Positions 1-64,000 of a DNA stretch of 64,000 nucleotides are shown one piece after another (position 1 is the first letter of the stretch; each line of letters opens with the position of its first letter). Source of the stretch: Podarcis filfolensis (lineage: Eukaryota); assembly GCA_964270895.1 (NCBI GenBank), contig OZ185447.1; one strand, 5' to 3'. The notes beneath the pieces are model-generated. The model searched no databases. It saw nothing but the letters and a program-made list of their open reading frames with translations, and was not told the DNA's origin. The position numbers and the translations under genes were made by a program.

Positions 1-36
1 AACTGATTTTGTAGAGTACCAGTGCAGTTTGTTCTA

Positions 37-259
37 CAGTGGTACCTCCGGTTACATACGCTTCAGGTTATATACGCTTCAGGTTACAGACTCCACTAAC
101 CCAGAAATAGTGCTTCAGGATAAGAACAGAAATCGGGCTCTGGCAGCGTGGCAACAGCAGGAGGCCCCATTAGCTAAAGTGGTGCTTCAGGTTAAGAACA
201 GTTTCAGGTTAAGTACAGACCTCCGGAACGAATTAAGTACTTAACCCGAGGTACCACTG
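37..259 (+). mobile_element. Tc1/mariner (Tigger-like) MITE
   Basis: TIRs cagtggtacctc...gaggtaccactg with TA on both sides. Confidence 0.85.
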
Positions 260-466
260 TATACCTGTTTTGAATTTGCATGTGAATGCCTGAATAATTT
301 TTAGTCTCATAGAAGAAAGTGTCTTGTCAAGTTTTGCTTTCTGCATAAAATCAAACTGATGAGCTTTTGATACTTAGTTTTTGAATACACCATTTCTCTA
401 CTGCTTAAAATATTTGTTATAAAACATTTTGTTTAATTATCCTTTGCTTGTGTGTGTTTTCTTCAG

Positions 467-493
467 CAGATCATCAGAACAGGAATCACCAAA
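467..493 (+). CDS. PTPN3: PTPN3 micro-exon, 27 nt (24 nt from the alternative acceptor at 470): RSSEQESP(K)
   Basis: ttttcttCAG|CAG|atc acceptor and AAA|gtgagt donor. It ends in phase 2, matching the next exon, and resembles human RSPHQES. Confidence 0.7.
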
Positions 494-3400
494 GTGAGTT
501 TTTCAACAGTGTCACAAATTCCCCTTGTAGCTGAAATTTTAAGATATTCTAATCAAGTTAAATCCCAGAAAACATAATAAGATGTATTATTTGTTCATTC
601 ATAAACTAGTGTTGCTGATTTGTTTCTCTTGAAATAAGTCGTGGTTTATTTTTGGCTTGCTATTGTGGTCTGTTTGATGCTCACACCTCCAAGACAGGAA
701 AGGGAGGGGGGGTGCAATTTCAGCTGGTCCCTGGTAAACCATAGTTTAAGTCTGACTTAGTGTTACATGTGAGCATGTGTGTGTATAAAATATTTTATTA
801 ACATATTAATTTTTGCTGCACCAGAAAAACTTTCTGAGTCTTGAGCTAATATTGCTAGTGAAAATGTGAATATTTATTATGTTCTTCTTGTATCTTAAAG
901 TGTGGGGCTGGAATATAGTGAGCTAAAGTAAATGAAAAAATTGAAATCCTGAAAAAAATCCTACAACTGGCTTGTCAAAAAGAAATCCTTATATTCAGAA
1001 GAAGAAATCATTTTGCATAAAAATTCTTGGCTTACACTAAATAGTGAGGTCTGGCTACTAATGTTTAACTTGTTCTGTTTTTTTAATGAAGGAACATATT
1101 GGAAAATAATTCAACACAGAACGTTTTGTCTCAGACTCTCAATGGAATAGGCAACCTTTCAGGGTCTCATCCTTTGAATGGAAAAGATAAGCAGTCTTTA
1201 GAAACAAATGAAAATGTTTCAAAAGGACTTTTAATGGATGACTCCAATCAGTACTACTTTGATAAGGTATGATAAACAAGTTGAAACTGGCACTTCCTGA
1301 TAAGCTTAAACAGCAGTGTAGGTGAGACAGACAAGCAGCCATTTCTTTCATACATCAATTCCAGTCCTAAGGAACCCATCCCCCATCCTGGTCATTTTGT
1401 AGAAGAGGTGTGTATCTGTACACTAAGCTTTTAAAAATACTTTGTAAATATGTATTGAGAAGTTGGAGGGTTTCTGGATGTGAATTGTATGTTCCATTAC
1501 ACTGTTGGTTGTATTTATACTCTGTTTGTACATTTGTGTTGACTTGTCAATTGCCTTGTTTGCTTGTGGATTATTATTTTTTTAAGAGAGAGGGGCGAAA
1601 TTAGCCTTATCATAGAGTTTCAGCCTTTGGCTAGAAAGCTCCTTTGAAATGGACAAATCTATGTGGAGGGGATGCCCAGTTTGCAAAAATTTCTCATGAT
1701 AGGTATATTGAAGATTATCCAAGTCATCCAACTGAGGTGGTACTTAACATGTTTCACAGATAAAAAGCCTCTTTTCCTTGTCTTCCAGAATGAAGTTATT
1801 GATGGAGACTTGCTTTTGATACGCATTTTGCCAGATGAAGATGGAAAATTTGGATTTAACCTGAAGGTAAAAAGGCACTAGTAAAGCAATATTGATAATT
1901 AAATATAACTTGGGAGTGAGCATTGCAGGGGAACCATTGGGAAATGTTGCTTGTATCTTTTTAAATATGCTTTCCCCAGTTTGTGATAAAGTATTATGCT
2001 GCTGTGCTGTCAAAACACTGATTGGTTTAATGGAGTATTGATAGTTCTTCCTCCCTATCTTCTCCCTGAATAAACCAAATTTTATTGCCCTCAGCTAGTT
2101 ATTAGTGTTGTCATGTGGATGCTAATTATGAAAGAGCTTTGTGCACTAGATATAAATGGGAATGCAAGGGTCTTCAAATTACAAGTGGATATTGGGGGTG
2201 AGCAAATCCCGACAAATCTTGCTATTCTCACCTTTTGGGTAAAATTCTATGCATGTTTTGTTTTGAACAGAAACTTTGAAATTTCCCTCAAGTTTTGCTT
2301 TGTGTGTAAGTCATTATTGACCCTGATTAAGATATTGATTCTCTTTTAGTCAAAGATTTTGCATTGTTTTAACAGTACATTTGCCCCTACACAGTGATTT
2401 GGAATAATGTTATGTGCATATCATTTGTCATCTGCCCAAGCGATGCTAGTAAATTTCCTGGAGTAAAACTATCTTTGCACAGATTGTAAAGAAATTAGAT
2501 CAAATGTAAACATTTGGTCATGAGACCTAGTTCATTACTAAGCATTTTCTAGTAAACCTATTAGAGGATTTTCATTATGTGTTTTTAACAGGTAACCATG
2601 CTGAAACCCCACCCACCCAGAATGCTGTTTTAAAGATTAAATCTTACAGCTGTGTGCAATTTATCGCTATATTGTTCAATGCATCACGATAACTGGTTCA
2701 TTAAATTTGACCTGACAATATATCATTCAAAACACCAGAGGGCAGTATAATTGTGAGCAATTTGAGCAGTCCTGTCCCTGTGCGTGGTTTGTCTCAGCCA
2801 AAGGCAGAGCAGTTTCAGCCTCGGCACCTTGCAATAAGTCTCAGCTGAGGACAGAACAGATTCAGCCCCAGCACCTTGCAATAACTGTGTCCAGCCTTGT
2901 GATAACAGCGGTGTTCCCTCTCCCTGCTCTGGCTGCTTCACAGTGGTTTGTCTCAGCTGAAGACGGAACAGTTTTGACCTCAGCATCTTGTGATAGCTGC
3001 GGAGTTTCCTTTCTCTGTCAGCTGATGCAACATCCAAGACTGCCTGCTGCTTCTCTCCCAAGCCCCATCTCCAACATGCCAGACCTTCATGCCCACCCTA
3101 TATAGTTCTGTGTTTCAGATGTCGTAATATATTGCTATATTGCATTGCTTAGCTGGTGATATATCACAATGTTGAAAATCAGATATCACCCAGCCCTAGT
3201 CTAGAGACTACCGCTTAGTACAGGAACTGTTAGTGTATATCACGATATACACTAGCTATATCTAGCTATATATCTCTTAGCTATATATCGATGTATATCT
3301 AGCTATATATAACTCTTGCCAGTGCTTTTTTCTAGAAAGAAAGGTTCCAGTATTGCCCCCCTCACTGCCACAGCGCCCCGGCCCCACACCCCCTTCCACG

Positions 3401-6400
3401 GTGGGCTGTTACTGTACTTGCACAGGACTCCTCATGCCTAAAGAATGCAGTGAGGTATGCACCACTTTCCTGCTGGAGAGGGGAGTGGAGCACATAGATC
3501 ATCCTGTGGCAGCCATCCACTTTTCCCCACCTCTATTTAGTAGCCACTTACAAGAGATGGGAGGAGAGTGGGAGCAGCCCTCTATTAAGGAGTGAGACTC
3601 TGGGTTTTGAAAAGGCTGCACAGAAATTATGATTTGTTTGCTGCTCTTTCTTCCTTCGGTGGTTTCTTATAATCATGGCAAGAAGCCAGAAGGGGGAAAA
3701 GTGCCAGTACGACATACCAATTTGTATCACCAGAAAAGAAGCAATGGCTCTTGCTATATGTCTTTTCCCAACAACCTTTAGTGAAATGTAGTGTAAAAAT
3801 AAGCTCTTTTCCTACACATTTTCCTACACATGGCTCTGTGTAGAAATTATATACTCTTTCATTTCATTGTAGAATAAAATAGTTCTTTTTTCATACTGAT
3901 AAGATTGACAGTAGGGCACTTATTTGTTTTTATTTATTTTATTCCATTTACCTCCCACCCCCTTCTCCAAGGGAGCTCGAGGTGGTGTACATGGTTCTTC
4001 CCCTCTTCAATGAATTCCTACAACAACCCTGTAAGATAGCTTAGGCTAAGATGAGCCTTATGACCATGTGGAGATTTGAACCCTGGATTTCCAGGTTGTA
4101 GTCCAACACTCTAATCATTATGTCACACAGTGTAAAAGGAGCAGGGAGGAGGAATGAAGAAAATTGCAGGAAGGAAATAGGGTACAAGTCGAGTGTTGGA
4201 AGGAGAAGACGAAAGGAAAGATGAGAAAATACATGTGGGGATGGGAGAAATAATACAAGAGAAAATGATAGTAATTGTCTACCGAACTCTTCCTCCATCT
4301 GCTACCATTTTGCTGACTGATGGATATCTGTAATTTTCAGCTTTCTCAACTAAGCTCTGGTCATAGAAAGATTGCAGACTTCTGTTGTATAGGATACTTG
4401 CTGCTTGCTTGGAATTCTGGTGAAGCTGGTTGGATTTCATGATCCCCTAATATTAACAATTAGGAAGATGTGCTAGATCATACCTTTGGCAGCTTTAGAT
4501 CACAGGGAGAAGAATTTGGACAAGCTTTGTTTTAAGTTAAGCTTATCTGACAGATAAACTTCTGGAATGCCCCATCACAGTTTGAAAACTGTTCTAGATA
4601 AATCATGTATTGCACAGTTGCAATGCCAGCTTATTACATGTCTAATCAATAGAAAACCCCATTGCGTTTAATAGAAGTTTTCCCCAGAGCATAGGATTTC
4701 AGCCTAAGTGTATTAATACTTTAACTATTCAGATGTATTTTAAATGTTTTAAAGATTGCATTGTTTTGTCACTGTTGCTTGCCATCCTGGGGTGCTTTGA
4801 GAGGAGTAGCTGGATATAAATATAATAATTAAAAATATAATAAATAAAAATACTTTGGCACCATGTTTTAGGGGGGCATTGATCAGAAGATACCTCTAGT
4901 TGTGTCCAGAATCATTCCAGGTTCCCCTGTAAGTATAAACTTTTGAACTTCCTTCATTTTTGTATTGTATTTTATCTATAAGCCTCCTTGAGTCCCTATC
5001 AGGGAAAAAGGCAGAGTATAGAAATCTACTACTACTATGACTATAACTGCTGCTGCTAATCGTTAGTAGAATAAGAGAGTGGAAAGAAATCTTGGACATT
5101 ATCTCAATAGAAATGCATAAAATCAGGATGTGGGTCCCTGGATTATTCATTCAGCTTCATTCTCAATCTGAACTGAATAGTGTCAGACATTGCTGATGGG
5201 AAATTGTTCCAAATATATTAAACAAATAAATTTTCCATGGTTTCCTAATGCAGATAATACTTCATCAAGATAAAGAATAGCACTGCTAATTAGAGAGTCA
5301 GTCAAATCCTTCACACTGAAGTTAATATCCAATTTGTTTCTTAGACTGAAAGGTTTGAAAATGGTGACTTCATTTTCTTTTGTCTTATGGCAGTCTGATA
5401 AATGCATTCCAAAATTGCTTGAAGGTGATCAGATAGTATTAATCAATGGCCGGGACATCTCTGAGCACACACATGACCAAGTAGTGATGTTTATAAAAGC
5501 CAGCAGAGAGTCACATACACGTGAGCTTGTACTTCTGATCAGGCGGAAAGGTAAGTATTTATGTGATGTTATTGAAGAGTGGGATTGTGGTGGGATCATG
5601 CTGCTTGGAGCATAACTGAGCAGGATTATTGTCTGTACACTAGAAGCTATTTTATTTTGAGTTTTTCTTTAAATTTCTACAAGGAGTCACTTGAAACATT
5701 GGAATCTCACAGACAGTTAAGTAAAGCTTCTGGGGAGGAAGAGGGTATAGCCTCCCTTCAGCTCTCCACTCCTAGGGCAATTAGTAGTTTGAGCTCCACA
5801 CTCCTTCTGGCATGGAAGGGAAGGAAGTGTTTTGATCCCTCCCTTCCATCTTTGAATTTCAGAACTCTACTGGTCTGGATCCAGGCACCAGAGACTTGAG
5901 ATTCCAAGATACCCCCCCATCATGCCATTATATCAAGATTTTTCTGTAATCATGGTTTGCTGTGACATCCAAATTGGCCTTGTTTGTAGACCCAATCTCT
6001 GCAAACTGATCTCAGCATGGTTTCAAATCAAGGTTTTGAGATAAGTCGCTGGCGTTAAAATTGTTTTCCCCCTCATGAGAGCAATATTTCATCAATTTAC
6101 CAAAGAAAAAAATAGTTGCTGAGACACAGAAAGAGATTGAATTGCATCTCCCTCCCTGCTAATATTCACCTGCCTTAGGATATTTGCTTTGGAACTGTCA
6201 AAGAGCAACAATTAGCAAAGCAGCTTTTACAAATCTGTCCTTTTTCATGTACATTTTCTTTAAAATACCTAGACATTACTGTTTGAAGAATGTTAAAGAT
6301 CTGGATTTGCCTGTGTATTTTTAGTTCTTAGACCATTTGTTGAGAACAAGTTGGAAGATGAAACTGATGGATCTAGTTTTCTGGAAACAATTATTCCCAA

Positions 6401-9148
6401 CTGTTCTGAGTATGGTGAGACTTTAGAAGAATCAATGGAGCAACTAAAGAAAGGACTGGAAAGTGGAACTGTCCTAATTCAGTTTGAAGTAAGCAACCAT
6501 CACAGTGTCAAACCCTTGGTTTGAATGTGTCCCTTCCTAAACAGATGCAAATAAAGCCACTATTCTCTTGGCTACTCTCCTCCTTCTAACTTTCTCTTCT
6601 CTGTGATCGTGTGCTATATTTGTTGACAGCATTGGCCCAGAAATGGAGCACTTGGTGTTCCAGAAGCTAAGGGTTCATTCAGGTGCTGGCCAAAGCAGCA
6701 TTGTAAGTCATGACTTTAAAAACATAAAAGAGCCCTGCTGGATCAGGTCAAAGGCCCACTTAGTCCAGCATTCTATTCTCACAATGACCATGCTTTAACT
6801 ATACTGAAGTGCAAGTTTCTAAAAACATAAAAGCAGAAAAATGTAATGATTTGTTAATAATTGCTGCTTAGATAGGCCTACAAAACCCTTGTGTTTCACC
6901 ACAAAATTAAAAACTAAATGCAGTCTTTTAATTGGCAGTTTTAGAAGTGCAATGTAGATATCATAATGCCCTAATTAGATTTTATTTAACAGTGTATTTA
7001 AATGACACGCAGCTGTCAAAATAGTAAGTTTATCTTCTTACAATTTTTGTTAATCTGTAATCCTGTTAAGAACTGGCATCAAAATTTGAGGGGTATTTAG
7101 TCAGCTTTCCTCTGACTTGATAGGCAACCCAAGGATTAAGAACGCCTTCCTGCCCTGTAACTCTCTTCTGTAAATGCCTAATCCTGCATTGTCATTAACT
7201 TGTTAACACTTTGCAACAAGGCCTCAAAATAAAATAAGCCCCCAACTCACTTGTCATATGATCTGGCCAGAGATATGGAGCAATTACAAGACCACCGCAA
7301 ATTCCAGTGCCAGTCAAGCTGCCATCCACAGGGATTGGTAACTGCCAGTTGTTCATTTGTGGGGAATTATTTTATATTTGTTATAATTCAAGAAAGTCTG
7401 GGCAGTGTGTATGGAGGTCCTGGACTGCCTAGATTCAACTTGATCCTTATTTAATTATTCAGTGAATAGCTTTTATTTTCTTTCAGCAACTTTATAGAAA
7501 AAAGCCAGGATTAGCTATTACTTGTGCAAAGCTACCTCAAAACATGGACAAAAATCGGTACAAAGATGTTCTGCCATGTGAGTATTAAATTATATATTGC
7601 CTTTTATTTCCTTTAATATTTAACTTGTAATATTTAACAGTAATTCCATGCCTATCAGCCTAAAAGTGAATCAGGACTGCCCCGAAATAAGGTGATTTCT
7701 ACATATTCAGGGTAAGCAAAAGTACATTTTAATCATCAGTTCATGCACAGTACCATAATAGTCCCTGAATCTGTGCTCTTTACTATGTGGAGTAAAGAGA
7801 GATTGGTGTCACCTGAGTGCTTGTTGACCATATCCCATCTGCTTCAAACTGCTCCTGTGCTCCACTCAAAGTTTAACAAGAGAGTACTGTAGTTTGAGTC
7901 ATCTGAAGTCCTAAACTAACCGCTATAACTTACCAGAATACTCTGTTTATGTTCTCAGGCTGCTGGTTGCATGAAACGTATCTTACTATATATGGGCTGT
8001 ATAAGCAAGCCAATAACCAATTAATCAAGCCCTTATTGGTAAATTTACCTGGAAACTCTGATATCTTTTATCTCAAGTATCTCTTTGAAGATAAGGAATT
8101 TTAGTCATGGTAAAATTTCTCTCAGAGGTAGTTAGAATTAGAAATCAACATGTCTTGGATAAAACACAGTGACTGTCTAGTAATGTCTTTTCCATATGCC
8201 TGCTGTACTTTGTTTTTGCGGGTCTTTGGACCATAATAAAGAATGTTTGTGTGGTAAGCCTATCTTGAACCAGGGCTTTTTAGAACCATATAGCACAGCA
8301 GGGGATGGAAATCAGAAGGGTTTCAAAAGGAGGAAAGTGTTGTTTCCTCCCTGTTCCCCTTTGACCTGGACCAGATGTTGTTAGGCTACAACTCTCATCA
8401 TTTGCCAGGAGGGACAGCAGTCAAGGATCAGGGAGTGGTTGTCTCAACAACATCTAGGAACTTGATGTTGAGAAAGCCTCCCCTAGACGGTGCTGTGTTT
8501 TGTAGTATTGCTTCAGAAAACCTGATTTGGATTTAGAGGCTGCCTAGTTTTGGGGGAACGAAACTTCATGTCTTCCCGTTCACACTGGCTATAATTCTTT
8601 TTCCCCATTTTTGACAGAATTAGATGGAATTTGCAGGCATAATAGGCCCTCGGGCCGACCCTCCTTTATTCTGCTAAATTCCAGTAGGATAGGTTCAGGA
8701 GGGGTTGTGCTGGGCACATTAAACTTTGATTAATGTTGAAAGACCTACATTGGCTCCCAGTACGTTTCCGAGCACAATTCAAAGTGCTGGTGTTGACCTT
8801 TAAAGCCCTAAACGGCCTCGGCCCAGTATACCTGAAGGAGCGTCTCCACCCCCATCGTTCTGCCCGGATGCTGAGGTCCAGCGCCGAGGGCCTTCTGGCG
8901 GTTCCCTCATTGCGAGAAGCAAAGCTACAGGGAACCAGGCAGAGGGCCTTCTCGGTAGTGGCGCCTGCCCTGTGGAACGCCCTCCCATCGGATGTCAAAG
9001 CGATAAATAACTACCTGACATTCAGAAGACATCTTAAGGCAGCCCTGTTCAGGGAAGTTTTTAATCTGTGATATTTTAGTGTATTTCTATGGAAGCCGCC
9101 CAGAGTGGCTGGGGAAACCCAGCCAGATGGGCGGGGTACAAATAATAA

Positions 9149-9196
<48 letters not shown>

Positions 9197-12100
9197 AGCA
9201 TATAAGTTTTTTAAATTTTTGACTGAATTGAATGAAATTTGTATGTTTGAGAGGATGAACACTGCCAAACGTTTGCAGTTTTGGTGGGGTTAATCTCCCG
9301 TATTCTGTTGCCATCAATTTTATGAACACTGTAAAAATCATAGAAGTGCTCCTAAGAAACCTGTCAGAAGTATAGCTGCAGGAGCTAAGGCGTTAAGATG
9401 AAGGGGTGGGGGATTCACCTTCAGACTTGGCCCTGCTGAGTTAGCACTCAAAGTCACAGAAATGAATTGTAAACTGACTTGACAGGACTGTTTCAAGTAA
9501 GCAGCAGCAGCAGAACTAGCAAAGAACAGAGCAGAAGGTGATATATTACTTTAGCATCACTGCTTCAGAACACTGTGATTCGAGATTCCTGATAAAATCA
9601 TTCCCTCTGATTAGAAGCTATAAAACACTCAGCAAAAAAAAAAAGAGGTCCCCCCCCCCATTCTGACATTTGCTTATATGGCATTCACTTGAGGATAATT
9701 TTTCACTTTTGGCAGACCCACTGCCTGCACTGTTTTCTCACTTCGGAGATTCCTGTTTTTATCTGGGAACCTTTGGAGTGACCCCACTTTGGTTTTGAAA
9801 GCCCCAGATCTTTCTGAAGCAACCACTTCTGCTCAAGATTCAGGATTCATTTGAATCCGGCACATTCCATTCTTTCCTGTCCTATTTGGTCATTGTTCAT
9901 TTACTTAAGTTTTCAAAATACTGTGTTTGCAGACCATATTGTGCAGCTAAATGATTCCTCATCTCTGTGAAAAGTGATACTAATTTATATAACCTAATTA
10001 CTATTTTTTTCTCTTGCTAGATGATATCACTCGAGTAATATTGCAAGGAAATGATGATTACATAAATGCAAATTATGTTAACGTAAGTAACACAGACAGG
10101 TCTTGAAATAATTACAACGAGTTGTTTCCATACTAGTGGACGTATTAAAATTAATGGACAGGACTAACTTAGGTCCATTAATTTCAATGGGTCTACAGAA
10201 CTAAAAGTATCAAAATTATCAATTTCTTGTACATGAATTATCAATTTCTTGTACAATTTCTTGTTCAATTTTGATTTATTGACCTAATCGTGTGGGTTGA
10301 TGTTGTATTTGAGGATGACTAGAAATACTAATAGTTGTTGTTTTTATTTATTATCCACTTGCCTTTGCTAATACTTCAGTAAAATTACTAGTAAGAATCA
10401 ACCTTATTTACAGTTTTCTTTCTTCTCGTAGCTGGAAATTCCTCCTGCAGGCATTGTGAACAAATACATAGCCACTCAAGGGCCTCTTCCACACACCTGT
10501 GTTCATTTCTGGCAAGCAGTTTGGGATCACAGATTATCACTGATTATCATGCTGACAACCCTTACAGAACGAGGCCGGGTAAGTACAGTTTTCCTGATTA
10601 TCAAGCCATTCCTGGGGGTGGAGGTTTGTATGTGAATTGAGATGTGGTTTGCTGGTCTGCTTGGCGCATTGGAACTAGGCCCTCTTTCTTCATTCTTCAG
10701 TGTAACTTAGCAGGTGGACAAGTTGTGGCTTGTGAATTTTTTTAGCATATCAAGGTTGAGGAACTAAGGAGCTATTTTGTTTCCAGCAACTGAAAGGCTA
10801 AAGATGAAAGCTTCATATACTCTGGCCTGCTAGAACATAAGCTAACTCCAGCTGCTGTGGCGGCAGCTGGAGATATTTTGGGGATTGCTTCTGCTAACTC
10901 TTTGGCCTAGACCTGGGCCTTTTGTCATGTCAATTAGTGCATGGTATGTTCTATGTCGATTATTAGCATTGCTTGAGCAACCCTCTAAGATACGTTTCCA
11001 TAGAAGATATAAATGTGACAGAATGAGTTTTTCTTTTGTGTTAGACCAAATGTCATCCTTATTGGCCTGATCCTCCAGACGTTCTTGATTATGGCAACTT
11101 TCGTGTCAAGTGTCGATCTGAAGATTGTACCATTGCTTACGTGTTTAGAGAAATGGTTATTACAAATATTGAAGTAAGTGATTTTTACTTTTTCAGTTTG
11201 CTACAAGAAAAAATACATATTAAAACTTCACACATGGTTATGTACACGTTGTGCTTTTCGTCTGATCTAAATGCTGCTGCGCTTGGTCCATTGGTCAGCC
11301 TTACTGGAATATGTATCTACAAAGATTATTCGAGTCAAAGCTAGCCCTCTGGTTGTTTATTATTATTATTAAGAAGCAACTCAAGTATAAGTGCTTGTGC
11401 TGTTACTTATTTTGTCTTTATTCATTAGTAAAGGCCCATTCAAACAGCTCTTAGCTGTATGTGGTATGAGATTCAATATAGAGCTTGGATGCTTTCTTCG
11501 TCACCAATGCATGTGCATGCTTACATGCGTGAGAATACATATACAAGTTTGCATGTACATGCCAAAACTTAGAACTCCCATTTCTATATGAATAAGTGAT
11601 TGCTAAATGAACACTAAATCTATGTGCAGTACAGTGGTACAGCACTCAATTCCTTATTTTGCTGCACAGAAAAATGAGGAGAGAGAATCCTACACACCTG
11701 AATGGTAATGCAGTGTAATGTAAACAATTGCAAAGTGATAAGCATTGGACCAAAAATCCTAGTTTCACAACTATCACAAACAGATCCTAGTGATGACTGA
11801 GAAGGAATGAAACCTTGCAGTTGTGGTGGATAGCTCAAATGACCCAAGTGTGAAGAGGCTGTGAAAAACATCAATTGTGTTCTAGGGGTAATTTGGAAAA
11901 TAACAAAAAAAAACTGCTAATAGAATAATATTACTATGCAAATCTATGGTGCAACCATATTTGGAATACTGTATCTGGATGACAGTTGTGAGAACAGCAT
12001 GTTGGAGTAGATGGGTCCTTGGCCTGATCCAGCTGGGCTCTTCTTATTACACTTCAAATACAGCATCCTATGATGAATGAACAGTAAATGCAGAAGAACA

Positions 12101-15061
12101 AAGCATAGGAAGCTGCAGGGAAACCACTGGGACCCTTTCTTGTCCCAGTCCATATTGTTTGATGCAGCTTTACCTATCCAGCTGTTGTTTGTTTCAGTTT
12201 GGCTAGGGCCACTGACTTCTAATGAGCTTTGAGTATTCATGCAGACTTTGGCAAAATATAGCCACATGTAGACTTGGCTATGGCGGCATAACTGGTATAT
12301 GGCAAATTTGGTTTGGAGCTGATTGCTCGTTGTTGCATCTTTTTTTTCATTAAACAGACCCTGCCTACATTTTGTGTCTGGTATACTGTTGACAGAGTTG
12401 GCAGAGTTTTTTGCAAAATGGAAGCACCCGCTTTGGACCAAACTATGTATTACATTATATGTGTTACTGTGTTGAACTCACCTGTTTTTTAAAAATGGCT
12501 GCAGAGAGATTAGGTGCATAGAGAGGTGGTTTTAATGTTTCCCTTCTGCTGCAGTCTGCTTCAAACTGCTGACCTCCAAGCTCTTCCGAACACCTAAGCT
12601 GTTATTTAGCTGAAGCATCTTTCTTCCCACCAGGTGGCAGTCCCAGCCATAGAGAGACAAAGTGTCTTGCGAGGGAGTCCCCAGGGAACCCAGTGTGTTA
12701 CAGGTGGCTTTGAGTTAGGATTCTCTGTATGTGACAGTATTTTGCCTTCATAAAAATGGAAATATAAACAATTTGCTATGTTGAATGTATAATTGAGCTT
12801 TTTTGAGAAATAGCTATAGCACAGTTTCACATATTTGATTGGTCTATGGAGTACAGAAAACTTTCAGATGAGAATGTAACTAATTTCTAGTAGGTTTACT
12901 GTACATTGTCAGGGTGTACTGAGAGAGACAACAGAAAATACCATTCCGGAGATGGGGTGGGGTGGGGAAAGAGATNNNNNNNNNNNNNNNNNNNNNNNNN
13001 NNNNNNNNNNNNNNNNNNNNNNNNNNNNNNNNNNNNNNNNNNNNNNNNNNNNNNNNNNNNNNNNNNNNNNNNNNNNNNNNNNNNNNNNNNNNNNNNNNNN
13101 NNNNNNNNNCACAAATCAACAATATTTTTTGTTGAGCTATCTAAATGCAAGACTCTGAACTGACAAATGGTTTGTTTGATATTTTCCCATTACATAATTT
13201 TCAGTTAAGGCTGTTTTTACAGTAATGTCTGTAGCTCTTTATAGTGAAAATGTTAATTTATTTTAGACAGAGGAAGAACACACAGTCACTCATCTCCAGT
13301 ATGTGGCTTGGCCTGACCATGGTGTCCCTGACGATTCCACAGACTTTTTGGAATTTGTGACCTACATGAGATCAAAGAGAGTGGGAAATGCGCCAGTTCT
13401 TGTTCACTGCAGGTGCAGTAAATAATTGTGCATATAACCATTTGGCATAATAGTTTGTGATAGTTCTTGAGTCTGTTTTATGAATATTGAATGTGTTATA
13501 GCTGATAGTGAATCAAAACTGCTCTTGCTGCTTCAGGCTGCTTAGGGACTGTTCAAATGTATTTGAAGTGCTTATTGCTTTCAGTGGACTTTCCTGAAAG
13601 ACAGAAAACATAGCTTAAATGTGACTGGTTGTAAATGCAACTTGGTTGCGTGATTTTATGTGGGGTGGGGTTTATTGTTCTTTTCTTTTTTAAAAATAGA
13701 ACTCATAGGAATCCCACTGGATCAGATAAAGGGTCTTTCTCATTCAGCATCTGTTTCCTAGTGGTGGCCCACAAACCAGGCATGAAGACGTAACTCAGTA
13801 GCTAGCACTCAATGGCATATTATCTCTAAACCTGAAGATTCCATGTAATCACCATGTCTAGTAGTCATTCAAAGACTTATTAATTTATTCCTCTCTCATA
13901 TTACAACTTGGGGTCATGCAATGAAACAGATTGGCAGAATATTCAGGGCAGACAAAAGGAGGTACTTCTTCACCTGGCAATTAGTTGATTCATAGAATTC
14001 TGTGCCATAAGATGTGATGATGGCCACTAGCTTAACTAGCTTTAAGAGTAGAGTAGAAAAATTCAAAGAAGATAATGTACCAGTAATGTAGCTATATTAT
14101 GAAGTTAAAAGTGGTGGTAACCCAGAAGGAAAAGTGACAGTTCCACTCTATTCTGTGCTGTTTAGACCACATGTGGAGTACTGTGACCAATTTGGGGCAC
14201 CACACTTTAAGATGGGCATCAACAAACAGTACTGTGTCTGGAGGAAGGTGACGGCGCTGGCAAGAAGTCTGAAAACTAAGTCCTATAATTAATAGTTGAA
14301 AGAGCTGGATATGTTTAGCCTGGATAAGAGAAGATGGAGGAGGGACATGATATCTGAGGGGTTGTTATGCAGAAGATGGAGCAAACTGTTCCAGAAGACA
14401 GGCCTAGAACCTATGAATGGAAAGTGCTGGGAAGCATATTTGGCTGAATGTTAGGAGAAACTTACTAACTATAAGAGCTATCCAACAGTAGAACAGTCTG
14501 CTTGCCTAATAGGTGGCCTTTGCTTTGCTTGGAGATGTTGGCAGAGGTTGGACTGCCATCTGTCATCCTCCATTTTAGGAGGCTGGACTAGATTACCTGC
14601 ATGGTTCCGGGCAACTCTGATTCTATGGAACCTCCAGTTTCAGAGGCCACTGAATACCAAGTGCATTATTGCCTTGATGTCCCTCATGTGGGCTTCTCAG
14701 AGGTATCTGGTGGGCCTCTGTGAGAAATAGTATGCTGGACTATATTGACCCTTGCTCTGATACAGCAGGGCTGCTCTTCTGTGTGGCAGCACACAATTCC
14801 TCATTGTGCACTCATAGACATCTCATTTGCAAGATGCACAATCTCTTCTATGGTTGCATAGAATGGCACACTCCATAGAGCACATTCTTGCTTTTCTAAA
14901 CCATGCTTAAATATATATGCCAATATGATTTTAATCATGGTTGTCTAAGTTTGCTGTTTATAATTATTTGAAACCAGGATTTGAAGCTGGCTGGAATTTC
15001 TGGTTAAGCAGTGTACCTGATTATTTTTTAACTATCATTGATTTCGATGCCAGTGTATCCT

Positions 15062-15111
<50 letters not shown>

Positions 15112-16539
15112 TTTTTATTTATACCCCGCCCTCCCCAGCCTCAGAGCGGCTTACAAGCAATAATAAAAACAAGATGAATGATTACAACTTAAAAACAAAA
15201 ATAAAAAACAACATTAAAATAATGGAACATTAAAACAACCACTGTTATGGTGGGTGGAGGAAGTTTGCCTTGGGTAAGCGTATCATCTTCCGGCCTGCTC
15301 TCAGTCTCTTAACTGTGGGGACATAACTCCTTTTGCCCCCCCCTACCCCAATAGGGCAGCTATGACCATTGAATTTTTCTTTGTGATATCCTGCTACTTC
15401 GGGGAGGGGGGAGCAAAACTCCTAGCTTGAATTAAATTAAATTACATATTTAACCATTGATTACTGAAACTTACTTGTTTTCTCCATTTTTCTGTGAAAT
15501 GTTTTTCTTACAAATTTGCAAAGAACATGTTGCTGAAGTGATTTTTAAGTGTTCTGTTATATTCAGCATTCCTAATGTTTTCAAAAGATTTTCAGTATTT
15601 TTTAAAAAGCCATAATTTTAATATGAATTCAGGACAAAACATATGCTTTAGTTGTTGTTGCTTGGAAAAAATGCAGTCTTGTTGCTTACCTCTTGCAGTG
15701 CTGGAATAGGCCGGACTGGAGTATTGGTTGCTATGGAAACAGCTCTGTGCTTAATTGAAAAAAGCCAACCTGTTTATCCACTGGATATTGTACGAAAGAT
15801 GCGAGACCATCGTGCTATGATGGTGCAAACATCAGTAAGTAAAAAGTACAGGAGCCTATTTTCAATGTGTTTGACCCAATTTCAATATATTGAAATCATA
15901 TAATTGTAATGTTCGAAGGGTCCTCAGTGGTCATCTAGTTCTGCCCTCAAGCTGATGCAGGAAGTTCATTGCTGCAGCATCCCTTGTACATAGTGATTCT
16001 GTCTCTACTGAAGAACACTTAATTGCATCTAAAGTTGCCATGCTTCAACAAAATACTTTCAGAGGGAGATTCCAGCATGAATTAGAACTATTCAAGAAAT
16101 CCTGTTGTATTCACTGAGGCCTGAATTGAAACAGTGGTTTCCTGTGCACTATAGATTTCATTTGGCCTAGATAAACACATTTTGATTTGTGCCCCCTTCT
16201 CTATTCTGCTGGTTTATCTCTGTTTCCTGTCTCTGCTGCCTATCTCAGCTCTTCAAAGATGGATTTAAATCACCTGAAGAACCTAATGCTGATCTCTCCC
16301 TGCCCCCTGTGCATGCTATCCATCTTGGTCTTAAAGGCAATGCTGGTGTTCAGTGTATGAAAATGATGGCATTGTAGCTGAACATTGTACTGATATTATA
16401 TAAATGAAAGATAACTTAGGTTATTTTTAACCTTTTCCCTTTTTGTGTGTGTGTTATGCAGAGTCAGTACAAATTTGTCTGTGAAGCTATTCTTCATGTT
16501 TATAAAGAAGGACTAGTACGCCCGCTGGATTCCAGTTAG
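467..16539 (+). CDS. PTPN3: PTPN3 (PTPH1), 3' part: 13 coding exons encoding linker, PDZ domain and catalytic PTP domain; the FERM-coding 5' exons lie upstream of the window
   Basis: Exons join in phase to 481 codons + TAG. Motifs: [10 protein letters not shown] (PDZ), [87 protein letters not shown] and the C-terminal LDSS* match PTPN3 as I recall it, not PTPN4. Confidence 0.97.
1092..1266 (+). CDS. PTPN3: PTPN3 linker exon (K)NILENNSTQ...[11 protein letters not shown]
   Basis: ttttaatgaag| acceptor and AAG|gtatga donor; 175 nt open. The end matches human DASQYYCDK. Absent from the ORF track. Confidence 0.88.
1789..1866 (+). CDS. PTPN3: PTPN3 exon [26 protein letters not shown] (PDZ start)
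   Basis: ttgtcttccag| and AAG|gtaaaa; 78 nt. Confidence 0.96.
2647..3198. mobile_element. hAT-type MITE, degraded
   Basis: Right end tatcacccagcccta (tagggctgggcgata-type TIR); left end degenerate. Confidence 0.45.
3925..4130 (-). mobile_element. MIR/CORE-like tRNA SINE with L2-type tail
   Basis: acaacaaccctgtaag...gatttgaaccctgg...gtccaacactcta; similar to the copy at 41400-41545. Confidence 0.55.
4872..4928 (+). CDS. PTPN3: PTPN3 exon [19 protein letters not shown] (PDZ)
   Basis: tgttttag| and CCT|gtaagt; 57 nt. Confidence 0.95.
5394..5550 (+). CDS. PTPN3: PTPN3 exon [21 protein letters not shown]...ELVLLIRRK (PDZ end)
   Basis: ttatggcag| and AAAG|gtaagt; 157 nt. Confidence 0.97.
6325..6488 (+). 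CDS. PTPN3: PTPN3 exon (V)LRPFVENK...[14 protein letters not shown]
   Basis: tatttttag| and GAA|gtaagc; 164 nt, phase 1 to 0. Confidence 0.94.
7487..7577 (+). CDS. PTPN3: PTPN3 exon [30 protein letters not shown](Y)
   Basis: ttttctttcag| and CCAT|gtgagt; 91 nt; KNRY motif. Confidence 0.97.
8733..9194 (+). mobile_element. L2 LINE 3' end with (ATT)n tail
   Basis: Open ORF2 C-terminus [27 protein letters not shown]...[15 protein letters not shown], then a short 3'UTR and (ATT)n at 9149-9194. Confidence 0.88.
10021..10082 (+). CDS. PTPN3: PTPN3 exon (Y)[20 protein letters not shown]
   Basis: ttctcttgctag| and AAC|gtaagt; 62 nt; DYINA motif. Confidence 0.96.
10432..10578 (+). CDS. PTPN3: PTPN3 exon [22 protein letters not shown]...[10 protein letters not shown]
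   Basis: tcttctcgtag| and CGG|gtaagt; 147 nt; YIATQGP motif. Confidence 0.97.
11045..11173 (+). CDS. PTPN3: PTPN3 exon [19 protein letters not shown]...EMVITNIE
   Basis: ttttgtgttag| and GAA|gtaagt; 129 nt; KCxxYWP motif. Confidence 0.96.
12627..12640 (+). promoter_or_regulatory. Candidate CTCF site in a PTPN3 intron
   Basis: CCACCAGGTGGCAG matches the CCASYAGRKGGCRS core; motif only. Confidence 0.45.
12976..13109. other. Assembly gap (134 N) in a PTPN3 intron
   Basis: Run of N. Confidence 0.99.
13267..13412 (+). CDS. PTPN3: PTPN3 exon [23 protein letters not shown]...PVLVHC(S)
   Basis: tatttttag| and GCAG|gtgcag; 146 nt; WPD loop. Confidence 0.97.
14130..14630 (+). mobile_element. Old CR1 LINE 3' fragment
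   Basis: Degenerate PLYSVL.RPH.EYC.QF.APHFK-type sequence and a CR1-type tail (ggctggactagat...gattctatg). Confidence 0.7.
15063..15240 (-). repeat. (AAT)n microsatellite (15063-15110) forming the tail of a minus-strand L2-type 3' end
   Basis: About 16 AAT units followed by tttatttataccccgcc...gagcggcttacaa. Confidence 0.7.
15699..15834 (+). CDS. PTPN3: PTPN3 exon (S)[16 protein letters not shown]...RAMMVQTS
   Basis: cctcttgcag| and TCA|gtaagt; 136 nt; completes [10 protein letters not shown]. Confidence 0.97.
16462..16539 (+). CDS. PTPN3: PTPN3 last coding exon [25 protein letters not shown]
   Basis: gttatgcag| acceptor; TAG at 16537-16539. Confidence 0.96.
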
Positions 16540-18200
16540 CATAAATGTGAAGAAATGGAGTTCATCTTTCTAAAGACACATGTCAAGCCCAAGTGGTTTG
16601 TGGTGATAGATTATGGCAGAGCTCGCCAAGGCTTTGGGGAAGAGAAAGCAAGTTTGTACCGTGGCACTTTAAAATTCTGTAGGAAATTACTGAACCATGT
16701 AATCTACATATGAATCAGGTAAGTTTGTAAAGGCATGTGATGTGGAATGTACACACACAGAAAACAAGAAAAGAAAATCTTGATGTACTCGCTGTATGCA
16801 CCTTTTATTGCCTTAAAACATTTTTCATTAGACGATTCCAGTGCTCTCCATTGTGAACTGAAAAAGACCAACCAGCAATATCAATGGAAAAGCAACCCAA
16901 TTATTTGAAGAGCCAAGTGCCTTCATCGCCTAAGAGTTGAGTATTCCACAACTCCCACAAAATTAGACTGAAACATCCCAATACCAGTTAATGTTGGCAA
17001 TATTACTTTGCTCAGGCATATTTATGAAATGAAATACCAAGGGCTGGAGCAATGGCACTGTAACCTCTGCAAATCTATCTGCATCACTGATAAGCATATT
17101 TAAAGCAGGCAGAGATCATGTGCTATGCAGAAAAGGCAGTGGGGTAACTGTAGTGAAAGAGGATACAATCTGTCTTCCACTGGTTATTTTTATGTGCTCT
17201 TTGTGTCTGTATTGCTCTTTATCTTGTTATTTCTTCCACATGTTTGTTCTGAAATTGGTAGTGCTTTTAAATTCAGTTTGTTTGATCTGCTCCTTACTTT
17301 CAAAATCTGTTCTTCAGATACAGATAGCAAAGTATCTTTTACTGTTCGTGTAAACATTTTAATCAGGTGCTGGAAGACTGTCTACTGCTGACATAAATAT
17401 ACTGTTGCTGCTAAAATGTAAAGGGCATAGATGTTCAGATGCTAAAACACTTAGTTCATTGTCCATCAGATAAAACTTGTTCTACCCTAATCGTGGGCCA
17501 AGTCTTCCATTGCTTTAGCAACATCATTGCTATTGCTAAGCCATCCCATTGTGTTCAGCTCTCAAGTAACACATGGATGCATATATCGTATGGCTTGGTC
17601 AGATCTTGTGGATGGATCTAGAAGTACCCCTCCTCAGTTGCGGGATGACTTCTGCTTGCATTTTGAAGTATCTATGAAATTTGGCCTACATGTGGATACA
17701 AGGAAAAACAGGCTGTCATGCAGCAGCAAGAATACTACAAAAAAACAAACAAACAAAATCTATTTATCTAGAATGCTGAAAAATCTATAGACTTGTCCAC
17801 AAAGAAGAGCCATGGCTTGAAAAGTGTAAGAAGCTTATAATGCAACCCTGTGCATGCTAGCTCAGAAGTTCCGCTGTCTTCAAAGGCACTTACTCCCTAG
17901 TGAGTGTGTTTAGGGCTGCAGCCTTAATTAATTTATTACACACATAGCATTTGAGGTTTCTGTGTGTGGATACGAACATTTGTATGATGACAGCATGAGA
18001 ATCAGCAATGGTGTGAGTGGCTTAGGAGCAGCAATTGCTCTACAAAGGTATTATATGAATTGATTTTGTTATGTGATGTGAGTGAAATGTTGAAAAGAAC
18101 CTGGATGTATCACAATGTATGTAAAGTATGAATGAGTTGTATTTTGGTAATTTGCTTTAAGGTACACTGGTCTCAGTTTCATTTCAAGGGAGAGAATTGG

Positions 18201-18400
18201 AATAAACCATCACTGTATGGTATTTAAGAATTTGTCTTTGTCAATAAGTGTATAAATTAAATTAAAAGAACATATGGAATATATCATCATGGACTAAAAT
18301 TATGTGTATATAAAGGCTGGTTCTGAGAAAAATCATCTAGAAATTTGAGAAACATTGTGTATATGTTTATATTAAAACCTATTTTTTCTCTTTAATTACA
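18201..18400 (+). terminator. Candidate PTPN3 polyadenylation signals (3'UTR about 16540-18.2/18.4 kb)
   Basis: AATAAA at 18201-18206 is the first canonical signal I found after the stop, followed by GU/U-rich sequence. ATTAAA also occurs near 18257-18266 and at 18371-18376. No transcript data. Confidence 0.4.
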
Positions 18401-19049
18401 AATGTAGCAGTGCAGAATTGAATTACAAATGTATTGTTGTAGTTTTCCCAAGAGGTTCTTTTTCTTCTCTCCTTTTTTCAGTCTGGAATCAAAAGGTTTC
18501 ACAGTGAATGTGATACGGTGACCCTCATTGGGTTCTCAGCTTCTGAGGTGATCATCTTCATCATACATGCAGATTCATACCCAAAATGAGTTGACTAACA
18601 AGTTTAAATTCATTCTGATTATCTCACATGGTCATTTCAAATTGAATATGAACGATCAGTTAATAGCATAGAAAATCATACAAATATTCTAGAAGCCAGA
18701 AAGCTTTGACTTCTCCATCTGGAGTATTCCTTGTTTTCAAGGTACATTTTTTTATTGGTGATTATACCTTAGGGTACTGCAAACCCCCTGCTTGCTCATT
18801 CATAAAAATATTTCTGTTGTGTGTCTTGCACTTGGATTAGGTCCTCAGAGCAGTTTATAGCCAAGTGTCATAAAGCCGTATTGAAAAGCAATTGTGAGAC
18901 AACAGCATGAAAATTAAACAGCAAATCACAACAATTGGAATCCAGAGCAAATGACCACCTGCCCTCTGAGCACGCTCAAAGAGGTAGCTAGACAACTCTC
19001 CCAGGTCAGCAAATGCCATAATTTGGACACTCCTAATGAGTAGGCCCAA

Positions 19050-19407
19050 GGGATGCAGGTGGCGCTGTTGGTTAAACCACAGAGCCTAGGACTTGCCGAT
19101 CAGAAGGTCGGCGGTTCGAATCCCCACAACGGGGTGAGCTCCCGTTGCTCGGTCCCTGCTCCTGCCAACCTAGCAGTTCGAAAGCACATCAAAGTGCAAG
19201 TAGATAAATATGTACCACTCCAGCGGGAAGGTAAACAGCGTTTCCGTGTGCTGCTCTGGTTCGCCAGAAGCGGCTTAGTCATGCTGGCCACATGACCCGG
19301 AAGCTGTCTGCAGACAAACGCCGGCTCCCTCAGCCAATAAAGCGAGATGAGTGCCGCAACCCCATAGTCGGTCACGACTGGACCTAATGGTCGGGTCCCT
19401 TTACCTT
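19050..19407 (+). mobile_element. Sauria SINE (Squam1), full length, inserted in an old minus-strand L2 relic
   Basis: tRNA-type head (ggtggcgctg...ggttcgaatcc), cctttacctt tail and a 16 bp TSD taatgagtaggcccaa (19034-19049, 19408-19423). Confidence 0.9.
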
Positions 19408-19980
19408 TAATGAGTAGGCCCAATCCTGTGCCTGTGGAAAGCAGACAGCTATTTAGATACACAGGTCCCAATCCATTTAGGGCTTTACATTGAAGAACCA
19501 GCAACTTGCACAGAGCCTGGAAATAAACTGGGATCCAACTAACAACTGTGGACTTGTAAGGTCACCATATGTTGCAATAGTTTATCCAAGATTTGTGTGT
19601 TTAAAACTGCTTACTAATTGGTGAAATTGGCAGCATCTAAGGGGGGTTTCTTTAACAGGGACCTTGTCACAATCACCTGCAATACAGACAGAATTAAACC
19701 CTCCAGCAACAAGGAACTAATTACCTCTTCTACCCAGTGAAGCCACAAGGCAGGTTCTTTTGTTAGTTTTTATTTAAAGAAAACCCAATCTAAGAAACTA
19801 TGAGGACTTACAAGGCCAAGTTAAAAATGAGCTTTAATCAGCTAGTATAAGTATGGGTCAAGCACACTTGTTTATATCCCCAAGGATACTCTGTTCTCAG
19901 GCTGTTCAAACTGAAAACTATATGTCAAAAACTTGCCAAGATGAGCTATGGCATCAACCAGAAGCGACCCTGTATTTAAT

Positions 19981-20121
19981 ACTTCTTCAGATACTGAAGA
20001 AGTGTGCATGCACACGAAAGCTCATACCAAGAACTAACTTAGTTGGTCTTTAAGGTGCTACTGGAAGAAAAAAATTTTTTTTGTTTTGACTATGGCAGAC
20101 CAACACGGCTACCTATCTGTA
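19981..20121 (+). mobile_element. Penelope-derived short insertion with inverted 5' end
   Basis: 12 bp TSD cctgtatttaat (19969-19980, 20122-20133). Near-identical to the reverse complement of 61915-62046. Begins with the hairpin acttcttca-gatac-tgaagaagt. Confidence 0.75.
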
Positions 20122-20331
20122 CCTGTATTTAATGTGAGATCCAGGTCAGAATGAATGCAAGCAACCTCCTTCCTTCTACATATTTGCAAAAGCTCATACA
20201 GCATTACATATGTTTGGCTATTTATCTCTATGGCGAACTTATGGAAAACTGGATTACAGCAGTGTATTACTTACTATTACATGTGTTTGCACTTCTTTAT
20301 TGGAAATCTTTGCTTCCTGTGCTAACATTGG

Positions 20332-20811
20332 CCATAACCCTATCTCTAACTCCAACCCTAGCCCTAACCCTAATCTTAACTCCAGCCCTAACCCTGACAT
20401 AAACCTAACCCTAACATTAACCTAACCCTTAACCCTAACCCTAACCTTAACTGTATCCTAACCCTAACCCTCACCTTAACCTTAACCCTCACCTTTACCC
20501 TAACCCTAACTCCAGCTCTAACATGAACACTAGCATTAACCCAAACCAACTTTAATCCAACTTTAAACCTAAACATAATCTTAGCCCCAGCCCTAACCCT
20601 AACATAACCCTAACCTTTACCCTAATCCTAAACCTCACCCTCACCATAACCCTAATCCTATAACCCAAACATTTACAGTAAACCTAATCTTAACCCCAGC
20701 CCTAAACCTAACATTAACCCCAACCCCTAATCCGAACCCTAACCCTAAACCTCACCCTAACCCTAACCCAATCCCTAACCAACTCCAACCCTATAACCCT
20801 AACCCATACCC
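20332..20811. repeat. Degenerate interstitial telomeric-type array (CCCTAA)n
   Basis: About 480 bp in hexamer register with runs of exact CCCTAA and variants (CCTTAA, CCCTCA, CCCCAG, TCCTAA). Confidence 0.9.
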
Positions 20812-22654
20812 ATCTTTATCCTAGGATAAAAGTATTTTCTTTTATAAATCCTAAATCATGCATTTAATGAATCCTAGGATAAAAGATGGGTGTTCCCATT
20901 GGATAAGATTTTTCACAAAAATATTTCAAGCTCAGTAACTTACAAGTTTTCAGTGAATTTGATAATTTTCAGGTAGCACCATCAAAATACTGCTTTTGGT
21001 CTCTAATTTGAGTGCAAATAGGAACAACTATTGCAACTTTGGTTCTAGCAAAGGTTCAACAGCCTGATCAGTGTGATGTTTGCTGGTTACTCAGATTTAT
21101 TAGAAATCAGTGGAAATTTGCTCAAGATTGCTGGATTGCCATGCTTGATTCACACAGCCAGTCCACTTCCCTGCTTTTGTCTTCAGCCTGGGAGGAGGTG
21201 CTGAAGGCATCTCCTGAGAGGAGAGACCTGTATCTGTTCCTCATCTGGGTCTTCCTTTGGGCAGTGTTGGGTTCAGGTTTTAGGGATCATGATGACAAAG
21301 GAAAAGTTTTAATTGATGGGGCTGCTAGTAAGAGGGGCACTGGTTTACTTTCTGAGCCAGTGTGCCTATTCCATGGGGAACAGAGAATGAAAATACTGCG
21401 ACAGAGTTTTCTTCTGAAAGGAGCAATAGCATTTGTTTTTAAATTGTAAGTTTGTATGCTTCCCTCAGTAGCTCAAATGACATCTTTCTCAAGCTTTTCA
21501 TTTTCATCAATTGATTAAAGCATGGGTGCTTGTTCAACTAAACGTTTTTGAAACAGTATGACAGGACTAATTTTAATGCCTGGAGTCCCTAAACTAATTG
21601 AAAACTGTATTGCTAAATGTGCTTCAAAACATGTTATGAAACTGCAGTCCTCAAAGGAGGACCTCAGGTTCCAATATTCAACCTTCAGTCCACTTTGGAA
21701 ATAATTTTGCTACCATCAACCTGCAGGAAACATCCCCAATGACCAAATCCTCTCCCCCTCCCTTTCTCTACATTTCAGAGACGTAATTAAATGCTTGCAT
21801 TGCCATGTGGTGATGAGAGGCATAGATATAGTACAAAATCTCCTTGCATAACAAATATGCTGAGTGCTTGTCTCTGATACGTCAGAAGTGTCAACATAGA
21901 AACTTGATAATTAGCATCTCTAATGAAAAGGGATCCATCACACAATGCACTCTCAACTGCATTGTGAAATGAGGCTTGAAAATGCTAAGTAGCAGTGGTA
22001 TAGATAAAAATCCATTATTTAAAATAAAATAAACCATTTTACGTTTTCAGTTGCAGTATAAGTGTATTACCACTACCACCACCAGCCTAGGGGAATAACT
22101 AATTTCTAATATCAAACTTAAGCACGGCATATATTGTTAGCATTTATCACCTTCAATCAAGCAGCATAGACATTTGCTTTCTATTTCATGGAGAGAAACA
22201 TTATTTTGCCTAGGATCAGCCCCTGCTTCTGGAAACTTCTGGTCACTCAGTCCACACTCCTGCTCATCTATTCTGTTTTCAGATATAGCCTTTGTCTGCA
22301 AGTAAGCATTCTTGCGTAGTATCCTTGGATATGCAGAGAAAGAGTTAGATGGAAAGAAACAGGTTTGCTTGTTTGTAACTAGTTCCTTGGGAACCTTTTT
22401 TTGGCCCCAGGAAAAGATTCAGATATGGTAAACTTCTGGAGGGCCACATTCCATTGATGGGCAGGGCCAAAAGCAAAAAAGAAAAAGCATAAAAATGCAG
22501 ACATTCCCTCCAGTAGAATACATTAAAATGGCTTTTCTCTCTGACAAACCCCTGCCTCTGTTTTTGCTTTTAGGTGAAATGGGTGGTGGCACCTTTTTAA
22601 AAAATGTATTGTTCACACATGTGCAATAGGATCCTGAGTCCTGAATTGCAACAA

Positions 22655-22940
22655 GTCAATTCCAATCTGTTACCTCCGAGGATGTGGACAGGCTGCTTGG
22701 ATGAGTGAAACCAGCCACTTCTCTCCTTGATCCTTGCCCATCCTGGCTTATAAAAGCTAGCTGGGAAGGGCTGGGCGATGGGCTCTGTGGGGTGGTGAAT
22801 GCTTCTCTGTGAGGGAGCCTTCCCAGACCCGCTGAAAGAGGCAGTTATTAAACCGCTTCTTAAAAAAACATCTTCAGATCCGGCCTACTATCGCCCAGTC
22901 TCAAATCTTTCATTCTTGGGCAAGGTGATTGAGCAGGTGT
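22655..22940 (+). mobile_element. L2 LINE internal ORF2 fragment (region just before RT)
   Basis: LDPCPSWLIK...FPDPLKEAVIKPLLKK...YRPVSNLSFLGKVIE with stops and frameshifts. Confidence 0.82.
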
Positions 22941-23910
22941 CTACCAGAGGAAGCAATCGGCCTTTCCTCTTCTGCAAAAAGGGTGTTTGGTTTTCCCATG
23001 CCGCACATCATATGGCATCAGGTGGCTGCAGGTGGGTGTGGGTTGCCCAAAATGGCCTCATGCACCAGAGAGGTGTGACGGACCTAACTAGGCCTGCAAG
23101 TCAGAAGTCCACCACCACCAAGCTGTAGTTATGCAGATGGGCCTTGGCAAAGCTATGGCTGGAACATGTTGCTAGGCTTTACCTACTTGTATAGTTGTAT
23201 AGTGCATTCAAGTGTCCAAAGTGCTTCAGTGTCCTGTAAACCTTACAAAACCCTGTAAGGTAAATAAGCCAATGTTACTATCCCCAATATTGCATATATG
23301 GGTACTGAGGCTGAGCGGGGAGTGAGGGGTTTGACTTAAGACCTAGTGAATTTATGGCACAGGTGAGGTTCATACCAGGGGCTCTATGCACAGCTCAGCT
23401 GTGGGTGGCAAGTCCAGTCGTGGATTAAACTTCTAACTCATTATTTCTAAGTTCCTCCAGCAACTAAATTAGAATAGATATTTAAAGAAAAAGGAACATG
23501 TGATTTACAAAATGGAAAGTTTGGTTTCTATCAGTCCTATTTTTAGGAATTAAAAACCAAATTTTAAATCAATCTACCCTATTAAATACTTGGAGGACAT
23601 TATTTCCAAGAAAACATTAATTCTGAAGTGTATTTATTCATCCTCCTTAAATGGTCACACCTGGAAAGAAAACTCACTGAATACAAAATGGTTTCAACAG
23701 GTATTTCTAAGAATGGATAGAAATATTGGAAGCATTCAATTTGCTGTTGCTAATATAGTACTCATCCTTTATTTAGGTTGAATTATTTTAGAACGAATAC
23801 TAATTAGGATGTGTATTTGGAACATATAAAATAAAAATGAAAGGGCCCCATTCATTTTTATTTCATAATTATTAAAATGAATTAAATGAAATTAAATGAA
23901 AGCTGAAGTA

Positions 23911-24852
23911 CCGTACTTTTCTCTCTATAACACACAGATTTTTTTCTCCTAAAAAGTAAGGGGAAATGTCTGTGCATGTTATTGAGCGAATGTGTGGTCC
24001 CTGGAGCCGACTGGCCCGAGTGCAGGGGCAAAAATCAGGCAAAAATCCGATCGCGCGAGAGAGGAAGCTGTTGCTTTCTTGCATTCTGCCTCAGGGTGTT
24101 ACTGCCCACCCTGTTCTGTTTCGGTTGCTATTTGCTCAAACTGAACAAAGAGCAGGCAAATCCCCTCCCCTCCAGGCAAGCAGAGGGGAAAGGAAAGGAT
24201 CGCGTCCTTCCTTCTAATTCCTCTCCGTGCTCCGGTGCTGCTGCATCCAGGGAAGCATTTTAGGGACTCGCAGGCAGCTGGAAAACATGCAGGCGGGAGA
24301 GAGAGAGAGAGAGAGAGATAGAGAGAGAGAGAGGGCTGGCTTGGGTGGGTGGGGGGGGGGACTTTTGCCTTCCTTTCCTCCCTCCCGTTAAATCCCTCTC
24401 CTGCATTCTTAGCCAGCTGCTTCTCTGCACACCCCTCTTGTGCTCCTTGTCCCTTCTGTGTTTTTCCTTCCCTCCCCACTTAAAACGTGGTTACAAAGCA
24501 TGGATCCACATGGATCCTCAGGATCTTTGCATTGGGTCACCCCAAATTCACCATCAGATCACATTACATGTCCATGGCTACAGCCTGCACCAAAAAAATC
24601 ACGCACCCACTGTTGCCTGGGGCTGCAATAGTGCAAAAACGTGGTTACAAAGCACAGATCCACAGGGATTCTCAGGATTTTTGCATTGGGTCACCCCAAA
24701 TTCACCATCAGATGTCTGTGGCCACAGCATGAGGCACAAAAATAATACATCCACTGTTTCATTCAGAATTCCCCCCCCCCACCCCTGTTTTCCTCCTCTA
24801 AAAATGTTGTGCGTGTTATGGTCAGGTGCGTGTTATAGAGCGAAAAATACGG
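23911..24852. mobile_element. Non-autonomous Tc1/mariner element with an internal tandem duplication
   Basis: TIRs ccgtactttttctctctataa...ttatagagcgaaaaatacgg, TA on both sides. Two ~130-150 bp units at 24482-24760; (GA)n at 24297-24333. Confidence 0.75.
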
Positions 24853-25064
24853 TAATCCTGAATGACCCCCTTTTAAGGTTTCTCCCCCACCCCCACTGCC
24901 AACTCTAATATTCAGCTTTGCACATGAACCTCACTCTTTGTAGGCAGGCAGCTGTATCTTTTAGCAACCATGTTGTCAAAAGTCAGCAGAAATAGAGATA
25001 TGAAGGCGCAGAGCGGGCAGGAAAATCAGAAAACTTGGAGAAGATGGTGGCTGCTTCCAGGCTA

Positions 25065-25254
25065 CAGTCATACCTCATGTTGCGAACGCTGGGGCTTATG
25101 CCTTTGCAGGTTGCGTCCCGTGGCAACCCAGAAGTACTGGAAAGGATTACTTCCGCGTTTTTCCGCTCACACATGCGCAGACGCGGGTTGCGTTCCATTT
25201 AGGTTGCGAACGGGGCTCCGGAACGGATCCCGTTCGCAACCAGAGGTACCACTG
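25065..25254. mobile_element. Tc1/mariner MITE
   Basis: ta|cagtcatacctc...gaggtaccactg|ta. Confidence 0.75.
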
Positions 25255-25659
25255 TACTTCTGTTTTGCAGCTGTTTTGCATAGCATATTGGAAAATCCAG
25301 GTTGTGAAATGACAGTGGATCTGCCATTCTTGCACAACAAACCTACCTATCTCCACCCCTATTAGGCTTTTAACAGTAAGGAAAGTGATGTGCAAATGCT
25401 TGCGTGTGGGGTAACAACAATTTTATGATACAACATTGTATAACCTTGTATAAAAATGAATGCTCAATGGACAACTGAGGCTGTGTAACCTTCCTGCCAG
25501 CTCCGGAGGGATGTTCAATAAAGCAGGTAACACCTTTTAAGTTGAATTACTTAAATAAATGAACTTTTCCACAATATTCTAATTTTCCGAGTTTCACCTG
25601 TATCTTCCTTGAAAATGTAAGGCTATAATCTATTTTATGAAACTGTACAGTCACCTATC

Positions 25660-26257
25660 CAATGCAATTCTGGGCTGCATCAATAGGAGTATAGCATCTA
25701 GATCAAGGGAAGTAATAGTGCCACTGTATTCTGCTCTGGTCAGACCTCACCTGGAGTACTGATTCCAGTTCTGCGCACCACAGTTCAAGAAGGACACTGA
25801 CAAACTGGAACGTGTCCAGAGGAGGGCAACCAAAATGGTCAAAGGCCTGGAAACGATGCCTTATGAGGAACGGCTAAGGGAGCTGGGCATGTTTAGCCTG
25901 GAGAAGAGGAGGTTAAGGGGTGATATGATAGCCATGTTCAAATATATAAAAGGATGTCACATAGAGGAGGGAGAAAGGTTGTTTTCTGCTGCTGCAGAGA
26001 AGCGGACACGGAGCAATGGATCCAAACTACAAGAAAAAAGATTCCACCTAAACATTAGGAAGAACTTCCTGACAGTAAGAGCTGTTCGACAGTGGAATTT
26101 GCTGCCAAGGAGTGTGGTGGAGTCTCCTTCTTTGGAGGTCTTTAAGCAGAGGCTTGACAACCATATGTCAGGAGTGCTCTGATGGTGTTTCCTGCTTGGC
26201 AGGGGGTTGGACTCGATGGCCCTTGTGGTCTCTTCCAACTCTATGATTCTATGATTC
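25660..26257 (+). mobile_element. CR1 LINE 3' fragment, relatively young
   Basis: Open ORF2 C-terminus ([16 protein letters not shown]...[13 protein letters not shown]...WNLLP) and an (ATTCTATG)n tail. Confidence 0.92.
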
Positions 26258-28193
26258 AATGTATCTGAAAGCAGGGGAAATAGTACAGACACACATCTGC
26301 AGTCAATGTGGAGTTCTTATGGAGTATGGATTGGCAGACATGAGCAGTGAAGTCAACACCAAGGAAGAAAAACTGACACTGTTCTAAGGACCTAAGTATA
26401 AGCATGTTTGAATAAATTTCCTGCTCTGCAATGTGTATTTTTTTGTTTGTTTGAAAGTTAGGATTTAGCTTCAGCCCTGTTCAACAAAGAAAACTAAACA
26501 ATAGCAAACAATAGCAACCAGAAAATAAGACGGCATACTTCTAACACTATGGTGCACAATCTTATATGTAGGGCCCTTTGGCAGATCCCCTTCAACAGTT
26601 GTGCTTCAATCCTAATTTGTTTACGGGGTGTTTGTGTCTTCCCATCATTCATACCCTATTTTTCAATGCATTTCCCCATCACTTTCTAAACTGCAAAAAG
26701 ACAGATTCTTTTTTAAAGTGAGATTTGTTGTAGTAGGGCAACAGTCAACTTTTTAAAATTCCACAACCTAAATTTACAGTGTGCACATGAACACCTGCAA
26801 AATAGTGACTGTCTAGAGGCACCCTGAATTAACACATTTGTATTTTACTGATGGTTTTGAAAAGCAGAGCTGTCCAGTTAAACAGGGGCAGCCTTGCCGT
26901 CGGTTAAACACTTGCAATTTGATTAACCAAGCATATCCCTAATAAGAATAGTATGTCCAAACCTCAACTGCAGCTATAGGTGAGTACTATTTTTCTAACT
27001 ACACTAATTTCTCACCTACAATAGGAGAGAAGGCTACAGCCCCCCTTTTAGATTGAGGTGAATAGAATCAGTTTTGCTTAAACTGTCTAGTCCACCAGTT
27101 CCATGACGGAGTCTTCTTGTGATGTCCCTTTGTCATCCATTGACTTTGAGTTCAGCAGCACAGTGTCGCCAGGGACTGCAGTGTTTTCCTGCTGACGTCT
27201 GTATGCCAGATTCCAGCAGCGAGGGTGGAAAGGTGGTGCTCGCAGTGCTCATAATGTGGAGTTCTCTCCCCCTACAGACCTTTTGGGAGAGTTCTAAAAA
27301 ACATACCCAGATGGCCAGATGGTTGATAAATAGTGGAACGTTTTCAGTGAATTTTATGAAATTTGATTCTGCTTCACTTGAGTTGGTTTACCCTGAACAT
27401 TGTCTATAGATCCAGGTGCATCACACAAACAGTATCATAGAAGTCTTTTAAGAGTCCAAGTTTCCCTAACTTTTCTGTACACGTTCATGTACCTGATTTA
27501 TATGAGTGTGTTCCTTTGTTGTTGATGTTATTGTGTGGGGTTTTTTTTTAAAGAGATGCCATGTTCCAAGCATGGCCAAATTATTGCCTTTATCTTTTCC
27601 TATTGGCCCAAGCAAGTATCTGAATTGGCTCTTGGATTTAATTTTAGTACCTTACATATACTTCATTCACACCACAGCTTCAGTTAAAACTCCATTCACC
27701 TAGCAAATCCTACCATGTTATATAAATAGGTTACATAACCTGAATACTGAATCATGAATACACAAGCAACCCACTGATAAATGCATTGTAAATTTGAAAT
27801 GATGCAAAAGGTCACAAGCACCAAATTTCAGATCCTGGAGAAAGCCGTTCATTTGTAAAGGTTTGTGGTTGAAATTTAACTCAGCTGCAGCTTGTGCCCT
27901 GCTTTACATCATCGATCATTTCTGCCACCAAACTATAGTTCTGTGGTGGGGTTGGAAATCTATAACAGTGTAAATTCAATATCTTCACAATCTATATTTT
28001 CCATGACTTGATTTGGGGTGACATGATGAAAGCATGCCTCTTATACAAGTGTAAACATGTTTATCCTTTTAAACCATGGTTTACAAATATATATTAGTCT
28101 TTAAATTTGTTTGTAATATAAAAACTGTGCCCCCATGACAATGAATCCTCAGTACCTTCACAGAGTTACACTTTGGACATTTATTTGGGGGTA

Positions 28194-28579
28194 GGGAAAA
28201 GTAAAGGGACCCCTGACAGTTAAGTCCAGTCGCAAACGACTCTGGGGTTGTGGTGCTCATCTTGCTTGACAGGCCGAGGGAGCCAGCATTTGTCTGCTCC
28301 GCAGAGTTTTTCCAGGTCACGTGGCCAGCATGACTAAGCCCCTTCTGGCGCAACGGAACATCGACACCAGAGCAGCACACGGAAACGCTGTTTACCTTCC
28401 CACTGGAGTGGTACCTATTAATCTACTTGCACTTTTTTGGCGTGCTTTCGAACTGTTAGGTTGGCAGGAGCTGGGACAGAGCAACGGAAGCTCACCCTGT
28501 CGTGTGGATTCGAACCACCAACCTTTTGATCGGCAAGCCCAAGGCTCAGTGGTTTAGACCACAACGCCACCCGTGTCCC
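28194..28579 (-). mobile_element. Sauria SINE (Squam1)
   Basis: Reverse complement of the family at 19050; 13 bp TSD ttatttgggggta (28181-28193, 28580-28592). Confidence 0.9.
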
Positions 28580-29666
28580 TTATTTGGGGGTAAATACAGG
28601 AACTAATCTGGTCGTAAACCAGTCTAAAGTTGTAGAGTAGTGATGCCCTAAGAAATCGTAGACTTGGTTCAAGAAGGCTTGAAGCACAGTGAGAAGGAAG
28701 GCTCACACAATGAAAGTCTTAAAGCAAATTAAGTTGAATTGAGTAGAGACTTGAAACATCTTGGACAAAAAAAGGAAAAATGGAGAGTTGTTAAAGACCA
28801 ACTTGGGGAGTGAGTTCTGGGGTGCAGAGTAGAGGAGGGATGTTGAGGGAGGCATGCCTCTTGTGATGTAAGAGAAGTCAGCAGAACTGTAGCTATGTGG
28901 GGGAGGGGTAGTTGGACTTTTTGCCTGGGTGAAGCCTCTAGAAGGGCGCCATTGAGGCTACCAGCTTGTGTGTATGTACGCAAATGCACATGGGGGTGCC
29001 AAACTGGGTCTTTGACCTGGGTGAAATAAAGCCTAGTTTCACCCCTGGAAGTTGGTATTAATATGCATTTGCTAGGACTTATTAGTGCTCTTCCCACCAT
29101 ATGTTTGCTCTGTTGGAATCCTGGAAGCAAAGCCCCATGTTGGAGCCAAGCACACTTTGGTAACGTTGCAAAACACACAGCAAAGTATTGAAATATAGGC
29201 TGTAAAACCTTTAACATGTGACCTTCCAGTGAGTCCCCAAATGTCCTCTTTTAAAAATTCTTTCCAAACTATCCCACTTCCCTAGCACAGAGATAGACCA
29301 CATGCTTGGTAAGTCATAATATGGTTTACTTACAAAACTCTTAAAAGGTCAGATTCATGTGATTTTCCATACAGCATTCAGAAAAAATGAACAAGCAGTC
29401 CAAATGTTGCTCAGTGACAAATGGTAAAAGTTTCTAAACTACTGATATGGGGGGGGGGAAACTAGTTTCAGACTCAGTTCTGTTCTGAAACAAAAGAGGC
29501 TAGTTAAAGCCATGTATCTGGAGAGACCAGCTCACACCGCCTTGCATACTGAAATCCACATGGAGAGAGATATATAAAAAAAGCTGGTGACCCATTTCCT
29601 CACAAGGTGGGGAATAATGGCATAGAACAGCTTACTCTATGGTTTTAACCTCTTCATTGACTAAAT

Positions 29667-30770
29667 CAAGGGGTCGGCAACCTAAGGTTTATTGAAACTG
29701 AAATACTTTATTGTCACTTGTACAACTTGTATACAGTGAGATTACACGAGCACCCCCACTCAGCTCTCTTAGTCTTAATTCCCCTCGTTTACTGACGCAC
29801 ACCCACCAAACCCGAAAGTCAGTTGCCCTGTTGTTATCTTTTCATTCAGCAGCCTAACAGCCCAGGATAGAAGCTGTTCTTTACCCTGTTGGTGCTTCTA
29901 TATCTTTTGCCCGAGGGCAGGAGATCCAGAAAGTGCTGGCCAGGGTGTGAATCATCCCTGAGAATTTTCCTCACTCTCCTGAGGCAATTTTCTTCCTCGA
30001 TGTCATCCAGCGGATTCACGGGACAGCCCATAATATCTTATCTGTATTCACCACCCTCTGTAGGCACTTCCTATCAGTTGATGTCAAACCAGCGTACCAC
30101 ACCATGATACGCTTTCTATTCCAGGACACTTTCTATCGTGGACCGGTAGAAGGAGATTATCAAATGTTGATTGACATCGTTCTTTCGCAATACTCTGAGG
30201 AGATGGAGTCTCTGCTGGGCTTTCTTAACCACCTGGGTTGTATTGATTTTCCAAGTAAGGTCTTCACTGAGATAAACTCCTAGGAATTTAAAGGAAGAGG
30301 CTCTCTCCACACAGCCCTCCCTGGTGTACAGCGGGGCTAGTTCTCCTCTCTTCCTCCGAAAGTCCAACACCATCTCCTTTGTCTTTGGCTCATGCCGCTC
30401 GTCTATCCGGCCCATGGTGACCCCTGCCGCCCCGCGCCCTCCGCTCTTACTGGTGTGGTGCAGCGTGGTGCAGGGCAGGGACTGACTGCCGGGTTGATGA
30501 TGCCTGTGCGCGTGTGCACGGGCACTCCAACCTGGACGTGCACCGAAAATAGTGTGTACACATGCATGCAGGATGGAGAAGCGCCTGTGCGCATGCGCAC
30601 ACGCTATTTCCAGTGCACATCTGAGTCGGAGGAGCGCTGGAAATAATGTGTGCACACGTGCACGGCCGCTCCTCTGACCCGGAAGAGCGCGCATGCGCAC
30701 ACTCTCCAGCCCATCCTCCGACGGACAGAGCATTGACTGGCCCATTGTTCGGTAAGCTTGCCAACCCCTG
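29667..30770. mobile_element. hAT-type MITE containing a Rex1/Babar LINE fragment
   Basis: TIRs caaggggtcggcaacct...agcttgccaacccctg; perfect 8 bp TSD gactaaat (29659-29666, 30771-30778). Confidence 0.85.
29690..30387 (-). mobile_element. Rex1/Babar LINE 3' fragment
   Basis: KTKEMVLDFRR...SFKFLGVYLSEDLTW...KKAQQRLHLLR...FYRSTIESVL...VWY...LQRVV...HPGQHFLDLLPSGKRYRS...NSFYP; 3' end tgacaataaag plus a short tail. Confidence 0.85.
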
Positions 30771-30884
30771 GACTAAATAGATTCAAATATGCTAACATTA
30801 TATGAGGCTGAGACCCTACAAGCTCCACCTCCACCCTGGTAAGGGTGAAGGGAAGCAAGAAGAAACAGAAGCCTCCACCATATG

Positions 30885-31291
30885 CAGTGGCGCAGGAAGC
30901 CTCTCGGGCACCTGGGGTGGTACGCCCAGGGGCAGGGTGAACCGCCCATAGGGAAGGGCAAGGCAGGGTGCACAGCACCCATAGGGACAGGACGGGGTGC
31001 CCGGCGTCCATTACCACCCCCCTCCGTTGTTTGCTCACCTGCCTCCTTCCTGTCTTCTCCCCTGGCTGCCTGCCTCCTCCAGCCAGGAGCATGGGGTAAC
31101 AGTGCGCTGCCCCCTGCAACTCCCAACCCAGGCGTGGTCCGGTGCAGAGGCCAGGCCGGGGAGGGCGATCCGGTGCAGCCGCGATCAGGCCTGGCTGGGA
31201 ATTTGTCACCCCCCTCAGGGATGAATCCAGGGTGCACCACCCCCACATTGCTCCACCTCTGGGTGTATGTGTGGTTATAGCCGCTGCCACT
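30885..31291. mobile_element. GC-rich MITE-like element
   Basis: Ends cagtggcg...gctgccactc; no TSD found. Confidence 0.45.
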
Positions 31292-32872
31292 CAACAGGAA
31301 AGTGACAGATAGGGAGGAAGAGTGGAAATCCCAAATAACCAAGGGCTTTGCCCTCTGTTATCCAAGGTCTTACATGGCCCCCAACATGGCCCCAGTGATG
31401 TCAACTGCTGGTGCCAAGCGTGAGGCTTGTGACCCTCTTGAAGATATGTAGTGGATATTCTGGGATCAGATGGGAAAAGAGTCTTTGGCTAGTATAAATT
31501 CCTTTCGAAAACAGAGGCTTAGACCCAGACTCATTCTCAATTAGATTGCATTGAAAGAAATGTGAAAAGTGAAAATGAATGGGACCCACGTGTGACTGCC
31601 TTTCTCTGGATCCAACCCATAATATTTGTTTCACAATGTGTTTCCCAAATCCTCATGTTTTTACAAAGGGACCAGGATCAGAGCAAAGCACAAGAGGTTT
31701 AATTAAAGATCCATGACAATTAAGAGCTATGTTTAAAACCTTATCAGATTTTTGATAAATGTGACTGCTGTAATAATTGCAGAATGGAAAGAGTTGCTAT
31801 TTTAAACGCTTCCATTCTTACAAAAGAAATCTCTCTAGAGCAGAAAGCAGTGTGTGTTGTTCTTTGAATAAAGGAATTAATTTCAGGCTTTATTAACAAT
31901 ACAAATAACACTGCGTGATTTCTTTGCTTCCTAAAGCCTGACTCAGTCTCATAAACCAGGAGTTAAAACATGAGTTGGAATTCAATAGCTTCTGAATGAT
32001 AGGAGTATACATTGCCTCTCTTGGCTTGATAGGAGACCAAATGATGCTCTCGCTTGCCTGATTAGAAAGTGTGATGTAGGGGGGAAAGATAGGTGCTGTT
32101 TAAAACTAGTATGTTACATATTTTGTGTTAAAGCCTTACAACAGGTTCCCTCGTCAACAAATAAGGTCTGCTCACATACCAAAACAAAAAAAGTGTGTGT
32201 GGGGGTGGGGAACAGTTTCTTTATATGAAACTAAATTAACATTGCACTTTTGGTTTAACATGTGCCCATATTCCCTGATACTCCAGAATACTGGGGAACT
32301 GCAGCTGTTGAAACCCATACAAGGGATGGACAGAGCTTTGCATTTCATCTGCCTCAGTTTATCATTTTTCAAATTTTAAATTCAGTTCTACACATTTCTG
32401 CAGTAATTTGCATTCAAGAAAACTCATGAAAATTCACCAGCATTTTAGTGAAAATTTCTCTGAATAAACACATTTTTGTTTGTTATTTTTGCATCTTATT
32501 TTCACCAGTATATTCATTTTTATACAGTCTCCCAATATTTGTGTAAACGTTGCTTGGTTAGAGAACCACAATGCAAAAATAAGAGACATGCAACTTGAAA
32601 GGATGGCTATTTTTTGGTTTGCACATTATCTTGGAAAGTGCAGATTAGGTAGGTTTGCTGTCAAAAACAAAGGGAATCAAATTTCTGCCTGAGTCCCATC
32701 TTCACCAGCCATGTTATTTTGGCAATCTGGATGTGGCACACTATTCTATTTTGTGGTGTGTGTGTTTTTAACCAAGGCCAAGATTATCCAGGGTGCAATT
32801 GGAGCAGCTGCATCGGGGCCCATGACTCACGGGGCCAAAGAGTTGGAGCATACTTAAAAGGAAAGTAAGTAC

Positions 32873-33302
32873 TGTCCATTAAACTTTAATTAGTTTAATG
32901 TTAAGTAAACGTCCAGTGCGCTTCCAATGCCATAAATCTTATCTCAGCAGAGAATTTCGTGCAGCGGTTGAAGAAGGCAGGAGAGTCAGTACCTTTCGAT
33001 GAAGAATCCTGGAGCAAGCACTTTGGAACTCAGGAAAAAACTTTATTTACAAAAGAAAAACCCTGGCGATAAAGCACACATGCTTTTATCTCCGGCATAA
33101 AGAAAACTTTACTCTAAACTTAACTCATATCAGCAAACATGCCCATGGCCACAAACTGAGTCTGCGAGTCAGATCAAGGGGGAAAAACACACAGGTGAAC
33201 TGACTATTTATACAAACTAACTCACATTCCTGGATGCTTAATGACTTCCAGCTGCTCAGTGATTAGAGCGACTTGTTACCTCTTAACCCTTTAGTACCAA
33301 CA
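32873..33302 (-). mobile_element. Solo LTR, conventional type
   Basis: TG...CA ends and a perfect 5 bp TSD agtac (32868-32872, 33303-33307). The minus strand has TATAAATA and AATAAA in LTR order. Confidence 0.75.
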
Positions 33303-33469
33303 AGTACTTAGCCACCTTGGAAGGAAAGTTATAAATCAAAATGTGTAGGGTACTAAACTGACTAAAGATTTTCCTGTGTTGGAGACACAGCTTTCATTTT
33401 GCTCCGCAGAGCAGCTCCAGGAGTCAGAAAGGTCCCCTCCCCTTCCACTCTATTATTGTTGTTGCTGTC

Positions 33470-34130
33470 GTTATATATTTCTTTAAACCCCACCATTTGT
33501 GCTGACAGGACTCAAGGCACCTTAAAAACAAAAACTGTTAAAAACGTAGAAAAAACAATAATTAAAAACAATTAAACACACAAACATATATATGAATGAT
33601 TATATATACTCTATTAAAACCAATTACAGTAAAACTGCACAGAACCAATCCTTTCATTAAAAGCAGTCGTTCCCAAAAGGCTGTTGGAAAAAGAAAGTAT
33701 TCACCTGCTGGCAGAAGGACAAGGAAAGGGGCCGTCTAACTTCTCCACGGAGTGCCAGAGTCTGGAGACAGCCACCCAGAAGGCCCTCTCCCACATCCCC
33801 ACCACACATGCCTGTGAGGATGGCAGGACTGAGAGAAGGGTCTCGCCAGAAGATCTCATAACCTGGGCAGGTTTGTATGAGGGAATATGGTTTTTCAGAT
33901 AGCTTGGACCTAAGCTGTATAGGACCAGCACTTTAAATTGTGCCCAGAAACAGACCAGTAGCAAGTGGGGCAGTTCTAGCAAGGGAGGCGTCTGCTCCCT
34001 TTAACCAGCCTTGGTCAACATTCTGGCTGCAGCCCTTTGAGACGGTCAGAGTTTCTAAACAGTCACACATAGAGCACGCTACAGTAATCCACACGAGATG
34101 TAACTAGGACCCATGACCATTCATTGTGAC
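33470..34130 (-). mobile_element. L2 LINE 3' fragment, degraded
   Basis: WAQFKVLVL...LGPSYLK...RAFWVAVSRLWHS and SRVDYC motifs, plus an L2-type tail. Confidence 0.75.
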
Positions 34131-36190
34131 CAAGTGAGACGACCAAAGAAACTGTCTGTGAAGTAATCCTCTCCGCTTCTTTTTCATGGAAACTCTGAGA
34201 GTTTCCCACTCTTGAGAGTTGGAAAGTGCAGGGTCTGCCTTGGGGGTGTGTGTGTTGGAGAGCGGGGGCAACAACTTCCCTCATCCTTCTGATCAATCAC
34301 CCAACAACAGTGCAGTGCCATTAACAAGCTAGACTGCATAATGACAAGTGGTGAGAACTGAAATAAGTGTGACTTGAAAATGTACCTGTTGCACATTTAA
34401 ACCCCGTGTTTGAGAGCTTTGCACCTCTCACCTCTGCATCTTGGTCTAAACAAAGAGAAAGGCAGGTAATAAAACTGGTTCTTGTGATAACTAAGTTGGG
34501 AATAAGTGACCTCTTTATAGCCTCTTATTAGGAGTTGTATCTTACCCATGGCCCATTAGGCTCAGTGTGAAGGACAGGGATGATGGGGGCCAGGCAGGAA
34601 TTGGTCTCTCATACCCTCCAACTCATTATAATCCCAATTTTGGACACACACCCCACCAACATGCCCCCATATCCCCCTGCCTCCCCCTTATCTTACGCTC
34701 CCTCTGCCAGCTCCTACTCCTTGGCCAGCCAAACGCAACCAGCCCTTCTTGGCCTCCTCCCTCAGCTGCCACTGCACAGGCAGGCCTCCTTGCTTCCTCA
34801 CTTTGCCACCGTTGCTCCACTGCCAGCCCATCACACCTGTCTTTTTCTGCTCCCCGCCACATGCTTCTCCCAACAGCCATTGCAGCCACCTTCTTTCTCT
34901 CCTAAGTTATTAAGACACTGAGAAGAGGGGAAAGTCACACTTCTGTGTGGTGGCTGCCCAAGAGAGGAAGGACACGTGTCCCAGGATCTAATCAGAAGCT
35001 TGGGTGACCTATTTAAATTTGGGGTGCCTCAGTAAAAATGGGATATTTGGGCTGTATGGACTCTTTGGGCGCAGCATTATGTGCTACACAGTTGGCTGTG
35101 GGCAAGGGTGGAGTGGGCAGGCAGGACAACGGATTTGGACTTTGCTTCAGGCTGCAAGCTCAGTTCAGTCCTAAACTCATGGTGCAAATACTGATTGCAT
35201 CCTAAGGCAAAAAACCTGAGTTCAGTCAGTCAGCAAATTACTTTGCAGACTCATTTTTCATCTAATTAAGAAATGTGTCTCTGAAGAACACAAGAGAAGC
35301 TGGGCCTCATCTATTATAATCACGGGATAATTTTGTTCTAAATATAGGGTGAGATTAGAAGGGCTAGCCTTCCAAAGCCCTAGCAGAGCAACCCAATTCC
35401 TGAACCCTCGTCATCAGCAGCATATGTGGACTATTTATTTTCTCAACTCCTTTTCACCTTGAGTTCCAAACTCCAGTTTCCCTGCGGCTCTCTCAGCGTA
35501 CAAGAGATACACTTTAGCTTCTGTTCTAAGCTGGATGCATCTCAACATTCCCAGCTCTGTCCCAAGCCTAGCCCCAACTCACCATGTAGACAGTCCAGAC
35601 TCCAAACCAGTTAGGCCAGAGTGCATAGATTCCAAACTAGCCTGCCCTGCTAACACAAACTTCAAGTACTGAAAGCACAAGTGTTTTGAGACTGCTTCAC
35701 ACAATGCACATCTCAGATGAGGCAATAACTACTAGCTATGACCACATAGCTATGACCATGACAGCTAGAAATTTGGCAATATACATTCAAAAACCAGATG
35801 CCTTCACCGCAGAGCATTGCCCAGCACTCCACAGGACTGACTCCTTGGCTGACCAGCTGTTGCATGGAGGTTCTGATCCTGTGGGGTGCTGCTTCAGGGG
35901 GCAAGGTGTTGAGTGGGAAGAAGGCGAGGCTGGGCAGGAAGGAGAGGTTGGGTGGGAAAGCCTGCACCCCGCATCTATAGGCACTCATCCTGACCTTTTC
36001 CCAGGAAGACACAGTCAGTGGAATTTGTTTGTCTGTTGGAATGTTCATGTTGTGCACCTTCATCTGCATTCAACCTATGTTTTTGCAACAAGCACACATC
36101 TATCCTTCCAAATATTTCACATCATATTGATTACTCTTCGTATCCAGAAACAGCATCAATTTATGGCAGATGAAGCTTGTCATACCAAGT

Positions 36191-36667
36191 TGTCGGGGTC
36201 TGGGCAGAGGACGAATGGTGGAGACCGCCTCCCCATCCTGACCTTCCAGGGAGGAGGAAGAGGAAGACAGTATAGATCTACAACAGGGGTTTGAGGGAGG
36301 TCGCAGCTCAGAGGCAGAAGAGGGGGAAAGTTGGGAAATCATGGGAAAGCCAGAGCAACACCTGGCTGACATGTTGTCATTAGAAAGCATTCCAGACCCT
36401 CCATCTCCCAGAACCCGGTGAGCCTTAAAAGTAGGAGAGCAAAGAGCTCAGAGGGCACTTAGCAGCACCTGTAGAGGAGATGATGACAAATGAAGAAGTA
36501 GGAGAGAAGGGGGTGGAGCTTCACTCGGGACAAGGCCCTTATCCAAGAGGCTGGGTTCTATAGCCTCTCTGTGCAAAGACTGAAATGAAAAAGGACTGTA
36601 AGAAACTTTTCCTTGTCTTTATAATTTCCTGGGCAACCAGCCAGGAGTCGCTGACAGCATCCTGACA
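36191..36667 (+). mobile_element. Solo LTR, copy A of the acidic-ORF family
   Basis: TGTC...TGACA ends; TSD caagt/caagg; colinear with 59770-60228. Confidence 0.82.
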
Positions 36668-37830
36668 CAAGGTGAGAAAAGCAACTGCATCCTAAAATTC
36701 CTTCTTGTTTTAACCCCAACTGCATGCATGTATGTGCAGCCACAACTGAGTCTTTAAGTCCCACCACCAAATCTCATTAGAGCTTTCTAACTTAGAGCAA
36801 ATTAAACACATACACACACCCTATCCAACTTACACTTGGAGGGTTGTAGTTGTGGTGGGGTTACATTGTACTGGTGTGTTGGAATACACTACTTGTTTAG
36901 GTTACTTGTAGCCAGTCTGATGTAATGACACAACATCATGTCGCTATACTGACTAGGATCCCACAACAAGGCAAAATATAGGATAGGCCTAGAATAGGAG
37001 CCGTGAGTGATGGAACACTAGGGCTGGAGCAGACATGGGAAACACTAAGTTTCCAAGGAGCATTTTGCAGTTTTAAAAGCCCCCCTTTTGTCCTGAAAGA
37101 TTATTTAAGGCTGTAATCCTGCTACATTTCCAAGGGAGGTCAGTGGGACTAGCTTCTGAGTAAACAAGCTTAGACTTGTCCTACATTATGTTCAATAAGG
37201 GAATCGCTGGTGGAAGTCCAGAGGCATCCACTGCGACCCCGACCCCCCAAATCCCATGCCAGTTAAGACACCAGTCTGTGTCAAGAGTTAGCTAATGCTC
37301 TGGTTGCCATGGAGACTTTTTTGTGGCAGATAAAGCTGAGAGATACCAAGCTGATTAAAACACTAGGATAATGTACCTTCTGCTGCTTAATTAAGGACCA
37401 GCAACATCTGAACACACTAAAACCCCTGGATTCTGAACATCATCCATATTTAAGTGCATCTTTATATATATAGAGCCATAGCCAACTGACAAGGAAAGAC
37501 AGCATATGCTTGTAGGATTATGCTACGGATAAGATAAATTACCCTGTGTTTGGATGTGCTACTGCCTCACTCTTGCCATTTATTTCCTATTCAGTGAGTT
37601 CTGTCAGATTAGAATTCACAAGAAATCTCCCTCTGAGGGACTTGGCATCTGGGATTTGAATGTTGTAAAGGAATCATTTAAAATTATGCTCAGAGCTGGA
37701 TTTACAATTATGCTCAGACAAACCAGAGGTTTCTCAGGTACCTGGCTGGCAACAGTGGCTGGATCTGGACACATCAAATAAGCGTTGCAAACTTTGCATG
37801 AGAAATCGAGTTGGCAAAAATGGAACTCCA

Positions 37831-37863
37831 CAGCGCCTTCTGGTGCCACAGTGTGATAATGCA
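37831..37863 (-). promoter_or_regulatory. Candidate bipartite CTCF site
   Basis: Minus strand reads TGCATTATC-acactgt-GGCACCAGAAGGCGCTG: core with two mismatches plus an upstream TGCAxTxxC-type module. Confidence 0.45.
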
Positions 37864-37926
37864 TGTACAATGCATATAAAACACCTTTTCTTTACCAATC
37901 TAGCAGGTACAGTGTTTACTTGAAGG

Positions 37927-38339
37927 CAGTGCTTTTTTTCCTTAAAAATGTTTAGGGGTACTCTCATTTTGACTCAAGAAAATCACCATTTTATAGTTCA
38001 AATCGAGAAAAATAAATACAGTAAGTGGACAAAAGTACAAAGAACATGCATTACCCATATTGAAATACTGTCCCTCAATAAGGCCAAACTTTCATCAGTA
38101 AAACACCACACATCCACATTCCACACTGCTTCACACATTAAACCCTCGCTTCCGTCTGAGACACAGGAAACACCGTGACAAGAAATGAGGCTGCCATCAG
38201 GGGTAGCAACGGAACTGACGATTAACCGTGCTAGAGAAGAAACTAAAAAATTTAAAATTGTTCATTTCTTCTCCTGTTAGATTCACAAAATGTTTAGGGG
38301 TACGCGTATCCCTGCGTCGCCCCCAGAAAAAAAGCACAG
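37927..38339. mobile_element. hAT MITE, long form
   Basis: TIRs cagtgcttttttt...aaaaaaagcacag; TSD cttgaagg/tttgaagg. Confidence 0.8.
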
Positions 38340-38436
38340 TTTGAAGGACTAGGGTTCTTCCAAGGGGAGAAGGACTAAGCTACATTAACAGCCAAATCAC
38401 AAAGTGTACTTTTTATTGAACTCTACCACTTCTGGA

Positions 38437-38799
38437 TGGACATGGGTGGCGCTGGGGGTTAAACCACTGAGCCTTGGGCTTGCCAATCAGAAGGTCGGCA
38501 GTTCGAATCCCTACGACGGGGTGAGCTCCCGTTGCTCGGTCCCTGCTCCTGCCAACCTAGCAGTTCGAAAGCACGTCAAAGTGCAAGTAGATAAATAGGT
38601 ACCGCTCTGGCAGGAAGGTAAACGGCATTTCCGTACGCTGCTTTGGTTCGCCAGAAGCAGCTTAGTCATGCCGGCCACATGACCCGGAAGCTGTACACTG
38701 GCTCCCTCAGCCAATAAAGCGAGATGAGCGCCACAACCCCAGAGTCGGCCACGACCGGACCTAATGGTCAGGGGTCCCTTTACTCCTTTACCTTTACCT
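38437..38799 (+). mobile_element. Sauria SINE (Squam1)
   Basis: Same family as 19050; 13 bp TSD taccacttctgga (38424-38436, 38800-38812). Confidence 0.9.
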
Positions 38800-38994
38800 T
38801 ACCACTTCTGGACTGCAGATAAGGCAAAGGCACCATGTTTAAATTCTCTGCTGTTTAACAAACCTCCTGTCCACACAGAAAACTAGCATGTTTAGGATAA
38901 AGCTTCAGGCTTCCTGCTGCTTTCTGTCTAAAGTCCAGAATGCTTTTGTGCAGAGAAGGAACTGTCCAACTCCCAACCAAGGAAGAATGGCAGA

Positions 38995-39340
38995 TAAAGT
39001 GAATGGACTCTGCAGAAATGGCAAAATTAATGGGAAGAATAAGGAATCAAGAAGAAATAACGAAGAATGGGGGGAAATTGTGGATTGTCTTAAAAACTAT
39101 TGCAAACAACTAAACACATTAGCAGGATTAATCTAAAAACAAGCAGTTAAAAGGTTGATTTAAAAGTAAACTAGAGAGTAACTAAGTAAAAGGTGTAAAG
39201 AGATGCAGTTTTGGAAATGATCTTATACGAAACTACAGAAGGGAAGGAGGGAAGTCAAACTGAGTATGTACTGATCTACATGTGATTATTGTTAAACTGA
39301 AAACTGAAAAATAAAATTTATAAAAAAATAAAAGAAAGTG
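38995..39340 (+). mobile_element. L1-clade LINE extreme 3' end
   Basis: GRIRNQEE...EWGEIVDCLKNYCKQLNTLAGLI*, then 3'UTR and an A-rich tail. Confidence 0.6.
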
Positions 39341-40361
39341 TTATAGTTGCAGAACAGAAGAAGAGCCTGATGTGTCAGGTCAATGGCTCATCTAGCCTGG
39401 CATAATATTCTTATGGTGGCCAACCAGTTGCCTGTGGGAAACCAGCAAGCGGCGCATGAGCACAAGAACATGCTCCCCTTCTGTGGTTTCTAGCAACTGG
39501 TATTCAGAATATGCCTCTGATCAGGAAGACTATAGCTAACATGGCTAGTAGCCATTGATAGCCTTGTCATTCATGAATTTGTCTAATCCTCTTTCAAATC
39601 CATCTAAGTTTATTTATTTATTTTATTACATTTATATCCCACCTTTTTCTCTAAGGAACTCAAAGTTCTCCTCTTCCTCATCAGTGCTGTAAAATGAAAG
39701 TTCCTGGACTCACTTGGATTGCCAAACAAAGACACCAGCCAAGAAAATAGGAGCAAAGCAGCAGCCAGTAGGCCTGATCTTTATTCAAAAGACGGTTGCA
39801 ACAGAACTTCCACCCATCACATGGGAGAAGCAGAATGAAGCCCTGAACAAAGGGGTGCTCCCTCTTTTACAAGTTTTCCCTTTTTCCCATGAACACCTCA
39901 GGTGACGCATCATGCATACATCACAGATGCATCATTCATATGTCACAAACAGGGAGGAGTTTTCTGGTAGAAACCAGTTTGTCAGGTTTGCCCCCCAACC
40001 TCCCTTGCCCACCACCACACACCCATCAAGTGATACAACAGGAATATTTACATTTCCCTGGTTTTCCCAGTCAGGTAATCACACTCCTTTGTCCTGACTG
40101 AGGACCCAATCCATTCCTGGATGGTTTGCCATTGTCCATGGGATGACTGCCTGTCTGGCACCCATCTGCCAGGATGCCAGTGATTATCTCTTGTGCAAGA
40201 GGCTGCTGTGTACGTGATCCCAGCTTTCATGGATTATGGCTGCCCACATCCCAGACACTCCCCCCCTGTAGCCATTCCTTTCCTGAATAGAACAAAGTTG
40301 GTGGAAATCCATACTGGAGCGATTTTATATGACTTTCTAAAGTTTTCCCAGTGAGCCAGTA

Positions 40362-41195
40362 CAGTGGTACCTCGGGTTACAAACATTTCAAGTTATGTTT
40401 TTTCGGGTTACGAACGATTTTAACCTGGAAGTAAGTTGTCTGAGCTCTCGGAGGCCTCGCCGCTGCCTGAAGCCAAGCCCCGACATCCGCAGGATGCCCA
40501 GCAGGTTGCATCCCAGCCCCAAAGTTAGGTAAGGAACACTTCTCTAACAAAGACCAAGAGCAGTGAAGCTGTTAAGAAAACAAAGGTGAGCCTGGGCCGA
40601 CAAGCTCTTGACCAACCCTTGCCCCACCCCCAGCCGTAGCAAGATGGGTGGCACCTAGCCAGGTAAACCCACCTATCCTATGGGAGGTGGGGGAGTGTAA
40701 AATTTTGGGATTCTGCAAGGGATTTGGGGATTTGTTTATGTGAGCCTGCCCTGTGCCTTTGCCTCTGCTTTGCTGCTTCATTTGGGGGACTTCTGGGGGA
40801 CTCTGCCTTCTGCCATTGTTTGGGGGATCGTGTGGGGTTTGGGGTTCAGCTACTGGTTGACTGTGTGACTGCAGAAATGGATAAAAGCCCCCCATCCAAA
40901 CAATCATCAGTGCATGTAAGAAAAAAAATTAAGTTAATTTTTTAATCTACAATGCTATCTTATTTATTTTATAGTACAGTACACTGATTATTGCCTTCAT
41001 TTTATGGATCAATGGTCTCGTTAGACATTAAGATTCATGTTAAATTGCTGTTTTAGGGGGTGTTTTTCATTTTCTGGAACGGATCAATCCACTTTTCCAT
41101 TACTTTCAATGGGAAAGTGCGCTTCAGGTTCAGAACGCTTCAGATTAAGAATGCACTTCCAGAACCAATTAAGTACTTAACCTGAGGTACCACTG
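40362..41195. mobile_element. Tigger-like non-autonomous Tc1/mariner element
   Basis: ta|cagtggtacctcgggtta...taacctgaggtaccactg|ta; interior 40440-40880 unidentified. Confidence 0.75.
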
Positions 41196-41399
41196 TACAT
41201 ATCAGTGAATTGTTGCATTTGGTAATGTGCAGCAGAGGCCCTTTGAATAGAGATAGGAAAAAACTGTGATGAAGTGTTTTGTGGGGACATTTGCAGGAGT
41301 GATTGTGTTGAGTTTGGTAGTCGGTGTGTGTGTGTATGATGTCTGCTGGAGGTCCAACCCCCCCCCCCGCACCTTTACATAAATTCCTGCAACAATGCA

Positions 41400-41545
41400 A
41401 TCACCACAACAACCGTGTGAGGTAGTTTAGGCTGAGAGGCAGTGACTGGCCCAGAGTCACCCAATGAGCTTCAGGACCAAGTGAGGATTTGAACCTTGGT
41501 CTCCCAGATCTTAGTCCAACATTCCAACCACGCTGCCATTCCAGC
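41400..41545 (-). mobile_element. MIR/CORE-like tRNA SINE
   Basis: acaacaaccgtgtgaggtag...gactggcccagagtcacccaatgagc...atttgaaccttggtctcc. Confidence 0.65.
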
Positions 41546-42952
41546 TGGTAGCCATCACTGCCTCCTGTGAGAGCGAAGGCCATAATTTAAACTATGTGCT
41601 GCGTGATGAAGTACTTTCTTTTATTAATCCTGAATCTTCCAACATTCAGCTTCATTGAGTATCCACAAGTTCTAGTGTTGTGACAGAGGGAGAAAAACTT
41701 GTCTCTCTCCACTGTCTCCATGCCATGCATCATCTCATAAACTTCTATCATGTCACCTCTTTATCACATTTTTTCCTAACCAAAAATCCGCAAATGCTGC
41801 AGCCTGCCCTCATTGGGTAGTTGTCCAGTTCCCTTGACGCTGCTCTCCATGATGCAACTGATGAAGAGCAATGCCCAGTGGCTGAGTGTGGGCTAAGGGC
41901 CCAGGTTCAAACTCCAGTTAGAAGCCTCTTTCTTTAAGGCCGCTAAATAATTTTTGGCAAGGTGCAGAATTGGAGTTGGGCTCAGGGGACTCGTGGTCTG
42001 AATCTATATGAGACTGGTTCAGATGCATTCATATGGTCAAGACTAAGGAAGATGCTAGGGCTGTCCAGGGGTCAAATCCAAAAGAGTATGCCAGTCAGAA
42101 GCAATTTGTTAAGAGGAGCAAAAACAAAACAAAAAAAACGAGCAAGAGGTCCATCACAAACAGGATGAGGGGAAGAAACTCTGAAGAAAGGTTCCACAAG
42201 CAGGAGAGAGAGTAAGTCCTGATGTCTCCTGCTCTTGCTCAAGTACTTAAGAGTTTTCTAAATGGAAGAGTGTCAGCTTCCTTTCCACTCTGGATTTCTT
42301 TCTCGTTCATCTCAGAATCAAGCCGGGAGCACTATATGTACATGGGGCTGTGAGAGCATTATTTGGGGGCAGTGGCTGCCAAGAGTTGGACTCCAAGCTC
42401 CCATCAGCCTCAGCCAGATTAGCCAATGGTCAGGGATTGTGGGGTTGTACTCCAAGAACATCTGGAGTGCACTGTGCTGGCTACCCATTTTGTAAACGTT
42501 GACTGAACCTGGCAACCTTACTGCATGTCCACAGGCATATGCTGTCAGGCAAACAAGAAACATTGGGTGCTGGACATTTCTTGTGCAATTTAATCCTTTT
42601 GTGTTTAAATAACTAGTACAGTAACAAGATGACCTTGGCTTTCAGCCTAGTGTTTCTTAGATACAGTGGCTGAAAATGACTTTCCTATAGTTAAGGCCTG
42701 TAAATAAAAGCTAAAGCTAAGCAGCCGTTTCTCAAATAAGGGAGATGTCTAAAGCTTGCTTTGGATTTATTATTTAGGCCCTCGTGATTTTGTTGTGAGC
42801 ATTAACTTTTAAACAGAATTAATGATCAGCCCCCAAATTCATTGTTCATCTCATTACCTTCCGTTCTGCAGTAGCCACCTGCAAGCATACGGTAACTGCA
42901 GTCAGGGAATGGCTCTTTCTGCCGAGAGATGGATGTGGAGAAAACAACAGTA

Positions 42953-43143
42953 CAGTGGAACTGTTCTTAAACCAAGGTGCACTTCCCCTAATGAAGCCTC
43001 CCACTGTCGGTGCCCTTCCACCATTCGGATTCCGTTCTTAGACTGAGGTAAAGTTCTCAAACCAGGACACTATTTCCAGTTTTGCGGAGTTTGTAAACTG
43101 AATTGCTCTTAAACTGGACTGTTCTTAAACTGAGGTACCACTG
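42953..43143. mobile_element. Tc1/mariner MITE
   Basis: ta|cagtggaac...tgaggtaccactg|ta. Confidence 0.75.
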
Positions 43144-43794
43144 TAAATGCAACTATGGGAACAAGAAGCTACTGCGTCAGGAAAAGAAGAAGTACCCAAC
43201 TGTTCATGGAAAGGAAGAGGCTAGAATGGGGATAGCACTGGGGAAAACCTAGAGTGACACCAGACATCTGACTGAATGTAAGCATACAATACTGCACAGT
43301 AGCTGAAGAAATCCACTGCTGTGAAACTAGGTTTTGTCTCAACAGAGACCATGTCTCATAAGAGGGAAGGTCCCAGCCTCAGACTGCCTTATTATATAAA
43401 GCCTGAGCAAGCTGATATGGAGAAAAGAGAAGAGCTGTGGTTCAGTCTGATGCATGTGAAGAAGCTGAGCAGGAGCAATTGCAGTACTGGGAGGTGGTGG
43501 CCCAGGGAAATAGATGAAGGACCAGCAAATCCTGATCTGCAAAAGAATTGGTGGGGTTGTCGTCTTTTCTGCTGGTCCTGCTCCTTTGCCTTTAATAACA
43601 ATCAGAAAATTGGCTGAGGATTCTCTTTTTCACCACATCACTATGCTGCTAATTTCCTGCAAGTCAGGCTGCTCTTAGAGTTACAGGAGTAAGACCTGAA
43701 TAAAATTAGCACCAGCAGCAGCAGCAGCAGTAGTGGAAATTTCCCCACCCAGCATCTAATTTCCTGTGGAGGGAAATGAGATGGAGGGAACAGA

Positions 43795-43968
43795 GGAAGC
43801 TTCCTTATACTGGGGCTCGACCCTTGCGCCATCTAGCTCAGCATTGTCCACACTGACTGGCAGGGTTTCAGGCAGGGGAAATCCCCAGTCTGACCTGGAG
43901 GTGCCATTGGGGATTGAACCCGGGACCTTCTGTGTGTAAATCAGATGCTCTTCCACTTAGCAGTGGCC
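43795..43968 (-). mobile_element. tRNA-derived SINE resembling Squam3
   Basis: gggattgaacccgggaccttctg (B box, reversed) and a ccatctagctcagcattgtccacactgactggcag body. Confidence 0.7.
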
Positions 43969-44824
43969 CTTTCCAGGGAAGAACCTGTTTGCAAAGTGTG
44001 CAGGGCTGCCACCTCTTCACTGGGCCTATTTCTCTGCCCTGGTGAATGGCACACAAAAAATTTACCAGGGGAACATTCTCCACGAGATAACCACGTTGTG
44101 AGTTGGGTGGGGTGGGGGAGTGTTAGCTGGCATGATACCTGAGTCCCTTTTACTTCCAGGGTCCTGGATCCAGCAAGGGTTGAAATCTAATGGAGGATTC
44201 CATTGTTGAACTAGTCAGGCCAGTTTCTTTGTGAGAGAATGGCTCTGTGCCAGAGGCCTTTGCCCTCACCTGGCTGGCAGTTCGAAGACAAAAGCGAGGG
44301 CAGTTGTGTGAGAGCTGGGCTAGCAGCAGGCAGAAGCTGAGAGATTTGCTTGATTATCTGCTAGAATCCAAGGCTGTGACTATGGAAAAAGCGAGACCTT
44401 TTGCGGTGTTAATGCTGTGAGCTCCTCCATCTTAGGCTCAGGTTGTATTGAAACTACTGCCTCCTGCGTTGTTTTTGCTGTGTTAGCAGCAGTGGATTGA
44501 CCTCCCCAGGATGCAAGCCTGGGCTGCCCAAACCACAAGACCCCCCTCTTGGCCTCGCTGATGTGGTCCAAAGAGAAACAGAGCAATACATTTGGCACCA
44601 GCTGGGCTGCCGGAGTTGCCGGAAGGAGGTCTACAAGATGCTACCCAACCGTCTTAACGACTCCACTCCAGATTTGTGTCACTTTACTCCTGAGCCTTTT
44701 CTTCTCCCAAAGATGTCCCACAAGGCAGCGGGTATAGATTTTTCCTTAGGGTTTACTCCTGTAGCTTTTCTTATGAATGTGTATAGCCACAAGGCAGTGG
44801 AGGTTTAGGATGTATATACAGTGA

Positions 44825-45133
44825 CAGGGCCTTCTTAAGTATATCCGGCACCGTCATGCAAAGATCCCTCTGGCGGGTGGCCCCCCCATTTCCTTTTTAC
44901 AGCGCTGCCGGCAGCTTTGTGGGGCTGAAGGAGGTGGGCAGCGGCTAGAGGGCGGCTCCTCCAGCGGGGAAGAGGCGGAGGCTACGGGCACGGTGCTGCT
45001 TCAGTGAGGCGGCTGAGGGTGGCAAGCTGATGCCGGGAGGTGCCATGCCCAGCCTCTGCCTCTTCCCATGCGCCCTCCAGAACTTGGCGCCCTGGTGCCC
45101 TGCGCCACTTGCCTCTATGGGCAAGACGCCCCT
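44825..45133. mobile_element. GC-rich hAT-type MITE
   Basis: Ends cagggccttctt...aagacgcccct; TSD not found. Confidence 0.5.
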
Positions 45134-45136
45134 CTA

Positions 45137-45362
45137 AAGTAGTACCTCGGGTTAAGAACTTAATTCGTTCCGGAGTTCCGTTCTTAACCTGAAACTGTTT
45201 TTAACCTGAGGTACCACTATAGCTAATGAGGCCTCCCGCTGCTGCCGCGCCGCCGGAGCACGATTTCTGTTCTCATCCTGAAGCAAAGTTCTTAACCCAA
45301 GGTACTATTTCTGGGTTAGCGGAGTCTGTAACCTGAAGCGTCTGTAACCCAAGGTACCACTG
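45137..45362 (-). mobile_element. Tc1/mariner MITE, same family as 37-259
   Basis: Reverse-complement match to 37-259; TA flanks. Confidence 0.85.
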
Positions 45363-47329
45363 TATGTGTAAATAAACCATGTATCACAAAACACCAAAGT
45401 CTCCACTGCCCATGGATTCGGTTCACCTGGAACTCAGAGATGGAGCGGGGAGTGTGACAATAATAATTCCACCTGAATAAGTGACAGTAAGAGCTCCAAC
45501 TATGTCAAGCTCTGTGAAAGTTACAAGAGTAAAAACTAAAAAGTGCCACTTTAGTCCTTTGTTGCATGCACAATCTTGCCTTGGTGCCATTTTGTTTCTC
45601 GTAAAGTAAACAGAGAATCAGAAATAGCATCAGATGGGGAGATACAAGTGAAGACATCACTCTGTGCCAGCAGACCCTGCTGCTGTTCAGATATGGCACA
45701 GCAAGCAGAGTCAGCATCAGAACCTGGCATCTCTGGGCAGCTGCCAGGGAGAAAAGTGGATGTGCCACTGCTGCTGTTCTTGGGATCTTTCTGCTAGACA
45801 TCCGGATCAAATAGTGGCCCACTATTATAATTACCCACAATGCCAGTGCACTAGAGTGATGCTCTGTCATGGGCATTGTGGGTAATTTTGAGTGTGGGTG
45901 GCTCACAACCATCTAGCATAGACTGTATTACTGCTCCTACTCCTGCTTCTGCTGTCATCTGCCATCAAATAGGGGAGCCCACTCTCCCACCTGCTCTGGA
46001 GCTGGCTCTGAACCTCAGCTGCCAGTGACACCTTGATTTCAATGAGGCTGCTGCAGGAGCACAAAATTTTATTGTTTCTATCACAGTTATAATTTTAGAT
46101 AGGTCCCAAAGCATTAGAGAAGTCTAATATGTTTTCTAACACTACAGCTCATGGCAAAGAATTCCTGACTACCTGTGCCATTCTTGTTGAAAGCTTAATC
46201 TTGACCTTAAGAAACTGTGCTGAATTTATGGGAGTTATATTCTTGCTGAATTGTTTCCTAAATACATTCTTGTGTCAGTAAAGACAAAGAGCTTTGTCTG
46301 TGGATTATGTTTAAATCCTGCTGTAATATGTCAGTCAGATCTCGCAGGAAATGAGATTGAGTAATGAAAAAAGTGCACAGAGCTTCTGTTAATCCAAAAT
46401 GTAAAAAACGTTTTCCATCCCAATTCCCATTGACTCAAAGTATGTTAAAAATTTGGTAATGAAACTGGAGCTGTACAACATCTACATATATAATCACCTT
46501 TCTTTATCAAAGTAGTGTAGGAAACAGTAATGGATTGTGGATTTAATTGCTTGTTTTCAAAGCTTTCCTTGTAAACCAAGGAAGCACTTGTTCTTCCTTT
46601 TCCAGAGGAGAAAACTGGTATAGCATAGAAAGAGCACTCAGAGGTTAGGTACTCTGCAAACTCACCTAGCCCAGGAGAAGAGGAGAAGAAGAAATTGGGG
46701 TTTCCAAACAGGGTTTCTGATGGGAAGAGAAGCAGGATGAGGCCCACCATATTTCCTTCCCTCCCAGGCAGCTGATAGGTGATGATTTTGGCTTTTTATA
46801 ACTGGTACAAGAGTACAACCTCAGTTTTATTGTTCATGTTGAGGCTTGGATGTGGAACTTTTGCATCTAATGATCCAAATGTGGGGCATTTGGAATAGGG
46901 TAACATTTTAGAACAGAACAAGCCAGGTACATCACCTGGTGGGGAATTTGTGTCTTTTCAGTGTGGGATTTTTTGGCACAAGGCACTTTCAGAGTGCCCA
47001 AGAAAATATCATTTATGCTTGCAGAATGCAGGCTTCATTTACTAACATTTCACTGACTAATGGAGATGGGGAAAGAATGGAATGGCAAAGTGGACTGCAG
47101 GCTGAAATTAACATAAAATTGTAGTGCATGATGCTGAAAGCAGGAAGTAAGGATTAATGAAGATATAGAGCACTCTAAAGGTACAACGTAGTGTTACAGG
47201 GCAACTAGGTATCCATGACTCCCTGAGAACACTAATGCAGAGCGGGGGATGGCTGGGGAAAGGATGCTTGACAAATTACCGTACATCTTTGTGAATTCTA
47301 ATATAAACCGACCTTATCCGTACCTCTGT

Positions 47330-47440
47330 TAGGGTTACCATCTGTCCAGTTTTCCTCAGACATGTCCGGGATTCCAAGGGCGAAATCACTATCTGGGTGG
47401 AAATGTTTTTAAAAAACCTCCCAAATGTCTGGGTTTTTGC
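47330..47440 (-). mobile_element. Isolated hAT (Blackjack/Tip100-like) terminus
   Basis: tagggttaccatctgtccagttttcc...gacatgtcc is the reverse complement of the ends at 49504 and 62657. Confidence 0.6.
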
Positions 47441-48859
47441 AATCAGAATCAGAAGAGTGTGTGCAAGTATCACTCTTTACTTTTTCCTATCTCTATGGAT
47501 CTGCCTGCTCTCTGTATAACGAAGACTTGCTTTGTAAGCAGAACCAGGCAGTGAGCATACGAGGATGAGTCTTCTTTAAAAATATTATTTTTGCATTTTC
47601 AATTTTACACTATACAAACAGAATTTAAAAATAAATAAACGTAAAATCCCCTTTGACTCCCCCCCCCCTTTGTGGATCTTCATACAATGTATCCTTGTCT
47701 CTATGGGGCACCTGCATTGTGCATGCTGGGATGGGTCAGATCCAGCAGATCTCACGCAATGATAATATTTAAGGAAGGTATATGCTCAAGACATCCTCAG
47801 GGAAGAACAGCCAACTTTTATGTTCACACTGGTACTAAATGGGTGAGAACAAGTGACCACAAGAGTATATGGGCCAAGCAACATGGTACCTGGAGCAAGT
47901 TTCTTCTAAAAGTGACTGTGGGGGTGGGGTAATTTGGATCGGGGCCATGGAAAGTTGAATCATCTCCTGGACTTGCTATTTGTCCTCTTGGAGAAAATGT
48001 ATGAGCCACAAGCCCTTTTAGGTCTTCAATTTTTTAAAAAATGTGTCAGTTTTTGAGCCCATTTATACAACTACAGAAGCTAGATGCTCTGCTTTCTAAA
48101 AAGAGGCTTATTTTCTAAGTTCTAGCAAGTTGCACCCAGCGGAGCCATTTCAAATCTCAGTCAATTTCAGGGAGGCAGCTGGAGGACGGTTACCAGGGAA
48201 GCTGCCTACACAGCAGATGGGAAGTCTCCGGAGGCCAAACAGGCCGGGCAGCACTCAGGTGGCAGCACAGCTGAGAATGGCAAAGCCCAGCTTCTCTCGG
48301 CTTTATCAACGTGTAAATAATAAAGACAACTGCCTTGCTGCAATACATTCAGTTTATTCACCCCATCATCAAGGAGCAAGGCTGAAAGGGCAGCTTTGCA
48401 TGCTGCTTTCTGAGCAGTTGAGCCACTTGTGGCTCCGCAACAGGGGAACTGCTCTTCAGAGCACTCTGAAATGTAGCCTTATCTAGGTTAGAAGGATCAT
48501 TCTTCCTTCTTTTTTTAAAAATGTTAGTCACTTTATCTGCCCCAAGGCACCCCAAAGTGACTTACAACCAACCAACCAAAACCCCACATAGATACAGTAC
48601 TTTAAAACCAAGGGTGGGGGGGAAGCAGAGCGGCCGGGAGAGAAATGCATTAAAAACATCCCCCCCACTTCTAAAGGCCAAAGAGAATTAAGGCCCCAAG
48701 GCCTGGCTCCGGAGGGATGGTTTTGCCTGGCCATATTCTGCAGAGCAACAAAAGAGGCTGCCCAAGAGAGAAAGACAGGACAGGTGTCTTAAGGCCCCGC
48801 TGTCCCACAGAACCAAGGCAGCGAAGAAGGAAGGAGCTGGGCGAGAGGGGTGGAAATAG

Positions 48860-49260
48860 GTTTCTATATCTGATTATTCAGATCCAATACACCCCGCTCG
48901 CAAAAAGCCCCATTCAGACTTTTCCAAAGGCTTCTCCCTCTTCCAGCCACCTGGCGAGGGGGGCTCTCCTTCGGGCAGCAAGGGAGACCCCGCACTCCGG
49001 GCGCGCAGAGGGAGGGAGGCAGGCGGGGCGCGGCGGCCCCTTCCTCCCGGCTTCGCCCGCCGCCCCTCCGGGAGCCCCGGCAGCGCCTCCTTCCTGCGCC
49101 CAGAGCGGGGAGGCCGGGCGGGCGGGCGGGCGGGAGCAGGAGCTCGCCTTCCGGGGAAAGATCCAGCCTGGGGCAGAGTTCCCCTGGCTGAGCCGGAGCT
49201 GTGGTGGGAGGAAGGAAGGAGCACCAAGGCGGGGCAGGAGAGGAGCACAAAACCCCGGAC
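48860..49260. promoter_or_regulatory. CpG-island-like segment with GC boxes
   Basis: Visibly the most CpG-dense stretch outside young TEs; GGGCGG repeats at about 49115-49135; CTCF-like TCGCCAGGTGGCTG on the minus strand near 48943-48956. Confidence 0.55.
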
Positions 49261-49303
49261 ATTTTGCTAAATTTTAAAAATCCACCTGGATAGACATTTT
49301 GAC

Positions 49304-49446
49304 CAGTGCTTTTTTTCTTTAAAATGTTTAGGGGTATCTCATTTCCCTACTCATATTGAAATACTGCCCCTCAATGAGGCCAAACTTAGATTCACAAAAT
49401 GTTTAGGGGTATGTGTACTCCTGCGTCCCCCCAGAAAAAAGCACTG
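49304..49446. mobile_element. hAT MITE, short form nested in the Blackjack-like element
   Basis: TIRs cagtgctttttt...aaaaaagcactg; perfect 8 bp TSD attttgac (49296-49303, 49447-49454). Confidence 0.88.
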
Positions 49447-49509
49447 ATTTTGACCTTAAAAAAAGAGGACATGTCCAGGAAAAACTGGACGTATGGCAAC
49501 CCTAAGGAT

Positions 49510-50630
49510 ATATAGTGAAGGCAGCAAGTGAGCCTCCCTGGGGAGAGCATTCCACCAGCAGGGAGCCACCACAAAAAAGGCCCGTTCTCATGCTGCCACC
49601 CTCCAGGCACACACAGAAGGGCCTCCGCTGACCACCACAGGGTCGGGTTGGTGCATATGGGGAGAGGCAGCCCTGGAGGTATTGCGGTCCTGAGCCATTG
49701 TCACGGTTGGCACAATGCAACACAGTAGCCAGAGTCTTAATTCCCCAAACAGCAGCTTTTTCTCTCCTTTTTGTAAATCTTTTAATATTGATGTATTGAT
49801 TAACAAACCCCGCTTTTCTTTGAAATGATTTGAAGGCAGCTGACAAGAATCAAGTAAAACAATCAAATAAGAACAAAAAAGAAAACCTGTAAGAATTAAA
49901 AAGTTGCAGATGTTAAAACAGTCATCAAAAGGCACACCCCCAAATTTAAAAGTAGAAAAATATCTGCATCCAACGTTAGAAGACCTCCGAGTGCTCCAAG
50001 CAGAATGTAGTTGGGATAGATGCAACCCAGCTCCCAACAGAGGAAGGTCTTTACAAGGCCATTCAACTGGACACAGCTATTGGAAAGGCCTTCTCCTCAG
50101 TTGAGATTCAGGGGTTGCTGGGACACGCAAGAGCGCTTCTGTCGGAGTTATTGATAGGCAGGCAGACTCTTACAGGGAAAGGAGGTTCTCAAGATGTCCT
50201 AGTTCCAAACCTCAGTGGCTTTTATGACTGAGAGAAGGGCCACAGTAATTGTATACCTGCCTAATCTTGCTCTGATTTCTTACCAAGGAGAGCTGATATG
50301 AGGTAGTATGCTGCCATTTCCTTTGACTTTAGTAGAACAGAGTTTTGTATTGTATTTATTTGTATACTGTCCTATAGTCACAGGTCTCAGGGCAGTTATA
50401 ACATAAAATCACAATATAAAAGTACAAAATACATAATAAAAACAATAATGACCTGATATCCCCCCCCAACACATATTAAAAGGGCACTGAATGTCAATCA
50501 GTCAAAGGCCTGGTTAAAGAGGAACGTTTTTGTCTGACGCTTAAACTGTGCAAGCTGAACGTCCCTGGAGAGTGCATTCCACAAACGGGGAGCCATTGCA
50601 GAAAAGGCCCATTATCTGCAGAGTTGGGTG
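49510..50630 (-). mobile_element. Degraded L2 3' fragments (49510-49730 and 50370-50630)
   Basis: GPQYLQGCLSPYAPTR-type motifs and L2 tail sequence (ttaaagaggaacgttttt...gcattccacaaacggggagcc). Confidence 0.6.
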
Positions 50631-53600
50631 TCAACCCAAAGCAGATCAGGCTGTGTAGGTTTTGGGTGCCCTGCTCTAAAAATAAACAATTCAGAAAGGC
50701 AGATAGATCCGCTTGATACATTCAAAGCATCATCCATGTGCATTTAAAGCAGATGACGTCCCCTAAAAAATCCTGGAAACTGCAGCTTCCCCGTCACAGA
50801 GCTACCATTTCCAGCATCCTTTTAAAAAACCTACAGTAGCAGAGAAGGAATATGTTTTGCGCGTCCGGGAGGCTTACAGCAACAGCAAGAGCCAAGAACT
50901 GGAAGAAAATCCTCAATAATGGATGAAGAACTTTTCAGGATGTGAAGCTGGTGATGATACAGTTCAGGATTGAGAAAGCAAAACAAGCAACAGCTGCAGC
51001 CTGGATGTAGGAGCCTCTGACAGATTTCTTCAGCACCTGCACAGCTGTGGATGAAGAAGGGCGGGAAGCAGAAAAGCTATAAGCCTGTGTGCCAGAAGAG
51101 CAGCCAGAAGAACAGGATGAGGCCAAATCCTTGACTGTCTTGAAAAACACTATCTTGGTTTTTCTATTTTATTTCTGGCACTCATGTACCACCTTGTGGA
51201 TGGTTCACAGATTCCTCTACAGGCCGTGTACCCTAGAGGCAAGACCCTGCTGAGCTGCGATTCTTCAGACCCTCAGTGGTGGGGGGCTCCACCACTGTAG
51301 GGGAATTACCCATTTAGGGGACCATACCAAAGGAATAAGAATCATTCACATTATTTTCTCAAGGCCTGAAAACATAGTCAAAATTATTAAGCCACCCGAA
51401 TGCACACTGACATCCTAGTCTTGTATATATGCAAGGAGTTATTGTACACGATAAATTATTTAACCCATCTGCAGTCTGAGCAGTTTTGGCCACTTCATGG
51501 GCTATTTATGTGAGCGGGAAGCAGGCATGTTAAAAAGCTTGTTTCTGTTACTGCCTGCTTACTTTTACGTTTCTATTACAGTAACATAAATCTACAGGAA
51601 TACCTGGGAATTAATGTGATTATATCCTACTCCATCCCATAGGCTCAAGAGAGGCTTACAAGCTGTTTTTCTAAATGTTAATAGAGCTGTCTCCAGGGGG
51701 TTCACAGTTTAAGAAAACGTGTTTTTTTCTGGCATAAAAGAGGCTAAATTAAATAAAAAATGAGATTGTGAACACATATTATTTTTTTAAAAAACCCCAA
51801 ACCCAAACAACACCCAAACCAAACTGTAGCCAACCTACCTAAAAAGCTACCTGAAGCACAATGTTGTTTGCAGGCAGGCAAAAGCCTAGTTGTTGTTGCA
51901 GCTCCATTCCAGGCGTAGTCCTGATGGTGTCCCTTGAGGTCCTGCCAGGAAGCAGGCAGATCTTCATCCTTAGCCTCTAGAATGTCCCACCACCAACTAT
52001 GAATTTCCTAGAGTGTGTGAGCCATCAGGGAATTCATCCCCTGTTGCTCATTACAGGTCCTAGTATCCAATATTTTAAATTCACAAAAAGTGATGGGGAG
52101 GGGGGAAAGGAAGATAACAAATAAAGCCCACAATCAGAAGAATCATGTGGTGCAGCTTTTGCTGAATACATATTTGTTTGAATGTATCTGTAGATAGATA
52201 CACACCCACCCACCCTGTCCATTCAAAGCTAGGCTATTAGAATGGTTCTGTGCTTAGCCTTTTGTCTGCCACATCGTTTTTTATGTGCAGACGTACAAAC
52301 TCTCCACCTGGAATCTGCATTGTCTGGGTAGGGGAGTGAGGCTCTGTTCCACCTGAGTAGATTTCAGAGTCAGAGGAAGGATTTTGGATTAGAAGTGCTA
52401 AACGAAAAAGCTATACATTCACCACCAGTTGCCCAATGGATGATCTGGTTTGGTGGTCTGAGGACCTTTTATGTACAGTAGAAGAAATTACTTGCTCTTC
52501 TGGTTTTTGTACGTGACATGGATAAATGGATGGCAACTTTAGCAAACCAAAAGCACATGATATGTGTATTTGTTACAAATCTGGACTTCACTTGGAAAAA
52601 CTCTTGGATTCCTTCCTTCTTTTCTGTGGAATATGATCCCCCAAAATCCTTATCCACACAATTTCTTCTCCCCTCTCTTTCCCTTCTCTCAGTTGTTTGG
52701 TGTTATTTCCCCCCTCCTCTTTCTTTCATGGTGTTCATGTTTTAAAATACACTCGGTCTGCATCTTTGTAGAGTTATAAAATGTTGAATAAGCCACTTAA
52801 AAGAGAAAGATGACAAAGGACCATTAGCAGAACATAAGAAGTGCTTTTTGCTATATCAGACTAAGCTCCACTGAACCTAGCATTCATCTTTCAACAGCAT
52901 GTTCCCCTGGGAAGTTCAGAAGCAGAGCATAAAAATGGTGCCTTTCCCCTTTTGCTTGCCCCCCCCCGCCCCATGGTACTCACACTGCGTCTAAGCATGG
53001 ATGAGCCATGTAACTATTTTTTTCTCTGGCTGCACACCATGATGCAATTGTTTGGTGGCAATTCTAGATGTGAAATTCAGGATGGGCAAAATCATTATTA
53101 TTACCGTTTTCCATTTCATTTCTATACCACTTTATATTTTTAAGAGAAGAACCTCCAAACGGTTTACATGAAAACATGAAAACATCAAATAAAACAACCC
53201 AAAATAAAGCATTGCAGAAGAAAATCAAATATAAAGTATATATTCAAAGCGACATAACTAACAGAAAACTAAAATACTATCTTAATGATTTCAAAATAAG
53301 ACATAAAAAAGGAGGTTCATGGTGGGCAGTGGCTGTGGAAGATGGGGCTCGATGAGACCTGGTGTCAGGCAGAGAAGCAGAGGGACTTCAAGATGACGCT
53401 AATGTTGTACCTGTCATGTTGCTTCCACAGATACAGCTCCTACTTCAACAATTCTCCACATTTCCCCTCCCCAACCTTAGGACATCTGCTTATGGTTTAG
53501 GCTTCTTGGCATATATGTGCAGATTTGTACATCACCTGGGTGTGCAAGAGGAAACTCAACTAAGTTTCATTCAGAGTAGTCCTACTGAAATTAATAGACC

Positions 53601-53659
53601 TTAGCCATGTTTTGTCATTTCAATGGGTAAAACTGCCAGCCTCATGGGATGTCACAACC

Positions 53660-54152
53660 TGTCAGAGACATGGGAAGAGGCAGACTCGGGAGATGAGGAA
53701 TTACAGTCACAGTCAGAGTAAGAATTGGTTAGTTTGGGTCCCACTTCCTCCAGAGTTTCCAGCGGCAGATAGAGAAGTAGATTCAGAAGGCTTGCAGCAG
53801 TCGGGGGGGGGGCAGGGAGAGAAACAGATGGCCTTGAGGGGGCTGCTATGCAACCAGGAGGCAGCATTTAGAAGACTCTTCATCTGAGAGTGGAGTAGTC
53901 CATCCACCCTCCCCCTGCTCCAGGAGGGCTGAAAGGGTTAAAATGCAACAGAAGTGCAAGGGAGGGAGGATGGGACATTGGTGCGCATCCTGCTGTGGAA
54001 GGGGCAGAGACTCAGAGTGAGCAACCCGTAACCAAGGGCAGATGGCTCAGTGCTGCTCTCTCTGTGTTAATTGTAAATAAACGTACCACAATCCTGCCAG
54101 AGGCCCATTAATTCTTATCGGAGCTTGCTTGTGTCTGCCTGAGATCCTGACA
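53660..54152 (+). mobile_element. Solo LTR, copy C (divergent relative of A and B)
   Basis: TGTCAG...CTGACA ends; AATAAA near 54075. The flanks caacc and tgacc both derive from cgacc by CpG decay. Confidence 0.7.
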
Positions 54153-54960
54153 TGACCCTGGCCTCAAGCTCAAAATCAGAGAAGGATGAGCTGACCATGT
54201 CAGGAATGGTATACTGCCTGCTGAGGAACTGGAATGGGTTCTCGAGGTTAGTGGTCGGGGCACCTGTGCAACGTGAGCCAGGTCCCTTGCAGATGTCTTC
54301 CTCCTAGCCCATGTCACCTGAGGAATCAAGAACCTCCTATACTTCACCATGGCACAGGGGGATCACCAGAAGGCAGGCCACAGAAAGGAGGTGAAGCACT
54401 CACCTTCAGGCCAGTGGGTTGGTCCTTTCAGGCGAAAGGATGGAGGTTGGTTGGACTAAACTGGAAGGAGGGACTCTTAAGACTTCACTTCCATCCTTTG
54501 TTGGAGCACATTGTTCATTTGGAGCTTTCCATGGTGCTGAATCATGGGTTTCTCTGCTGTAGATGGATTACAATTTCTCCGATCAGGGGAACTATTATTC
54601 AGAACATGTGTTTGAGGGCGGGAAGCTAATCAAAGTCAGAGACAAAAAAAAAAAAGCATCTTGCAGCAAGAACCAAAGTATAAATCTCACAAATGGACCA
54701 GTGTCTGGTGGCTAGAGCTTCCCTTTCACAAAAAGAAGAAAGAAGGAAGCCTCCAAGCGGCACAGAAAAAAGTGGTTTATTAGTCCCCGTGTGTTTCAAA
54801 TAGAGACTCAGCAGGGGCACAATGTTCTGTATTCATGCTGCAAAATAATTACTACAGGGTGTCTTTGTATATGCAAAGTATATGCACTTAGAGTCAGGAT
54901 GTCTCTCCAGCCTCACCTCATCTTCCCCTTAGACTTAAGACCTAAACAATGGTGAATGCA

Positions 54961-55611
54961 GACCTTTCGAATCTTAGGAGTCATTCCTCTGGTTATCCAG
55001 ATTTGGTCAATTCTTGTCCAAGTCATTTTAGCTTCAGAGAAGAAAGTCCCCTCTCTACCTAGGGGGTTCTTAGTTCTCCAAGTGTCAATTAAGTCCATAT
55101 TGTCTGTCATTTCAAAAAAGGTTTTCGGTAGTCTTCCATCTTTTGTCACTACCTGTCTTTCAGATTTATCCATGTTTGTCGACACTACGCCATTCATATC
55201 TCCCATCAAAATGATGTTATAGTCCATAAAATCCAACAATGTCTCATGCAGTTTCTTGTAAAATTCCGATTTCCCCTCATTTGGTGCATAGACTCCTACT
55301 ATCAAAAGTCTCTCTCCTTGAAATTGTATTTCAATTGCCACAAATCGTCCCTGTTCATCTTTAAAGATAAATTTTGGTGATAATTTTTCTTTTGCATAGA
55401 TCACAACCCCTCTCTTTTTAACTTTGTCTGATGAAATAAATTCTTGGCCTAATCTTTTATTTATCAATACTTTCCTGTGGAGTCTGGTTACATGGGTTTC
55501 TTGCAGACAAATCAGGTCCAATTGTTCCTTTTTCAATAAATGAAAGACTCTTTTCCTCTTGTCCGGGGAGTTTAGACCCCTAATATTCCAAGTTAATATC
55601 TGCAGAGACAT
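54961..55611 (-). CDS. L1 ORF2p apurinic-like endonuclease domain, C-terminally truncated; TE-derived
   Basis: TWNIRG, CLQETH, GVYAPN, GDMNG, RIDQIW present; the sequence breaks before the SDH motif. Confidence 0.85.
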
Positions 55612-55618
55612 GATGTGA

Positions 55619-56317
55619 TTATTTTGCAATCCCTCCAACTGCTCCCTGAAGCTGTTCCTGTTCTGACAGCAGTGTCTCTTTCTCTGGTTTATCCAATCCC
55701 AAGGGGTATCTTCCTGGGTCTGGTGCTCCCGATCTCGGTGCTTTCAGTTCTTTTGTTTCGGTCTCTTTTTGCAAGTCTTCCTCGTGATCTCTCAGGAACC
55801 TCAATTTCTCTTCCTCTGATCTTATCTTTACTTTTTTCCCTCTGAATGTAAACGACAGACCCTGAGGAAATTCCCACCTGAATAAAATATTGTTTCTTCT
55901 TAGCAGACCCACTAGGTCTCCGTAGTTAGCCCTGAGATCCAATAAATGTTTAGGGATGTCTTTAAAAATTTCAGTTCTTGAACCCTCTATTTCCAGTGCT
56001 TTCTGGTAATGGAGACTCAATATTTTGTCTCTCTCCTCTTTCGACTTAAAAACAATCAAGCAGTCTCTCACTGTGTTCTTCCTTCTGACTCTTCCAAGTC
56101 GGAAGGCACTCACTATCTTAAATTCTTGTTTTCCTGGATCAAGATCCCAAAAGTCCTCAAATTCCTGTGTAAGAAATTCTCTCAAGTCCCCTTCTTCCGA
56201 TTCTGGTACCGCTCTGACTCTCAGATTAGCCTGTTTTTCCTTAAGTTCGATCATAGAAAATTGTGACCCATAGTCCTCAAGTTGTTTATTAATTGGTGGT
56301 ATCCTTTCTTCTACCGC
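55619..56317 (-). CDS. L1 ORF1p fragment (coiled-coil end, RRM, CTD); TE-derived
   Basis: Frame open from 56317 to TAA at 55619-55621; NLRVRAVPE, AFRLG, IFKDIP, FRWEFPQGLSF motifs. Confidence 0.8.
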   Translation of the reverse strand, partial: AVEERIPPINKQLEDYGSQFSMIELKEKQANLRVRAVPESEEGDLREFLTQEFEDFWDLDPGKQEFKIVSAFRLGRVRRKNTVRDCLIVFKSKEERDKILSLHYQKALEIEGSRTEIFKDIPKHLLDLRANYGDLVGLLRRNNILFRWEFPQGLSFTFRGKKVKIRSEEEKLRFLRDHEEDLQKETETKELKAPRSGAPDPGRYPLGLDKPEKETLLSEQEQLQGAVGGIAK

Positions 56318-56499
56318 CTAAGTTGGCACCCATGGTTTTGGAGACAGCCTGAGATTGGATGTGATGCTAAGCTAAACAATGGTTTCGCTCTCAGCAGCAC
56401 AAGCAGGAGCAGTGAAGCAGCTAAGAGTTTCACCCCATGCACCAGCATGCTACACATTCACTTTTAAACTGTAGTTAAGTGGAAAGGATCTAGAGGTCT

Positions 56500-57360
56500 T
56501 AGTAGATTACAAGCTTAATATGAGCCTGCATCAACAGAAGCATAGTACCCTGAACAAAGGAAGTAATAGTATGACTCTATTCTGCCTTGGTCAGACCACA
56601 CCTGGAATACTGTGCCCAATTCTGGGCACCACAATTTAAGAAAGATGTTGACAAGCTGAAACGTGTACAGAAGAGGGCAACCAAGAAGATTATAAGGGTC
56701 TGGAAACCAAGCCTTATGAAGAATGGTTGAAAGACTGGGCATGCTTAGTTTGGAAAAGAAAAGAATGAGAGGAGATATGAGAGCCATTCCAAACTAAGCA
56801 TGCCCAGTCTTTCAACCATTCTTCATAAGGCTTTCATAGATGCTTAGCTGAGATTCCTGCATTGCAGGGGTGAAGTGAAGGACATGAGGCAGGAGTTGGT
56901 AATGTGGGTGAGCTGGGCACAGGCAAGCTGCCAGCTAGCTCTGTAGAGGCTCCTTTTATTGCCACAATATACAAATCCAGGCAGATACATTTTGGGCTGT
57001 GATCTTTACACATCTTCCATTCCCAAGAACGTGGGGTGGTACAAAGTTATTTTGGCACCTGTTTCCACCACGTCATTTCCCCCTTGCACAATGTATGACA
57101 AAGGAGACAAAGGTCACAGACAGAGCATGGCAGAATACTAAGACCGCAAGAGGTTAGACAGAGGGGAAGATGTTCAGACAGCTGTGGATTTATCTGTGAG
57201 GGGGAGTGTGCTCCGCACCCCAACGTCATGTGTGCAGACAGCTGAGGCTGCCCGTGGGTGGGAGTGTGCTCCAGAACCCAGTGATCATTCCTACACAGGG
57301 GTTGGACTAAATGAGCCTTGGTGTCCCTTCCAACTCTACAGTTCTGTTTTATGATCTATG
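56500..57360 (+). mobile_element. Rearranged CR1 3' fragment with a fold-back inversion and a later insertion
   Basis: CR1 ORF2 motifs at 56515-56785, a 47 bp inverted copy, and a CR1 tail split between 56834-56871 and 57296-57360. Confidence 0.8.
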
Positions 57361-57999
57361 ACCCTAAGTGTGACATGTGAACCAGGACACTGACTTAAAT
57401 GGGGACTGTAAACGTGGTTAAATGCCTCCCACTGACATCCACCGAATATAGAAGTGCTTCAAAAACCTTGGCAGGATTGTGTCCTGTCTTTGGATTTTAA
57501 GAGAACATTTCTGTATTCTGTTTGAACTATTTTTTACATGCCTAGCAAGACACCACACTGCTTGCTGGTGCTTAGGTTAATGACTGAAACCTAAATATGG
57601 ATGATGCTTTAACTCTACTGCCTTGCAAGAAATGAATTTTCAGTATATATTCCCAGCTCCATGGCAGATGTTCAGTAAGCCTGGTCGATGAACTGTATTA
57701 TGCTTTAAAATGCAGTGTATTAGATTAGCACTCAGTCCTATAGATGTGCATAGCTGCAATGATACAAAGAATGGTTTGTTCCAGTATAGCTGCAGGGGTG
57801 TCATATGTGATATGAGTGGCGCAAATCTGTCAGGCTTTGCTGCCTATCCGCTGAAATCCCATTTTAACGGATTTACTGCAAATATACTGGGTGTTGGGCC
57901 ATCTTGGTTATTTTATTTATTTATGACATTTGTACACTGGCTGATGACAGAAAGTCTCTTGGGCAGCTTAAAATAAGTACATATAAAAACACTCCAAGT

Positions 58000-58400
58000 A
58001 CAAAAAGCCCCATAGAAAGCATATATAGCACAAGTATTACAATAAAACCAAACCGTTCTCAACCCCAAAAGTAAAAACTGAGATGCCCAAGCTACACAAG
58101 TTATTTAAAATGTCTAGGTGAACAGAAAGCTTTTCACTTGACATCAAAAACCTTCACAGAGATGCTTCCAGGCCCTTCTTCCTGGAAAGCCTGCCCCATA
58201 GCCGGGGTGTCACTGCCAGCAGAAGCAACAACTTGTGTGGTTGCCCCACTTGGAGCAGCACTTTCAGAAAAGAACTTCATGTTCTGGTGGGTACATATGG
58301 GAGAAGGTGGCCTTTCAAGTAGGTGATCTTTTAGTTACGGCTAAAAGTAGCATTTGAAATAGGGCCTATAAATGGACTGCAAGCCAGTGCAGCCGACAGG
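58000..58400 (-). mobile_element. Degraded L2 3' fragment
   Basis: aaagcttttcacttgacatcaaaaa...gggtgtcactgccagcagaagc...atttgaaatagggcc; L2 C-terminal pattern reversed. Confidence 0.55.
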
Positions 58401-59769
58401 CATAAAATAGAATAAATAAATAATAAATAGAATAAATAAATAAATTAGGCAAAGTGAATCCATCACCTCCAGCAACAGATGCCACAGGGCAGTGATGGAA
58501 GCCTTCTGGTTTTTCTTCCGAAGCTCTGAGGCATCTCTCTCAGCTGGAAGACAAAGATGTATATACATATAGATGGTCCTTCTCTTCCCCAATGCTGATG
58601 CCTCCCCTGATGCTGCTTTCAAAAGTGAAAACAGAAGCAGTGCTACTGGGGATGGGGCGGTAATCTCGTGCAAGTGTCATGAGGGCTGCACTGCAAGGCC
58701 TGTTCCTGAAAGGAAGTACCAGAGACCAAGAACGAGGGGAGTGTTGAGATGCTAGAGGTGTCTCCTTCTCATTTCAGGCTAAGTGTGAAGGATGGCTGGA
58801 TGTGCCTCTTCCGTCCATGGAGCAGCCACACTACTGGCGCTCTCACCCATCACTGGACCCCAAGGCAAGTCTTTGCACCAGGGGCGGGGAAGAAGGGCTT
58901 GAGAGAAGGGCGGAGGAAGGGGTTGATCAGGTTGCTTGAGCCTCCTCAAACAGACCCATCAAACTTCAAACTTTCCACTCAGGGGGTTTAGATACTGGAG
59001 GACACTTCTTGGTTCATTTTCAGGCCAGTTGGCTCATTCTTTACCCAAATGCATCCCAATGTAGCCCTTATTGATGTGGTGTTTGCATAACAGGTAAGCA
59101 ATGACCAACTCCTTGGGAGATGCATTGTTTGCCATATTATGTAAACACACCTTCAGGAAGGACAACGTAAGTTGATTTTTTAAACACTAATTGTAAATCT
59201 GTGTGTCACGAGGGCTCCAAAGCATTGGTTTATGCTGTGCCTGATTCATTGGTCAGGCCATTTCTCATACCAATAAGCCTCTTCTAGGCAAAGGCCATTC
59301 TAGGGGTGGGGAACAGGATCTTGCTGATGGGACAGATCCTGAACTTCCCCACACCTTGTGAGCCAGTATGACAGGTTAGGCAGATGGTGCGCCTCACCTG
59401 TCAATCACCTGGCATCATCATGACAGCAGTTGAGCCAGCTTCAAAGGAAAGAATTGGAAGTGGGGCTGCCAAGAGGTTGTATGGCAGGGCTGCCATATTC
59501 TGAGGAGCAAAAAAGAGGACACATTTGCCGACATCTACTTCTAACTACAGATCACTATGACATCTCTCATTCTAAATACTATATGTAGGCTATAGGAGCT
59601 GTGATATATTGCTACTAGCAGTGTTATTAACTTTCGACAACAAAATAATAATAATACAAACAATTGAATTGGCTTTAATCGAATAAGTAACTAATTGTAA
59701 AAGTAAATGTGCTCTAATTACAAAAAAATAGAACATGTGTAGGCTATATACATTGGTAGGCTATATGAA

Positions 59770-60228
59770 TATCAGGGACTGGGCAGAGGAGGAAGAGGAA
59801 GACAGTATAGATTTACAGCAGTGGTTTACGGGAAGCCACAACTCAGAGGCAGATGAGGGGAAAAGTTGGGAGATCATGGGAGAGGAGGAGCAGGCAGAGC
59901 CGGAGAAGCAACCGGCTGATGCATTGTCATTAGAAAGCATTCCAGACCCTCCAACTCCCAGAACCCAGCGAGCCTTAAAGTAAAAGAGCAAAGAGCTCAA
60001 AAACAGAGGGTACTTAGCTACACCTGTAGAGAAGAGGATGATGATGACGAATGAGGAAGTGGGAGAGAAGGGGGTGGAGATTCACTTGGGACAAGGCCCT
60101 TATCCAAGAGGCTGGGTTCTATAGCCTCTCTGTGTGAAGACTGAAATAAAAAAGGACTGTAAGAAACTTTGCCTTGTCTTTATATTTTCCTGGGCAACCA
60201 GCCGTGAGCTGCTGACAGCATCCTGACA
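59770..60228 (+). mobile_element. Solo LTR, copy B of the acidic-ORF family
   Basis: T(A)TCAG...CTGACA ends; perfect 5 bp TSD atgaa (59765-59769, 60229-60233); AATAAA at 60145-60150. Confidence 0.85.
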
Positions 60229-60977
60229 ATGAAACTCCTGTATCAGTACAAATGTAAATGACTACCTCGTGGTCATGGCAGGAATGCCTTTGAGGCTGGT
60301 GGAGCAAAGAGACTCAGTCAGTTGCCATCACCTGTTTTGAGGGTTTCTGCAGGCAGAGATTCCACTGGTTCTGCCTGCTAGCCCTTTGGCTTTCCTGCCA
60401 GCGGTAGAGTCCCCCCCCCCTCACTGGCAGAAGCCAGAAGGGCAATGCCCCACTCAAACCACCCTCATATGGCAGGTTGGAAGCTTGGATTTCTCAGTTA
60501 GCTCCCATGTGCTGTGTTCAAAATAGATGGGAATTAAGTATCCATTCACTTTCATACTTCTCTAGAAAAGGGGTGAAGGTGAGTCTTCACTAGGAATATG
60601 GAACCTGTGACTCTCCTGATGTTGTTGAACAACAACTACCACCATTCCTGACCCTTGGTCATGCTGATATCTGGAAGGCCACCGACTACTCATTCCTGAA
60701 CTGCATACACTGTGACCATGTACACCTTTAAAGCACATTCAAAGCACATTCAAACTTTCAAATAATTCTGGGCACTGTAGTTTGTTAAGGAATGTTGGGA
60801 ATTGCACTGCTGAGAGGCATAAACTACAATGTCCAGAATTCTCTGAGAGAAAGAATGTGCTTGTAAGGTATAGTGAATGCATAGCCTGTGGCTTTTAAAA
60901 TCACTGTTACATTTGAACAAGGCATCAGTCCTAACCAGACTTTTTAATGCAAAAAAGGAGAGGTGCCAAATATACTT

Positions 60978-61321
60978 GTTGTTGTTGAGTCGTTTAGTCG
61001 TGTCCGACTCTTCGTGACCCCCTGGACCAGAGCACGCCAGGCACTCCTGTCTTCCACTGCCTCCTGCAGTTTAGTCAAACTCATACTGGTAGCTTCGAGA
61101 ACACTGTCCAACCATCTCGTCCTCTGTCGTCCCCTTCTTCTTGTGCCTTCCATCTTTCCCAACATCAGGGTCTTTTCCAGGGAGTCTTCTCTTCTCATGA
61201 GGTGGCCAAAGTATTGGAGCCTCAGCTTCAGGATCTGTCCTTCCAGTGAGCACTCAGGGCTGATTTCCTTCAGAATGGACAGGTTTGATCTTCTTGCAGT
61301 CCATGGGACTCGCAAGAGTCT
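60978..61321 (-). mobile_element. BovB (RTE clade) LINE 3' fragment
   Basis: LRVPWTARRSN.SILKEISPECSLEG...QYFGHLMRR.DSLEKTLMLG...GRQRTRWLD...KSRTRLND*; (CAA)n tail; TSD aaatatactt/aaatacactt. Confidence 0.92.
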
Positions 61322-61912
61322 AAATACACTTAGCCAGTGGCAAATCAAGATTGCATATGCTACCAGGAAGACAACGATAAGAGTAATTTGTAAGCCTCAT
61401 TCAAACAAATAAGCTGCAATGTGGTGGGCAAACAGAAATCAAAATCATGCTGAGGCTGTTTTGTGTGGCCAAGCAATGCAAATGATTCTACCACAGCACA
61501 AGCTTCCAAAGAAAACAGTCTGCTGTGCCACGATGTCCAAGCCCAGTGGCCACACTCAAGCAGCTTGCCACATATGGAGCTCAAGCAGTTTTGGATGTCA
61601 AGAGGCTGCTGCTTTATGCAACTCGAACCTTGAGATATATTTGCATGAATGTAGAACTACCAAACCACAAAACTACAGTAAAATGCACAAAGCAAAGGCA
61701 TATTTTTATCAAATTAAAACCAGCAAGCACACAAAAGAAAAAACAGGCATCCACAATGATGCCCTTAGGGTAGGATGTTGGGGCTGAAGTCCTGGTCCCC
61801 AATCAGCAGAAGATGCAGCAGGCCTGCCTCACCACACTTTCAAGTAACACACATTGCCATCCTAAAAGGCCACTGACTTCAGAGTCTACGATTACATAAC
61901 TACATCATTTGG

Positions 61913-62046
61913 TTACAGATAGGTAGCCGTGTTGGTCTGCCATAGTCAAAACAAAAAAAAATTTTCCCCTTCCAGTAGCACCTTAAAGACCAACTAAGTT
62001 AGTTCTTGGTATGAGCTTTCGTGTGCATGCACACTTCTTCAGATAC
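61913..62046 (-). mobile_element. Penelope-derived short insertion
   Basis: 12 bp TSD tacatcatttgg (61901-61912, 62044-62055); same family as 19981-20121. Confidence 0.78.
62009..62046 (-). ncRNA. Minimal type I hammerhead ribozyme motif
   Basis: Minus strand: GUAU-CUGAAGA-A-GUGUG(CAUG)CACAC-GAAA-GC-UC^AUAC. Stem I GUAU/AUAC, stem II 5 bp, palindromic AGCU stem III. Confidence 0.6.
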
Positions 62047-62211
62047 ATCATTTGGGCATACAAAGATGTGCCAAAATACGGGTACTCAAATTACTGTGTA
62101 ATGTAGAGAATAAAACTACACTGAGTCACAATATATTTTGCTAGCTACCCAATATAAATCAGCCCACCACAGTGTGGAAAGGCATGTGCCCGAAAGCACT
62201 GAAACAAAAGG

Positions 62212-62213
<2 letters not shown>

Positions 62214-62247
<34 letters not shown>
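62214..62247. repeat. (CA)n microsatellite
   Basis: About 17 CA units. Confidence 0.95.
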
Positions 62248-62250
<3 letters not shown>

Positions 62251-63744
62251 GAAACATCTGCTAGAAAGATGCGAGAGAGAAAAAAGAGGAGAGGGTTAAA
62301 TGCAGAGACTCAATAGATAGACATTAGCAGAGAGGTATCTTAGGGGGTGCATTTGAGAGAGGATAAGGGAGAAAAGAGGGTCCCAAAGTGAATCAAGTTG
62401 GCAGGCAGGAGACACCAGATCCAATGGCAGCAGAGGGCAGGACGTAGGTAGGTAAGGGAGCATCTCAACCCAATGTGTGCTGCGGCCCTGTTGAATGACG
62501 GGAGGTGAGCCCAATAGAGGCATACCTTAAGTGGGAGCTAGGGTACCAAACAAAAAAAAGTGGACATTTTGGCAAATTTAAAAAATCTGCCTGGACAGAC
62601 ACTTTACCCCTGAAAAAGAAGATGTGTCCAGGAAAAACTAGACATATGGAAACCCTATAGTATGAGGGATGCTGACGTCATTTCGTGGGGAAGGCATGAG
62701 GGAAGACTTTGAGCTTTCGTTTAAAAAATAAAAAAGTTGGTGTCCTATAAATAAAGTGACAAAGCAAAAGTTACAGACAAACCTTAATTTTCTGAATGAT
62801 TTCTGTGAGATAGTTACTGTAGCTGCTCCCACATTTCAGCATTTTTAGACAGTGAGTGAAGCCAAGGCTGTGATTGATCAGCAGATTGTTTGGATGCCAG
62901 GAGACAGGAATCCTTCTCTGCACTTTCTTTCCAGCTTCTGTCTCCTTTTCCATTCCATGGAAACCCTGTGCTTACATTCTGTGAGTTACTTTCTGCAAAT
63001 TTTACTATACAGTAAGTACTATACATTAACTATACAGTAAGTGTGGGTAGGGGTTAAATAATTCTCCTTCTTTTGAGTGTGTAAGGGAGAGCTCAATCCA
63101 CATACAATATTCCACTCCCCCCACCCCTTGGCAGCCCAGGAAGTAATGAAGGGGTGGAAAGAATCAGGTTTTCTTGGAAAGAACTTGAGGAGTGTTAATA
63201 GCATGTCACTTTTACAGCTTAGATCTAGGGGAAAACTACATGGATGTCGGCATGCAATTCTGTTCGCTGATAGCTTATTGATTCACTCTTCATAGAAAAC
63301 AAATAGGAGATGAATGAACAGGCCCATTTCCATCTTGTCTGCTAGACAGGAAACAGGCTATGTTGATCTACTTGACTTACACTAGTTGGAGCTGCTTTAA
63401 TTCTGGGGAGAAAAGACATGTTGCAAGGTTTGGACAAAAATAATGCATAGCAAAACTTTATCACTCAGGAACTCGCTTCTGATTTTTATTAGCATGACTT
63501 ACCACAACTCACCCTGGGTGGGAAATCTGCTTACCCTTTGCAAGTCTGTATAACTCCCATGGCATTCAGTGGCATCAGTTGCCCATTTGCTGTTGGGTGG
63601 TTGGACTGACAGGTGGGGTGGACAACTCTCACAGCAATCCTGATTTCTTCCCCTTCCTCCTATTTTCCTCCAGTTAAGGGGGCACAGTCATTCTCACCAA
63701 CGAGAGAAAATCAAAACTCTTGGGCAGGGCTAGACAAAGAGGTT

Positions 63745-64000
63745 CAGGTTCTCAACATTTCAGAGAGAAATAATAGAAAATGATAGGAAACTATTATCGA
63801 AAATGTATAATCTGTTGCTAGAATGGGAAATGAAAGATGAAGAGGTTAAATCAGTTATGATTACATGGGCACAAGATGTGGGCACAAGATGGAGGATTGG
63901 GAAAAACTATGGAGGACTGAGATAAAATTTACTGCAAGTGTGGCGATTAAAGAAAACTATGAAAATGATGTATAGATGGTATCTAACGCCAGTAAAATTA
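63745..64000 (+). mobile_element. L1-clade ORF2 C-terminal region, frameshifted, running off the window
   Basis: KLLSKMYNLLLEW...VKSVMITWAQDVG...WEKLW...KEN..KMMYRWYLTPVKL; contains a tgggcacaagatg tandem duplication. Confidence 0.7.

Follow-up and report, generated by a model that had tools for sequence, protein, structure and literature searches.

A reading frame in the LTRs of lizard chromoviruses that very probably forms the C-terminal tail of Pol

Coding sequence overlaps U3 of the 3' LTR in HIV nef, MMTV sag and foamy virus bel2, and the integrase tail of the Copia-superfamily element Ty1 is situated outside the LTR. Entry of Pol itself into the 3' LTR is already known from plant CRM and Reina chromoviruses. 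Pol enters the 3' LTR in CRM group A (CHDCR), and CRM elements are primed by tRNA-Met, with the CR motif having taken the chromodomain's place (accessible part of PMC6317226); in the Reina-clade elements Bingo1-4 and Bingo7, the chromodomain lies ahead of the polypurine tract (PPT) and the ORF extends into the LTR (accessible part of PMC3605345). For Ty1 integrase, the accessible part of PMC10050235 describes a long disordered tail, a nuclear localisation signal and a short terminal tethering segment. A self-priming primer-binding site (PBS) is a feature of the Tf1/sushi group (accessible parts of PMC6317226 and bioRxiv 10.1101/2022.12.06.519325). Sushi LTRs have the end motifs TGTYANR and CNTNACA and a T-rich U3, the latter described mainly from zebrafish (PMC3601003). 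In a literature search covering titles and abstract openings, we found a Pol tail of this kind undescribed in vertebrate elements; it may be mentioned in Butler et al. 2001, GyDB, Repbase or Dfam.

Here, we examined three LTRs (A, B and C) in a window of 64,000 nucleotides from Podarcis filfolensis (GCA_964270895.1, contig OZ185447.1). All three are solo LTRs in decay, and a genuine relic reading frame is present in A and B. Their features, in window coordinates, are:

36191..36667, + strand: solo LTR A, family 1, Tf1/sushi-type chromovirus, with a 5-bp target site duplication (TSD) at 36186-36190 and 36668-36672
36192..36493, + strand: U3 segment of A that is very probably a relic of the C-terminal Pol (integrase) tail, with a frameshift near 36240 and TGA at 36419-36421
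36374..36451, + strand: stretch of the A tail under the strongest constraint (L-S-L-E-S-I-P-D-P-P-S-P-R-T ... E-Q-R-A-Q), an S-P site followed by basic residues
36523..36533, + strand: putative self-primer site of A, where the transcript and R may begin; its sequence is complementary to the PBS in members that bear an internal region
53660..54152, + strand: solo LTR C, distinct family, with termini and frame phase as in A and B and an acidic-then-basic relic frame
53901..53951, + strand: S-P-x-x-R-R motif of C, the sole part alignable to the family 1 tail
59770..60228, + strand: solo LTR B, family 1, with TSD ATGAA at 59765-59769 and 60229-60233
59771..60054, + strand: very probable Pol tail relic in U3 of B, with a 5' deletion and a frameshift near 59978
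60084..60094, + strand: putative self-primer site of B
60145..60150, + strand: AATAAA, predicted poly(A) signal of B

An earlier sequence-only reading had described A and B as separate insertions, each with its own TSD and a frame entering at the 5' LTR edge without an ATG, and this description holds: the TSD is CAAGT/CAAGG in A (4 of 5 positions) and ATGAA/ATGAA in B, the stops lie at 36491-36493 and 60052-60054, and the single frameshift per copy and the in-frame TGA of A are as reported. Of the indels between the two copies, the internal ones of 15, 6 and 6 nt are present, but a further 44 nt near the 5' end, present in A and missing from B (45 nt when B is compared with copies such as L007), had been overlooked. 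Both LTRs start with TG/TA-TC and end with ATCCTGACA. Genome-wide, a first look gave 2509 family 1 candidates, and TSDs matching at >=4 of 5 positions flank 20 of 30 family 1 loci, the LTR start having been chosen partly by TSD match.

C had been presented as a divergent relative of A and B. The shared motif stands, but the peptide quoted for C is split over two frames with stops between them. The likeness is confined to a motif of 21 columns, for which hhalign gave a probability of 37% and E 3.5e-4 (E 0.04 with the reversed control), and the TSD of C matches at 3 of 5 positions. An internal region was found at 0 of 30 copies of the C family, a pattern search for it was likewise empty, and no chromodomain was found among the 30 copies. 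C likely represents the same Pol-into-LTR arrangement in a sister family.

The parent elements belong to the Gypsy chromoviruses and, among these, to the self-priming Tf1/sushi type. TG...CA LTRs, a PPT and a short TSD are all present, as is the RT-RNase H-integrase order (P0002, from the sister-family element L093), and PF00385 lies at the integrase C-terminal region in P0001 of family 1 (E 1e-9) and in three sister elements. Families 2, 3 and 3b carry a self-complementary PBS of 10-11 nt located 2 nt from the LTR end, with a paired change in PBS and self-primer between families 3 and 3b; the family 1 PBS, predicted from the LTR, then turned up behind the LTR end in 4 of 6 hits of a pattern search. 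These elements therefore resemble the Tf1/sushi group (V-clade; sushi-ichi, Amn-ichi, Tf1) in their RT-RNase H-integrase-SH3-chromodomain order and in a self-priming PBS that lies 2 nt past the 5' LTR, and their LTR ends fit both Sushi motifs, whereas their U3 is purine-rich and coding instead of T-rich. The earlier choice between Gypsy and ERV is thus settled as Gypsy chromovirus by the chromodomain-bearing Pol and the self-priming PBS. An ERV identity was rejected, as the PBS is self-complementary, not tRNA-type, and pol terminates in SH3_Tf2-1 and a chromodomain.

We conclude with high confidence that the LTR frame is the C-terminal tail of Pol and not a separate gene. The frame runs through integrase, chromodomain, linker and PPT and then through ~100-120 codons within the 3' LTR, occupying ~90% of U3. 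At the family 1 loci L054/L055, L056 and L068, chromodomain and LTR peptide lie in one frame. The PPT-LTR junction was recognised at 16 of 24 chromodomain loci and is in frame without a linker stop at 12 of these 16, a count biased by a search query that itself spanned the junction; the four out-of-frame junctions occur in decayed copies. For family 1, fragments only and no unbroken full-length element were found (L084, L103, L258/L260, L259, L262), with RT/RNase H in L262 and the integrase core ahead of an A/B-type LTR in L103. The sequence-only reading had proposed looking for an ORF across the PPT into U3 in a two-LTR element, and such an ORF is open in L093 (LTRs 97% alike, TSD GTATG), whose Pol comprises 1297 open codons, the last 109 within the LTR, with RT, RNase H, integrase, SH3_Tf2-1 and chromodomain. 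In young sister families, Pol is open for 1297-1374 codons and stops within the LTR, and in a sister family 10 of 150 matches fall in 1374-codon frames. In all families examined, the second base of the LTR falls on codon position 1, as expected from read-through.

A reading frame that is under selection and continues past the internal region into the 3' LTR had been predicted, and both its continuity with Pol and its frame-specific selection bear this out. The accompanying idea of an independent accessory protein comparable to Nef, Sag or Bel2 does not hold, as the LTR frame is joined to the integrase chromodomain in family 1 elements and, in young sister families, closes a Pol that runs without interruption; nef, sag and bel2 are retroviral accessory genes in their own right, whereas the lizard frame terminates the Pol of a Gypsy element. 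It is quite improbable that the tail acts as an accessory protein, whether cut off by the protease of the element or translated from a spliced RNA: the U3 position is reminiscent of nef and sag, and a cleavage site could sit in the flexible acidic linker, but in intact elements the tail follows the chromodomain with no intervening stop, no frame change and no start codon of its own, and the constant phase at LTR base 2 fits read-through. The protein was also said to be unannotated, which needs qualifying, since automatic UniRef gene models of Podarcis muralis hold a sister family's tail within Pol.

Comparable Pol extensions are present in gene models from other squamates; the sampled frog and fish relatives (P0092, P0099, P0133) end ~10 residues past the chromodomain. 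A tree built from the SH3 and chromodomain parts, with proteins from frogs and fish included, was unresolved at its base, thus allowing a single or a repeated origin of the tail. Plant CRM group A is alike in that Pol enters the 3' LTR, but the lizard elements are self-primed and retain the chromodomain, with the tail added behind it (the CR motif was compared by description). As far as the accessible description of Bingo1-4 and Bingo7 goes, their layout is identical, in another clade and kingdom.

Purifying selection on the tail is frame-specific. In 87 family 1 copies from three subfamilies, we compared fixed differences between subfamilies with private ones and obtained pN/pS of 0.42 and 1.38, respectively, in the Pol frame (p 9e-6), with 2.10 and 1.73 in the other frames and 1.01 past the stop. 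The signal survives removal of CpG codons (p 1.7e-6); in one case a control frame past the stop gave p 0.019 too, and the closest subfamily pair alone (A/B type vs L033 type) gave no signal (pN/pS 0.96, 19 changes, p 0.55). Within 36374..36451, N/S is 6/11 for fixed and 86/28 for private differences (p 0.0015). Between families 3 and 3b, dN/dS over the last 47 codons is 0.26-0.30, against 1.0-3.6 in other frames, 0.28-0.33 in the chromodomain and 0.08 in the integrase core; the tail end of the L241 pair gave 0.97 at first and 0.33-0.36 by ungapped recount. By nucleotide alignment, family 3 showed no significance over the whole tail (p 0.17), and p 0.03 over codons 63-101 (0.35 without CpG codons). 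The dN/dS check suggested earlier therefore speaks for selection in the pooled subfamilies and in families 3/3b (~0.3), but not in the closest pair.

Indel lengths, the second suggested check, agree with a selected frame at the subfamily level: all 7 pairwise comparisons within the tail gave multiples of 3, against 0 of 2 past the stop. The copy-by-copy count in family 1 is noisy and weak (shared 12/25 vs private 18/70, p 0.048), and there was nothing in this count for C or family 3. With unbroken natural copies, the frame stays open in 46 of 5000 dinucleotide shuffles for the A/B type and 31 of 5000 for the C type, so it is opener than chance; in family 3, the most purine-rich sister family, 392 of 5000 shuffles are open. 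Purine composition, raised earlier as a possible cause, thus accounts for part of the openness, and the case rests on the selection tests. That the frame merely follows from purine-rich promoter DNA, in which DNA elements (promoter, self-primer, att site) are what is conserved, would be in line with the family 3 shuffles and with the self-primer site overlapping the last 7 tail codons in that family, but is highly improbable given a synonymous and third-position excess confined to the Pol frame and triplet indels ahead of the stop, with none past it.

The tail is acidic, then carries S/T-P-x-x-R-R and turns basic. Its first part is acid-rich in 8 of 8 natural tails and the last 40 residues carry 7-14 K/R; the S/T-P site is missing from one of the eight (L072). 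Tails of different families are unalignable beyond composition (family 1 vs 3: probability 0.4%), and the tail-bearing lineages are not grouped together in the integrase tree; these observations, with L072, count against one conserved function. A single-sequence structure model gave a folded chromodomain and a low-confidence coil for the tail. A Pfam search with the A and B peptides matched no family, ESM Atlas gave no usable match for two tails, and 0 of 249 candidates passed in a weak protein search that used a family 1 chromodomain-plus-tail query and covered longer proteins only. Among the matching records listed, none is RNA; contigs of four runs presumed to be RNA cover internal and LTR parts, with no listed piece bridging the junction, a result that is neutral as to expression.

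These features could suit a merely tolerated read-through, in which the frame is kept open and acidic (through a shorter 3' UTR facing RNA decay, or for solubility) with no motif-specific partner. Tails barely align between families, the first half evolves fast (42-45% identity, families 3 vs 3b) and the stretch ahead of the PPT varies from ~12 to 88 codons across elements; we nevertheless regard tolerated read-through as unlikely, as the S/T-P-basic end is constrained at the level of the chromodomain. Constraint concentrated there indicates a residue-level function, and from the composition of the tail we lean slightly towards nuclear import or chromatin tethering of integrase. By its description, the C-terminal half of Ty1 integrase in PMC10050235 (accessible part) offers a working model, although Ty1 differs in belonging to the Copia superfamily and in being without a chromodomain.

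Our preferred explanation, which we hold to be probable, is that the parents of A and B form a lizard chromovirus family whose pol passes through the chromodomain and PPT into the 3' LTR and adds a selected integrase tail of ~110 residues, likely for import or tethering. The tail would be translated, within Gag-Pol, off the 3' LTR copy of the genomic RNA; its acidic part may be a disordered spacer and its S/T-P-x-x-R-R basic end a motif for nuclear localisation or chromatin binding, with proline-directed phosphorylation as a possible switch. Transcription would begin at the self-primer site, whose role in A is taken from the Tf1 mechanism, ~30 nt past the stop at an initiator-like sequence with no visible TATA box, and such a start would leave U3 free for coding. 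LTR-LTR recombination would then have left many solo copies to neutral decay.

The family 2 tail contains S-P-R-R-S-A-R-L, which presumably resembles the nucleosome-binding core of HMGN. More tentatively, and as a rather doubtful extension, squamate elements may have gained a second targeting module that follows the chromodomain, is encoded by the LTR and arose convergently to the plant CR motif. Its acidic disordered spacer would end in a phospho-switched arginine anchor that tethers integrase to nucleosomes, ~90% of U3 would be both coding and upstream promoter region, and the LTR edge would have slid along the frame.

One P. muralis ATPase gene model terminates in a tail relic. For annotators, this means that the in-frame acidic/basic coding relics of many solo LTRs can enter host gene models, and treating such LTRs as non-coding in dating or selection tests is unsound. 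Overall, these elements present a vertebrate LTR with U3 nearly all protein-coding under purifying selection, a layout that we otherwise found described for plant chromoviruses only, and an integrase module that may govern entry into the nucleus or the choice of insertion site, in LTR families that are among the most abundant young ones in the lizard genome.

The three LTR copies under study in the window, and the candidate self-primer sites carried by two of them, are:
36191-36667: solo LTR A, 5-bp TSD, match 4/5
36523-36533: self-primer site of A, complementary to the predicted family 1 PBS
53660-54152: LTR C, termini as in A and B, poor TSD
59770-60228: solo LTR B, 5-bp TSD, match 5/5
60084-60094: self-primer site of B, complementary to the predicted family 1 PBS

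Copies A and B (family 1) had been described from the sequence alone as independent solo LTRs sharing a reading frame, and this description is accurate: each has its own TSD, and the stops, the indels of 15, 6 and 6 nt, the TGA in A and one frameshift in each copy were all confirmed. Relative to A, 44 nt are missing close to the 5' end of B. The claim for C, a member of a separate family, survives in part, as the termini are shared but the quoted peptide is spread over two frames and the TSD matches at only 3/5 positions. With B as query, the 1.5-Gb genome yielded 2509 first-look candidates (40 scored, 30 fetched), and the TSD match was at least 4/5 in 20 of the 30 fetched family 1 loci. The window also contains an interstitial array of degenerate, telomere-like CCCTAA repeats (20314-20810), an inverted repeat terminal to a dispersed repeat, with perfect 47-nt arms around a spacer of 31 nt (56709-56833), and, on the minus strand (54913-56317), a fragment resembling the end of ORF1 and the ORF2 endonuclease of LINE-1.

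We show that Pol passes the polypurine tract (PPT) and enters the 3' LTR. At parent loci on contig C8, located by a purine tract followed by the LTR start, the integrase C-terminal region and a chromodomain precede the LTR, and chromodomain and LTR peptide share a frame; the C8 copy is decayed, with stops within the chromodomain and the tail (the C-terminal Pol extension coded inside the LTR). The same continuity was found in two closer relatives of A and B (L056, L068), and at L103 an integrase core lies ahead of an LTR that shares 84% with a copy of A/B type. A protein query spanning the junction, biased toward in-frame matches, listed 150 matches. By our own rule, a junction was present in 16 of 24 chromodomain loci, 12 of them in frame with a stop-free linker and 4 frame-shifted, with the other 8 lacking a junction by that rule. 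This query favoured in-frame matches. Independent support for continuity comes from young families. Retrieving a two-LTR element, a check proposed by the sequence-only reading, gave a frame crossing the PPT into U3: L093 (LTR pair 97% alike, TSD GTATG) has 1297 open codons that encode RT, RNase H, integrase, SH3_Tf2-1 and chromodomain, the last 109 lying within the LTR. For a sister family, 10 of its own 150 matches fall in 1374-codon frames, and one of these matches is interrupted by a TGA. Reading likewise continues from integrase into the LTR in families 2 and 4, and codon position 1 is LTR base 2 in every family examined. For family 1 only fragments and no unbroken element were found, and 30 copies of the C family and a pattern search gave no internal region for it.

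The frame is real, and its course from the internal region into the 3' LTR stands as first proposed; the separate accessory protein does not, since the frame is continuous with the chromodomain and Pol, and that reading is replaced by a Pol tail. An accessory product, released by protease or made from spliced RNA, seems quite improbable beside this continuity.

At one locus (L073:1501-1830), the motif E-E-W-W-R-P precedes the PPT, and in the A/B family it lies inside the LTR (cf. window 36192-36240); its position suggests that PPT and LTR edge may have shifted along the reading frame. A very young element (L086:3079-6471; terminal repeats 99.8% alike, 711-codon frame) sits within a family 2 chromovirus, and similar frames flank L093 and L092. 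Three copies of the same truncated family 1 element (L033, L034, L045) lie in a tandem segmental duplication (G000:C8:76.29-76.33 Mb, ~98% alike). By eye, ~67 of the 150 chromodomain matches listed fall on contig C19 (43 Mb), a build-up that would fit a non-recombining W chromosome.

The tail codons are under frame-specific purifying selection. Across 87 family 1 copies of three subfamilies (two C8 duplicates and copies <400 nt left out), pN/pS in the Pol frame was 0.42 for between-subfamily fixed differences versus 1.38 for private ones (p = 9e-6); the other two frames gave 2.10 and 1.73, and the values after the stop were 1.01, 1.09 and 0.59, of which 0.59 had p = 0.019. The signal holds with CpG codons removed (p = 1.7e-6) and peaks in the S-L-E-S to E-Q-R-A-Q segment; the closest subfamily pair taken alone gave none (pN/pS 0.96, 19 changes). 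Between families 3 and 3b, dN/dS over the last 47 codons was 0.26-0.30 (90 pairs, effectively one comparison), and the other frames gave 1.0-3.6. The chromodomain shows the same level as these tail codons (0.28-0.33), and the integrase core a lower one (0.08); in a nucleotide alignment of this tail only codons 63-101 reach p 0.03. The suggested dN/dS check finds purifying selection specific to the Pol frame. The companion check on indel length succeeds at subfamily level, with triplets in 7/7 tail comparisons (~five events) and 0/2 after the stop, but is weak copy by copy. After shuffling, the frame stays open in 31 to 392 of 5000 sequences. Set beside the Pol-frame constraint, a tolerated read-through is unlikely. 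Constraint at the DNA level as the explanation of the frame is very improbable, set beside the values of the other two frames.

Whether the elements were Gypsy or ERV had been left undecided; SH3_Tf2-1, the chromodomain and a self-complementary PBS settle on Gypsy for family 1 and its sister families, and the lineage is, by these sequence features, a vertebrate self-priming, chromodomain-bearing chromovirus of Tf1/sushi type. Self-priming is given as the mark of this group, the primer being located at the 5' end of the RNA (PMC6317226; bioRxiv 10.1101/2022.12.06.519325). In families 2, 3 and 3b the PBS lies 2 nt from the LTR end and can pair over 10-11 nt with a site in the LTR of the same element; between 3 and 3b, PBS and LTR site have changed together. 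Of nine full-length pairs, 4 have such a match of 10-11 nt, 2 have one of 7 nt in that position and 3 have neither. For the family 1 PBS predicted from the LTR, 4/6 pattern matches are family 1 LTR ends with a 2-nt spacer; the reversed-pattern control gave 9 matches. If primer placement at the RNA 5' end holds, U3 of A would be 332 nt, with the frame occupying 303 nt, and in family 3 the frame would span the whole U3 and continue into R. The self-primer site starts in an initiator-like TTCACT (36519-36533, 60080-60094), and the 30 nt that separate stop and self-primer site in A and B contain no recognisable TATA box. Sushi U3 is described as T-rich (PMC3601003).

The eight natural tails compared, 100-120 residues long, begin acid-rich and carry 7-14 K/R in the last 40 residues. 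S/T-P sites occur in 7/8, mostly just ahead of the basic run; S/T-P-x-R is a candidate CDK site, and R-R-S-A-R-L of family 2 presumably resembles the HMGN nucleosome-binding core. Family 1 and C tails align over 21 columns (probability 37%), and the family 3 tail aligns to neither. In a single-sequence model (mean pLDDT 56.5) the chromodomain is folded, and the tail is coil apart from one short helix. Of the 150 proteins that a profile search listed, most match the chromodomain; 34 were inspected and 20 named. Gene models of Rhineura, Crotalus and Salvator have an acidic stretch past the chromodomain, with a basic end in the first two, and these extensions are probably situated in an LTR. Proteins of Ranitomeya, Dendrobates and Cirrhinus stop ~10 residues past the chromodomain, and a Xenopus model continues for ~45 residues past it, a stretch that is not acidic; the base of the tree does not separate single from repeated tail origin. 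UniRef models of P. muralis already include the family 3 tail, unnamed. One P. muralis phospholipid-transporting ATPase model (P0006) carries the family 3 tail peptide at its end, either an annotation artefact or an exonised LTR.

Judged on titles and abstract starts, none of the papers listed in literature searches describes a vertebrate Pol tail in the LTR. In plants, Pol is known to enter the 3' LTR in CRM group A, with the CR motif encoded by the LTR (PMC3059260, PMC3605345), and in the Reina elements Bingo1-4 and 7 (PMC3605345). The lizard elements share this entry but, unlike plant CRM, retain the chromodomain, add a long tail and belong to a vertebrate self-priming lineage. The tail would form the last part of integrase, translated from the copy in the 3' LTR, because U3 of the 5' LTR lies ahead of the transcript start. 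By analogy with its best model, Ty1 integrase, whose disordered C-terminal half has at its end both a nuclear localisation signal and a segment for tethering (PMC10050235), the tail may provide the two at a disordered end.
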